NCBI GenBank assembly: GCA_026770705.1
Contig: JANJGN010000026.1
Coordinates: 34,968,001-35,032,000 of the forward strand
Length of the DNA stretch: 64,000 nt
Direction of reading: 5' to 3'
Origin: Isurus oxyrinchus
Taxonomy: Eukaryota
Both the position numbers and the translations under genes were made by a program. This document shows, one piece after another, positions 1 through 64,000 of the stretch. Numbering within the stretch: the stretch's first letter is position 1; every line of letters starts with the position of its first letter. The notes beneath the pieces are model-generated. The model saw nothing but the letters and a program-made list of their open reading frames with translations, had not been told where the DNA came from and ran no database searches.

Positions 1-439
1 ATAAAGGGAAGGGAATAATTGTGAATGAGGAATGAGAAAATCTACTTATTTACACATGGAATTCAAACTACTGGGGAATTATAAGCTACAATTACATCAC
101 ATCCATAATTATCTCGCACATTTCAAACAGAGAAACGGAAATACCGTCCATGACTGTCTTAGCTACAAATTCTGAAACATGAACTGAAGGTGTTTCATTT
201 TTAGATTCACTGAGAGGACATATTTTAAATTCATAATACAGAAATCTCAATAAAGAGCTGAGGAAAATCTACGGTGTCCAAAATTCAACTGGTCACTTGA
301 TCTGCAAAAGAGGATAAAATAGTGAAGCAGATGTTTAGAATGTGGGACATTTATGTTAGTGTCTTAATCAATGAAACATTGACAGATTTTTCAAACTGCT
401 TCTGTCAGTTTGAAGTGTGAGTGGATTGAATCTTCTCAC

Positions 440-567
440 CTTCACCAGAGTGACGGCAGTGCTGTAGAAAATGCTCAGGAAGAACAGGATGATGAATGTG
501 GAAGCGGTTGTCCAGATGTTGCCGTTATCATCCTCAGAGTCTTCAATCCAGGTGTGGTCTGTGGAAT
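440..567 (-). CDS. IGHM: IgM heavy chain transmembrane exon TM1
   Basis: tag|...|gtgag bounded 128-nt exon. Translates (D)STDHTWIEDSEDDNGNIWTTASTFIILFFLSIFYSTAVTLVK, carrying the antigen-receptor TM motif. Phase matches the internal Cmu4 donor at 3465/3464. TM2 not found in window. Confidence 0.95.
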
Positions 568-1119
568 CTACGGGGATATAACGGAGCGGATAGAATTAGA
601 TTGTTTATTAATCGAGGATATCTTTTAAAAAATATTCTCTTTACTCTTTCCTAAGTTATTAATGTATTCTCTAATTTAATGTTCAATGTATATCTACTTT
701 TAAGCTCGTGAATTTCAGCAACCTATCTCTGTAACTATCTCCACAGCTGTTCTTCCTTTACAATCCTCATACAGTCCGAGTCGCAAAATATGGAAAATTA
801 TCTCCAGTATCAGTTTATTTTCGAACAATTTTGTACGATCTATTATTGGAGAATGTTATGATGGATAGCGAGAGAGATTCACTGAGCAACCTATTTCGAA
901 ACTGTGGACGTTGCTTTTTAAAATCTCGGCCGTGATTTCCCATCTTGTTTCTTTATTTGTTTTGGAAATGTTTGGTGCGTCATTAACTTAAATCAGTTTC
1001 TCAGTAAGAACATTGTTTCAGTGTGCTTTTTGCATCATTTTGTAAGAGGGACAATTTCCGGAGGATAAGTCGGTTAAAAAAGTACATTTGAGTTATACTT
1101 TCTTCAATAGCCTGGCGTT

Positions 1120-2056
1120 TGTGTCATGCTTTAGCTTTTGTGTATGTGTGCATGAGTATATCTTGCCTTTCATCACTCTTTGTTTCTGTGTCCATATGTG
1201 TGTATGAGTATTGACGTGTGTTTATTTGCCAATGAGTGCTGACTTGTGCATTTTTGTGTTTGCGTCTGCATGTATATTTTGTTTTTTTGTCAATATGTAT
1301 ATATGAGTGTGTTATTGTGTGTGTTTATGCATTGATATCTAGGTTTATTTATTACTATCTGTGTTAATACGTGTTTATGCGTTCTTGTCTGCTAATATGA
1401 GAGTTAATGTTTCTTTTTGTGTTCCACGTATGTGTCAGCATATTAATGTCTGTGTCACAGCGTGTGTGTGTGTGAGTGTGTGTGTGTGCGTGCGAACGTG
1501 TGTGAGAGAGAGTTTTTTATGTGTGCATTTGTGTGTTGATGGATATTTAGAACTATGTATCAATGTGTGTTTATGTTTTCGTACATATTAACGTGTGTTT
1601 TTTGTGTTCTCCTGTGTATAAGCATGTTTCATGTTTGTGTCTACATGTGTGCCTGTGAATGTGTTAGTCTCTTCCTCTATCTGTTTGTCTGTCTGGTTGT
1701 CGTCTGCTCATGTGTGTGCATGTGTCCATGTGTATCGATGCACTTGTTTTAATCTGAATGATAGTGTGTGTCTTTTTGTCTGTATTTCTGTCATTATGAA
1801 TGTGTGATTATGCATATTTGTGTCCTTATATGAGTCTGCTTGTCTGGTTTTATCTGTTTGTGTGTGCGTGATTGTGTATGTGTGTGTGTGTGTGTATGTG
1901 TGCATGCGCGTGCGTGTATTTGTGTGTGTGTGCAATTGTGTATGTGTGTTCCTGTGCCTGCATTTGTGTGTGTATTTGTGTTTGTGTGTGATTGTGTGCA
2001 TGTGTGATTGTGTGTGTGTGTTTGTCTGTTTGGCTGTGTTTGTGTGTGTGTCTGTG

Positions 2057-2091
<35 letters not shown>

Positions 2092-2210
2092 CTATGTGTG
2101 TGTGTGTGTGTGTGTGTGTCTGCCTGTACTGTGTGTGTTTGTGTCTGCGTGTCTATGCGTATGTGTGTATGTATGTTTGTGTGCGTTCATTTGTGTCCCT
2201 TGTGTGCATT
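1120..2210. repeat. Degenerate (TG)n microsatellite tract
   Basis: TG-dinucleotide-rich sequence; source of the V/C-rich spurious ORFs. Confidence 0.9.
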
Positions 2211-2799
2211 TTTACTATTTTTCCGAGGTTCATCGGGTCCCAACGATCGAGTCTGTCCCTGATAGTGAAAATTATATTTTCAATGTTCTGTATAAACGTG
2301 TTTTCTGTGAGATGCAAGGTGATATCAGGTGAACGAATGCAAACAATCAACCATCTGCCTCATAAAATTCAGGGGCAGAACCGTAAACAACTCAGGGAAG
2401 ATTTAATAACGAGTTTAGATTCGGATGATGGAAAATCAATCTTAGCATAAGATTAACAGGAACAAGAGTGTTAAAACTTCTTAAAATTATGTTGCATAAA
2501 ATTATATTTTACAACATTTCAAGCATGATGGGACTTTAAAACTTGTGACCAGTAAGCTAGAAGCCGATTTCTGCTGTTGGTAACTGAATCCTTACAGTAG
2601 AGACCTGTTCCTTTCCAGATTCTCTGCTCGGGGACTGAGAGTCCAGTGAGTTAATAGTTTTGCTCCGTCTGGTTGGCTAAGCAATTTCCTTTTCGGCTCT
2701 CTGTGCTGAGAAGGTGGAGACACACTGGGTTTACCTATGATCTTCCTCGTCTTTTTGTTTAGCGAGTGGAGGTAAAATTGGCTAAAAATTTTCCTTTCA

Positions 2800-2975
2800 C
2801 TTTTCTCTGTTGGGAAAGTGGGGTACAGTGGGTTAACAATTTCTCCTCCCCCTCTCTCTGTTGGGGAAGTGGGGGTACAGTGGGTTAACAATTTCCCTTC
2901 CCCCTCTCTCTGTTGGGGAAGTGGGGGTACAGTGGGTTAAAGATTTTCCTTCCCCCTCTCTCTGATGGGGGATTG
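2800..2975. repeat. ~52-bp tandem repeat (about 3 copies)
   Basis: Repeated CCCCTCTCTCTGTTGGGGAAGTGGGGGTACAGTGGGTTAACAATTT. Confidence 0.8.
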
Positions 2976-3360
2976 TTGGGACATGTTTCTGTGTGACCCT
3001 CACTTCAATTCCCAGTGGGTGTGATGCAGCAACTTAAAGCTGGCATCCACTTTAAAGGAATGGACAATAAGAGAAGCAGGAACACTGAGATCTCAATGTG
3101 TTGAGTTTGTTTGCGAGAAATGGGAATGGTCAGAATTCTCCTCAGTGGGAGGTGATGTTATTTTGCAGAACCCCGTAATGAATGAGCTTTACTCTGTCTC
3201 TAACCCAGGGTGCATCTGAGCTGGGAGCACTGGAAGTACAAGTCTTGGTTCTGAGCCCTGGAAATTTCCGATTTTAACTGAATAGGTCTAACATTAGCAA
3301 AAGTGGAAAATAACATTAATTAAGGAACGGTGCATTTAAATCACGATTGGAGAAAAGGAC

Positions 3361-3375
3361 TTTATTTTTTTTATT
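3361..3375 (-). terminator. Polyadenylation signals for secreted IgM
   Basis: Two AATAAA on - strand (tttatt at 3361-3366 and 3370-3375), about 30-40 nt after the secretory stop. Confidence 0.8.
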
Positions 3376-3402
3376 GAAGTTTGAAATGTAACCAAGAGAC
3401 TC

Positions 3403-3794
3403 TCATTGACATGAATTAACGGTGTCCATCAGTGCAAGAGAAATATTCACAAAACTCGGTTTACCGCTGGATTTATCAACCGTTCTGTTGATGATCTTCA
3501 AGGGGATCGCTTCATGTCCCACCACACAGGAGTAAGAAGCGCCGCTGGCCCACTCCTCCGCTGCAATGGATAACAGGCTGTACATGAAGAAGGAGCGATT
3601 GCCGTTCTCCGCCACCACCTCGGTGTTTTTGTAGTTTCCGGGATTCACCGGCTTGTCATTGACGGTCCACTTGACGAAGATCTCTCGGGGGGAGAAACCT
3701 CTCACTAAGCAGCTGAGGGAGACGAACCTCTGAGCAGAGACATCTTCTGCCGAGGGCAGGAGGACAGACACGGATGGTTCCTGCGGATTTTTGT
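3403..3794 (-). CDS. IGHM: IgM Cmu4 exon plus secretory tailpiece
   Basis: cag acceptor. C1 domain ...[17 protein letters not shown]...[11 protein letters not shown]... followed by shark mu tail [20 protein letters not shown] (N-glycan site, penultimate Cys). Internal G|GTAAA membrane donor at 3465/3464. Confidence 0.97.
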
Positions 3795-3924
3795 CTGCAG
3801 AAAATGTACAATAAATGTCAATAAACTGGATAATTTCGGAGACAATGAAACCACTGGTTAGGGTGAGGGAAGTGTTTTTGAGTTGAATATTAAAGGTTGA
3901 CATTATCCGCTTCGAGGAAATATA

Positions 3925-4110
3925 TCGCCATTCCTTTACTGTCACTGAGGCAAAATCCTGGACCTCCCTCCCTGACAACACTGTGCATGTACCTACACCA
4001 CAGGGATTGCAGCGATTCAAGAAGTCAGCACACCACCACCTTCTCAAGGGCAATTAGGGATGGGCAATAAACTCTGGCCCAGCCAGCGATGCACACTTCC
4101 CATTAATTAA
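3925..4110 (+). mobile_element. Elasmobranch SINE/LINE 3' tail (HE1/HER1-like)
   Basis: CTTCTCAAGGGCAATTAGGGATGGGCAATAAA...A-rich tail; same tail recurs near 13.3, 20.35 and 24.3 kb. Confidence 0.7.
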
Positions 4111-4501
4111 TAAATAAAACTCTTTGGGATCTGATCGGTTTTCCAGCTCGGAGCAGAGGTGGATACAATCCTTTTCCTTGAGAACTTATGGGGTTGGACT
4201 AGAAAGTTTCTCAAAGATTACAGCACAGAACAGGCCATTCGTCCCAACTGGTCTGTGTTGGTGTTTAAGCTCCACACCAGGCTCCTCCCAACTTTCTTCA
4301 TCGAAATCCAAAAGCACAGCCTTCAATTCATTCCTCATTCATCTACTTATCAATTTCCTCCTTGAAGTCTGCAGGCCCAGAGAGTTTAGCTAGTGGAATT
4401 GCCAATCCGGGTAGACCATGAACATACTGAATAGTAAATATTGACCCTTACACTGGAAATAGACACAATGACTCACTTATTGTTTCAATGTCACCGCTCA
4501 C

Positions 4502-4810
4502 CTTGTTCCTTGTGGATGGAACTCCTTAAAGGAGTCGGCAGATCCTGACTGCTCACCACGCAGTAGAACTCAGCCCCACTCAGCCAGGCTTGTGTCGAGA
4601 TGTTTACGTTGCTGACCACGCTGCCGGGATGCTCTCCCGGTTGGACAGCAATCTCTGATTTCAAAGGCTTCTTTTCTTGGGTCCAGGACACGAGTACTGG
4701 TTGATGAGCATCAGAAACGATGCAGGTTAAGGTCACCGTCGCTTCCAGCAAGACCTGTTCTATTGGCGGTGGCAGTAGAGTAATTGTGGCATCTCTGCAG
4801 TTGGAACATT
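4502..4810 (-). CDS. IGHM: IgM Cmu3 exon
   Basis: 309 nt, ag/gtgag, phase 1. (E)[32 protein letters not shown]...VSW...[22 protein letters not shown]. Confidence 0.96.
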
Positions 4811-5161
4811 CTGTGAGACAGAAATGAAAATCAACCAAAGTTTCACCATGAGAATCAGGACAGCAGTATTCAGTTTTCACTCTCCAAAGGACATTCGACA
4901 TATCAACCTCTAACTATCGTCTGTAATCGTCTTTACACAATGCAAAACCAGCTTGGTCTGTGTAAATTGTTCTCATAATTTCAGTCGTTTAGCCCTGGAA
5001 ACATTCTAGCGAACCTGTGTTGCCCCAGTCCCAATACAAATACACCATTCCCGGCCCTGGTATGCAGTACTGAATGCCGCTTTATGAATAGGTTGGATGC
5101 ACTTTCCAGCACTTTATTCCGAAGCTATTACCAGTTACTTTAATGGGTTTGTATCTCTTAC

Positions 5162-5449
5162 CAGACTCGGTGGTGTTTCGACTTAGGGTGACACCTTGAT
5201 GAGTGACCTGACAGGTATAGACCGCGCCGGTGAACAATTCCCCAGCGGAGACTTTCAGCCGACTGGTCGCCGAGAAGTTCCCGTTCATTTCAAAGGCGGG
5301 AGAGGTGACAATTCCTGAATTCATGGGTTGTCCATTCTTCAGCCAATTCACGGTGATTGGCTTTGGACGGAAATCGATGACTGAACAGACTACGGTATCT
5401 TCCTGGCAACTTACGGTTAGGATAACAGCTGGAGGTTGGAAGTCAGTAC
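5162..5449 (-). CDS. IGHM: IgM Cmu2 exon
   Basis: 288 nt, aag/gtaag, phase 1. [39 protein letters not shown]...YTCQVTHQG. Confidence 0.94.
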
Positions 5450-5662
5450 CTTCAAAAAACACAGGTGAAACATTTCTTGCAGAAGAAATTGATAACAGAT
5501 ACAATGATGTCCCATATTTTAACAGGCTTTTTCCGTTAACAGACACTAACCTGGATTTTTCAGGGATCAAAACTATGCAGAGAGCTATAAATGCGTTACA
5601 ACCAAGGCCCTATATAGGTTAGTCACAGCCTTTCTGTTTCTCACAGGTTCCCCAACACTTAC

Positions 5663-5959
5663 ATGGCATTCTAATGCTCTTGTCTGAGCCGCTGTGTCGA
5701 ACCTCACAGTTGATATCGCATCCCCCCTCTGACTCGGTGATGGTTAACTGGCTGCTCAGGGTGAAGGTTCCCTTTTGGTTTCTCACTGACGGGTAAGTCT
5801 TAAATCCAGTGGTGATCTGCTGCCCATCTTTCTTCCAGATCAGGCTGGTGATTTCCGGGGAGTAGTCCATCGCCAAACAGCCGTAGGTGATGGAGCCGTC
5901 GGTGTTTTGTTGCTGACAGGAGGAGACCAGGCTGTAGAGAATGGGCGAAGATGGTGTCG
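5663..5959 (-). CDS. IGHM: IgM Cmu1 exon
   Basis: 297 nt, cag/gtaagt. (A)[45 protein letters not shown]...[16 protein letters not shown], including the probable light-chain-bonding Cys. Confidence 0.96.
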
Positions 5960-6334
5960 CTGGGAAAGAATGGCCGATTGAACAAGTTAGACTCTGTGAT
6001 TTGTGATCAAAAGTAACCAAACAACTCAAAAATTGACGATTAGTATAAACATATCCAAACATATTCCAACTAAAACCCACACCCACATTTGATCATTTAT
6101 TATTTCCATCATTTGGTGACCCTCACCTGTCGGTTCCCTCTTTCGAAACCCACACCTCTTTTTCTGCTTCCATCCAATTTCTGGAAGCCCCCTCCCCTCT
6201 CCACGTCCCCCAAAACAAAGAATAGCAACGGCCCTTCGAAAGTACCTTTGTAATGGTACCTATATAATGACCACAGGACTAAATTGAATACCAGAAATAG
6301 TAGGTACGACATTTTCCAATCGTATGTACATGTG

Positions 6335-7910
6335 AACATGCGGATTAGCAGCAGGAGTAGGCCATTCGGCCTCTGGGGCCTCCTCCACCATTCAATACGA
6401 TCACAGCTGATCTGATTATGGCATTAACTCCACGTTCCCGCCTACTCTCCACTAACCTTTGACTCCCTTGTCAATGAAGAATCTCTCTACCTCTGCCTTG
6501 AAATGTTAATGACTCATCCTCCATCGCTCCCTGGGGAAGACAGTTCCAAAGTTTCACGACCCTTTGAGAGAAAAATAAAATCTCCTCATTTCCTTCTGAA
6601 ACGGGAGACCTCTTATTTTAAACTGTTCCCTATCGTTAGTCTCTCCCCAAGGGGAAACATCCTTTCAGCATCCATCCTGTGAATTCTCCTCAGGATCTTA
6701 TATGTTTCAATAAAATCAGCTCTCATTCTTCTAAACTCTGATGGATACAGGCCCAGCCTATCGAAACTTCCCTCATGAGAGATCCGATGACACCTCCCAG
6801 TATCATTTGAACGAACATTCTCTGAACAGCTTCTAATGCTTTTATATCCTTTCTTAAAGAAGACCAAATCTGTACACAGTAATTCAGACAAGGTCTCATC
6901 AACGCCCTATTAAACTATAGCAAAACATCTTTACTTTTATATTCTATTCCCCTTGTAATAAATGACAACACTCTCTTTGCCTTCCTCATCACTTGCTGTT
7001 CCTGCATTATAACTTTTTGTGATTCATGCACCAAGGGATCCACATTCCTCTGTACCTCAGGGTTCTGCAATCTCTCTCCCTTTCAATAATATGCTGCTTT
7101 TGTATTCTTCCTGCCAAAGTGAACAAGTTAATATTTTGCCACATTATACTCCATCTGTCATTTTTTTGCCCACTCACTGAACCTATCGATATCCTTTTGC
7201 TGACCCTTTATCTCCTCTTCACCATTTACTTTCCTATCTGTGTTTGTGTCATCAGCAAATTTAGCAAATTCATTCAGCCCTTTCATTTAAGTCATTAATA
7301 TAAATTGTAAATAGTTGAGGCCGCAGAATTGATCCCTGTGGCACTCCACTTGTCACATTTGCCAACCTAAAATAACCAATTTATCTCTGCTTTCTGTTTC
7401 CTGTTAGCTAACCAAACATCTACCCATGCCTAAAATGTTACTGCTGACACTATTATTTTGTGCAGTAATCTTTGATGTGCCACTTTGTCAAATGCCTTCT
7501 GGAAACCCAAATATAGCACACCCACAGGTTCTCCTTTATTCATGTTCCTTGTTACTTCCTCTAGAGGCCTCAAAGAAGTCAGCCAAACATGATTTCCCTT
7601 TCACAAAATCATGACTGGTTTGCATAATTGCATTTGAATTTTCTAAGTGAATTTTCTAGATTGCTTAATAATCAATTCCAGCATTTTTGCTCGGACAGAT
7701 GTTAAGCTAACTGGCCTGCAGGTTCTTGCTTTCCCTTTCCCTCCTTTATTTAATATAAAAGCCTCATTCTCTATTTTCCAATCGATGAGACCTTTCCAGA
7801 ATCTAGGGAAGTTTGGAAAATTAAAACCAATGCCTCTGCTATTTTAGTAACCACCTCATTAAGGCCAAAATATTTATCCAACTTCTCTGCCCATTTCCTT
7901 GTTTGCCATT
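6335..7910 (-). mobile_element. CR1-type LINE, 5'-truncated and decayed
   Basis: RT C-terminal fragment RLGLYPSEFRRMRADFIETYKIL, typical 3' UTR, many stops. Confidence 0.85.
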
Positions 7911-8283
7911 ATTACGGGCTTTTCCAATCCATGTCACGTGGCTGGACTGTGGCCCCCCCCAAAGCCCCTCTATATGGCTCCCGGAGCCGTTGTTCAAAAT
8001 GCTGGTAAGGCTGGTAAGTAGAATTGAAGATTTCTGTAAGGAGCTGCTCCTCCAATCAAAGCCTGGTCTTCTACCCTGTTAGCTGTTGCTAGGCTGACTA
8101 GCGGATCAGCAGTAAAAGTGGAAACAAACAGGTTGTGATTGGAGGGGCAGCGAACACCCGCTGGAGAAAGGTGCAGGGAGCCAGGGGGGAAGCGCACAGA
8201 GACATTGTCTCCCTTCTATCCCAGGCACTGAGTGCCTTTCCCCGGGAATGGGAAGGATTTCAGGAGGGGGAGGGACATTGAAG

Positions 8284-8316
<33 letters not shown>

Positions 8317-8349
8317 TGGGGCCCAGGGCATCTGGTTCCTCCGCACGCA

Positions 8350-10010
8350 ATTGCTTTTGCCCGGCTCTCCCCGCTATAAACCGGCTCTCAGCCCATTCTC
8401 CCCTCTGCGTCTCCACTCTCCTGCCTCCCTGCCCTTCCCCCTCCCGCCTCTCTGTCATTCCCCCTCCCACCTCTCTGCCCTTTCCCCCTCCCACCTCTCT
8501 GAACATCCCACCCCCTGCTTCTCTGCATCGGCGCTCTGCCCTTCCCCACCCACCGCTTTGCCCTTCATTCCCGCCTCTCTGCCCTTTCCCACTCCTGCCT
8601 CTGTGCCCATTCCTCCTCCTCTCTTCCCTTTCCCTCCTGCCTCTCTACCCTTTTCCCCCCTTGCATCTGTGCCCTCTCCCTCCTCCTCTCTGTCCTTCCC
8701 CCGCCACCTCCCTGCCCATTCCCACTCCCGCCTCTCTGCCCTATACACCCGCTGCCTCTCTGCTCTTTCCCCCTCCTGCCTCTCTGTCCTTACCTCCTGC
8801 CTCTCTGCTCTTTATCCATCACCTCTCTGCCCTTTCTCCCCCAGCTCTCTACGCGCACTCCACTGCTCTCTGTGCTTTCTTCTGGCTCTCTGACCTTTTC
8901 CACTGGTTCTTTGCCCATTCTCCCAGCTTGCTGCCCTTTCCCCCCTCTGCCTTTCTGCTCTTTCGCCTCCCTGCCCTTTCCCCCACCCGCCGCCTGCCAT
9001 TCCCCCCCCCACCTATGTGCTCTTTCTCCCTCCCGCCTCTCTGCCCTTACCCCCCGCCTCTCTGCCCTTACACCCTACCTCTCTGCTCTTACTCTCCGCC
9101 TCTCTGTCCTTACCCCCTCGCCTCTCTGCCATTTTCCCAGCTCACTGCCCTTTCCATTGACTCTTTGCCCTTTCCATCACCTCTCTGCCCTTCCCCCCGC
9201 CTCTCTGTCCTCCCCACCTCTGCCTCTCTGTCCTGCCTCCTCTCTGCCCTTTCCCCTTCCCACCTCTCTGCCCTTTCCCTCTACCACCTTGCTGCCCTTT
9301 CCCCTCGTTACTCTGCCCACGCCACCCCCCCTGTTTCTCTGCCCTGTCACCCCTCCACCTCTCTGCCCTCCCGCCTCTCTGCCCTTTCCCCCTCCCACCT
9401 CTTTGACTTTACCCCCCACTTCTCTGCCTTTTCTCGTCCAGCTCTCTGCCTTAATGCAGGACTCCCTGTGCTTTCGCCCAGCTCTCTGACCTTTCCCACT
9501 TGCTCTCTGCCCGGTCCCTGGATCACTGATCTTTCTGTCGCCTATCTGCCCTTTCCGTCACCACTCTGCCCGTCCCACCACCCCCTGCTTCTCTGCCCTC
9601 CCATCTCTCTGCCCTTTCCTCCACTCGCCTCTCTGCCCTTTCCCACCCGCCTCTCTGTCCTTTTTCCCCCTGCCTCTCTGCCCTTTCCCCCACCCCCACC
9701 TCTATGCCCTTTCCCCCTACCGCCGTTCTCCCCTCTCTCCTCTCTGCCCTTTCCCCCCCTCCTGTCTGCTCATTCCAGCATCTCTCTGCCCTTCCTCCTC
9801 CCCTGCCTCTCTGCCCTATCACTGGCTCACTGACCTTTCCCCCTGCTCGCTGACCTTTGCCCCATCCCACTGCACTTTCCACTGGATCCCTGCCCTTTTC
9901 CCCGGCCCTCTACCCTTCCCCCCCAACGCCCCCTCCCCTGGCTCTGTGCCATTTCCCCCCCTCCCTGCCCTTTCTCCCAGGCTCTCTGAGCTTTCCCCCG
10001 CCTCCCTGCC
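8350..10010. repeat. Polypyrimidine/polypurine minisatellite (G-rich on - strand) in J-C intron
   Basis: Dozens of ~20-25-nt units with core CCTCTCTGCCCTTTCCCC. Confidence 0.9.
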
Positions 10011-10139
10011 CTTTCTAATAAAGCTCATCGCTCCCTTCAGCAATGCTCCACTTTCCGGCACTGTTAGGCCTCAGGCCTCGCTTCCAGGTCTCTCTTCCCC
10101 GCAGTTCCTGCCTTCCCACACATCGATTTATGAAAAGTG

Positions 10140-10757
10140 ATCGAGTGAGTGAGCGTGTGCATGATTGACAAAGTGAGAGTGGCTGAGTGACAGAGTGAAG
10201 GCGGGTGGCTGGGTGAGTGAGGGTGTGTAGGTGAGTGAGGGTGGGTGGTGAGTGGGCGTGGGTGGATGTCTGAATGTGGGTGAGTGAGGGTGGGTGATTG
10301 AATGAGGGTAGACGAGTGGCTGAGTGAGGGTTGGTGGGTATGTGAGGGTAGGTATGTGAGTGAGGGTGAGTGGGTGTGTGAGGGCAGGTGGATGAGATAT
10401 TGAGTGTCGTGAAGGTAGGTGAGTGAGGATGGGAGGATGAGCGAGGGTGAATGAGTGAGGGTGAGTGAGCGAAGGTTAAAGTAATTGATGGTGAGTGAAT
10501 GAGGGTGAGTGAAGCTGGGTGAGTGGGTGAGGGTGAGTGAGGGTGGGTGAGGGTGTGAGATTGAGTACCGGTGAGTGAGTGAGGGTTGATGAGTGAGGGT
10601 GATTGAGTGAGTGTGAGTGAGGGTGAGTGAGTGTGAGTGAGGGTGAGTGACGGTGAGTGAGTGAGATTGAGTGAGGGTGAGTGATTGTGGGTAGTGAGTG
10701 TGAGTGAGTGTGAGTGAGGGTGAGTGAGTGAGGTGAGGGTGAGTGATTGTGGGTAAT
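10140..10757. repeat. (GAGT/GAGG)n simple repeat
   Basis: GTGAGTGAGG-type tandem units. Confidence 0.9.
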
Positions 10758-10931
10758 GAGGGTGCCCAGGTGCTTCAGGCTCATCAAGGCAATGTTTCTC
10801 CAGATGATTTTCTGCTCCGGCTCAGCTTTCCATTGCCTGTTGTCCACAGCCGAGCTGGGGGCTCCTCCATTCGGCTCCACTACCACCACCTCCTCCTCTT
10901 CCTCTCCATAGGTCCTGTCCTGATTCTCCAT
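10758..10931 (-). pseudogene. SCD5: Stearoyl-CoA desaturase (SCD5-like) first coding exon fragment
   Basis: MENQDRTYG...EQKIIWRNIALMSLKHLGTL matches the desaturase motif (I/V)WRN(I/V)xLMSLLHLG. The short N-terminus is more like SCD5 than SCD1. Truncated by microsatellite; no further exons seen. Confidence 0.7.
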
Positions 10932-11324
10932 ATTGATCAGCTTTCAGTAACACCGACTGTGTAAAGTCAGGCAGCAGTGTAGATCACTGGCCAGCTGCTT
11001 TAATGCTGATGCCTTTCTTTGAGAAACCCATGTCAGTGCGTGAATAGGCAGACTGAGGGGGCTGGAGGGGAAGGTTACAGCAAAACCAGGATGGGCCGTG
11101 CAGGCATCATGCACCAAGTGTGCACCAGTATTGGGGATCCAGGAGGCCATGGTCTCCGCCACACCCTCCCTTTTTCTTGTTTCTTTGTGTTTGCTTCAAC
11201 ACTTGGAAATTCTCCACAAAAATAGTGATGTCACCTGCGTAATTTCATTTTACACAAAAAGGCATCAGAAATGAAACAATGAACATGACTGCAGCTTAAC
11301 GGATCTTCTTTCTGAAATTAGCAT

Positions 11325-11502
11325 NNNNNNNNNNNNNNNNNNNNNNNNNNNNNNNNNNNNNNNNNNNNNNNNNNNNNNNNNNNNNNNNNNNNNNNNNNNN
11401 NNNNNNNNNNNNNNNNNNNNNNNNNNNNNNNNNNNNNNNNNNNNNNNNNNNNNNNNNNNNNNNNNNNNNNNNNNNNNNNNNNNNNNNNNNNNNNNNNNNN
11501 NN
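11325..11502. other. Assembly gap
   Basis: Run of N. Confidence 1.
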
Positions 11503-11504
11503 CA

Positions 11505-12100
11505 TAGGGAGTATAAGCGTGAGAGTGTCTGAGGGAGAGCGCATGTGTGAGAGAGAGTGAATGTGTTTGTGTGTGTGTGTGTGAGAGAGAGTGTAGGGGT
11601 GTGAGTGATATGCAGTATAAGTATATGAGAGAGTGTGTGTGTGGGAGAGAAAGAGTGTGTGAAAGAGAGAACCAGTGTGTGTGTCAGAGAGAGAGAGTGT
11701 GTGTGTGCATGAGAGAGAGAGAATGAGAGCGAGTATGTGTGTGAGAGGAACAGTGTGTGTGTGTGTGTGTGTGTGTTTGTGTGAGGGAATGTATTTGTGT
11801 TTCTGTGTGTGTCAGAGAGAGAGAATGAGGATGTGTGTGTGTGAGAGAGTGTTATGTGTCTGTGTGTGAGAGAGCGGGAGAACTGAGAGTGTGTATGTGT
11901 GTGTGGGAGAGAGGGTGCATGTATGTGAGATAGAGAGTGGCTGTGTGTAAAATAGAGAGTGTGCGCGTGTGTGTGTGTGTGTGAGAGAGAATGCATGTGC
12001 GAGAGTGCATGTGTGAGAAAGAAAGAGTGCATGTATGTGTTTGGGAGAAAGTGTGCACATGTGTGCGCAGTTGAGAGAGTATGTGTATGAGAGAATGTGA
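11505..12100. repeat. (TG)n/(GA)n mixed microsatellite
   Basis: TG and GA dinucleotide tracts. Confidence 0.9.
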
Positions 12101-12809
12101 GCGATCCAATGGCTCAGTTTTTGATGGTGGCTCCTTTTTCCCAAATCCCCCGTGGCTGGTTATTTGGAGCGGGAGTCTGGTCATTGTCCATTCCAATTGT
12201 TTAAATATCTCACAGCCTCTGATCCAATCAGAACCGGCGCTGCTCTCTGGAGCCTCACTGTCACTCCCTGATTCTGTTTGTTCTGAAATTGTGCTCAAGT
12301 TCAGCTCACTCACGTTCAATGATTTTCTGATACTCAAAATGCTTAAATATAATTAATTTATTAAAATTTATACATGTTCTCTGCAGAAATATTGTTAAAA
12401 ATAATTAATGTGTGCTATTTCAACTGAGCAATGGAACAACTTATTTTCACAGTTTCGGCTTGAAAAACCATGGCCAGTTAGTTCGATGCTGATTCAATTT
12501 GTTTGACCTCTGCAGGGAGAAGACTCCCAGGTCAGGAACAGGACAAGTTAAGATATGGATTAAATTCCCCACTCCTACCCCAGTACACTCCTGTCACCAG
12601 CTGCAAGGGTGGGATTCAACAGAAAGCCAACTCTCCACTGAACTGTCAAACACTCCGGGGCAGGTACAGCACTGGTTTGACATAAAATAAAACTCTCTCT
12701 ACATTGTTCCATCAAATATGCCCAGGAAAGGGTTCAATCCGATTTTGATATCAGTGCTGTGCTGCAGGAGCCGGTCAGAGGCTGGGAATTCTGTGGTGAG
12801 TAATTCAAC

Positions 12810-13345
12810 TCTTATTGCCCAAAGAAATCTGACCATCTACAAGGCTCAAGTCAGGACTGGGATTGAATAGTTTCCGCTTGCCTCAATGTGTGAAACTTCA
12901 AAAAACCCCAAGAAACTCCATACTATCCAGGATAAGGCAGCCCACAGAATTGGTACCCCATCCACTACCTTAAAGATTCACTCCCTCCCCCTCTGACGCA
13001 CAGTGACAGCAGTGTGTATCATATACAAGATGCACTGCAGCAACTCGCCAAGGCTCCTTCAAAACCTGCAATCTCTCCCAACAAGAAGGACAAGGGCAGC
13101 ATGTGCTTGAAACACTGCCACCTGTACGTTCCCCTCCAAGACACTGAACATCCTGACTTGGAACTATATCACTGTTCCTTCACTGTCAAAGGGTCAAAAT
13201 CCTGGAACTCCCGACCTAACAGAACTGTGAGTGAACTTGCAGCTATTCAAGGAGGTGGCATTTCAACACTTCCAAGGATGGGCAGTTAGGATGGGCAACA
13301 AATGCTGGCCTCGCCAGCGACCCCAACATCCTATGATAGGATTAA
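12810..13345 (+). mobile_element. LINE 3' fragment (HER1-like)
   Basis: Decayed RT C-terminus plus the GGGATGGGCAA(T/C)AAATGCTGGCC tail. Confidence 0.7.
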
Positions 13346-16300
13346 AAATAAGATACAGAGTAATTTCTTCCTCCGCATTGTCCAACCAAATAGGTCAAGG
13401 ACTGCTACAGCACAGATTAAAATAGGATAAAACTCTCTCTACGTTGCCTAACTGAACACTCCCAAGACGCATACATCACTGGCTTGAAATGGACCAAACC
13501 TCCTTCGACAGTCTGTCTGTCATTTCTGAATTGTCCTTTCTGACTGTCACAATGGGTTGGGCATCTCATTTCTGTGGCGCCTGTTCAAAAAGTCAAACTT
13601 TCACATTTCTCACAAATACAAGTTTTGCGAAGAAATAAATCGATCTGCACTTCCTGAAATACAGGAGAGTGAACCAGAAGGTTAACAACCAGCCAGGAAG
13701 ATTCTTGGTCCAAGCACAGTGACCACGCACACAGAAACAGAACAGATCACACAAAAATGGTGCAACAATCGAGTTCCCAGCAGATAGATCTGTTCAATCT
13801 GTCCATTTCATTCAAGCTGTTTGATTCTAATTGATCAATGTCAATTTGTTACAATTATTCTATAACTTTGAAATTTAACTGATTTTCATTTCAAAACTGC
13901 CTTTGAAGTCCATCTAATTCTCCTCTGACTCAAATCTCCAAACAATGTACGATTTAAGTTACCCTGAAAATGAGCACAGAAAATACTACAGATTCAGGAT
14001 AATTGGTTGTCCGTAATAAAGACTCAATGACAGGGTAAGAATTAAACAAATCAGGAAACATTCACATTGAAAACCGATTACCCAGTGATTTCACTTGATG
14101 TTAGGTATAAATATAACCAATAAAAACATCGAGGCAAAACGCATTATCGAGTTGAGCACAGCTGAGTAAGAAAAGTATTCTTTTCTGGATTCATTTTGGA
14201 TACAATTAAAAATTCTCTCCACTCTTTGAGATTTTGCATTCACTATAATGTGCAGTACACTATTTAATTGTTGGAGTTCATTTATGTTGAATTAATTATC
14301 ATTAATATTATATTGTAAGTTAATTATCTTGTTATTTTCAATTCATTTTCTTGTTAGCTGATTTCTACTTTATAATAAAAGTAGTTTTCAATGATTGAAA
14401 ATTTGTTTCTCCTTGGTACTTTGTGAAATAATTGAGGTTTATTTAAATCAACCTGACACTGAAACAATGTTAAACAATAAACTTCAAATTACTAGATGGT
14501 AACATTCAGGCAAGTATATCAATTTTACTTAAATCTGATCAATATTTACTATTTTACTTTTACTTCTCCTGCTCTGTTTTAATGGACAAAATTATAAACT
14601 ATGCGTTTCTGAACAGATTGAGAAATCATAAATTCCATCTATTCTCATCAAGCAATTCACACGATGAATTTATGAGTTGAATATTTGAAACAATTTCAAA
14701 TCTGACCGGGGTCACATCGCTTAACTGTCGATGAGGTGTAATATCATCTGTTTGCCGAATTAAACTTGTCTTAACTCCAAGCTACATGTAAACAAGTCTT
14801 CCTGCCAGTTACTTATTATCAATAAAATTGCTTCCTCGATAACTATCTCTATAATTTAATTGTTAATTATATTGTTCACTGAAAGAAGATCCAAATTGAT
14901 CAGTATAAAACTTGATGAGAACAATTCATTCAGATCATCTGCACCAATGAAATATAACCGGCAAATTGATTCCACATTTTGTCCTTCAATTTCATATTTA
15001 ATAAGAATTAAGCATGAATCTCAGATATAGTTTGTTCTTTGCCGATAATTCTATTCTGTGCACAGCACAGCAATGGAGACCGGATGTTGTTATTAGGTTC
15101 TAAACGAATACTAATGTTTGCAATTAAATTAACCTGTTCGCAGTTCAAGCCTTTCCTTGTCAATCTCTATTCAAATGCAGTCTGCACCTTCCTACAGTTC
15201 AGAAAAAAGTAAGAACAATTCCTTTTCTGCCAGCGAATTACACCCCCCAGTAAACTGTTTAAAATTAGATTAGTGACAATTATCTCGCTATCCAAATCTC
15301 AATGACATTGAAGGAATAATATGGTTACGACTGCACAGGAAGAATGTAACAACCGGATAGACATATTGCCAAACTGCAAGGTCAAACTCCTCGTTAAGTC
15401 AATGCAATTGTTATCAGTGATATAAAAAAGTAATTCAAAATCTCTTTTGAAGCTGAACAATTCTGTAGAGTCAGTATATTCCTACTGAAATTTTTTCATG
15501 CATAATCACAAAATGTTTCCAGCCTAAAAACTTTCCCGATCATGTTAATTGTGCGCAGAGCACAGCAGAATTGTGAAAGGCGATTAATGATCAATTATGT
15601 TAATATGAAAGATGTTCCGTCAATATGGAGAAATATTATCACATTATAATCGTTTGAATTGTATTAATTTTACTCTACAATTTGAAAACTTGGTAATTTT
15701 ATAGTTTCTGATTGCAGTAACGAATTATGTTCTGAATGAGCGTCATAATCCATGGTTTAGTTTAATCTGCAATTATCACTTAAAATAAAGACAAAATGTT
15801 CTAACACACCTGTAAGTGCTTTTTTTCCCCATTTCTGAAACCTGTCTGTTTTCTGCCTACAATCGCGCTTCAAGCAGATACAAACGCGGAGGCTGCTTCG
15901 ATTCAATCGCAAAACGTGTAACCGCGCAATGTCATCGAGTTTAAACAAAGCAGAAACAATGCAGAACCGCCAAACAGTTTCATAAATTCTACTAATTCAA
16001 AGTCACCCAGACACACAATCTCCTCAGCAGAAAAAACACCAAAATCACATCACCGAGGGGCTGAAACCTGTTTCACGGAGAAGCAGCTCAATTCTGCAAA
16101 CACTTTCAACAGAATCCAATGTCATATTGCAAGAAAATCTCAATATCGAATCCAGACAACCGCTCGTCACCAAATGAATGAATAATTAAACTAAACAGAA
16201 ATATAGAATAATGTCAACAGCATTGTGAGTAGGCGTAACATGTTCAATAAATTAATATTAAAACTTAAGCAGATTTTGGTAAAATTGGGTTTGATTTCAA

Positions 16301-16671
16301 ACATATTTAAACCCTTGTGCAACAGATGGTAAAACCCGCAGCGATTAGATGTCACCGAGATTAAACATTGCAGAAACGTCAAACTGTTTTTACAAACGTT
16401 AGATATTTCAAGTAGTCCGGCCAGACAGTATCCTCAGCAGATAAAAACAAAATCACAACAACCAGGGTCTCAATCCCTCAGCAACACTTCTTATCAAGAC
16501 ACAGCGGAATTATATAACTCAATTTCAGCAGGATCACATGAAACATTATAAAAACATTCTGCATACAGAATCCACCAAACCCAGGTTTCATTGGCTGAAT
16601 GAATTATTAAAATAGACAAAAAAAGCAAAGACTCAAATAAAACAGTTACGAAATAAATGTGTGGTTCTTAC

Positions 16672-16719
16672 CGGCAGTCACTGTCATCATGGTCCCTTTC
16701 CCCCAGTAGCCCATCCCGT
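16672..16719 (-). CDS. IGHJ: IgH joining segment JH
   Basis: (D)GMGYWGKGTMMTVTA with WGxG motif and gtaag donor. G|CG joins Cmu1 in frame. Confidence 0.95.
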
Positions 16720-16758
16720 CACAGTGTTACATTCCCTGGGCTGTGCCATACAATAAAT
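16720..16758 (-). promoter_or_regulatory. JH 23-RSS
   Basis: CACAGTG-23 nt-ACAATAAAT; nonamer is degenerate. Confidence 0.85.
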
Positions 16759-17081
16759 GTCCCTGCACCAAAAAGACAGAAACCCATTATTTTAAATATT
16801 AAGTCAGAGACAAAGTAAGATCACGATGAATCTTCACGAATTCATATTTGCGTTTGTGAATATCTTCCGCTATTCATCAATGATCCTCATGTTTTATAAT
16901 TCACAGAATAACACATGAACATGTTATTGAATTCACCAATTGATGTATGGATGATTATCAAAGCTTTTCCATCTTAAACCATGTTTTTTGGGCAGTGCTG
17001 GGCAGAAATAATACTTCATTGTAAATATAGCAGGATTGTAAAAGCGAGCACTGACCCAGGCAGACTCAATTAGTGCTGAGG

Positions 17082-17150
17082 GGTTTTTGTATTGTTAGTA
17101 ACTGCTGTGCCACCCAGTATTTCACAGTGAGACACACCATGTCAAATACT
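17082..17150 (-). other. IGHD: IgH D2 segment (coding 17110-17122, AAATACTGGGTGG) with 12/12 RSS
   Basis: GGTTTTTGT-12-TGCTGTG [D] CACAGTG-12-TCAAATACT. Confidence 0.93.
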
Positions 17151-17456
17151 GCGGCACACTGGTAACTGTAAATACAGAGATTTAATCTCACTGCGCTCTC
17201 AAAAACTTGATCCCAACACACCTAAGAGTGAATCAGTGAGATATTTCAGCTTGTGCTGGTCATTATATTTGTAAATGTGATTGGAGTTCTTTAAAAGCCT
17301 CTCTGAAGATTTAGCGTGTCAGTAAACACAAAGCGGAAGACATTTATATATTTTTACAAACCAATATTACTTATACCCATTATTTTATTTAGCTCCCATT
17401 TTCTTTGACTTTTCCTGTTGTAATCGTGATCACCAATTTGAACAAACTCCTTCTGA

Positions 17457-17539
17457 GGTTTTTGTATGAGGATGTCGCTGTGCACAGCACTGTGACCAAC
17501 TGCTGTAGTATCACAGTGAAATACACCCGCACAAAAACT
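17457..17539 (-). other. IGHD: IgH D1 segment (coding 17495-17511, ATACTACAGCAGTTGGT) with 12/22 RSS
   Basis: GGTTTTTGT-22-CACTGTG [D] CACAGTG-12-ACAAAAACT; the 12/22 layout is typical of shark D1. Confidence 0.94.
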
Positions 17540-17902
17540 GCACCCACTCTCTGTTCAGTGCTGCCTCTCAATATTTACTTCAAATGGACGTTTACTTCTG
17601 ATCTAGTTTAGTATTTATGCAGCAATTTACAAAACTCAATGATCAGTGATCCCCTCCAAGTATCAGACATATTAAAATGAACATTATATCCAGTTCTGTA
17701 ATTGTTGAAACTGTTAACAGTAAATGTAAGCACAGCCAAAAGCTCAGCCCATTATATTAATTGGTTTGTTAAGTTTTACTGTTAAATTTGCTGTTTTACT
17801 TTTGTCAGAAGCAACTTGTTGTCGGGTTCTGATCATTACAGTTAATATTACATTTAAAAACAAGTACTGACCGTCAGGTTACGATGGAAGTTTCTCTCGA
17901 TC

Positions 17903-17941
17903 TGTTCTTGTTCTGGTCCAGCCCTGGTCCATCTCGCTGTG
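17903..17941 (-). promoter_or_regulatory. VH 23-RSS
   Basis: CACAGCG-23 nt-ACAAGAACA directly after YYCAKD. Confidence 0.9.
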
Positions 17942-18246
17942 GTCTTTTGCACAGTAATAGATGGCGGTGTCTTCAGTCTTCAGGCTCGTCATGTCCAAGG
18001 AGAAGATGTTCCTTGAAGTGTCTTTGGACGCAGTGAATCGATTCTTAATTGCTGGGGCATAGCTGTTGTCCGATGAACTATAGTAGGTAAGCAGCCACTC
18101 CAGCCCCTGTCCGGGAACCTGTCGGACCCAGTACATGTAGTAGCTGCCAAGATCGAAGCCGCTGGTTTGACAGGTCAGTCTCAGGGAGCCTCCGGGACGC
18201 CCGGTCTCTGCCTCTGGCTGAGTCAACACAACCTCCGACTGGACAC
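17942..18246 (-). CDS. IGHV: IgM VH exon
   Basis: [51 protein letters not shown]...[11 protein letters not shown]. Open frame; both Cys and the Trp intact. Confidence 0.97.
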
Positions 18247-18374
18247 CTGTAAAAATATATCAAAAACCCCGAGGATTAAACCTGGTGAAATGATTTCTGA
18301 CGCTGTAACATTCCAGTGAGAGACTAACACTGAGACAGTAACAGTGAGAGACTTGGACAATCAAAACTACTCAC

Positions 18375-18420
18375 GGGATAAGAAAGTCAGCAATAAACTG
18401 AGAGAAATCGCCGACCTCAT
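18375..18420 (-). CDS. IGHV: VH leader exon
   Basis: 46 nt, MRSAISLSLLLTFLS(R), gtgagt donor; in frame with the V exon. Confidence 0.93.
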
Positions 18421-18504
18421 CCTTCGGGTCATTTGGGGAAAATGGTTCTGTCCAGAACTCAGTGAACAAACCAGCTCCCGGACTGTTGGATTCCGGTCCC
18501 AGTG

Positions 18505-18545
18505 AGTGGCATTTAAATACCCGGCAGAAGGGGGCGGTTCCCAGG
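18505..18545 (-). promoter_or_regulatory. VH promoter (TATA-like box, GC-rich element)
   Basis: GTATTTAAAT about 90 nt upstream of ATG; no ATGCAAAT octamer seen nearby. Confidence 0.55.
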
Positions 18546-19189
18546 CGCCGCCTGTTGATTCCCTGGTGGAGGCGGCAACTGGATCCACGCCCCACCTTCC
18601 ACATCCCCAACAGAATGGACTCAGATATTTACAATAGGTTATTGTTAAAAGTGGAAATTTTATCTGTATTGGGATACTTGGCTGAATGGTTTCATTGTAA
18701 TGGATCCATTGGTTCTAATGGTGAAATTGCAGTTGAGTATCTATTAATAAAAATCTAATTCCATTGTAAATTAAGTCCGTTTATTTCTACACTACTTCCC
18801 AAGGGGTTGAACCTAAACAAAATATTACATTAGCAGGGAATAAAGGGTCTATATCTCACTACAATAATTAAGCGTCATCAGTCTTAGGAATTATTATTGA
18901 TTTATGTAACTAAATGCAGTGGATGACCAAAGTGATTCTATTTACAGCCAGGGTGGCTATCGCTGTACAATTTGGATCCGAAGACAAGAAGAGTCTCCTC
19001 ACATTATACAATGCCTCTCCTTGCATTTCTCGATCTGCCCCTGACCCAAAGACAGCCCTATGAAAATTAGCAATAAAAGAAGCCCGCCTGCCTGATAATT
19101 CAACAGTAAGTTTACAGGCAAACGTAAAATTTACATCAACTTTTGACAATGAAGTTAATGATTCAGAGCAGACACGGAGATGAGAAAAG

Positions 19190-19432
19190 TTATCCTTCAG
19201 CATCCAAATCATTGCAGCTAATTTTATTGGCCTCCCGCTGTCTACCATTCACTGGTATTGGGAACACAGGATATCAGGACTTTGCGGCATATTAAACAAT
19301 ATCACAAGAATAAATGTTTTATCTTCCACTGAAGCGGGTCATGAACAGGTCATTTCTCCACTCATTGGCAGCTATGAGAGGGACTGTTAAATAATCGAAA
19401 TCAGCACAAATTAAACTGTACAGTTCACGGTG
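19190..19432 (+). pseudogene. Possible highly decayed V-segment relic
   Basis: With frameshifts: SIQI-C (TGC 19213), TIHWY (TGG 19253), GHFS, SA..NCTV (TGT 19417), then heptamer-like CACGGTG 19426-19432. No nonamer. Confidence 0.3.
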
Positions 19433-20309
19433 CTAATGAGGTATAAGAGATCCCTCAGGTTAAATGAAGTGCACACCTGGGAGAATATTCAAGGAATTCC
19501 TGCAGGTTCATTACAATTCTATGATTTTCTTTCAATTTAATTTCTTATAATTTTTTCCCATTCTACTCAGCTCATTAGACTGGGGGATTGGGACCATCAA
19601 CATCGCTCTCGCACATTCCATGAAGTTCTTAATAAACCGGCTTTAATAACTGGAATACCTTTTTTTTTAGAAATAATATAAATTAAGTAATATGTGGTGA
19701 ATTCAATATTTTCTGATCGAGTTTAATCTCACAGTGAACACAACATTCATTCAAATATTTCCTTAGATGAAATACTATTTAAAAATGTGCCTTTCGTGTG
19801 AGAGAGAAACATTTATTGTTTGAATGGCTAAATCCCATTTTGTTCATTCATACCCAGGCTAATCTGCCCCACGCAGTATTTGGCAGCAAGCCAGCCGCCT
19901 GCAGTCAGGGAGGCTCGAATGTCCGATGTTGTTTACAGGAAGCATCAGGGAGTTTGTGCAGTTAATGAAAGATCTGTTTCCTCAGTACTGACCGCGTGGC
20001 TGCAAGCCAACTTCAAACCGTTAATATTGTCAACATGGCCTATTCATAACAAATCTACCCAGCAACAACACTGGAGTCAGCTTTATTTATTAAATTTTGA
20101 ATTTATGTGAACTGTTCCCATCTCTCAGGAAAAAAAAAAGTTATCTAGCTTCTCTGACACCCTGTTAGCATTAATAGCTCATTGGAGGATCTCTCCAAAA
20201 CATCATAATATTGTGGTGGATGGATGGATGGAAAGAATTACAGGCAGAGTATTAGAGAGGACTCAGAGAGAGGATACACTTTGTCACAGTCAAACATATA
20301 CATTTGTGT

Positions 20310-20690
20310 GATTTTTTTGCCCCTTTGCTCTTTCACGGGATGTGGGAGTCATTGGCAAGGCCAGCATTTGTTGCCTGTCCCTAATTGCCTTTGAACTGGG
20401 TGCCTTGCTCGGCCATTTCAGAGGGCATTTAGAGTCCATCATGTTGCTGCAGATCTGGAGCATACGTAGGCCAGACTAGGTACAGTGGCAGATTTCCTTT
20501 CCTGAAGGACATTAGTGAATCAGATGAGTTTTTTTTCCACAATCGATGGTAGTTTCCCAGTTTCCTTCAATGGACCAGCTTTCAATCCCAGATTTATTAT
20601 TGAATTTAAATTCCACGAGCTGCCATGGTGGGATTTGAATTCGTGTCTTTGTTACTTATCCAGTGACATTAATACAACACAACCGTCTGC
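20310..20690 (-). mobile_element. HE1-like SINE
   Basis: Reverse complement of the shared 3' tail plus tRNA-like head remnant. Confidence 0.65.
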
Positions 20691-20799
20691 CAAAGAATGG
20701 AGGGATGATTGCAGTGATGCAGGAATGAATGGTAATTGGATGTCTGGATATTTTGATTAAGGAATCAATGAATGGGTTGACCAATCTATCGATTGGCAA

Positions 20800-21452
20800 G
20801 CCTGAAAAACGCTGTTCTACCTTCCCATCTTGGTGCATGACTACTTTATATCTTGAAGCAGGTTCAGTATTTCATTTGTGTCAGTCTAATACATTCAGTC
20901 CCTCCAGACTGTCTGGATGTATTCCATTCCCAGGCTAACGAGCTAATGTCACAAGAGAAGGCTGGAGATGTCCCTGCGGCACTGATAATTCTTCCCTGCT
21001 GAGGGTGAATCATCATCTTTCAGACATAAAGCGGGTACATAATTCGGTTTAGGATGGAGGATTGTAATATTTGAAATATGTGGTCCTTGCATGTACAACA
21101 AAACATTCAACACATCCTCACCCAAATTAGTGAAGGTAACAGACATTACTCACTGGAGAGCCGCATTAACTTACAGTCAGGTCCAGGTAGTTTTATTTAT
21201 ACCATCACTTTACAAACCCTCACACACTCCAGTTACATATCAGGAGTTTCTGTGTGATGATGAGGTGATTACTAGTCAATAAAGTGCAGAGGCTGCTGGG
21301 TAGCTGCTCATTACCCTCTGTCTGATTTAATTTCATTTCCCACTGAATTCTGGGACAGATATGATCCCTTACTGACAGAATGGTCAATGTGACCTCAGTC
21401 AACGTTAATGATATTAAATGAATCGCAATTACATTTTGTATGGAATAAAATG
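20800..21452 (-). pseudogene. Two decayed Ig C1-like exons (about 21175-21452 and 20800-21085)
   Basis: ag/gt-bounded ~280-nt units with C1-like strands (EVTLTIL..IQW..LTSNHLIIT..VCKVM; ITILHP..ALCL..DSP..RYKVVMHQ). Homologous to 50.7-51.1 kb. Confidence 0.4.
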
Positions 21453-21470
21453 CTGAAAGTGATTGGTTCA

Positions 21471-21770
21471 TGCAATTATTAATCTTTGTGAATGGATGAT
21501 AATTTCTGAATATAATTATTTGTCCTGTGAATAGATTGTAATTGGTGAACATAATTATTTACCTTTGTGGGTTGATGATAATTGGTGAATATAATTATTT
21601 ATCTTTGTGAATTGATGATAGTTAGTGAATGTCATTATTTATCTTTGTGAATTGTTGCCAACTGATGAAAATACTTATTTATCTTTGCGAATTGATGATA
21701 ATTCTTGAATATAATTATTTACCTTCGTGAATTGATAATGGTTGGTGTTGATAATTATTTATCTTTCTCA
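21471..21770. repeat. 40-bp tandem repeat, about 7.5 copies
   Basis: ATAATTATTTATCTTTGTGAATTGATGATAATTGGTGAAT; unit starts at 21551, 21591, 21631, 21671, 21711, 21751. Confidence 0.9.
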
Positions 21771-21774
21771 GCCT

Positions 21775-23305
21775 CTACGACCTTCTTCTCTGCTGAAAGA
21801 TAAGATCCGTTGCACAGAAGGTGGATGATGCAAAAATCACGACACTATCTGAAAACAAAGCTGACAGGTGAGACTGCAACAACTACAGGGACATCTCACT
21901 CACAGAGTCACGGAGAAGGCCATTCCTCGGGTCATGCTTTAAAGACTTCATCTGGTTTCAGGCTGAAGCACAGTGTGATGTTTGTGTCAGAAGATATACT
22001 CTGGACATGATTCACTCCATACGCTCGACACCGTCAGCAGAGCACCACTCTAGAAGATTTTTGGGAAAATTGGCTGTTCACCAAAGCTCCCCAGTCTCAT
22101 CCACTCCTTCCGTGACAACATGCACTGCACTGTACAGATTGATGATTCCACTTCCGACAGATTCGGAGTGAAGAATGGAGTGAAACAGGCCTTTGTCCAA
22201 CCCCCACTTTTTTGGGCACCTTTTTCATGCAGCTGATCTTTGTCTTCCCTGTCGATATTGAAGGAGTCGACTTACACACTTGATCAGACCGCAAGCTCCA
22301 CAATCTATAAGACAGAAAGCGAAGATATAAACACATTGAATCCTGATCAGAGAATTCCTCCACGCTGTTAACTCTGTCATCAAAATGGAAACTTATCCAC
22401 AAAGACTGATGAACTGACTGTCCCATGCCTGTAACTTGTTCTCCCTGACTTTAAACATGGAGAAAACCGTGGACATGGGAAAAGGTGTTGCATTTCTGTC
22501 ATTGATCACACTAAATAACAACCGGATGGAAGTAAATTCCACTCGCTGGGTTCCAAGGTGACAGGCAGCCTGTTCCTTGATGGAGAACTTATTACCCACA
22601 TGGGGAAAGCAGCTGCCACCTTTGCCTGACTCATGAAACGCCCATGGAATAATATCAAACTGACCCTTAGGGCCAAGCTGATGGTTTATAAGGCCTGTGT
22701 TCTCAGCACCTTGTTGAATGGCTGTGAAACATGGGTGACTTACAGTTGTCAAGTAAAGAAGCTCCACAATTTCCATCTTCAATACCTGCTGCACATTATG
22801 GGTATGTACTGGCAGGATAAAGTCACGAATGCAGTGATACTCTCAAAGGCAGAGCTCCCAAGGCTAAAGAACTCATCAAACAGAAGCGGTTTTTGTGGCT
22901 TGGGAACGTTCACAGGATGGAAGACGGTCACATACACAAGGACTTTCTGTTTGGTGAGGGAGCTGGAGGCAGGCAACCAGTGGGACGCCCAAAACTCCAC
23001 TTCAAGGCTGCTTGAAGTGAAGGCCCTAAACATTGATTATCGTAACTGAGTGTAACTAACTGACAACTGAGGAAAATGGCGACACCTCCTGTGGGTTGGC
23101 GTGAATCACCACTATGACCAGCGGCTAAAGCGGCTTGGAAATCGAGGTCAACACCGGGAAAAACAACAAGCCACAACGACACTTTGTAGCTTCATGTGCA
23201 GCACTTGTGGCAGAGCCTGCTCACAACAATTGGCCTCCTTAGCAATCAGCACATCTGAAATGGGTTTGTTTCCATTGTGTGTCTGTGACCTTTCATAGAT
23301 GGAAG
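21775..23305 (+). mobile_element. RTE-clade LINE, decayed
   Basis: KLMVYKACVLSTLLNGCETW...LHNFHLQYLLHIMGMYWQDKVTNAVIL is the RTE RT C-terminal signature. Confidence 0.85.
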
Positions 23306-24159
23306 GCTGTCCAGGATCATTGTGAAATTCAGTTGCAAACAATGTGATGTGCTTCTCGCTCTTTCTCTCCCTCCCAATCTCCCTCACACACACAGACCAA
23401 CTTAAGATGCCACCTTGACTTCCTGAGAGGCTCCATAGGCCTTAACTATTGAAGAAAATGACCCTAACTGTCTATCAGGTGGTATCATGAACGAATAAAC
23501 TCTCCCTAACACTATGTTTGTTGAGGTGGATATTAAAGCTCCCGCAGTCTCTATACAGCTCCTTGGTCAACATCCCTCCCTTTAATCAAGATGAACAAAG
23601 TTACATCACCAGGAATTGGGCCGCTTTACTCTGGTGCTGACTTTAACGTGCGCTAATCAACCACGTTCATCTGCAATTAATTGAATTTTGTTAAATTTTG
23701 ACACCTCCTGCAGAAGGCGATGTGATACTACATCTGGGGAAGCGGATTCTTGATACAATAATGTCAAAGATCTAACCTGACAGCGACATTTTCACAGTAG
23801 CTGCAATTGCAAAGTCTGGCCAGCAGATGGATGTGAAATCTTGACTGATACATTCCATGAAACAAGCATTGTCTCAGTTCGTACTGCACTGGACCCTGTC
23901 TCTGTCTTTTAAAATTGGACTCCAACTATTTTTATGTTAGACCAAACACTGTCTCTCTTTATATTTCAATGTACCCTGTTTCAATTAATACTGCATCAGT
24001 CAATACCAATATTTATATCACACAGTCTGGAAGTTCCCAATTCAAACCGATCGGATTTACCTCTGCAGTCCTGTCACATCCAGTTGTAAATGGTGGTGGA
24101 CAAGTAAACAAATAACTGGAGAATGGGGCTCCACAAAGCTGTGGGTCTGGAGTTAGATG

Positions 24160-24645
24160 TATGGGAGGTGGTGATGTGCTGGCATTCTCACTGGGCTAGT
24201 AAATTGCTGGGGGTCTGCGTTTGAATCCCACCACGGCAGATGGTGAAATTTGAATCGAAAAATCTAATGATGATCATGAAACCATTGTCATAAAAACTCA
24301 TCCTAACAAGCCACACTGTTCTCAAGGTGGTAATTAAGGATGGGCAATAAATGCTGGCCTAGTCAGCGCCGCCCCCATTCTCATGAACGAACAAAAAAAA
24401 ATGTAGTCCAGACTGGGTAAGGACGGCAGATTTCCTTCCCTAAAGGGCATCAGTGAACCAGGTGGATGTTTAATATAATTGATTATGGTTTCATGGTCAC
24501 CATTGTTGAGACGAGCTTTCAATTCCAGATTTATTAATTGAATTTGGATTGCACTTGCTGCCATAACGGGATTCAAACCCCTATTCCCAGGGAAAAAACC
24601 TGGATCTCTGGGTTACTGATCCAGTGAAGTTCCCACTGCACGATC
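24160..24645. mobile_element. Two SINE copies, tail-to-tail
   Basis: tRNA-like heads (TTGAATCCCACCACGGCAG; reverse GGGATTCAAACCC) and the shared tail. Confidence 0.6.
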
Positions 24646-25254
24646 GTCCATCCCATATTATACAGGATCCTAGTTTGATTATTAATTCCCTGGGAACTAC
24701 TTTATTTCTATTGTGCTGGATCAGGCCTCTGTGTGTATTAAAATAGATCCTATTTCATTAATGTACCACTGGAAGCCATCTCAGTTTGTATTGCACTGGA
24801 TTCTTTCTCTGTTTATATTACCCTAGGCCCTGTCTCTGTTTATGTTATATTAAATCTTGACTATGTCTACATTATAGTGGTCATTGTAACTATGCCACTA
24901 GGCTATGTTTTTGAAGAAGGGTCATATGGACTCGAAACATTAACTCTGTTTCTCTCTCCACAGATGCTGTCCAACCTGCTGAGTTTGTCCAGCATTTTCT
25001 GTCTTAATTTCAGATTTCCAGCATTTGCAGGATTTTGCTTTTATCTATGTCTCTGTTTAAATTAGAGCTACATGACTCCATGTTTCTGTGAGATGGAGAG
25101 ATAATATTATAATAAAGACATTAGGCTAGAAATCGGTATCTGACAGGATGGTATTGGATCAACCGTATATGCTACACAGCACTTGATATTCATTTCAGTG
25201 CAGTCAGCAGAATTAGATTTCAGATATCTCTTGTTTTCCGGCGCCAAAGGCCAA

Positions 25255-27730
25255 GTTCCCACTTTTGGAGTGGTATGTGTAGGAGGATGCAGGGTATTTT
25301 GTTCCCATGTGCTTGTTGCCCTTGTTATTCTGGGAGGTGGAAGTCACAGGTATGGAAGGTGTTGTTGAAGAGGCCTTGGCGAGTTGCTGCAGTGCATCTT
25401 GTGGATAACACACACTGCAGCCACTGTGTATCGGTGGTGAAGGAAATGAATGTTTAATTCCTGGATGAGGAGCCTATCAAGGGGTTGATTTCCCCTGGTT
25501 GGTGTGGAGGTTCTTGAGTGTTGCTGCAGTTACATTTGTCAAGGAAAGTAAACAATTTCCAACAGGCATCTGACTTGCAGATTTGCAGATGGTGGAAAGG
25601 CTTCAGGGAATCCGGAGGTGAGTCATTCGCCACAGCATTCCCAGCCTCTGACCTACTCTTGTAGCCACAGTATTTATATGGCTGGTCCAGTTCAGTTTCT
25701 GTTCAATGGCACCTGCACAACGTTGATGGTAGGTTTCAGCGACGGTTATGTCTTTTGAACGTCAAGGGGAGATGTTTGGTTTCTCTATTGTTGGAGTTGG
25801 TCATTGCCTGGCACTTGAGTGCCGCTTATATCACTTGCAACTTATCAGATCAAACTTGTCCAGTTCGAGATGAAATAAGTAAGGACGGTTTCATTATCTG
25901 ATAGGTCATAAATGGAACTGAACACTGTGCAAATATGAGCGAACATCCCCACTCCTGACCCAGTGATGAAAGGAAGGTCATTGATTAAGCTGCTGAAGAT
26001 GGTTGGACCAAGGACATTTCTCTGAGGGTCTCCTGGAATGATGTCCTGGTGCTGAGATGATTGGTCTCCAACAACACAACATCTTCTTATGTGCTAGGTG
26101 TGACTCCAGCCAGTGGAGAGACTTGCCCCTGATTCCCGTTGGCCTGACACTTTCCAAGGCTTCCTGATGCCACATTCAGTCAATAGCTACTTTGACATCA
26201 AATACTGAAGCACTCATTCATCTTGTCTGGAAGTCCGCTCTCTTGTCCATGTTCAGACCAAGTTTGCAATGAGCTTTGATGCTGGCTGATCCTAGTGGAT
26301 CCAGTCTGAGCTTTGGCGAGCATGTCAGCGACACCTTCAGTCACTTTACTGATGATTGAGAGTAGACTGACTGAGCTGCAAGGAGATAGACCTGATCTGT
26401 TGTCCATTATGTACAATGTTCTAGCTTCACGCTATCGTTCATCATTTTTGGGTATGCCTGGCTTTGCTTCTGACCTGCTGGCCTACATTCCTCATTGTTC
26501 CCAGGCTGGATTTTAGACTCATAGACGTTTACAGCACAGATGGAGGCCATTCAGCCCATCATTTCCCGTCCTAGTAAACAAAGATCTGAGTACACTAATC
26601 CCATTTTCCCGCACTTGGCTCATAGCCCTGGAGGCTATGGCAGCTTAAGTGAACATTTTAATCCATCTTAAATGTTGCTAGAGTTTCTGACTCAACAACC
26701 TTTTCAGGCAGTGAGTTCCAAATTCCTACCACCCTCTGGGTGAAAAAGATTCTCCTCAACTCACCTCTTAGCCTTCTACCTCGTATCTAAAATCTCTGCT
26801 CCCTGGTTTCTGACCCCTCTACCAATGGAAAAGGTGCCTTACTATCCACCCTATCTATGCCCCTCAGCACCCCCTCAACTATCATTGCTCCAAGGAAAAC
26901 AGCCCCAGCCTATCCAATCTTTCCTCATAGCTCAGACCCTCCAGCCCAATAAGCATCCTGGTAAATCTCCTCTGCACTCTTTCCAGTGCAGTCATATACT
27001 TCCTACAAATATGGTGACCAGAACTTCACGCAGTGCTCCAGTTGAGGCCTAACCAACGTTTGATACAGTTCCAGCATAACCTCCCTGCTCTTGTGTTTTA
27101 TGCCTCAACTAATAAAGGCAAGTAACCCATATGCCTTCTTAACCACCTCATCTACATGCCCTGCTACCTTCAGGAATCTGTAGATAGGCACACGAAGGTT
27201 TGAGTGAGGGATATTCTGGTCCATGAGATTACAGGGTGTGATTGAATGCAACTCTCCTGCTGTTAATGACCAACAGTATCTCGTTGATGCTAAATTTTGA
27301 GCTGCTAGATCTGTTCTGAATGTATCCCGTTTAGCACAGTGGCAGTGCCGCACAACACAATGGAGAATGTGCTCAGTGTGAATACCGGCCTGGGTTTCCG
27401 CAAGGACAGTGCAGGGGTCAATCACATCGATGTCAATAGTGTGATGGGCAGAGATCAGGTACGGGTTTCCCTCGTGTTGGCTCTCTAACCATCTGTGGCA
27501 GGTCCATTCTGGCTGATACGTCATTCAGGACTCATCCAGCGCCGGCATTTGTGGTCTTGTCACATGGTAATTGATTTTGCAAATTCTCAGCACATTCATT
27601 GCCCTTGCTACCCTCAGTGTTTCTTGCACGCAGTGCTAAAGATGAAGGAGTACAGATTCATCAGCTGAGGGAAGGCAATAGGTGGTAATCACCAGGAGGT
27701 ATCTCCACCCATATCTTATCTGGTTCTGTG
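25255..27730 (-). mobile_element. HER1-like LINE remnant with nested CR1 3' end (26520-27195)
   Basis: RT fragments (GIRGKSLHWLESHL; KVAGHVDEVVKKAYGLLAFIS) on - strand. Confidence 0.7.
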
Positions 27731-27734
27731 GGAC

Positions 27735-29115
27735 TTCAATATGGTGTCAATATTGCTGCTCTCCACATTGTCTCTGTTCATATTACACTCAGCCTGTCTC
27801 ATTGTTATTGCTCTAGTCCATGTTTCTGTTTCTGTTTCTGTAATACGAGACCCTGTCTCAGTATTGCTGCTCTCCACCATGCCTCTGTTCAAACTACACT
27901 GGGCCTGTCTCACTGTTACTGCTGTAGTCCATGTTTCTGGTTCTGTAACACTGGACTCTGTCTCAGTTATTGCTGCTCTCCATTGTTCATATTTTACTGG
28001 GCCTGTCTCATTGTTACTGTCCTAGTCCATGTTTCTGTTTCTGTAACATTAGATCCTGTCTCAGTTATTTATCTAATTGTCCTCTGTTTATATTACATTA
28101 GTATATTCCCTTACTTTATTTCATAAGACCCTGGAAATAGGAGTTAAATGGTTGAATTTAAACAGCTGCAAGATAGGAGAGGTCTGCAGATCATGAACAC
28201 AAATCTGGGATGTAGTGAGGACAAGTCAAATCATCTAAATAGGCACCCATGTTAATTATTCCCACCATCTTGCTGCCTTATCTTTACTATTTCCACCCCA
28301 GCCAATTTCCACATTATTGCGCTTGTGCAGTGCAGTAATAACTGAGGCAGGGTCTATTGTAATTTAAATACAGATATGATCCAGCACATAACTGAAACAG
28401 CGTCTACTGAAATACAGAGACAGTTCTAGATTAATATGTACAGAGACAGGTCAATTATAATATAAACAGAGACAGGGCCTTGTGTATTTGAAGCAAAGAC
28501 AGGGTCTAGAGTAATATAAACAGAAACAGGATTCAGTATAATATAGAGACAGGGTCTAGTGTATTATAAACATACAGGACCCAGTTAATATAAACAGGGG
28601 CAAGGCCTAGTGCAATATAAACAGAGACCGGATCTAATGTAATATAAACAGAGACAGTGTCTAGTGCAAAATAAACAGAGACATGTCGAGTCTAATAATA
28701 ACAGAGAAATGCCAAGTGTAATATAAACAGCGACATATCAAGTGCAATACAAACAGGGGCAGGGCCTAGTATAATATAAACAGAGACAAGGCCTAATGTA
28801 ATGTAAACCGAGACAGGGATCAGTGTAACATAAACAGAAACAGGGTCTAGTGTAATATAAACAGGGGCAGGGCCGAGTGCAATATAAACAGAGACAGTGT
28901 CTCATGCAATATAAACAGAGACATGTCGAATATAATACAAATTGACATGTTGATTGTCATATAAACAGGGACAGGGCCTAGTGCAATATAAAGAGAGCCA
29001 TGTCGAGTGCAATAGAAACAGGGACAGGGCCTAGTGTAATACAAAGAGAGGCAGGGTCGACTGTAAAAAAAACAGAGACTGGGTCTGGTCGAATGCAATA
29101 TTGAGACAGGGTCCA
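27735..29115. repeat. 27-bp satellite, two blocks in opposite orientation
   Basis: + block 27735-28100 (CCCTGTCTCAGTTATT...); - block 28330-29115 (CAGAGACAGGGTCTAGTGTAATATAAA). Confidence 0.85.
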
Positions 29116-30115
29116 CTGTCCCATCAAACACTCCCAGGACAGGTGCAGCATGGGGCTAGGCACAGAATTTAAAGCTACCTCTACATTGTCACATTGAACA
29201 CTCCCAGGGAAGATACAGCACGGGTTAGAGAGTGGAAAACTCCCTCGACCCTGTCAACATGAAACACTCTCAGGGCAGATATAGCATGGGTTAGATACGG
29301 TTAGACATGGTCTAGTGTAATTCAGAGACAAGGCCCACGGCTCTATAAAACAGCCCCAGGGCAGGTGTAGCATGGGGCTACATTAATAATGTAAAGTTCC
29401 CTCTACATTGCCACATGAAATTCTCCCAATGCAGGTATAGCACGGGTTAGATTCAGAGTGAATCTCCCTCGACACTGTCACCATCAAACATTTCCAGGAC
29501 AGGTGCAGCACAGTTCAGAAACAGGGTAAAACTTCCTCTACATTGTCCGCTCAAACACAGTTGAGGCATGTAGGGTAAGGGTTCTATGCAGTGTAAGGTT
29601 TCCTCTGCACTCTTCATCAGACATTTCCCAGGCAGCTCGACACTGGGAACAGGTAAAGAGGAAAGCTGCCTTTGCACCATCACATCAGATATTTCCAGGG
29701 CTTAGATAGGGGCAAATCCCCTTTTATAGTATCTACAGCCATGTCAAATATAACATGGTTAAATGCAGAGTAAAGCTCCCTCTAAATGGCCCTATCAATT
29801 ACTCCCAGGCCAGGTAGAGCACAGTTTAGATACAGAGTAAATCTCCCTCTACACAGTCATATCAAACACTCCCAGGGCAGTCACAGTACAGGTTAGGTGC
29901 AAAGTAAAGCTCCCTCTGCACTCCATCAGATATTCCAAAGGCAGGAACAGCACGGGTTAGATACAGGGAAAGTTTCTTCGGCAGGGCCACATCAAATCTA
30001 CGCTACTGGCTGCAACACAGGTTAGATACAGAGTAAAGTTTCATCTGCAGTTACCCACCAAGCACTCTCAAGTCAGTGAATGCTCAAAACAGATTTAGAA
30101 TAAAGTTCCCTCTAT
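29115..30115. repeat. ~65-70-bp satellite
   Basis: CAAACACTCCCAGGGCAGGTACAGCACGGGTTAGATACAGAGTAAAGCTCCCTCTACACTGTC units; related copies at 12520-12730 and 13380-13500. Confidence 0.85.
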
Positions 30116-33100
30116 GGATTATAATCCATTTCATTAGATCAATTCATTTTGAAGTGTATGAACCGGGCTGAGAGAATATATTGGCTAGATATTGACTTCA
30201 TGTTGTGGAGTAAAGACAGTGACCCATGGTGGAGAGACAAGACAAATAACCAGAGAGGACAAAGAGACAGAGAGAGAGAGAGGATACAGGACATCCCTAC
30301 AAACACATTTGCCATGACATTATATTTCGTGATAAGTGGGAATCTTACTTAATTCTGAATATAGATATCATTGTGACATAATTCTCATATAACTGAATTT
30401 AAAAATGCTCAAAAAACAATTGCTACTGAAAGCGGTTGATGTATTTGCATGTTTGACTCTATTTCTGTGCTGTGTTGATGGAGAAATATTTGCAGTGCTT
30501 TTGTGTCTCCAGAATCTAATCTGGGACTTCTATTTCTGTGTTTATTTACATAAACGCCTGACTGATTTCAATGAAGTGTTCATGGCAGCAAAACCAGATA
30601 AACACAGACACTTATTGATTGGTTTCGTTCAAAACAAGGGTTTATTTTAAGAATATTGACAGTTGGCACAAAATTAATAGAAACATTTTCAACATCCACT
30701 AGAACAGATGTTATTTATTTCAAATAATTAAAAATACATTTAAATTAATAATTCAATTCTGAAAGTTCTACTGTCACAATCAATGATGAATATTTGAACA
30801 GGGTGGGATTACACTCAATGTCAATTTGTTGGAAGATTTAACCAATTAAAAATGGACAATTTAAAATAGCAGCCAGAGGAGCGACCTATAATCATATTAA
30901 TCTCAGTGTTTTCAACATATCACAACTAACATTTTAAAATGTTAACATTTAGGAAGAATTTACATTTATAGAATGCTGCTTATGACCCCAGGATGCCCTG
31001 AAGCCCTTGAAATTCGTTGATGTACATTTGTTGAAGTTTAGTCACTGCTGTAATATTGGAAATCCATCCGGTGATTTGTGCACAGCAAGCTCCCACGAAT
31101 AGAGCTGCAAAAAATGATGAGATAATATGTGATTTTAGTTGAAGAATGAATACTGGACTAGGATAGTGGGGAGAACAGTCCTGCTCTATAGATTGGTACC
31201 AAGGGAGATTTTGCACCTGTCATTGGCCTGAACGTTTGACCTGTTTCTCTCTCTATTGATGCCCACTGACCTGCTGAGTGGTTATTTTTTGCCCTGCTTC
31301 AGATTTCCCAAATCCGCAGTGTTTTGTAGTGTTTTAATTCATTCTTGGGATATGGGCGTCAATGATGAAGTAATTCTTGCACTTGGCCCTGTCTCAGTTT
31401 ATTCTTGTCCAGACCATATATCAGGAATCACTGCACTAGACATTGTCTCAGTTTATGTTACGTTAGACTCTGTATCATTAATCGCTGCAGTGGACCCTGT
31501 CTCAGTTTACATTAATCAAGACCCTATGTCAGTCATCTCTGCCCTGGACATTGTCTGAGTTTATATTGATCAGGACCATATATTAGTAAACACTGCACTG
31601 GACCCTGTCTCAGTTTCAATTAATCTTCACCCTGTATTAGTAATGACTGTTCTAGGCCCTGATTCAGTTTATATTAGTCCAGACCCTCTAACAGTAATCA
31701 TTGGAAAGGACACTGCCTCAGTTTATATTGATCCTGATCCTGTATCATTAATTACTGCACTAGCCCCTGTTCTAGTTTATAATAATCTCGTCCCTGTGTC
31801 AGTAATCACAGCACTCGGCCCTGTCACAGTTTGTATTAATCTAGATTCTGTGCCAGTAATCACTGCACTAGACACTGTCTCACTTGATACTGATCTAGAC
31901 CTGTATCAGTAATCAGTTTATATTATCACAGAATCACAGCATCACACAGTGCAGAAGAGGCCCTTTGGCCCACCGAGTCTGCACCGACATGTGAGAAACA
32001 CCTGACCTACCTGCCTAATCCCATTTTCCAGCATTTGGTCATAGCATTGAATGTTATGACATGCAAAGTGCTCATCCAGGTATTTTTTAAAGGATTTAAA
32101 GGATTTTTTAATCTGGATCCTGTATTAGTAATCAGTGCACTCAACATTGTCTGAGTTATGCTGATTGAGACACTGTATTAATAAACATTGTGCTAAACCC
32201 TGTCTCAGTTTATATTAATCTAGATCCTGTATCAGTCATCACTGCACTATGGCCTGCCTCAGTTTAAATTAGTCCAGACCATCTATCAGTAATAATTGCA
32301 ATAAGCCCCGTCTCAGGTTATATTAATCTAGATCTTGTATCAGTAATGACTGCACAAGGCCCTGTCTCACTTTATATTAATCCAGACCCTGTATCAGTAA
32401 TCACTGCACTTGGACCTATCTCAGTTTATATTGATCAGGACACTGTATCAGTAATTACTGCAATCTGCCCTAAGTCAGTTTATATCAATTTAGACCCTCT
32501 ATCAGTAATCACTGCACTTGGCCCTCTCTCTGTTTCTATTAATCTAGACCCTGTATCAATTATCACTGCATGAGGCCCTGCCTCAGTTTATATTAATCTA
32601 GGCTCTGCATCAGTAATCGCTCCACTGGACATTGTCTAAGTTCATATTGATTGAGACCATGTGTCAGTAATCACTGCACTCGGCCCTGCCGCAGTTTATA
32701 TTAAGCTAGATGCGGTACAATATGCCAGGCCTCATTTTGTTTATCAATCTAGACCCTGTATCAGTAATCACTGCACTAGGCCCTATCTCAGTTTACATTA
32801 ATTTAGTCCATGCAGCAGTAATCACTGCCCGAGCCCCTGTCCCAGTTATATTTATCTAGGCCCTGTGTCAGGTTATGTTAGTTCAGACCGTGTATCAGTA
32901 ATTACTGCACAAGAGCCTGTCTCAGTTTATATTAATCAAGACCCTGTTTCAATAATCACTGCACACGTCCCTGTTCCAGTTATTATAATCTGCACTCTGA
33001 ATCTATAATCACTGCACTTGGCCCTCTCTCAGTTTCTATTAACCTAGATCCTGTATCAGTAATCACTGCAGTAGGCCCTGCCTCAAGTCAAATTTATCTC

Positions 33101-35139
33101 GGCCCTGTATCAGTGATCACTGCTTTGGGCACTGTCTGAGTTTATATTGATTGAGACCCTGTATCAATAATTACTGCACAAGAACCTGTCTCAGTTTATA
33201 TTAAGCTAGATCCTGCATCTGTAATCACTGCAATGAACACTGTCTCCATATATATTGCTCTAGGCTCTGTATCACTGCAATATGCCCTCCCTCAGTTTAT
33301 ATCAAATAGACCCTGTGTCAGTAATCACTGCACGTGACCCTGTCACAGATTCTATTAACATAGAGCCTGCATTTGTCATCACTGCACAATGCCCTGCCTC
33401 AGTTTATATCAATCAAGACCCTGTATCAGTAATCTCTGCACTAGGCCCTGTCTCAGTTTATATTAGTCCAGAGCCTCTATCAGTAATCACTGCACTAGGC
33501 CCTTTCTCCATTGATATTGATCTAGATCTTGTATCAGTAATCACTGCAAAGGACACTGTCTCAGTTTATATTGATCATGATCCGAATCATTAATCACTGC
33601 ACTAGCCCTTGTCCTGGCTTATACTTATCAAGGCCCTATCTCAGTTTATATTAATCTGTACCCTGTATCAGCAATCACTGCACTATGCCCTGCCTCAGTT
33701 TTTTTAAAATCAGTCTAGACCCTGTATCAGTAATCACTGCACTAGACCCTATCAAAGTTTATATTAATTTAGCCCCTGCAGCAGTAAACACTGCCTGAGC
33801 CCCTGTCCCAGTTATATTTATCTGGGCCCTGTGTCAGTGAACAGTGCACCAGGCCCTGTCTCAGGTTATGTTAGTTCAGTCTGCGTATCAGTGATTACTG
33901 TACAAGAGCCTGATTCAGTTTATATTAATCAAGACCCTGTTTCAGTAATCACTGCCCTCGACCCTATTCTGGTTATAATAATCTGCACCCTGAATCTATA
34001 ATCACCGCACTTTGCCCTCTCTCAGTTTCTATTAACCTGGACACTGCATCGGTAATCAATTTAATATGTCCTGTCTTAGTTTATATCAATCTAGACCCTA
34101 AATCAGTAATTGCTGCACTATACATGATGATAGTTTTATATTTATCAAGACCTTGGATCAGTGATCTCTGCACTAGACACTGTCTCATGTTATATTAATC
34201 CAGACCCTGCATCATTATTCACTGCACTAGACCTTATCTCAGTTTATACTGATGTACACCCTGTAACCATAATCACTTCAATGGACACTGTCTCAGTTTA
34301 TATTGATCCTCATCCTTTATCATTAATCACTGCACGAGCCCCTGACCGAGTTTATATAACTCTCATCCCTGTGTCGGTAATCACTACACTAGGCCCTGCC
34401 TCACTTTATATCAACCTAGACCATCTATCAGTAATCACTGCACTAGGCCCTGTCTCAGTTCATATTGATCCAGACCCTGAATCAGTAATGACTGCACTAT
34501 AGCCTGCCTCAGTTCATATTAATCTGTCCCTAAATCAGTAATTGCTGCACTAGGCCCTGCCTCAGTTCATATTAATTTAGGCCATGTATCAGTAATCACT
34601 GCAATGGACACTGCCTCAGTTTATATTGACCCTGATCCTGCATCATTTATCACTGCACTCGCCTCTTTCCTGCTTTATATTCACCTAGGCCCTGTATCAG
34701 TAATCACTGCACTAGGCTCTGTCTCAGTTTACATTAATCTAGACCCTGTATCAGTAATCTCTGCACTCGACCCTATCTCAATTTATATTGATCTAGGCCA
34801 TGCATCATAATCAGTGCAATGGACACTGTCTCATTTTATATTAATTGAGGCCCTGTACCAGTAATCACTGTACATGCCTCCATTTATATCAATCCATATC
34901 CTGTATCAGTAATCACTGCACTAGACCTTAACTCAGTTTATATTAGTCCAGAACCTGTATCAATAATGACTGAACTAGGGAATGCTTCAGTTTATTTTAG
35001 TCCAGACACTGTAACAGTGATCATTGCACTAGCCCCTGTCCCAATTTATATTTATTTAGACCCTGTATCAATGATCACTGCACAATGCCCTGTCTCAGTT
35101 TATATCAAGCTAGAGCCTGTATCAGTAATCGCAGCACTA

Positions 35140-35482
35140 TAATAAAAGCAAAAAACTGTGGATGCTGGAAATCCAAAACAAAAACAAAAATACCTGGAAA
35201 AACTCAGCAGAACAGGCAGCATCTGGGGAGAGGAGCCCAGTTCACGTTTCAAGTCCGCGTAACTCTTCAACAGAATGAAGGAAAAATAGAAAAGGGGTGA
35301 AATATGTCTTATTAGCTTATATCCCACCATTCCCTGACCCCTTTAACCAGCTTATATTTCACCCCTTTTCTATTTTTCCTAAGTTCTGTTTAAAAGTCAT
35401 GCAGACTTGAAACATTAACTGTGTTCCTCTCCATAGATGCTGCCAGACCTGCTGAGTTTTTCCAGGTATTTTTGTTTTTGTT
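35140..35482. mobile_element. Non-autonomous element with inverted termini (Penelope terminal-repeat derived)
   Basis: AAAAATACCTGGAAAAACTCAGCAG ... CTGCTGAGTTTTTCCAGGTATTTTT; related copies at 37836-37990, 48525-48735, 24910-25045, 43955-44350. Confidence 0.65.
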
Positions 35483-36224
35483 ATTGTAGCACTATACCCT
35501 GTCTCGGTTTATATTAATCAAGACCCTGTATCAGTAATCACTCTACTGGACACTGCCTCCTTTTATATTGATCAAGACCATGGATCAGTAATCATTGCAC
35601 TTGGTCCTGTCTCAGTTTATATTAGTCTAGATCCTTTATGAGTAATCATTGCACTAGCCCCTGCATCAGTTTATATTGACCTAGACCCGGTAACAGTAAT
35701 CACTGCACTTGGCCGCACCTCAAGTTTTATTAATCTAGACCCTGTATCTCTAATCACTGCACTGGACACTCTCTCAGTTTATATTGATCTACCCACTGTA
35801 TCAGTAATCATTGCTCTAGTCCCTGTCCTAGTTTATTTTTATCTCAGCCCTCTATGAATAATCACTGCACTATGCTTGCCTCAATGTATATCAACCTAGA
35901 CCCTGTATCAGTAATCACTGCACAGGGCATTGTCTGAATTTATATTGATCAAGATCCTGTAACAATAACCACTGGACCAGACCCTGTTCCAGTTTATATT
36001 AATCTAAATCCTGTGTCTGTAATCACTGCACTCGAGCATATCTCAGTTCATATTAATCTAGATCCTGTATCAGTTATCACTGCACATGAGCCTGTCTCAG
36101 TTTACATTAATCTAGACACTGTATCAGTAAGCATTGCACTAGGCCCTGTCTCAGTTCATGATAATCTAGACCCTCCATTAGTAATCACTGCACTAGGCAC
36201 TGTCTCAGTTTATATCAATCTGGA

Positions 36225-37535
36225 TAAAAGCAAAATAGTGCGGATGCTGGAAATCTGAAAGAAAAGCATAAAATGCTGGGACATCACAGCAGGTCTGACA
36301 GCACCTGTGGTGAGAGAAGCAGAGCTAACTTTCTGAGACTGTATGACCTTCCTCAGAGTTAAAGAGAAGTCAAAATGTGATGACATTTGCTGTTTAAGTG
36401 GGGCGGAGCAGGTCAAGCTGGATAGAAGGCAAGCAATAGGTAGAAGTCAGGTGACACTGCCAAACATATCATAGGCAAACAGAAAAAGGGAGTGTTAATG
36501 GCAGTAGTAAGGCTAAAGTAGGTGCTGATAGAGTCATAAAGGTAAGAAAGCAGAATGTGTTAACAGCAGAGCCAGAATCAACACACTGTTGAAGAACAAC
36601 ATGGGACAAGTAACTGATTGCCCTTTTGGGGGTGTGGTAGGGGTGGTTGGGGAAAAACAGTATAAAAAGGAATGAAAAAGGGGATAAAAAGAGGATAAAA
36701 TAATGAATAAATAAATAAGGCTGTAAAGTGCATAATCAGAAGATGAGTTTCTGTTCCTCCAGTTTGCGTTGGGCTTCACTGGGGCAATGCAGCAGGTCAA
36801 AGAGGGACATGTGGGTATCAGAGCAGGATGGCATGTTGAAATTGCAAGCGACAGGAACGTCTAGGTCATGCTTGCAGATAGACCAAAAGTGTTCCACAAA
36901 GCGGCCTGCCAGTCTGTGTTTGGTGTCCCCAATCTAGAGGAGACGGCATTGGGAGCAGCGAATGCAGTCGACCAAATTGAAGGAGGTGCAATGAAGCGGT
37001 GCTTCACCTGAAAGGAGTACTTGGGCCCTTGGATGGTGAGGAGGGAGGAGGTAAAGGGGCAGGTGTTGCATCTTCTCTGATTGCTTGGGAAGGTGCCATG
37101 GGAAGGGATGAGGTGTTGTGGATGATGGAGGAGTGGACCAGGGTGTCTCGGAGGGAACAGTCCCTGCGGAATGCTGACAGGGGTGGGGGTGGAGTGGTGA
37201 GGGGAAGGTGTGTTTGGTGGTGGCATCATGTTGGAGTTAGCGGAAAAGTCGGAGGATGATCCTTTGAATGTGGGGGTGGTGGGATGAAATATGAGGAAAA
37301 GGGGGACCCTATCATGATTCTGGGAGAGAGGGGAATGTGTGAAAGCAGAGATGCGGGAGATGGGTTGGACACAGTTGAGGGCCCTGTCAACCACAGTGGG
37401 TGGGTAACCTTGGTTAAGGAATAAGAAAGGCATGTCAGAAGCATCATTTTGGATAGTGGCATCATCGGAACAGATGTGAAGGAGGTGAACGAACTAAGAG
37501 AATGGAATAGCGTTTTTCCAGCATTTTCTGTTTTT
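36225..37535 (-). mobile_element. Penelope-like retroelement remnant (GIY-YIG region)
   Basis: GYPPTVVDRAL...DRVPL...GTFPSNQRRCNTCPFTSSLLTIQGPKYSFQVK, the CxxC linker upstream of GIY-YIG; frameshifted. Confidence 0.8.
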
Positions 37536-38324
37536 ATATCAACTTAGACCCTGTATCAGTAATTACTGCATTGGACCCTTCCTCCGTTGGCATTAATCTC
37601 TGCCCTGTATATGTAATCACTTCACTCGGCCCTGTCTCAGTTTATATCAATCTAAATCCTGTATCAGGAATCACTGCACTGGACCCTGCCTCAGTTTATG
37701 TCAATCGAGGCCCTGTTTTAATAATTCCTATACATCCCCTGTTCAATTTATTTCACACCCTCATTTGTAACTGTAAACGCCAGATTACATTTTGCTTAAG
37801 TTATTGTTGTACAGGTGAACGTCACTGTTAACAGTACAAAAACAGAATTAACTGGAAAAACTCAGCAGGTCTGGCAGCATCGGCGGAGAAGAAAAGAGTT
37901 GACGTTTCGAGTCCTCATGACCCTTCAACAGAACTCTGGTAATTCGGTTTTTGTTTTGGATTTCCAGCATCCGCAGTTTTTTTTGTTTTTATCACTGTTA
38001 ATAGTACAATGGGCCTTATCTTGTTTGTTACTGCAGCCGTCCATATCTCTACTTGTGTTGCAATTGGTCCTTTCCCAGTTATCACTACACCTGACGCTGC
38101 TGCTGTTTATATCATGCATATCATGCGCCAGTTATTATTACATTAGGCCGTGCTTCTGTGGACACTCCAATTAACCCTTTTCCAGTTTACACTGTAGTAC
38201 AACCATGTTTTAATTTATATTTAACTGCAAATTGTGTTTCGGTGTTTTACACTGAACCATGCTTCAGTTATCACTGCCCTTGACTTGCTGAACTTGTCTC
38301 ACTGATGACTGTACCAGACCATAT

Positions 38325-38985
38325 GAACACACGAGCATACGAACAAGGAGCATGAGTAGGCCATTCAGCCCCTCGAGCTTGCTCCACCATTTCATAATAT
38401 CATGGCTGATCTGACAGTAACATGAAATCTGCATCCTGCCGACCCCCGATAACTTATCACCCCCTTGCTACCAAGAATCTATCCACCTCTGCCTCAAGGC
38501 TCTGCTTCCACTGCCTTTTTATGGAGAGAGTCCCAAAGATTCTCGACCCTGAGAGTGAAAATATTCACTTCATCTCCGTTTTACATGGCTGACACCTTAT
38601 TTTTAAACAGTGACCCCAATTCCAGATTCTCCCACAAGAGGAAACATCCTCTCCACATCCACCCTGTCAAGACCCCTCAGGATCTTATATGTTTCAGTGA
38701 AATCACCTTTTACTCTTCTAAACCCCAGAAGACATGAGCCTAGCCTATCAAACCATTCCTCATTAGACAACCCACCCATTCCAAGTATTAGTCTAATAAA
38801 CCTTCTCTGAACCTCTTACAACACATTTACATCCTTCCTTAAATAAGGTGACCAATACAGTAGACAGTACACGAAACATGATCTCACTGGTGCCCTGAAG
38901 AGCTGAAGCATAACTTCCGTACATTTGTATTCAATTCTTCTCGCAATAAATTATAACATTCTATTAGTTTTCACAATTACTTACC
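38325..38985 (-). mobile_element. CR1 LINE 3' fragment
   Basis: Same 3' UTR and RT end as 6335-7910. Confidence 0.8.
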
Positions 38986-39269
38986 ATTTCTCCTTTTATC
39001 TTTCTCTCAGCATTGTATCAGTGTATATAATGCTATCTGCAGTTTAACTTATTAATGCACTGGACCATGCCTCTATATACACTACAATTGACCTTTTCTC
39101 TGTTATTACTGCACTAGACTATTTCTCTCTCTCTATTGCATTATATGATGCTTTGTTTATTAATGCACATAGCCGTGCCTCTATATATACTGCAAGTGAC
39201 AATTCCTGAGCTGCTGTTGCATTGTACAAAGTCTCAGTTTGTATTTTATTAGGATTTATCTGACAACCA

Positions 39270-40415
39270 AATTGTGGGAAAAGTTATAGCTCATGGAATA
39301 AAAGGGACAGAAGCAATGTGGTTACAAAGTTAGCTGAAAAAAAGGAAGTAGGGAGTAATGGTCAATTGATGTTTTTCGGGCTGGAGGAAGGTTTGTAGTG
39401 CAGTTCCCCAGGGGTCGGTATTGGGACCCTTGCTTTTCCTGATATATATTAACCATCTAGGCCTTGGTGTGCAGGGGACAATTTGAAAGTTTGCGGATGA
39501 TACGAAGCTTGGGAGTGTTGCAAACTGCCAGGGGAATGGTGTGGAACTTCAAGAGGACTCAGACAAGTTGGTGGAGTGGGCAGATAGGTGGCAGATGAAA
39601 TTCAATGTGGAGAAGTGTGAGGTGATGCATTTTGGTAAGAGGAACATGGACAAGCAAAATAAATAAGGGGTGGAGTTTTGAAAGGAGTGCAGGAGCAGAA
39701 AGACTTGGGTGTAGATATGCATAGATCATTGAAAGTGGCAGGACAGGTGGAGAGAACAGTTAATAAAGCATATAGTATCCTGCGCTCTATTAATAGGGGC
39801 ATAGAGTACACGAGCAGGGAGGTTATGCTGAATTTATATCGTTAGACCTCAGCTGGAATATTGTGTGCCATCCTTGGTATGATATCAAAGGAAGGATGTG
39901 AAGATATTGGAGAGAGTGCTGAAGAGGTTTAGAAGAATGTACCCAGGGATGAGAAATTTCAGTTATGAGGGGAGATTGGAGAAGCTGGGATTGTGTTCCA
40001 TGGAGAGGAGAAGGCTGAGAGGAGATTTGATTGAAGTATTCAAAATCATGAGTGGGCTGGACAGAGTAGAGAGGAAGAAACTGTTCCCATCCGTAAAAGG
40101 ATAAAGAACGAGAGGGCACAGGTTTAAAGTGGTTTGCAAAAGAAGCAAATGTGATGTGAGAACTTACTTTTTCACACAGCGAATGGTTCGGCCTGGAATA
40201 CACTGACTGGAAGTGTGAGGAAGGCAGGTTCAACTGAGGCATTCAAAAGGGCGTTAAATGATTATTTGAATAGAAACAAAGTGCTAGGGTGCAGGGAAAA
40301 GCCAGAGCAATGGCACTATGTCAGAATGCTCATTTGGAGGTCCGATGCAGACAAGTTGGGCCGAATGGCCTCCTTCTGTGCCGTTAAAGTTCTGTGATTC
40401 TATGATTCTGTGATA
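39270..40415 (+). mobile_element. CR1 LINE 3' fragment
   Basis: [54 protein letters not shown]; (GATTCTAT)-type tail. Confidence 0.88.
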
Positions 40416-41013
40416 TTACTGTTTTAGGCTGTTTCATTCATTACTGTACTCTTCTATGTCTCACCTTATGTTATAAAGGTCCAATCCCATTTATTAATAC
40501 ACTAGACTACGTCTCAGTTATTACTTCACTATAAAAAGCCTCTGATAACTGTACAGAGGTGGAGAGAGAGCCAGGCGAACAGGTGAGTATTAATTTTTAA
40601 AATGTCATAATATCCTCTGGGTCAAAAGGTTTTGAAAGAATACATTTAGTCTTGCTGCTAACTATTAGGCGTTCTGTGCAATTTCTAATTGCTCTAGTGT
40701 GATGTGTGTACTGTTTGTGCTGAAAGGTTGGGCTGAATCTTGTAAGATTCCCTTCATCAATGAGGTTGAGGATTAGAAACAAAGATGAACCACATTGCAT
40801 TGCACATTGCACAACTTAGTCACAAACTGCATTGTGTTGGAGATGACTGATTCATACTTGAGTTTATCAATGACAATTGCTCACAGGTTTCTTTAATTTC
40901 CAGATATTTTTCCATCTTTCAACAGGAATGTCTGTTTGCTTTTGGCGTGGTCACTGATTGTGAGAGACAAGATCTGAAGGCGAATGAGCGGCAGCAGTCT
41001 CCTAATAACCAAT

Positions 41014-41141
41014 NNNNNNNNNNNNNNNNNNNNNNNNNNNNNNNNNNNNNNNNNNNNNNNNNNNNNNNNNNNNNNNNNNNNNNNNNNNNNNNNNNNNNNN
41101 NNNNNNNNNNNNNNNNNNNNNNNNNNNNNNNNNNNNNNNNN
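41014..41141. other. Assembly gap
   Basis: Run of N. Confidence 1.
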
Positions 41142-41864
41142 TGCATGGCTGAGCATGCGCGTGTGCCTGTGCGTGTGTGTGTGAGTGTGAATGTGTGCGG
41201 GTACATCTAGAACATATCATGCTTCATTGCTTTCAAAAGACATAATTATTTTTCAGCAAGTTATGATAGTTTATTGAGAATATATCTATATGCTGCCTAT
41301 GCTGCCATTAATATTTATCGGTAATGCATTGTCTTGAGTGCACTGGAAAGTAATGTCAAGCTGGCCATTCCATTATCATGGTAAATACATATTTGAAATG
41401 ACTCAGTGAACTTCTTCCCTCTCTTCCTCTGTCTCAGAATACACCTAAATCAGTTAATCTCTCTTCTCTCAGACTTCACTTAACTCACTTACACGGACTC
41501 ACAAGAGCCGGATCTGGCAGCTTCGAGGAACCAATGTTTAAATCTTTTGCTTAAGGCACATTATCACTTCAAAAAAATTAAGTGCCAAAACCTCATCAGA
41601 GGAAAATTCAGTGCCATAAAGACATCAGCTCACTCACTTAACTTCTCTCCTCTCTTTCTCTCAGGCAGCACCAAACCCTTTTAAAACTTTCCATTTTAGA
41701 ATACCCCCTGTGAGCGGTTTCATTGTTTTAATTTCCCCTCTTTTCTCCCAGTGATTACATTCAGTCAATCTCGCCTTCAGTTAATATGTTATAACCAAAA
41801 TAACCTCGTTTATTTAATTCTTTAAATTGGGAATGAAGGTGAATGTAATGCTGAGGCCGACAGC

Positions 41865-42135
41865 AATCTGTGTGGTTGTTCTTGATGCTGTCAGAGTGAG
41901 TTCACCCTCACAGGCAGGAAGACTGTTCGGGGTGATAACATGAAAGTGACGCCTGCTTTTTCATTCTCAGGTAGCACAACTTCCTGTTTCTCTACTGCAG
42001 GTTCCAAACCGCACATCGCACTTCTGAGCAGAAAATAAATCCAGGGGCCACAATCTGGTGAGAACATCTGTCAAGGCGGCCTATTTCTGGCCACAGAGTC
42101 GGGGCAGAGTCACACAGATCACATTGCGGTGACAC
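41865..42135. promoter_or_regulatory. Candidate lymphoid enhancer
   Basis: Cluster of RUNX, ETS, GATA, half-CRE and E-box motifs in unique sequence. Confidence 0.35.
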
Positions 42136-44507
42136 TTACAAATGAGCCTGTGTGATCCGTTTAGAGCTTCCATTTCCAGGACATAACTGGATTGTCAGTC
42201 ACTGAGCTCCCTCGAGTCCCTAAAACGGGGAAATGAGATCTTGCTACCTTTCATTTTTCGTTGTCATGCTCCACCACCCGCGCCCACTCTAACTCCTCCT
42301 CCACACCCCACTAACACCGCTCCCCCACCTCTCCGCTACCCGCTAGGCACACACACTTTCCCTCCAAACTTGTTTCCTCTGTTTCTCTGCAACATTCCGT
42401 CTCCCTTTGTCATTTTAAGTCTCCTTTCTTAGTTTTATCTCTGTTTATTTCTCTAGTGTATCTCTCTCCAACTCTCTGTGTCTATTAAATAGAAGCGTTC
42501 AAAATCATGAAAGTTACGATATTGCGAATAAAGAGAGATTACTTCAACTGTAGGAGGGTCAGTAACCAGCGGACGCTAATTTACTTTTTTGAACAGGAAG
42601 GCAGGAGGATAATTGTTTACTTTTTTTTAACACGGCGAGTTGTTATGAACTGGAAACACAACTCGAAAGGGTGATGGAATCAGGTTAATAGTAACTTAGT
42701 AAAATGAATTCTATAAATACTTAAAGGGGTTAAAATTTGAAGGATTACAGGGAATGGGACAAACTGTAATGCTCATCTATGTCGTTGAGCCAGCAGCTTT
42801 CCTGTATCTACTTCTGTCCCTCACTGAGCCCAAATAAAATGCAATAATTACACAGCTTTCGTCTTCTGTTAATCCTGTCTTTTGACAGCGCTTGAGTGTG
42901 TCGATAATTGCCAGGAATCATTCAGAAGTTCACCACTGTTTACAAATCTCTACTTTGTACAAAATAATAACACTGAATAGAGCTCGTTTAGTAGAAAGCA
43001 CGATTATCTTTAACATTTTCGGCTCTGATTTTTCCTCTAGTGAGGTTTCGGTGTTTAATCCTTTCAGTCATCATGTGCCTCAAGCTGAAGATTTAAACAT
43101 TGGTTTCTACAAGCTGCCAGGTCCGGCTCTTGCGTGTCTGTGTAAATGAAGAACTGTCGGTAAGAATGAGAAGGAGTAGATTATTTTCTATTCCTCTGAC
43201 AGATGCAGCATTGACGCCTCAGATATCAGAAATCTCTGGAGTCCGCCATTATTGTCCTCCCCTTGGGTGTAACAGCTCTCAGTCAGGTGGAGTCAGTCAC
43301 ACGGGCCTATGTCATGATGTTTCCGCTCCGTTTTTACCACACGAATCCCTGGGTCACTCAATATAACACAGAAGCTTGCGCTAAGGCCCTAAACATCATT
43401 GCTTCCTCACACTTTCACACCCTATTACGATCAGATGTTTATCAGACCCCCTGCCTCTCTTAATGGAAGCAGCAGCCTCAGTTATTGTTACACTGGAGCC
43501 GGACTCTGTGATTATTATTGGATCAGGCCCCAGTCTGGCCCGGGCCCGGCAGTCAGAATTCCCTTTGCAAATCCAAGGAGGGAGATGTTGTTTGTATTTT
43601 TGGAGAGGGCGGGAAGGTCAAAGCAGCAACAATGTCCCAGGAACCCGTCCTTTGCTGGATGGAGAAACTGTCTAGAGTTTCTCTGTCTTTAATTCCTCCT
43701 CCTGAGTGTAAGAAAATAATGGATAAAAGAACAGAAAGGCAAATATAAAATTAATATAATATAAAATATATAATATATGATATTTTAAAACAAATATAAA
43801 CTCTCACCGTGAGCACTGGTCAACTCTCTGGATTGAGGCTTCAACCCACAACCTTTTGACCCAGGGGTTAAGAGTGACGCTAATTCGACAATGTTGACAT
43901 GATGTATCCGCAATTCCCATTGCATTAGTACAACGGCAACACATGACAGATGCTACAAATCTAAAATAAAAACCGAATGTGCTGGGAATCCTCAACAGGT
44001 CAGACAGCAGGTGTCGATCCTGTTTGTTTTCCGGGTCGTCATATACTTTGCAGCCTTGTGGAAAGTATGGAGAGGCGAGAGGATTTTGTAAGCTAATTAA
44101 AAACCGGCGTTCTGTCACACCAACGCTCTTCCCGTTGTCAACGGAGCCTGGAGTTGAATCTGAAGCTCAAAAGCAGGAGGACCACCAACAGTACCATTCG
44201 GGAGTGCAGTGGCTGTGGAGAGAAGCAGTGTTAAAGTTTCTAATCGATGACCCCGGTTCTGCTGAAGGGTTATTGCCATGAAACGTTCACTCTGTTTATC
44301 GCCACAGATTCTGCCTGACCTGCAGGGTAATTTCAGAATGTTATGTTTTATTTGCTATTACACTAGACTGTGTCAGTGTTATTACACCAACTCCATCCCA
44401 TTCATATTGCAGTGGTGCTTGACTCTGTTATTATACATTAGGCAGAAGATTTGCTATTGTATCAATTGACGTTGTCTCATGCACTATTATATCAAGCCCA
44501 ACTTCGA

Positions 44508-45244
44508 TTTGGGTGGATCAGATGCTGACTCTGCCGTTATCACACTGGATCCAGTGAATATTCATTGGCGCAGTGCAACCTGCCATCCCCTGTTATCATC
44601 AAACATTGCATTTGTTAGACACAACTTCCCTGATTTTAATCTGTTCCCTGTATCCTATCATTGTATAAAACGCTGTCTCTGTAATAGTTGTACTAAGAAC
44701 AGACCTGCCACTGAAATTCACATGCAAACCTCTCTCATTATTTCTGAAAACCTTTGGGTGGATCGGATGCTGACTCTGCCGTTATCACACTGGATCCAGT
44801 GAATATTCATTGGCGCAGTGCAACCTGCCATCCCCTGTTATCATCAAACATTGCATTTGTTAGACACAACTTCCCTGATTTTAATCTGTTCCCTGTATCC
44901 TATCATTGTATAAAACGCTGTCTCTGTAATAGTTGTACTAAGAACAGACCTGCCACTGAAATTCACATGCAAACCTCTCTCATTATTTCTGAAAACCTTT
45001 GGGTGGATCAGATGCTGACTCTGCCGTTATCACACTGGATCCAGTGAATATTCATTGGCGCAGTGCAACCTGCCATCCCCTGTTATCATCAAACATTGCA
45101 TTTGTTAGACACAACTTCCCTGATTTTAATCTGTTCCCTGTATCCTATCATTGTATAAAACGCTGTCTCTGTAATAGTTGTACTAAGAACAGACCTGCCA
45201 CTGAAATTCACATGCAAACCTCTCTCATTATTTCTGAAAACCTT
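44508..45244. repeat. Three near-identical 245-bp tandem copies
   Basis: Units start at 44508, 44753, 44998; only one substitution noticed. Confidence 0.95.
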
Positions 45245-46528
45245 GTACCTATACTTTTCAATAGGAACCTGTTTCTGATATTTTTAATGTTGATCTTGCT
45301 TGTGTTAGGGATCCACGATGACCTCTTTCATTTGTTGTTTAATGCAAAACAATTTTGCAACTATGCTTACACAAAAACTTGTACACTGGAATGTTATACC
45401 AGGTCCCCTCTCTGTCTTATTCCTGAACTAGCCCATTTCTCTGTTTATGTTACTCCCAGAGAAAGTTTGTGTTATCACTGTTCTAGCGCACGTCTCTGTC
45501 TGTATTAGACCAGTACCTGTTATTACTGCACCAGCCGATTTCTCTGATAATATTTGACCAGGTTCTGTCTCTCCAAATTACTAAACTACTCCATATCTCT
45601 GTTTCTATTACACCAGGTCCTGTTACCGTTATTATGCTCCAGACTATATTTCCATTTATATTACACCAAGCCTGTCTCGATTATTACTGCACTAGCCCAT
45701 ATCATTGGTTACATTACATCATCTGTCATTACCTAAACAGCCAATATCTCTTTTTATATTGCACGAGATCTCATCTTTGTTATTCTGCACTGGTCCATAT
45801 CTTTGCTTATGTTACACCAGGTCCGCTCTCTGCTTATGCTGCACTTGATCCTGGTTTATTTTCAGACCAATCAGGCAAAAATGATTCGAGCGGTTGCGGT
45901 GGAATTTGTGAAGATAATGATAAAAACAGTGGAAACAGAAATAATGGAATTTCTCTGGAGAGCAGCAGGAGTTTCAATTCTTCTCATCAACAGGAATAAT
46001 AAGCCGGAGAATTACAGGTGTATTTATCTCATGTCAGATATAGATAATGTTTTATTTTTGCCATCATTTGAAGAAGTAACCTCACATTCGATATATATCA
46101 GGAGATTCTGTGAGATGCTGAGTTGCCATTTGTTCATAAGCTGCTTGTTATTCTTGATGGGATTTAATTCACTTTCCAACTGACCATCGGAGACAAATAA
46201 ACCTACCTCAGAAACTAAGTAGTCAGTCTGATATCATTTTATAAACAAATGCACACAACAGAATAATTATCAATAAATTGTTACAGTATTAAACAATCTG
46301 CGACTTAAATAAATGTGTAGTTTTGCATTTGAACACAATCACTGAAGGATGGAATGGACTGAAGATTGTCACTGAGAGAAATGAATGGAAATTATTGAAA
46401 AAAATGGATTTTCTCCTAAGAGTGTTATTAGATAACAGCAGATTCGAAATGAGTAAGAGGCTGTGTCAGAGACTGAAAGAGAGAGAGAGACAGAGAGAGA
46501 GAGAGTGGGAGAGGGAAAGAGACAGAGA

Positions 46529-46569
<41 letters not shown>

Positions 46570-47029
46570 TACAGTGAGTTAGACGCTGCCTCAGACAGAG
46601 AGAGAAGAGATATTCAATGAATTTGGTGATGGACGTGATCGTCTTACTAACGACATGGTCAGTATGACATCACTTCCTAAACAAAAGTGCACAACGAAAC
46701 ATGTTATCAATAAACATTTGCGGTACTAAATCATCCGTAGTTACATTCTGAGTGAAAGAAAATTAAGCATTGAAACATTCTGGTGGAGGTCATCGTTAAT
46801 CTTTGAGAAATGACGGTATAAGCAAGAAGCATGTTCTTTGTGCATACAACACACATAACAGGCGACACCTGATATACAATTTCCCTAACTGAAACTAAAT
46901 GAAAATAACTGTCAGGTGCTGCAAAGAATGGGCCATCAAATACCGCCCGTTTTAGGCCAACTCCAGAGAAAAATTCCCACGTCAACACCTTTGTTTATAA
47001 TATTACCCCTCCAAATCACAGAGACATAG

Positions 47030-48910
47030 AACACTGCAGGAATAACAGTGACATGGTCTAGTCTAGAAATAATTGACGCAGGTTTAGTGCAGTAATTACT
47101 GAATAAGTACCTGGCTTAATATCAATTGATATTAATCCACTCTCGGGGCTAGGATCTGGTGCATAGATTAATAAACTCCTAGAGAGGACCTGGTGCAGTA
47201 ATAACTGAGATTGCCTCTCGTGTAAGATAAATAAAAACATGATCCATTGGAATAAAAACAGAGACAAAGTGTGTGTAATATAAGATGTATGAACTCGTGC
47301 AGCAACAACAAAGGCAGGCTTGACCTTTGTATGTAAAAACATTGGGTCCAGAGACTTTGCCATAGGTGATGCAACCAGAGACACGGCTGAAATCGGAACA
47401 GCTGAGACGAGGCCGAGCACTGAAATAACTGCGGCAGGGACTGGTGTAATATTATCATAGACATAATCTATTTCAATATAAACAAAGTCAGGGTCTGGTG
47501 CAGTAGTACTGAGACAGGGCTGAGTGCTCCAATTATTGATACAGCACCTACAGCAATATAAACCGTGACCGAGCCTAGTCTCAGCGATTGCTGAGCCAGG
47601 ATTTAGTGCATTAATAACAGACTTGGCCTTGTGTAATATAAACAGGGACATAGTCTGTACAGCCATAACAAATACAGGATCTAATCTAATTTAAACTGAG
47701 ACAACGTCTAGTGTAATATAAACTGAGGCAGGTTCTAGTGTAATATAAACTGAGACGGGGTCTAGAGCAATATAAATTGAGACAGAGTCCAGTGTACTAT
47801 AAACTGAGACGGGGTCCATTGTAATATAAACTGAGACAAGGTCCAGTTTAATATAAACAGAAATAAGGTCCAGCGTAATGTAAATGGAGACAGGCAGGGG
47901 AATACGTACTCAGGTGTGGTCTAACAGAATATAAGCAAAGACGTCATCTAATGTAATATAAACAGGGACATGATCTACTGGAATAAAAAGTGAGGCAGTG
48001 CCGAGCGCAGTAATAAATGAGGCAAGGCCTTGTGTAATATGAACAGCAACATGGTCTAGTTTAGTAATAACCAAGACAGGATCTAGTGAAAGGAAACTGA
48101 CACGGAGTATACTGTAATTTTACCTGTTACAGGACCTTGACTAATGTAAACTGAGACAGAACCTAGTGTAGTAATTACCAACTAAGTGCCTGGATTAATA
48201 TAAAGAGATGTTGGCAAGTGCAGCAATAAGAGAGACATTGTATTAACAATAGTAACAGTGACAGGGCATCATGTAATATAAACAGGGACATAGACATAGC
48301 ATTGACCGAGACATCCACTAGTTTAGTATAAATGTGGCAGGGTCTATTATTGCAATATCTGAGACAGATATTGTGTCATGCAAACTGGAACATGTTCTGG
48401 TTTAGTATAAGCAGAGACAAGTACTAGTGGAGTAACAGCTGAGACATGGGCGATTGTCATATCAGCCAAAATATGGGTCAATGCAATCATAACGAAGGGA
48501 ATGTCGAGTGTAATATGGCCTTGACAAAAACAGAATTACCTGGAAAAACTCAGCAGGTCTGGCAGCATCGGCGGAGAAGAAAAGAGTTGACGTTTCGAGT
48601 CCTCATGACCCTTCGACAGAACTAGTTCAACTCTTTTCTTCTCCACCGATGCTGCCAGACCTGCTGAGTTTTTCCAGGCAATTCTGTTTTTGTTTTGGAT
48701 TTCCAGCATCTGCAGTTTTTTTTGTTTTTATTATTATAGTAATATGGCCTTGGTCCGTTGTATTAACAACTGAGATTGGGCCTATTACAGAAATAACTGA
48801 GACACGACCGATTGTAATATGATCAGAGATTTGAATTAGTGTAATACATATAGACACAGGGTCAAGTTTATTATGAACAGGGACATGGTCCAGTGCAGTA
48901 ATGATTGAGA
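47030..48910. repeat. Diverged 27-bp satellite (reverse orientation)
   Basis: AACTGAGACAGGGTCTAGTGTAATATA units. Confidence 0.8.
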
Positions 48911-49029
48911 CAGTGTGTCTGTTTCATAAAATGCCAGTAATCGCTGTTCTACTGCCATCTACTGGATAGACCCCGCTATTGCAGATACTATGAAAATATC
49001 GGTTTCAGTGACTGCATCTGATATCAATG

Positions 49030-50315
49030 ATAGAATCATAGAATTCTTACAGCGCAGAAGGGTGTCATTCGGCCAGTCGTGTCCGTGCTGAACCCCTGAA
49101 GAATGAGTTAACCTATTGTCACTCTTTCCCTGTAGCCCAGCATTTTATTTCATTTTCAGGTAATGATCCGATTTCTTTTCGAAACCATCAATTGTTCCTC
49201 AATCCACCGGACACTTAGGCAGTGCATTCCTTACAGCTCACTGCGTGAAAAAAAGTTTTTCCTCTAGTCTCCATTGTTCCTTCTTCAGATTACTTTAAAC
49301 TTGTGCCCTCTGGCTCTCGAACTTTCAACCAATGAGAACAATTTCTCCCTATCTCCCCTATCCAGGCGCTTCATGATATTTAATACCTCAGTCAAATCTC
49401 CTCTAAACTTTAGCTTCTCCAAGGAGCTTAAAGCCAACTTCTTCACTCTTTATACATAACTGGAGTTCCTCTACTGGAACATTTTCCATGAATCTTTCCT
49501 GTGCCCTCTCTTATGCCTTCAAATTCTTCCAAAAGTGTGGTGCCCGGAATTGGATGCAATTCTCCAATTGAGGCCTAAGCAGCGTGTCACACAAGTTTAA
49601 CCTGCTTGCTTTAATACTCTTTTATCCTACTGATAAAGTCCAGGATGCTGCATGCTATATTAAGCAGGCTCTCAACTTGTCCTGCCACCTTTTAATAACT
49701 TATACAGATCAACATCTGCTCCTGCAGCCCCTTTGGAATCATACTCTTGAATTTATATTGTCTCTGGGTGTTCTTCCGACTAAAATGAATAACTTCTCAC
49801 CTTCTCTGTGTGAAATTTCAGCTGTCACTTGCCCGCCCATTCCACCAACCTGTCTATGTCGCTTTCAATTTCTGCACTATCCTCCTCATGGCTCACAATG
49901 TTTCCACATTTGGCAATGTTTCCACATTTCGCATCGTCCACATATTTTGAAACTGTACCCTGTACACTAAATCTAGTTCATTGATAAATATTATGAAAAA
50001 CAGGCGTACCAGAACTGATCCCTGGGGAACTTCATTATAATTCTTCCCCTAGACCGATGAACAACCATTCAAAACTATTCTTTGTTTACTGGCACCCAGC
50101 CAGTCCCCTATCCATGATGTTACCGTCCATTTTATTCAAGCGATACCCAACTTTTTTCACAAGTCCGTTGTGGGGCGCTTCATCAAATGTCTTTTGGAAG
50201 TCCATGTAAACCACGTCAGCAGCATTATCCTCATCAGCCATCGCTGCTGTGTCATCAAAAAACTCAAGCAAGTTAGTTAAACATGATGTACCCTTTACCG
50301 CTCCATACTGGCTTC
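49030..50315 (-). mobile_element. CR1 LINE fragment
   Basis: LEFFD...DVVYMDFQKTFD RT motif and 3' UTR. Confidence 0.85.
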
Positions 50316-51110
50316 ATGTATCCAGAACCCATGTCTACTGATGTGGAAAGTCCCGATATTTAAGGTGCAACTATTGCAGATTAACGTGACTGATCTATGC
50401 ACTTTAAGATGAGCAAAAGAGAAAAGTGTCTAAATTCATATTTACTAATTCTTGATGATCTTGCCCAACTCAACATATGCGACATGGGAAGTAATTATTG
50501 GATCATGGTACGACCTGAAATATGATGGCAGTGATTTCCCCGATACATCAGGTGTTGCAGAACCTCCGAGGTAGCCAGGTTGGGATGTTAAGTTGAAGTG
50601 TGTGTGTGTGCCTGTGTGTAAATGTGTGTACACGCATCATTTGTTTAAAAGTGAAGTGCACAAAAACAAATAATTATATTCACGTATTATGTTCCAGATT
50701 TTATTTTATTCAAAATGTAATTGCTGTTCACTTAGTATCGATAACATTGACTGAGAAGACATTGAGCGTTCCCTCACCAGAGAACCCCTCTGTTCCTAGT
50801 ATTCTGTGGGAAATAGGACCAAATTATTCCAAGGAGAATGAGCAGCTACCCACCAGTCTCTGCATTTTATTGTTAAGTGTTCGGCTCAGCATTAAACAGA
50901 AGCTCTTGATATAAACATCGAGAGGGTGGTAATTTGTGCAACTGATTGCAAAAATGAAAACGATCTATACTTGACCTGAATTTACCCGGTCTTAAAATCC
51001 CTCTTTATTATTTCCCTTGCTTGGGAAAGAATGAAACACTTGCTGCTCTCCAAGAAGTTTCACACTATTTCTGTTGCCATTTTACTCCTTCTTAGCCTGT
51101 TGCGTGCATT
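50316..51110 (+). pseudogene. Decayed Ig C1-like exons (about 50316-50570, 50698-50980, start of a third near 51054)
   Basis: YPEPMS-LMWKV..KFIFTNS..MGSNYWIMVR; second unit aligns with 21175-21452 (IQNVIA.HL.S.TLTE...W...NEQLP.SLC.LL...I.QKLLI). Confidence 0.4.
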
Positions 51111-51169
51111 ATTTCCACACCAACGTCTTCCAATATCCTTGGGCATGATCTAATATAGCAATGTAGAAA

Positions 51170-52880
51170 GCGGTGGCGTGGTAGACTAATATTTCAGAGA
51201 CCCCGGGTATGAGCCGAGTTTCAATCCCACAAGAGCAGATATTGAAATTTGAGTTCAATAAGTCTAATGATAACCATGGCTGAATGCTGTAAAAAAATCT
51301 GGTTCACTAATGTCCTTTAGGGAAGGAAATCTGTTGCCCTCACCTGGTTTGGCCTACATGTGACTTAAGACCCACAGCTATGTGGGTTAACTCTCAAATG
51401 GCCCAGTAAGCCACTCTACTCTGTTGCATCAAAGGAATGAAACTGGATGGAGCACACGGCAAATTTAGGCCTGCCAGCACTGCACTGCCCTTCGTACTAA
51501 CATGAGAGCTGTCTCATTGATCAGTCAAGCATAGTCATACTATCTTACAGACAATGTCCCAGGCACCACCATCGCTGGTTATGTCCCGGCAGCAGCCGGG
51601 AAGGAGTTGCCCTAGGAGCCCTCAACATGGACTCCAGATCTCATGGCATCAGGTCAAACAGGAGCAAGGAAACCTCCTGGTGATTACCAAATACCCCCCT
51701 CCCCAACACCTGATGAATCTGTAGTCTTCCATTTTGAACACCACTTGGAGGAAACAGTGAGGGTGGTAAGGGCACAGAATGTAATCTGAATGGGTGACTC
51801 CAATGTCCATCACCTAAGAGTTGGTTGAGTCATAAAGGCCATGGCTGCTGGACTGGGTCTGGGGCATGTGAACAAACAAGAGGGAAAAAGATATTTGACC
51901 TCATCCCCTCCAATCTGCCTGCCATCTCCAGATTGAGGGTACCCTCCATCGTGTTGTGTGACACCACAATCGTGCGAAATGGCATAGGTTTCGCAAAGAT
52001 CTTGCAGTTCAATTTTAGACAACAACTAGGCGCTGTGGGCCATCAGAAGCAGCAGCACTGTTTTCAACCACAACCTGTAACCTCATGGACTGGCATACAC
52101 CCCACTCTACCATTACCATCAAGCCAGTGGATCAACCATGGTTCAATGAAGAGCGCAGTAAGGCATGCCAGGAGCAGCACCAGGCATACCTAAAAATGAG
52201 GTGTCAGCCTGGTGAAGCTATAACATATGACTGCTTGCGTGCCAAACAGCATAAGCAGCAAGTGATGGACAGAGCTAAACAATTCCACAACCAACGGATC
52301 AGATCTAAGCTCTGTCGTGCTGCCACATCCAGCCATGAATGGTGGTGGACAATTAAACAACTTGCTAGAGGAAGCGGCGTCTCCAATATCCCCATCCCCT
52401 ATGAAGAAAGAGTCTAGCAGGTCAGTGCAAAAGATAAGACTGAAACATTTATTGCAATCTTCGGCTTCCTCCAGAGGTTCCCACAATCACAGATGCCTGT
52501 CTTCAGCCAATTCGATTCTCTCCTGGTGATATCAAGAAACGGTTGAAGGCACTGGATATGACAAAGGCTATTGGCACTGACAATATTCGGGCAAAAGTAC
52601 TGAACATGTGTGCTCCAGAACTTGCCGCACTCAGACCGAATATTTTCCTGTACAGCCACAACACAGGAATATACCCAGCAACGTGAAAAATGTCCCAGGT
52701 ATACCCTGCACACAGAAAGCAGGACAAACCCAACTGCCCGAACAGACTATTCTCGATCATCAGTAAAGATATGGAACGGGTCATCAACAGTGCGACCAAG
52801 CAGCACTTGCTTAGCAATGAGTTGCTCACTGACACCCAGTTTGAGTTCCGCCAGGGCCACTGAGCTCCTGGCCTCATTAC
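51170..52880 (+). mobile_element. LINE ORF2 remnant (HER1-like) with SINE-like head
   Basis: HSTITIKPVDQPWFNEE...WWWTIKQL and downstream RT fragments; stops and frameshifts. Confidence 0.75.
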
Positions 52881-53167
52881 ATCAACGACGGAATGAGACA
52901 GATAGACCCTCCAATGAAGAAAGTACCTGAGCTACCGAGAAAGACAGGGAGAAAGAGAAAGTCAGGGAAAATAATCGGCCCAGAAGCAATTGGTGCCCAA
53001 TTGTCATCAGTCTTGAGAGAGCAGCCAATCATGTCGCTGGGAAATGCCTTTCAGTTTCTCAATAAGTGAAGCTTGCCCCGATCCGAATTTCCTCTTTATC
53101 TCAGAACAGAGTGTCAACATATTTCTAATCTTATCTTACTTCATCCGAATTCTAATCCTGACACCAT

Positions 53168-53636
53168 ATGCTCCCAGTGCCCCTTAATGATAATAATGAT
53201 CTTACTGCCTGGTGAGTCAATGTTTAAATGGTCAGTGTCTGTTCCATTTGTTATATTCAATTCCAGATATTTGATACGTTCTGTGTTTTGTTCCAGGAAC
53301 AAATGGTCAAGATTCAGTGTCCCAGGATCCCCCTAAATTAGCGGCTCTTGAAGGACAAGGCATAAAACTGGAATGTATTTATTCGGCAGCTGGTGTAATT
53401 CTGTTCTGGTACATCCAGTACCCCGGGGAAGCTCCGAGATATTTAATGAAGATATATAGCTCGGGGAATGCAGAAAATTTCCAGATTTCCCAGATAGATT
53501 CTCCGCTGTTTTGCACAATGGGAACAAAACGGTTCCTTTAAATACCGCTGGGGCTTTTCTCTCCGACAGCGCCGTGTATTTCTGTGCCATGGAGCCCACA
53601 CTGCTGCAGAGATATAGCGTATCCCGTACAAAAACC
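53168..53636 (+). pseudogene. TRAV/TRDV: TCR alpha/delta-type V (leader to 53211, V exon 53297-53596, RSS 53597-53636), frameshifted
   Basis: QDSVSQDPPKLAALEGQGIKLECIYS...WYIQYPGEAPRYL / DRFSAVL...SDSAVYFCAME. 1-nt deletion near 53480; first ATG out of phase; CACACTG-24-ACAAAAACC. Confidence 0.88.
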
Positions 53637-53659
53637 CTGCTGGGAATTCCAGTCAGTGC

Positions 53660-53674
53660 TCAGCAGAGGGGGCT
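53660..53674 (+). promoter_or_regulatory. RSS-adjacent CTCF-like motif
   Basis: TCAGCAGAGGGGGCT, about 24 nt after the nonamer; one mismatch to the 58-kb copy. Confidence 0.5.
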
Positions 53675-53710
53675 GTCACACCGAAAAAACGGAAACAATT
53701 CAGCCTGTAA

Positions 53711-53931
53711 CTCTTTCGAGTACAAACACGTTTCCAACTGTTTCAGATGAAGTTACATTGTTTCATAGCTTGCCATTGTGAGATTTGAACTCTTGATACT
53801 CTTTCGAGCACAAACCCGTTTCCATCTGTTTCAGATGAAGTTACATTGTTTCACAGTTTTGCCATTGTGAGATTTGAACTCTCAATTTTGGTGTTACAAA
53901 CCCAGTACCATAACCACTTGGCTATTTAGGC
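53711..53931 (-). mobile_element. tRNA-derived SINE head with 88-bp tandem duplication
   Basis: - strand GCCTAAATAGCCAAGTGGTT...GAGTTCAAATCTC (A/B boxes); units start at 53711 and 53799. Confidence 0.6.
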
Positions 53932-54653
53932 CTGTAGGTGTCACATGGTCATTAATGAAATATCAAAACCAATCATAACGCTGAACAAGAACAGCTGAGC
54001 AGCAACTGAGGAATTCTATGAGTTGGGATTTTAGCACGCATCTATACTAAACATGAATTTCCCAAATTAATTTGTGGTGCGTTAATTCACATTTTGCCTT
54101 TTGATGATCTTTCCTTGCCTGTCGAGAATTATTGCCCCTTTCTCGATCTCCACTGTCTCTTTCAAAGTCTCTTTGGTCAACGCTGGCACATGTTGTCTAT
54201 TTGACCAGACTATTTTTCTGGTTCATGGAAGGTAGGTAGAAAATGAACACATTTCACAAGGGAATGATTGCGCTCTTTTAAACAAGCCCCAAGCACAGAG
54301 TTCCCTCAATGTGCATTGTCCTTTCGAGTGTCTGCTTGATATTTTCTTACACCATTCACAACCCGGTGTTTCTGTTTTTCAATAACCAGACAAGGGGATC
54401 CATCCCCACCCCTGTCCCTAATAATATAATATTTCCGTTATAAGGACACAGACAATAGCCCTGCTCGGGCTATTTACATTCACTGACAGCCGCTCCCCTC
54501 CGCTACCAAACCCCCCGCCCACCCCACCACCTACAGGTCTTAAAGAACCAACGGATACACAAGGGAATGAGGTGAGAGGGTCCCGAGAATAACAACCGAT
54601 TATTGATGGTTTCTGCTAATCTCAATTTCCCTTTCACAGAGCGGACAGCGACA

Positions 54654-55030
54654 ATGTCGGCAAGCAGCAATTGGGGTGTATGGGGAGTGACCGGGGTATT
54701 CCTGACAGGGAACAGTGAAATAAACACATTTCATCTCATTTTCAAAACATGGTTTCAATCTGAGTTTTAAACACTCTCCTGTATGAGCATTTTCTGTTTG
54801 ATCATGTGTTTCAGGTCTGAGTTATGGAGATCGTTACTCAGATACTGTCCTCAAATGTTAAGACTGAAGGAGAAGTAGCTGGTTTAAGTTTCACTGATGA
54901 TATTTCACGGAGTGAATGCGTTTTATTCTGGTACCGGCTGATCCCGATCGGGCTGTATTTACAGGGGCAGTCTTACTCATGTCTGCAGGCAATTGGTGAG
55001 ACAGACAACAGCAAAAGGACCGTTCAGACA
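54654..55030 (+). pseudogene. TRAV/TRDV: TCR alpha/delta-type V pseudogene, truncated
   Basis: Leader-like 54654-54708 with dead donor. Exon from 54815: GLSYGD-VTQILSSNVKTEGEVAGLSF...LFWYR...DNSKRTVQ. First Cys lost; no YYC or RSS. Confidence 0.7.
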
Positions 55031-55162
55031 GTCACACCTCTCTCTGAGTTAAGGAAGTGAACTGTGAAGAGCTCATCAGAAGCAGGGCACAACCGGGGTT
55101 TATGTTGGGAAGCAATCTCACTCCCCAGTACTTTGTGCTGTGCTTGGGAGCTCCTGCCTGTT

Positions 55163-55330
55163 GGGGTTTGTACAGAATCCAGGGCAGGTGCAGCCATAAT
55201 GTCCAGCGGCGCTGTCAGCAACTCAAACACACACTGAGAGAAAACCACATTCACCTCGGATCAAACCGGCAACAACTGTTTCCAGCAGCGGCCAAGAAAA
55301 CAAACTGCAGAATCCGACCCTACCGAACAC
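55163..55330 (-). pseudogene. 3' remnant of TCR-type V with degenerate 23-RSS
   Basis: GRILQFVFLA...VADSAAG (VYYC missing), then CATTATG-23-ACAAACCCC; paralog of 56985-57179. Confidence 0.6.
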
Positions 55331-55454
55331 ATGTCAAATAAATCTACAGGTTAAACCATCTTTCCTGTTTCTGATCAGCTTTTATTTCCCTTAAACTCCG
55401 AGCTCGATATTCAGATCAGCTCCGGGAAAGATGTTTCTGATCCTCAAACCAGAC

Positions 55455-55560
55455 CGTCTGACATCACACTGACTGCAGGGCGAAGACGTCTCACAGCTGC
55501 AGGGTGACGTCACACAGGCTGTGGGTGGAGTCTTACTGGCGGATGCTCTGACGCATGCGC
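55455..55560. promoter_or_regulatory. CRE-containing TCR V promoter
   Basis: Perfect TGACGTCA at 55505-55512 plus TGACATCA, AGACGTCT and TGACGCA, about 250 nt upstream of the leader at 55763. Confidence 0.6.
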
Positions 55561-55762
55561 ACTCCCCTCCCCCACGCCCCATCATGCTGAAGCTCCATCG
55601 CAGCTTCAGTTTGTGATCACAAGTCCCAGAGACTCCGGTCTGGCGGACGCAGTGTAACTGGTGTTGGGCTCAGTTTGATAGGGCACAGCGCTGCCTCCCC
55701 CGACAGCGCCTCTTGGCCTGAATCTGTTGAGAGTTACTTTACTGAAGTCGATAGGGTCCGAC

Positions 55763-56302
55763 ATGAAGCTGAGCCTCACTTTAGTGATCATCTCCCTGGA
55801 TTTCTTACTTTTCCCTCCGTGTTAGTGTGCTCACTATTCCTGACCAGAATATTTTATACATCCCTTATGTTGTTTTACATTGTACTTTACTTTATTGCAT
55901 ATCTTCTATTATCTTGTTCTTATTGTTCTATATTATAGTTTATTGTGCTAGATAATATTGATTTCATCTTATTACTCTATATCTACATATTCTTCTCAGA
56001 CTCCACTGACAGTGAAGAAATGTCACAATCTCCCAAGTCAGTGGTTGCTACCAAAGGAGAAACTTCATCGTTCAGCTGTTCCATTAGAGTAGGAGGACAG
56101 ATCCTACATTGGTACAGGCAACACCCGGACAGAACCGTGCAGCACCTGGCCAGTGTTCGGGACAGGATCACAGCTCGGCTGATTGCAGTAGAGAAGAGCA
56201 GTGCTCTGAATGTTAGTGATGCTCGAGTGACAGACACCACCACCTATTTCTATGCGGTTGGGACACAGTCCAGCAAAGATCAGTAGAGATCGTACAAACA
56301 CC
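55763..56302 (+). pseudogene. TRAV/TRDV: TCR-type V ORF (leader 55763-55820, V exon 56000-56263, RSS 56264-56302) lacking second Cys and CDR2
   Basis: MKLSLTLVIISLDFLLFPP|YSTDSEEMSQSPKSVVATKGETSSFSCSI...WYRQHPDRTVQHLASVRDRITA...TDTTTYFYAVG. Intact splice sites; CACAGTC-23-ACAAACACC. Confidence 0.85.
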
Positions 56303-56984
56303 TGCCAGCGAGACGCTGACGGATTGTAATCGGTACAGACATCAGAGCGGGCAGTCTCACTCCGGCTAAACAAAAGCAATAAAGGAGCCTCCACAGTGAG
56401 GGTCACAGGGACCTTCCTAAAACACCTAATAACAGCAGCAAAGAAGAAGAGCTGAGGAACACTTGCGCAATTATATTAGTTGATTTCAACTCGAATTTGT
56501 ACCATAATCGATTTTCATAAATCAATTTGATCACTTTCATTTACTTATTGCATTTTTATGCAGTTTCAGTGCCTGTCTGTAATATTGAACAACCCTTCCC
56601 CATTTATACACAATGAACCCAGCTCACCAGGCAGTGACTGTGATGTCTAAAACAAACTTCAGATCTCGAGTTCACCCACTGACCATTGAGCTTCAGAATG
56701 TTCCTTCAATGCTGGAATATTTTCTGTACCCATTAACAATCCCAAATTTGCTAGTGATAATGAACAGATCAGGATTGAACTCCACGCCCCCCCACCTCCC
56801 CACCCCCCCACCACGCCCATCTCTAAAAGTGCAGGATTTCCCCTATCTGACTGTAGTCCAGCTCAGGATTTTTCCATTCAATGTCAGTCAGCTCACCACC
56901 GAAGGATCTCACGGACCCATGGAGACACAAAGAAGTGAGATGAAAACTACCTGACACATAGCAGCAAACTATTAAGGGTGGGGA

Positions 56985-57179
56985 TTGGAATGGGTATCTT
57001 CAAATCTGATTCTGTCAGTCGGATCGGATTCTGCAGTTTATTCTCTCGGTCGCTCCTGGAAACAGTTGGGTGACAGTTTGATCTGAGGTTAAAGTGGTTT
57101 CCTCTCGGTGTGTGTTTGAGCGGTTGACAGCACCGCTGGACATTCTGGCTGCACCTGCCCGAAATTCGATGCAAACCTC
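56985..57179 (+). pseudogene. 3' remnant of TCR-type V with degenerate 23-RSS
   Basis: *FCQSDRILQFILS...VDSTAG (VYYC missing); CATTCTG-23-GCAAACCTC. Confidence 0.6.
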
Positions 57180-57199
57180 AACCGACAAGGATTCCCAGA

Positions 57200-57470
57200 A
57201 TGGAGTGAATAGAGTTTCACTAGGAAGGAAATACATATTGAGAAGTAAGATAATGATGATGAGCGGACTGAGGGTGTTCCGCAGGATGGTCCTCCTCTGC
57301 ATTGCTGCAGTCCGGGAAAACCTCTGTCAGAGCAGAAATACTGAGCCCGGCCCCACTGAACTGCCGGCCCAAACAATGCCAACTAGAACACAGGCAGCAT
57401 TCGGTCCAATAATAAGGCGGGTCAGAGAGGCGACAGCAAACGGAAGCTGTGGGCGGGGCTACATCAGGAA
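57200..57470 (-). pseudogene. Orphan V promoter plus leader exon (about 57239-57302), V exon missing
   Basis: MQRRTILRNTLSPLIIIILLL with donor mutated to atatgt; clearly homologous to 58550-58800. Confidence 0.65.
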
Positions 57471-58052
57471 GTCTTGTCACACATGGAATCCATTTGTAAG
57501 CAGCTGAAGTCAATAGTATTGTCCCCTTCGAAAATGACATAACTCTGCCTCTCTATAACAGCTGCGGCACTTTCATATTCATTCCATATTGGGGGAGAGC
57601 AGGGTGAGCACCGGCAAGTCAGAATTAGTAAATTATTCAATAATAAAGGGAATTATCATTAGCGACTTGGGATAAAACGAGGGTTGTATCTATGGGCAGC
57701 TGGATTAGTCTGTGTTAATGTTCAACAAGTATCAATGGTCTGAAACGGTTAAACTAAAGACAGGAAGAAGGGAATGTCTGAAATTATTCGTAACGGGTGG
57801 AGACAGAGGCTGAGAGAGAACAAGTCGGCAGGGAAACGCATCCAAGGAAAAGAAAGATGAGTTAAAGCACCATATATCGATTCGTAGTGTTCATTTTTCT
57901 TAGGTGTGAGAGTTGAAAACGCACATTGATATTACTGCTGAAGCGATCATTGTCAGTTCTTGTAAGGGGTTGTGTTTTGGTGCAATTTTAGGACGGTCTC
58001 TGTGCCTCCCACTGTGGAGGCATGATTATTGTTTCTATTTATGGGTGTGAGA

Positions 58053-58066
58053 GCGCCCTCTGCTGA
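58053..58066 (-). promoter_or_regulatory. RSS-adjacent CTCF motif
   Basis: TCAGCAGAGGGCGC, about 25 nt after the nonamer. Confidence 0.6.
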
Positions 58067-58091
58067 GCACTAACTGGAACTCTCAGTGTGG

Positions 58092-58622
58092 GGTTTTTGA
58101 ACGGGGTCCACGTCTCTGCAACAGTATGGGCTCTCTGGCGCAGAAATATACCGCGCTGTCAGAGATCAGGGCATTGCAGATCATTAGCTCGGTAATCTTG
58201 GCTGTTTTATTTAACATAGCTGAAAAGCGATCGGTCATGTCGGTGTGTCTGTATTGTTTCCCTCCCCGAATGTGAAGCATGTACTGTGGAGGCTACCCGC
58301 GGCGCTGACTGTACCAGTACACATAAGGGTTAGAATCGCTTGTTTTCAAGGTGCAAGTTAGTGTGACATTACTTTAATCTTCCGCCGTTATTTCAGCAAC
58401 TGGTTGTTCCACTGTCTCTGGGTGGCTCCATTCTAACATAAAACAATAGCAATAACAACAATCAGCATCAGCCTCATATAAGTAAACATAATCGTCATCA
58501 ACATCACCATTTTCTTACTAAAAACAACATCTTGGTTACAGCATCAGGAAGAGAATGGAGTTTTACTGGGAAGGAAATACTTACTGAGAAGTGATGAGGA
58601 GCGGAGCGAGACGGTTCCCCAT
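58092..58622 (-). pseudogene. TRAV/TRDV: TCR alpha/delta-type V pseudogene (V exon 58129-58432)
   Basis: ETVEQPVAEITAED*SNVTLTCTLKTSDSNPYVYWYSQRRG*PPQYML...DRFSA...SDSAVYFCARE. Two stops, frameshifted leader, CATACTG-21-TCAAAAACC. Confidence 0.88.
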
Positions 58623-59079
58623 GGAACTTCCTGAGTCTGCAACTTTGCAATGCAGGAAATTCTCTGCCGGAGCAGAAATACAGATCCCTGTCCCACTGCA
58701 CTGCTGACCCAACCAATGGCAGGGATGGACCAGCGGCAGCAATCACACCAATGCACAATCGGATCAGAGCAACAGCAGAAAACGGAAACTGTGGGCGCAG
58801 ACTGAATATTGAATGAAGTGTGCAGTGACTCTCAGCTGCACCTGGTACTGCTGAAGCGGAAATAGCGACGGTTGAATTTGCAGAATTCTCTAACCATCCT
58901 GCACCTGCTCACTGTTCAACTGACTGAAACCAAATAAGGTGTTTAGAATCTTAGAAGAAGGACTGAGTCACGTCTAGACTTCATGGAAAGAGTCACACAA
59001 TTCATCTTTCGTCTCCGCATTTTCCACATAGCCGGATATTCTGCAGTGGTTCCAGCTCTGAACAAATGGCAGTGAAATA

Positions 59080-61615
59080 AGAACATAAAACATAACATAA
59101 GAATATAAGAACGAGCAGCAGGTGTAGGCGATTCAGTCCCTCGAACCTGCCCAGCTATTCAATACGATCATGGCTGATTTCATTTCGGCCTCAACTGCAA
59201 TATCCCATCCTCTCCCCATAACCATAACCCATTACTAATTAAAAATCTGTCTATCTCCTCCTTCAATTTATTCAACGTCCTGGCATACATTGCACTCTGA
59301 GGTAGTGAATTCCACAGATTCACGGCCCTTTGAGAAAAGTAATTGCTCCTCATTTATGATTTAAATCTGCCACCCCTTAGCCTAAAACTATGGCCTCTCG
59401 TTCTAGAATGCCCCACAAGTGAAAACATCCGCTCCACGTCTACTTCATCTATTCCCTTTAGCATCTTCTATACCTCAATTAGATCTCCTCTCACCCTTCT
59501 AAACTCGAGCGAATATCGGCCTAAACCGTTTAATCTCTCCTCATAAGACAAGCCCCGCATCTCTGGAACCAATCTAGTAAACCTGCTCTGAACTGCCTTC
59601 AATGCAATTACATCCTTCCTCAAGTAAGCGTACCATAACTGTGCACAGTACTCCAGGTAAGGTCTCACCAATACCTTGAACAATTGCAACAACACTTTCC
59701 TATTTTTATCCACTATTCCTTTTGCAATAAATGCCAAAATTCCATTTTTCTTCCTTCTTACCTGCTGTACGTGCATACTAACTTTCAGCGATTCATGCAC
59801 GAGGACACCCGGATCCCTCTGCACTGAAGCATTCTCAAGTTTCTCTCCATTTAAATAATAAGTTGCCTTTTTATTCTTCCAACCAAAATTGATAACCTCA
59901 TCTGTGATAAACTCCATCTGCCAAATTTTGGCCCGTTCACCTAAGCTGCCCATATCCATTTGTAAATTTCTCACTTCTTCACTGCAACTTACTTTCCTAC
60001 TTACTTTGGTGTCATATGAAAATTTAGCTACAGTGCCTTCTATCCCTAAATCCAAGTCATTAATTTAGATTGTAGATAGTTGGGGCCCAAGGACCGAACC
60101 TTTTGGCACCCCACTAGTTACAGCTTGCCATCTAGAAAAAGAGCCATTTATCCAGAACCTCTGCTTTCTGTTGGTTAGCCAATCCTCTATCCAAACTAAT
60201 ATATAACCCCTAACTCCTTGTGATCTTACCTTGTTTATTAATCTTATGTGTGATACCTTATCAAATGCCTTCTGGAAGTCCAGATATACTACAACCACAG
60301 GATCCCCATTATCCACTTTGCTTGTCATATCTTCAAAGAACTCTAGAAAATTAGTCAAACACGAGTTACTCTTCATAAAACCATGTTGACGCTGATGGAT
60401 TGCATTTTGACTTTCTAAATGCCCCATTACTATTTCCTTAATAATGGATTCCAACAATTTCCCAACGACAGACTTTAAACTAACTGGTCTGTAGTTTCCT
60501 ACTTTCTACCTCCCCACTTTTTGAATAAGGGAGTTATATTAGCATTTTTCCAATCCACTGGATCCAGAAAATTTTGGAATATTATAGCCAATGCATCCAA
60601 TATCTCTGCTGCCACTTCCTTCAAGGTCCTGGGATGTAAGCCAGCTGGTCCTGGGGGCTTGTCACCCTTTAATCCCAATAGTTTGTTCAGTTCATTTTCT
60701 CTAGTGATGGTGATTGTTCTACGTTCCTCCTTCTCTATACCTTCTGCAATACCTGTTACTATTCGGGTGGCACTAGTCTCCTTCACTGTGAAAATTGGGG
60801 CAAAATATTGATTAAGCATCTCTGCCATTTCTGCATTCCCCACTATTAACTCCCCAGTCTCATCCTCTAAAGTGCTAACATTCGCTTTAGCTACTCTATT
60901 TCCTTTTATATACTTGTAGAAGCTTTTGCTCTCAGTCTTTACATTTTGTGCTAGTTTTCTTTCATTAGTTACCTTTTTTCTTTTTATTATTTTTTCAGTA
61001 ACCCTTTGTTGATCTTTAAACTTTTCCCAATCCTCCAGCCTGCCATTGAACTATGCAATTTGGTATGCCTTAGTTTTTGCCTTTAACTTCCTTGCTTAGC
61101 TGTGGATGCTCCCCGCCCCCTACCTCTTACCGTCTTTCTTCCTCTTTGAAATACATTTTCCTTGGGAGGAATTGAATACCTCCTTAATTATCTGCCACGG
61201 TTCATCAACTGTCGTACTTTGTCGTCTTCCTGCCCAGTCTACCAGGGCCAAATCTGCCCCCACGCCTATGTAGTTACCTTTGTTCAACTCCAGAACACTA
61301 ATGTGGGACTCAAGTTTCTCGCTCTCAAACTGAACCTGAAATTCTAGCATGCTATGGTCACTCTTCCCTAGAAGATCCTTTACTATGCGGTCATTAATTA
61401 ATCCCATGTCATTCCACAAAACCAAATCCAGTATAGCCTGCTCCTTCTTTGGTTCCACAGCATATTGCTCCAAGAAACAATCTCTCATATACTCCTTGAA
61501 CTCTCCCTCGAGGCTCCCTTGCCAATTTCATTAGTCCGGTCAATCTGCATATTACACTCACCCATCATTATTGCCGTGCCTTTCTTACGTGCTTCCAGTA
61601 TTTCCTGGTTTATAC
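59080..61615 (-). mobile_element. CR1 LINE, 2.5-kb ORF2 remnant
   Basis: Endonuclease end (AILDLVL...GKSDH) and RT motifs (QHGFMK, YLDFQKAFDKVSH, GVPKGSVLGP). Confidence 0.92.
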
Positions 61616-62085
61616 TGTAATAAATGAATATAATATTTCCCTCTTTTTTGCTCACAAAATGATGGTCTTGGATTTTCGAATTTTCTGCTAATGGAAACAA
61701 TTATACACAATATACCACATCAAATTTCTTATCTTTTTCAATATTTCGATTAAATGTCTCCTTTGATAATTTGACAGAAGAAGACTAATAACTGCTTCTC
61801 TAGCCTGCTTACATTGAGGACATCTCCCCTGGTACATTCCAATCTACTTTCTCCAACACCTTGACATTCATGTAAATGGTATTTCCTTGGTGGCTAAAGA
61901 GTGGGTTATAAAGAATTATCATTGCTTTCCGCCATAAACATCAAGAAAAATAAAGACCGAGTCTGATTAGATCCAATTTAGATTTCGAAGAGAACATATC
62001 TGACATTGGTGTTTTGATATGTGAATCAATGAACGCGAAATCCACTCGATGGTCGGAACTTCTAGAACGGATTGAACATAATCCG

Positions 62086-62140
62086 CCAGCAGAGGGCGCC
62101 AAACCCAAGCATGCTAATTAGAATGTCACGTGTCATCAAA
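62086..62140 (+). promoter_or_regulatory. CTCF motif and CRE/E-box-like element upstream of V leader
   Basis: CCAGCAGAGGGCGC (62086-62099) and TGTCACGTGTCATCA; separated from the leader by a CR1 3' fragment (62160-62450). Confidence 0.6.
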
Positions 62141-62576
62141 GCTAAAGCCAATAAAGATGGTACCCTGAGTAAGGTCTGTCAGAGTGAGAGGTCGCCCATT
62201 TAAAACAGGGATGAAGAGGAATTTCTTCCCTCAGTGATGGTGAATCTGTTTATCCCAAAGGACTGCAGAAGCAGGGCCGTTAAATATATCCAAGGCCGAG
62301 GACAGATTTTTAATCAGTAGGAGAATCAAGGGTTATGGGGAAAAGGCAGGAAACTGGAGTTGCATATTATGAGATCAGCCATGCTCTCGTTGAATGGCGG
62401 AGCAGATTGGTGGACTGAATGGCCTATTTCTGCACTTATAGTCTTATGGCAACAGTGGGCCTGGCCCCCTGCAGTGTGTGGGTGGAACAATGAGATGAAC
62501 AGAGCCCGGGTTCGCTCTCTCCTTCTCAATCTCTGGAACTTTCCATTCACATTCACTGAGAGAGTTTCACTCAGTC

Positions 62577-63077
62577 ATGTTTCTGATAATACTGGCGGCT
62601 CTGTTGGACAGTAAGTGCTGGATTATGTTTATCAATATAGATTAGCAGGTTGGTCCAAAGAGCTTGTACTAGGAATTAATGTAGGTAATCATAGTTTGGT
62701 AAATTGGAATTTACGAATACTCATAGAGTTCGATTGAGTCTCTTTAAATTTCTGCTCTTTTCTTCATCTATTTTCACAGGCAGACTATGTGCAGATCCAG
62801 TAACGTAATCACCGGTGACATTAACTGCGCTGGAAGGGGACTCGGTGCAGTTAGATTGTATATATACAGTATGCAATGGTATCGGCAGAAACCGGCACAA
62901 ACTGTAAGTTGGGTAATCAACAAACTAATAGGACTGAAAATAGTTGAAATCTCAGGACGATAACTGACGGCTGCTGACGCATCTAAGAAGTCCCGTTATC
63001 TCAAAATAAGTGGCCTGAGTGCGGAGAGCGCTCTGAGGCCCAGTGTCAGTTAAAAGCCGAAAACCTGTACAGAAAAC
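62577..63077 (+). pseudogene. TRAV/TRDV: TCR alpha/delta-type V pseudogene (leader 62577-62610, V exon 62780-63038)
   Basis: MFLIILAALLD|...DPVT*SPVTLTALEGDSVQLDCIYT / WYRQKPAQT...GR*...LKISGLSAESALR. Stops, frameshift, VYYC deleted; CCCAGTG-23-ACAGAAAAC. Confidence 0.85.
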
Positions 63078-63609
63078 TCAGCGAGTATTCACTACTCAGC
63101 TAAGTGTTTTTAATGTCTATCTGCGACTTTAGTTTGCTCCCGAGCTCACAGAGAACAAGAGCTGACAGGTTTATTTTGAAACGTTTGTATTGTTGTATTC
63201 GGCCTTGTCCAAATCAGCAGAGAGCCGGCCTGGGAAATTTTGAGACTCGACTCCATGGCCCGAGTTATAGCTCTTCAGTAAATGTCTCGGAGCTTACCCG
63301 AACATTTGATGTACCAAAAGATGTAGAGAAAGCTCACAGGCATGGAATAACTATAGCTGATCATTATGGTCTGTTCTCCCACACAGTTAACTCAACGGGA
63401 TCTTGGGACACTTGGTTGACACCACTCGTTACTGTAACAAAACAAAGAAGGTGTCAAAGTCTGGAATTGAATTTAACACATGAAATAGACAATGACGCTT
63501 TAAATATAGAATTAACAAACAGCATGACCGTTATCAGAAAGGGCCGTAGAGAGTACGTAGTGTCTGGTGTAGACTTCGACAGACAGTAACTGAATTTTAA
63601 ACGGCTTTT

Positions 63610-64000
63610 CAGGTGAGGAAGTGAGGTGATCGTGACTACCATTGATATCAAGGCCACATTTGATGGATTGTGACTTCAAGGAGCCCTAGCAAAACTGGAG
63701 TCAATGAGAATCAGGAGAAAATTCTCCGCTGGTTGGAGTCATACTTAACACAAAGGAGGATAGTTGTGGTTGTTGCAGGTCAGTCATCTCAGCTACAGGA
63801 GTTCCTCAGGGTAGTGTCCTAGGTCCAACCATCTTTAGCTGCTTCATCAATGAACTTCCTTCCATCATAAGGTCAGAAGTGGAGATGTACGCTGATGATT
63901 GCAAAATGTTCAGCAATTCGTGACTCCTCAGATACTGAAGCAGTCCATGTCCAAATGCAACAAGGCCTGGATAATATCCAGGCTTGGGCTGAAAAGTGGC
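63610..64000 (+). mobile_element. LINE RT fragment, runs off window
   Basis: [22 protein letters not shown]...MYADDC motif. Confidence 0.8.

What the first reader, a model, noticed from the sequence alone, without database searches (positions are those of the whole stretch)
440..63077. Intact IgM cluster about 35 kb from an array of TCR alpha/delta-type V segments
Seen: a full IgM minilocus with open frames, matching splice phases and proper RSS lies beside about 8 TCR-type V segments carrying 23-type RSS. Known: sharks make chimeric IgHV-D delta-J delta-C delta TCR chains, and IgH V segments or clusters have been linked to the TCR alpha/delta locus. Inference: this VH (23-RSS) or D1 (3' 22-RSS) could join TCR delta 12-RSS in cis, by inversion if the TCR D/J lie rightward on +. 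One locus could then serve both B cells (it keeps all C, secretory and TM1 exons) and T cells.
Basis: partly seen in the sequence, partly recalled or inferred. Interest (0 to 1): 0.85.

Follow-up and report, generated by a model that had tools for sequence, protein, structure and literature searches.

The report
Shark IgM gene beside dead TCR V segments
This is a complete, ordinary-looking shark IgM antibody gene cluster lying 35 kb from a handful of mostly broken T-cell-receptor V segments, an antibody/T-cell-receptor neighbourhood that a 2025 paper already reported for sharks and rays.

Summary
On the minus strand, 18432-293, lies one complete elasmobranch IgM minicluster: leader, VH, D1, D2, JH, Cmu1-4, secretory tail, TM1 and TM2. 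All frames are open, all splice phases match, and six recombination signals (RSS) show the expected 23 / 12-22 / 12-12 / 23 geometry. From 53.2 to 63.5 kb lie five recognisable TCR alpha/delta-type V bodies and two or three scraps, in mixed orientation. Four of the five are broken. The fifth is open but lacks the second cysteine. Only two keep a CAC-heptamer 23-type RSS. No TCR D, J or C segment is in the window.

Both gaps lie outside exons, beside simple repeats. I could not test continuity across them.

RNA-like contigs from four runs show the leader intron spliced out, V-(20-26 nt)-J joints and J spliced to a Cmu1-like exon, so this V family is used as IgM. None showed a TCR partner, and they consistently differ from this VH at marker positions.

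The linkage, and the idea that it makes VH-to-TCR-delta joining easy, were published by Flajnik et al. 2025 (PMC12227049). This scan had also noted the same arrangement on other pieces of this genome. Dual B/T use of this cluster remains untested. Verdict: real, ordinary, already known.

The parts
18375..18432 (-). VH leader exon (ATG at 18432, ends in phase 1). A TATA-like TATTTAAAT lies at about 18518-18510.
   Evidence: Read. RNA-like contigs of this V family cover 18376-18507, and the leader-intron joint 18246/18375 is seen in 4 runs.
17942..18246 (-). VH exon with an open frame: Cys, Trp, YYC; CDR1 [10 protein letters not shown]; CDR2 YYSSSDNS.
   Evidence: Pfam V-set E 4e-19. 79-86% identical to shark IgM VH, including Heterodontus HV01.
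17903..17941 (-). VH 23-RSS (CACAGCG, 23-bp spacer, ACAAGAACA).
17457..17539 (-). D1 (17511-17495) with a 5' 12-RSS and a 3' 22-RSS (perfect heptamer and nonamer).
17082..17150 (-). D2 (17122-17110) with a 12-RSS on each side.
16672..16758 (-). JH: 23-RSS (16758-16720) and J coding 16719-16672 (WGKGT motif), donor in phase 1.
   Evidence: V-J joints at 16714/17947-17950 with 20-26 letters between, and a loose end at 16672 that reads a Cmu1-like start.
5664..16671 (-). JH-Cmu1 intron (16671-5960; the Cmu1 exon 5959-5663 is listed separately). It contains gap 1 (11325-11502), a sense-strand G-rich 21-24-bp repeat (8232-10016), GT/GA simple repeats and LINE fragments.
5663..5959 (-). Cmu1 exon, phase 1 in and out.
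   Evidence: C1-set E 3e-13.
5162..5449 (-). Cmu2 exon, phase 1 in and out.
   Evidence: C1-set E 3e-18.
4502..4810 (-). Cmu3 exon, phase 1 in and out.
   Evidence: C1-set E 2e-8.
3403..3794 (-). Cmu4 exon with secretory tail ([20 protein letters not shown], then stop). The internal donor for the membrane form is at 3465/3464.
   Evidence: C1-set E 2e-21. 85-95% identical to shark Cmu4 sequences.
440..567 (-). TM1 exon (acidic linker plus transmembrane segment TTASTFIILFFLSIFYSTAVTLVK).
293..301 (-). TM2 exon (Ile-Lys-stop).
53188..53636 (+). TCR alpha/delta-type V 'A': short leader, V exon with a frameshift at about 53470-53490, RSS CACACTG, 24-bp spacer, ACAAAAACC.
   Evidence: Best PDB matches are TCR alpha V domains, E 2e-14 to 1e-8.
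55764..56302 (+). TCR alpha-type V 'B': leader, open V exon, Tyr in place of the second Cys, short C'-C'' stretch, RSS CACAGTC, 23-bp spacer, ACAAACACC.
   Evidence: PDB top hits are TCR alpha V, E about 1e-8.
58090..58621 (-). TCR-type V 'C': leader, V exon with two in-frame stops (58377-58375 and 58295-58293), heptamer mutated to CATACTG.
62794..62960 (+). TCR-type V fragment 'D' (stop and frameshift, truncated).
63174..63453 (-). TCR-type V relic 'E', same family as A; several stops and frameshifts, no RSS found.
41014..41141 (.). Assembly gap 2, intergenic, followed by a TG-rich simple repeat.

Best explanation
This is a standard elasmobranch IgM heavy-chain minicluster. It sits in the shark 'antigen-receptor complex', the chromosome region where IgH clusters are interspersed with TCR alpha/delta-type V segments. 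It most likely works as an ordinary B-cell gene in four steps.
1. RAG joins VH (23-RSS) to D1 (12/22), D2 (12/12) and JH (23) inside the cluster.
2. The leader intron is removed.
3. The joined VDJ exon is spliced over a 10.7-kb intron to Cmu1-4.
4. The transcript ends either in the secretory tail or, through the internal donor in Cmu4, in TM1-TM2.

The TCR-type V segments 35-45 kb upstream are decaying relics among LINE fragments and satellites. They have no role in this gene.

Shown: the anatomy, open frames, splice phases and RSS; and use of the V family in spliced, rearranged V-D-J-Cmu transcripts. Inferred: that this very copy is expressed, and that the letters on either side of the two gaps are continuous.
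For: - All exons, phases and six RSS were read directly.
- Pfam gives V-set for the VH and C1-set for all four constant exons.
- The VH is 79-86% identical and Cmu4 85-95% identical to shark IgM sequences.
- Five near-consensus RSS are found against 0.135 expected by chance.
- Exactly one J-like motif and one set of Cmu exons occur in the window.
- RNA-like contigs show the predicted leader splice, V-J joints with 20-26 inserted letters, and a J donor continuing into a sequence that matches the Cmu1 start at 18 of 20 letters.
- The TCR-type V bodies carry a frameshift, stops, a lost Cys or a lost heptamer. They lie among reverse-transcriptase fragments.
- The same neighbourhood is published for four elasmobranchs (PMC12227049).
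Against: - Expression of this very copy is not shown. In all four runs the contigs read Lys where this VH has Gln (18169-18167), and they differ at further positions. Most transcripts therefore come from other clusters, individuals or species.
- Gap 1 lies between the V-D-D-J part and the Cmu part, so their belonging to one cluster rests on orientation, spacing and the absence of any other partner in the window.
- Nothing here excludes that T cells also use the VH.
Confidence: 0.82

Rival explanations
1. Dual-use cluster. Besides making IgM in B cells, this VH (or VH-D1) is joined by RAG, on the same chromosome, to TCR D-delta/J-delta. It is then expressed with C-delta in gamma/delta T cells.
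For: - The VH has a 23-RSS and D1 a 3' 22-RSS, both compatible with 12-RSS partners.
- TCR-type V relics lie in the window.
- Unchecked scan notes place NAR-TCR and TCR V segments on both sides of the window, and a D-delta-J-delta-C-delta unit about 5.03 Mb before it on the same piece.
- Joining of IgM and IgW VH to TCR D-delta is described as common in sharks, and as favoured by this linkage (PMC12227049).
Against: - There is no TCR D, J or C in the window.
- No contig laid on the V region ran on into a TCR J or C. The one long loose end after the V reads like another IgH J (...GACTACT...).
- The distance to D-delta would be megabases, and the orientation is unknown.
- The test had little power: contigs only, and not specific to this copy.
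Confidence: 0.2
2. Assembly artefact. One or both gaps are mis-joins, so that the V-D-D-J part, the Cmu part and the TCR-type V relics are not truly neighbours.
For: - Two gaps of estimated length lie exactly between the three parts.
- Each gap abuts a simple repeat on one side.
- The region is rich in satellites and paralogous clusters, which are prone to mis-assembly.
Against: - The V-D-D-J and Cmu parts have the same orientation. Each is the only one of its kind in the window, and their spacing gives a plausible intron.
- GT/GA-type simple repeats occur on both sides of gap 1 (10147-10764 and 11503-12030).
- The same IgM/TCR-V neighbourhood was noted on several other pieces of this genome. 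It is also published from chromosome-level assemblies of four species.
Confidence: 0.07
3. Silent copy. The cluster is intact in sequence but is not, or only barely, rearranged and expressed. It would be one of many paralogous IgM clusters.
For: - Expressed contigs in four runs differ from this VH at fixed positions. At 18169, 98-100% of the depth carries the other letter. Positions 18426 and 18070-18071 also differ.
- The V nonamer has 2 mismatches and the J nonamer 3.
Against: - All frames, splice sites and RSS heptamers are intact.
- In run X2 about 2% of the depth at 18169 keeps the window's letter.
- Contigs drop rare variants, and the runs may come from other individuals or species.
Confidence: 0.15

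Closest known systems
Elasmobranch IgM heavy-chain minicluster (VH-D1-D2-JH-Cmu1-4-TM), as first described in the horn shark Heterodontus francisci
   Same: One VH, two D and one JH with RSS spacers 23 / 12-22 / 12-12 / 23. Four C1-set exons, a secretory tail and two TM exons. The VH is 79% identical to Heterodontus HV01.
   Different: Nothing of kind. The JH-Cmu1 intron is long (10.7 kb plus a gap) and carries a G-rich repeat and LINE pieces.
The shark/ray antigen-receptor complex (AgRC) of Flajnik et al. 2025, Sci Adv 11:eadw1273 (PMC12227049)
   Same: IgM clusters close to TCR alpha/delta, with TCR-alpha/delta-type V exons lying between IgH clusters. That proximity is offered as the explanation for VH-to-TCR-D-delta joining.
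   Different: The species of this window was not identified. Best VH matches are Mustelus asterias 86% and Scyliorhinus torazame 84-85%. It may or may not be one of the four species in that paper. Here the TCR-type V segments are shown one by one to be dead or defective.
[quoted passage not shown] Cited through refs 26, 27 and 33 of PMC12227049; the original papers are not held in the library.
   Same: An IgH-type V with a 23-RSS in a TCR-V-rich region.
   Different: A TAILV or VH-delta is a lone V that depends on TCR D-J-C. This VH has its own D1, D2, JH and a full Cmu gene, and it groups with bona fide IgM VH.

Membership tests
Elasmobranch IgM minicluster | Single VH with split leader, conserved Cys/Trp/YYC and a 23-RSS | tested here: met
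   (V-set E 4e-19). RSS at 17941-17903.
Elasmobranch IgM minicluster | Two D segments with RSS 12/22-23 and 12/12, and a JH with 23-RSS, WGxG motif and splice donor | tested here: met
Elasmobranch IgM minicluster | Four C1-set Cmu exons in matching phase, secretory tail with glycosylation site and penultimate-region Cys, TM1 and TM2 | tested here: met
Elasmobranch IgM minicluster | Rearranged and expressed as V-D-D-J-Cmu mRNA | tested here: inconclusive
   Shown for the V family: leader splice, V-J joints and a J-to-Cmu1-like loose end. Not shown for this copy, because the contigs differ from it at marker positions.
Functional TCR alpha/delta V gene segment | Open V-set exon with both cysteines, a leader and a 23-RSS with a CAC heptamer | tested here: not met
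   A has a frameshift. B has Tyr for the second Cys and a short C'-C''. C has two stops and a CAT heptamer. D and E are fragments. Likeness to TCR V-alpha is met for A and B.
Ig-TCR-delta chimeric V / TAILV | V found joined to D-delta/J-delta and spliced to C-delta in transcripts | tested here: inconclusive
   No such contig among four runs laid on 16400-18700. These were contigs only, so power is low.
Ig-TCR-delta chimeric V / TAILV | Lone IgH-like V without its own D-J-C, inside the TCR alpha/delta locus | tested here: not met
   This VH is followed by its own D1, D2, JH and Cmu gene.
Shark antigen-receptor complex (IgH clusters linked to TCR alpha/delta) | IgH cluster and TCR alpha/delta-type V exons on one stretch of chromosome, with TCR D/J/C and PSMB5 on the same scaffold | tested here: inconclusive
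   The first half is met within the window, subject to gap 2. The second half rests only on unchecked scan notes. It is not testable from the window.

The most novel reading that the evidence does not exclude
This one intact IgM cluster, embedded in a megabase-scale TCR alpha/delta and NAR-TCR V array, might be used by both lymphocyte lineages. It would be rearranged internally and expressed with Cmu in B cells. In T cells its VH would be joined on the same chromosome to D-delta-J-delta-C-delta. The shark 'trans-rearrangements' would then be ordinary cis events, and a single germline V would be selected for two receptor contexts.
Probability: 0.2. Interest if true: 0.55.

Novelty: already known. 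Interest (0 to 1): 0.27.

Why it matters
The linkage of antibody and T-cell-receptor genes in sharks bears on how the two receptor systems arose, and on why shark gamma/delta T cells borrow antibody V segments. That linkage was published in 2025. This window adds only one well-annotated example. It offers a fully intact IgM cluster with distinctive markers (Gln in FR1, CDR1 [13 protein letters not shown]2 YYSSSDNS) that could serve as a copy-specific probe for asking whether a single cluster serves both B and T cells. It also documents that the TCR-type V segments between IgH clusters can be dead relics and not working genes.

Tried and rejected
1. A regex and RSS scan for further V, J or C segments found one VH, one JH, one Cmu set and no TCR J or C.

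2. Species identification failed by VH and by Cmu4 protein search. There was no self-match. Best hits were Mustelus asterias 86%, Scyliorhinus torazame 84-85%, and an unnamed ENA protein at 95% for Cmu4.

3. Expression and chimera test. No listed run held more than a quarter of the sampled words, and all runs were Logan contigs with RNA status only guessed. Laying four of them gave IgM-type joints only, with no TCR partner. This is no evidence against T-cell use.

4. Gap continuity. The only read-laying run was already spent.

6. The original nurse-shark papers (PMC7039070, PMC3222143) are not held. No supplementary table of PMC12227049 is held.

7. Exons were searched one by one by reference.

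8. Reading the VH as a TAILV was rejected, because it has its own D-D-J-Cmu.
Full report
**What is in the window.** The window is 64,000 bases with two runs of N, at 11325-11502 and 41014-41141. A motif scan of all six frames found one antibody-type V exon and two constant-type exons, all on the minus strand below 18.3 kb. A scan for recombination signals (RSS) found near-perfect signals clustered at 17.0-17.9 kb and at 53.6 and 56.3 kb. Five signals have at most two mismatches in all, against 0.135 expected in block shuffles (maximum 2 in 200 shuffles). All five abut a coding segment.

**The IgM cluster.** Reading the minus strand gives a complete cluster.
- Leader: ATG at 18432, ending at 18375 in phase 1.
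- Leader intron: 128 bp.
- V 23-RSS: 17941-17903.
- D1: 17511-17495, between a 12-RSS and a perfect heptamer and nonamer with a 22-bp spacer.
- D2: 17122-17110, between two 12-RSS.
- JH: a 23-RSS, then coding 16719-16672 (GYWGKGTMMTVTA) with a phase-1 donor.
- Cmu1 5959-5663, Cmu2 5449-5162, Cmu3 4810-4502 and Cmu4 3794-3403, each entered and left in phase 1.
- A secretory tail ending ...[14 protein letters not shown].
- An internal donor at 3465/3464, TM1 567-440 and TM2 301-293.

Pfam calls the VH V-set (E 4e-19) and all four constant exons C1-set. The VH is 79-86% identical to shark IgM VH, Heterodontus HV01 among them. Cmu4 is 85-95% identical to shark sequences. Two database gene models that combine such a VH with a C domain turned out to be V-D-J-Cmu1, not TCR chimeras. 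There is only one J-like motif and one set of Cmu exons in the window.

**The gaps.** Gap 1 lies in the JH-Cmu1 intron, which spans 16671-5960, about 10.7 kb including the gap's estimated 178 letters. Gap 2 is intergenic. Neither touches an exon, so no reading frame depends on them. Gap 1 has unique sequence on its left and a GT/GA simple repeat on its right (11503-12030). A similar GTGA-type repeat lies further left, at 10147-10764. Gap 2 is followed by a TG-rich repeat. This is what a break in simple repeats looks like, but it is not proof of continuity. I could not test continuity. The case that V-D-D-J and Cmu form one cluster rests on their shared strand, on each being the only possible partner in the window, and on a plausible spacing.

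**The TCR-type V segments.** Searches with the V pieces, translations and the DNA itself give five recognisable V bodies.
- A (53188-53636, +) has a frameshift near a duplicated TTCCAGAT motif. It keeps an excellent RSS with a 24-bp spacer.
- B (55764-56302, +) has a leader, an open frame and a 23-RSS. It reads YFYA instead of YFCA and has a short C'-C'' stretch.
- C (58621-58090, -) has two in-frame stops, and its heptamer is CATACTG.
- D (62794-962, +) is a truncated fragment with a stop and a frameshift.
- E (63453-63174, -) belongs to the same family as A. It has several stops and frameshifts, and I found no RSS.

Scraps lie at 55288-55317, 57024-57053 and perhaps 54821-55057. A and B resemble TCR alpha V domains best among solved structures. 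The surviving half of C is ambiguous between VH and TCR alpha/delta V.

They are in mixed orientation and none is clearly functional. They lie among LINE reverse-transcriptase fragments. Between them and the IgM cluster are a 4.8-kb 27/54-bp satellite and other repeats.

**Expression.** No public run held more than a quarter of the sampled words of 16650-18450. All listed runs are Logan contigs whose RNA status is a guess. Laid on 16400-18700 at 90% likeness, four such runs showed the following.
- The exact predicted leader-intron joint (18246/18375) in all four.
- V-to-J joints (16714-16715 to 17947-17950) with 20-26 inserted letters in three.
- A loose end at the J donor (16672). Reverse-complemented, it matches the start of Cmu1 at 18 of 20 letters.

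The VH family is therefore transcribed, rearranged and spliced to Cmu. No contig continued from the V into a TCR J or C. The one long loose end after the V reads like another IgH J.

Two cautions apply. Contigs cannot show rare forms. In addition, the contigs differ consistently from this VH: nearly all read Lys where it has Gln, at 18169-18167. They therefore come mostly from other clusters, individuals or species. Expression of this very copy is not shown.

**What is known.**

This scan had already noted the same arrangement on several other pieces of this genome, and one follow-up pointed to the 2025 paper. Unchecked scan notes add three things:
- NAR-TCR and TCR V segments about 17-20 kb before the window.
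- Further TCR V families 15-21 kb after it.
- A VH-D-delta-J-delta-C-delta unit about 5.03 Mb before it on the same piece.

If these notes are right, the cluster is embedded in a very large V array. I could not verify them.

**Verdict.** The IgM cluster is real, complete and ordinary in kind. The TCR-type V segments are real but mostly dead. The linkage and its suggested consequence are published. The VH is not a TAILV, since it has its own D-D-J-Cmu. Whether this cluster is also used by T cells is allowed by the 12/23 rule but has no support here. I put it at about 0.2. The species was not identified: it is a shark, with best matches in the Carcharhiniformes.

Noticed in passing
window 8232-10016 (sense strand is minus): The JH-Cmu1 intron holds about 70 units of a 21-24-bp repeat that is G-rich on the transcribed sense strand (GC 0.61, GC skew -0.52 on +). 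It is reminiscent of a switch region. It is followed by (GGGTGAGTGA)n at 10147-10764. The scan already has a separate note on this (s1-869137).
   Followed up: partly
window 55764-56302 (+): TCR alpha-type V 'B' has a leader, an open frame and a good 23-RSS. It has Tyr for the second canonical Cys and a shortened C'-C'' region. It may be a very young pseudogene or an odd V. The scan has a separate note on it (s1-869139).
   Followed up: partly
window 31378-36221 and 28414-29086: A 27/54-bp satellite array of about 4.8 kb, with a shorter copy of the same unit in inverted orientation 2.3 kb upstream.
   Followed up: no
window 44508-45244: Three tandem copies of a 245-bp unit at 99-100% identity. 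This is either a very recent duplication or an assembly slip.
   Followed up: no
window 59468-61488 (-) and 6613-7573 (-): Broken LINE reverse-transcriptase ORFs (RVT_1, E 5e-13). One set lies among the TCR V relics and one inside the JH-Cmu1 intron.
   Followed up: partly
proteins P0034 and P0033: A protein 93% identical to this Cmu4 is filed under Aeromonas veronii, and a VH-like protein under Klebsiella pneumoniae. These are probably vertebrate DNA contamination in public bacterial assemblies.
   Followed up: no
window 18169-18167, 18426, 18070-18071: RNA-like contigs of four runs consistently differ from this VH at these positions (for example Lys for Gln in FR1). These positions could serve as copy-specific markers.
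   Followed up: partly
window 58004-57967 (-): An RSS-like site (CACAGAG, 22-bp spacer, ACACAACCC) lies about 90 bp downstream of dead V 'C', with no coding segment next to it. It may be chance.
   Followed up: no
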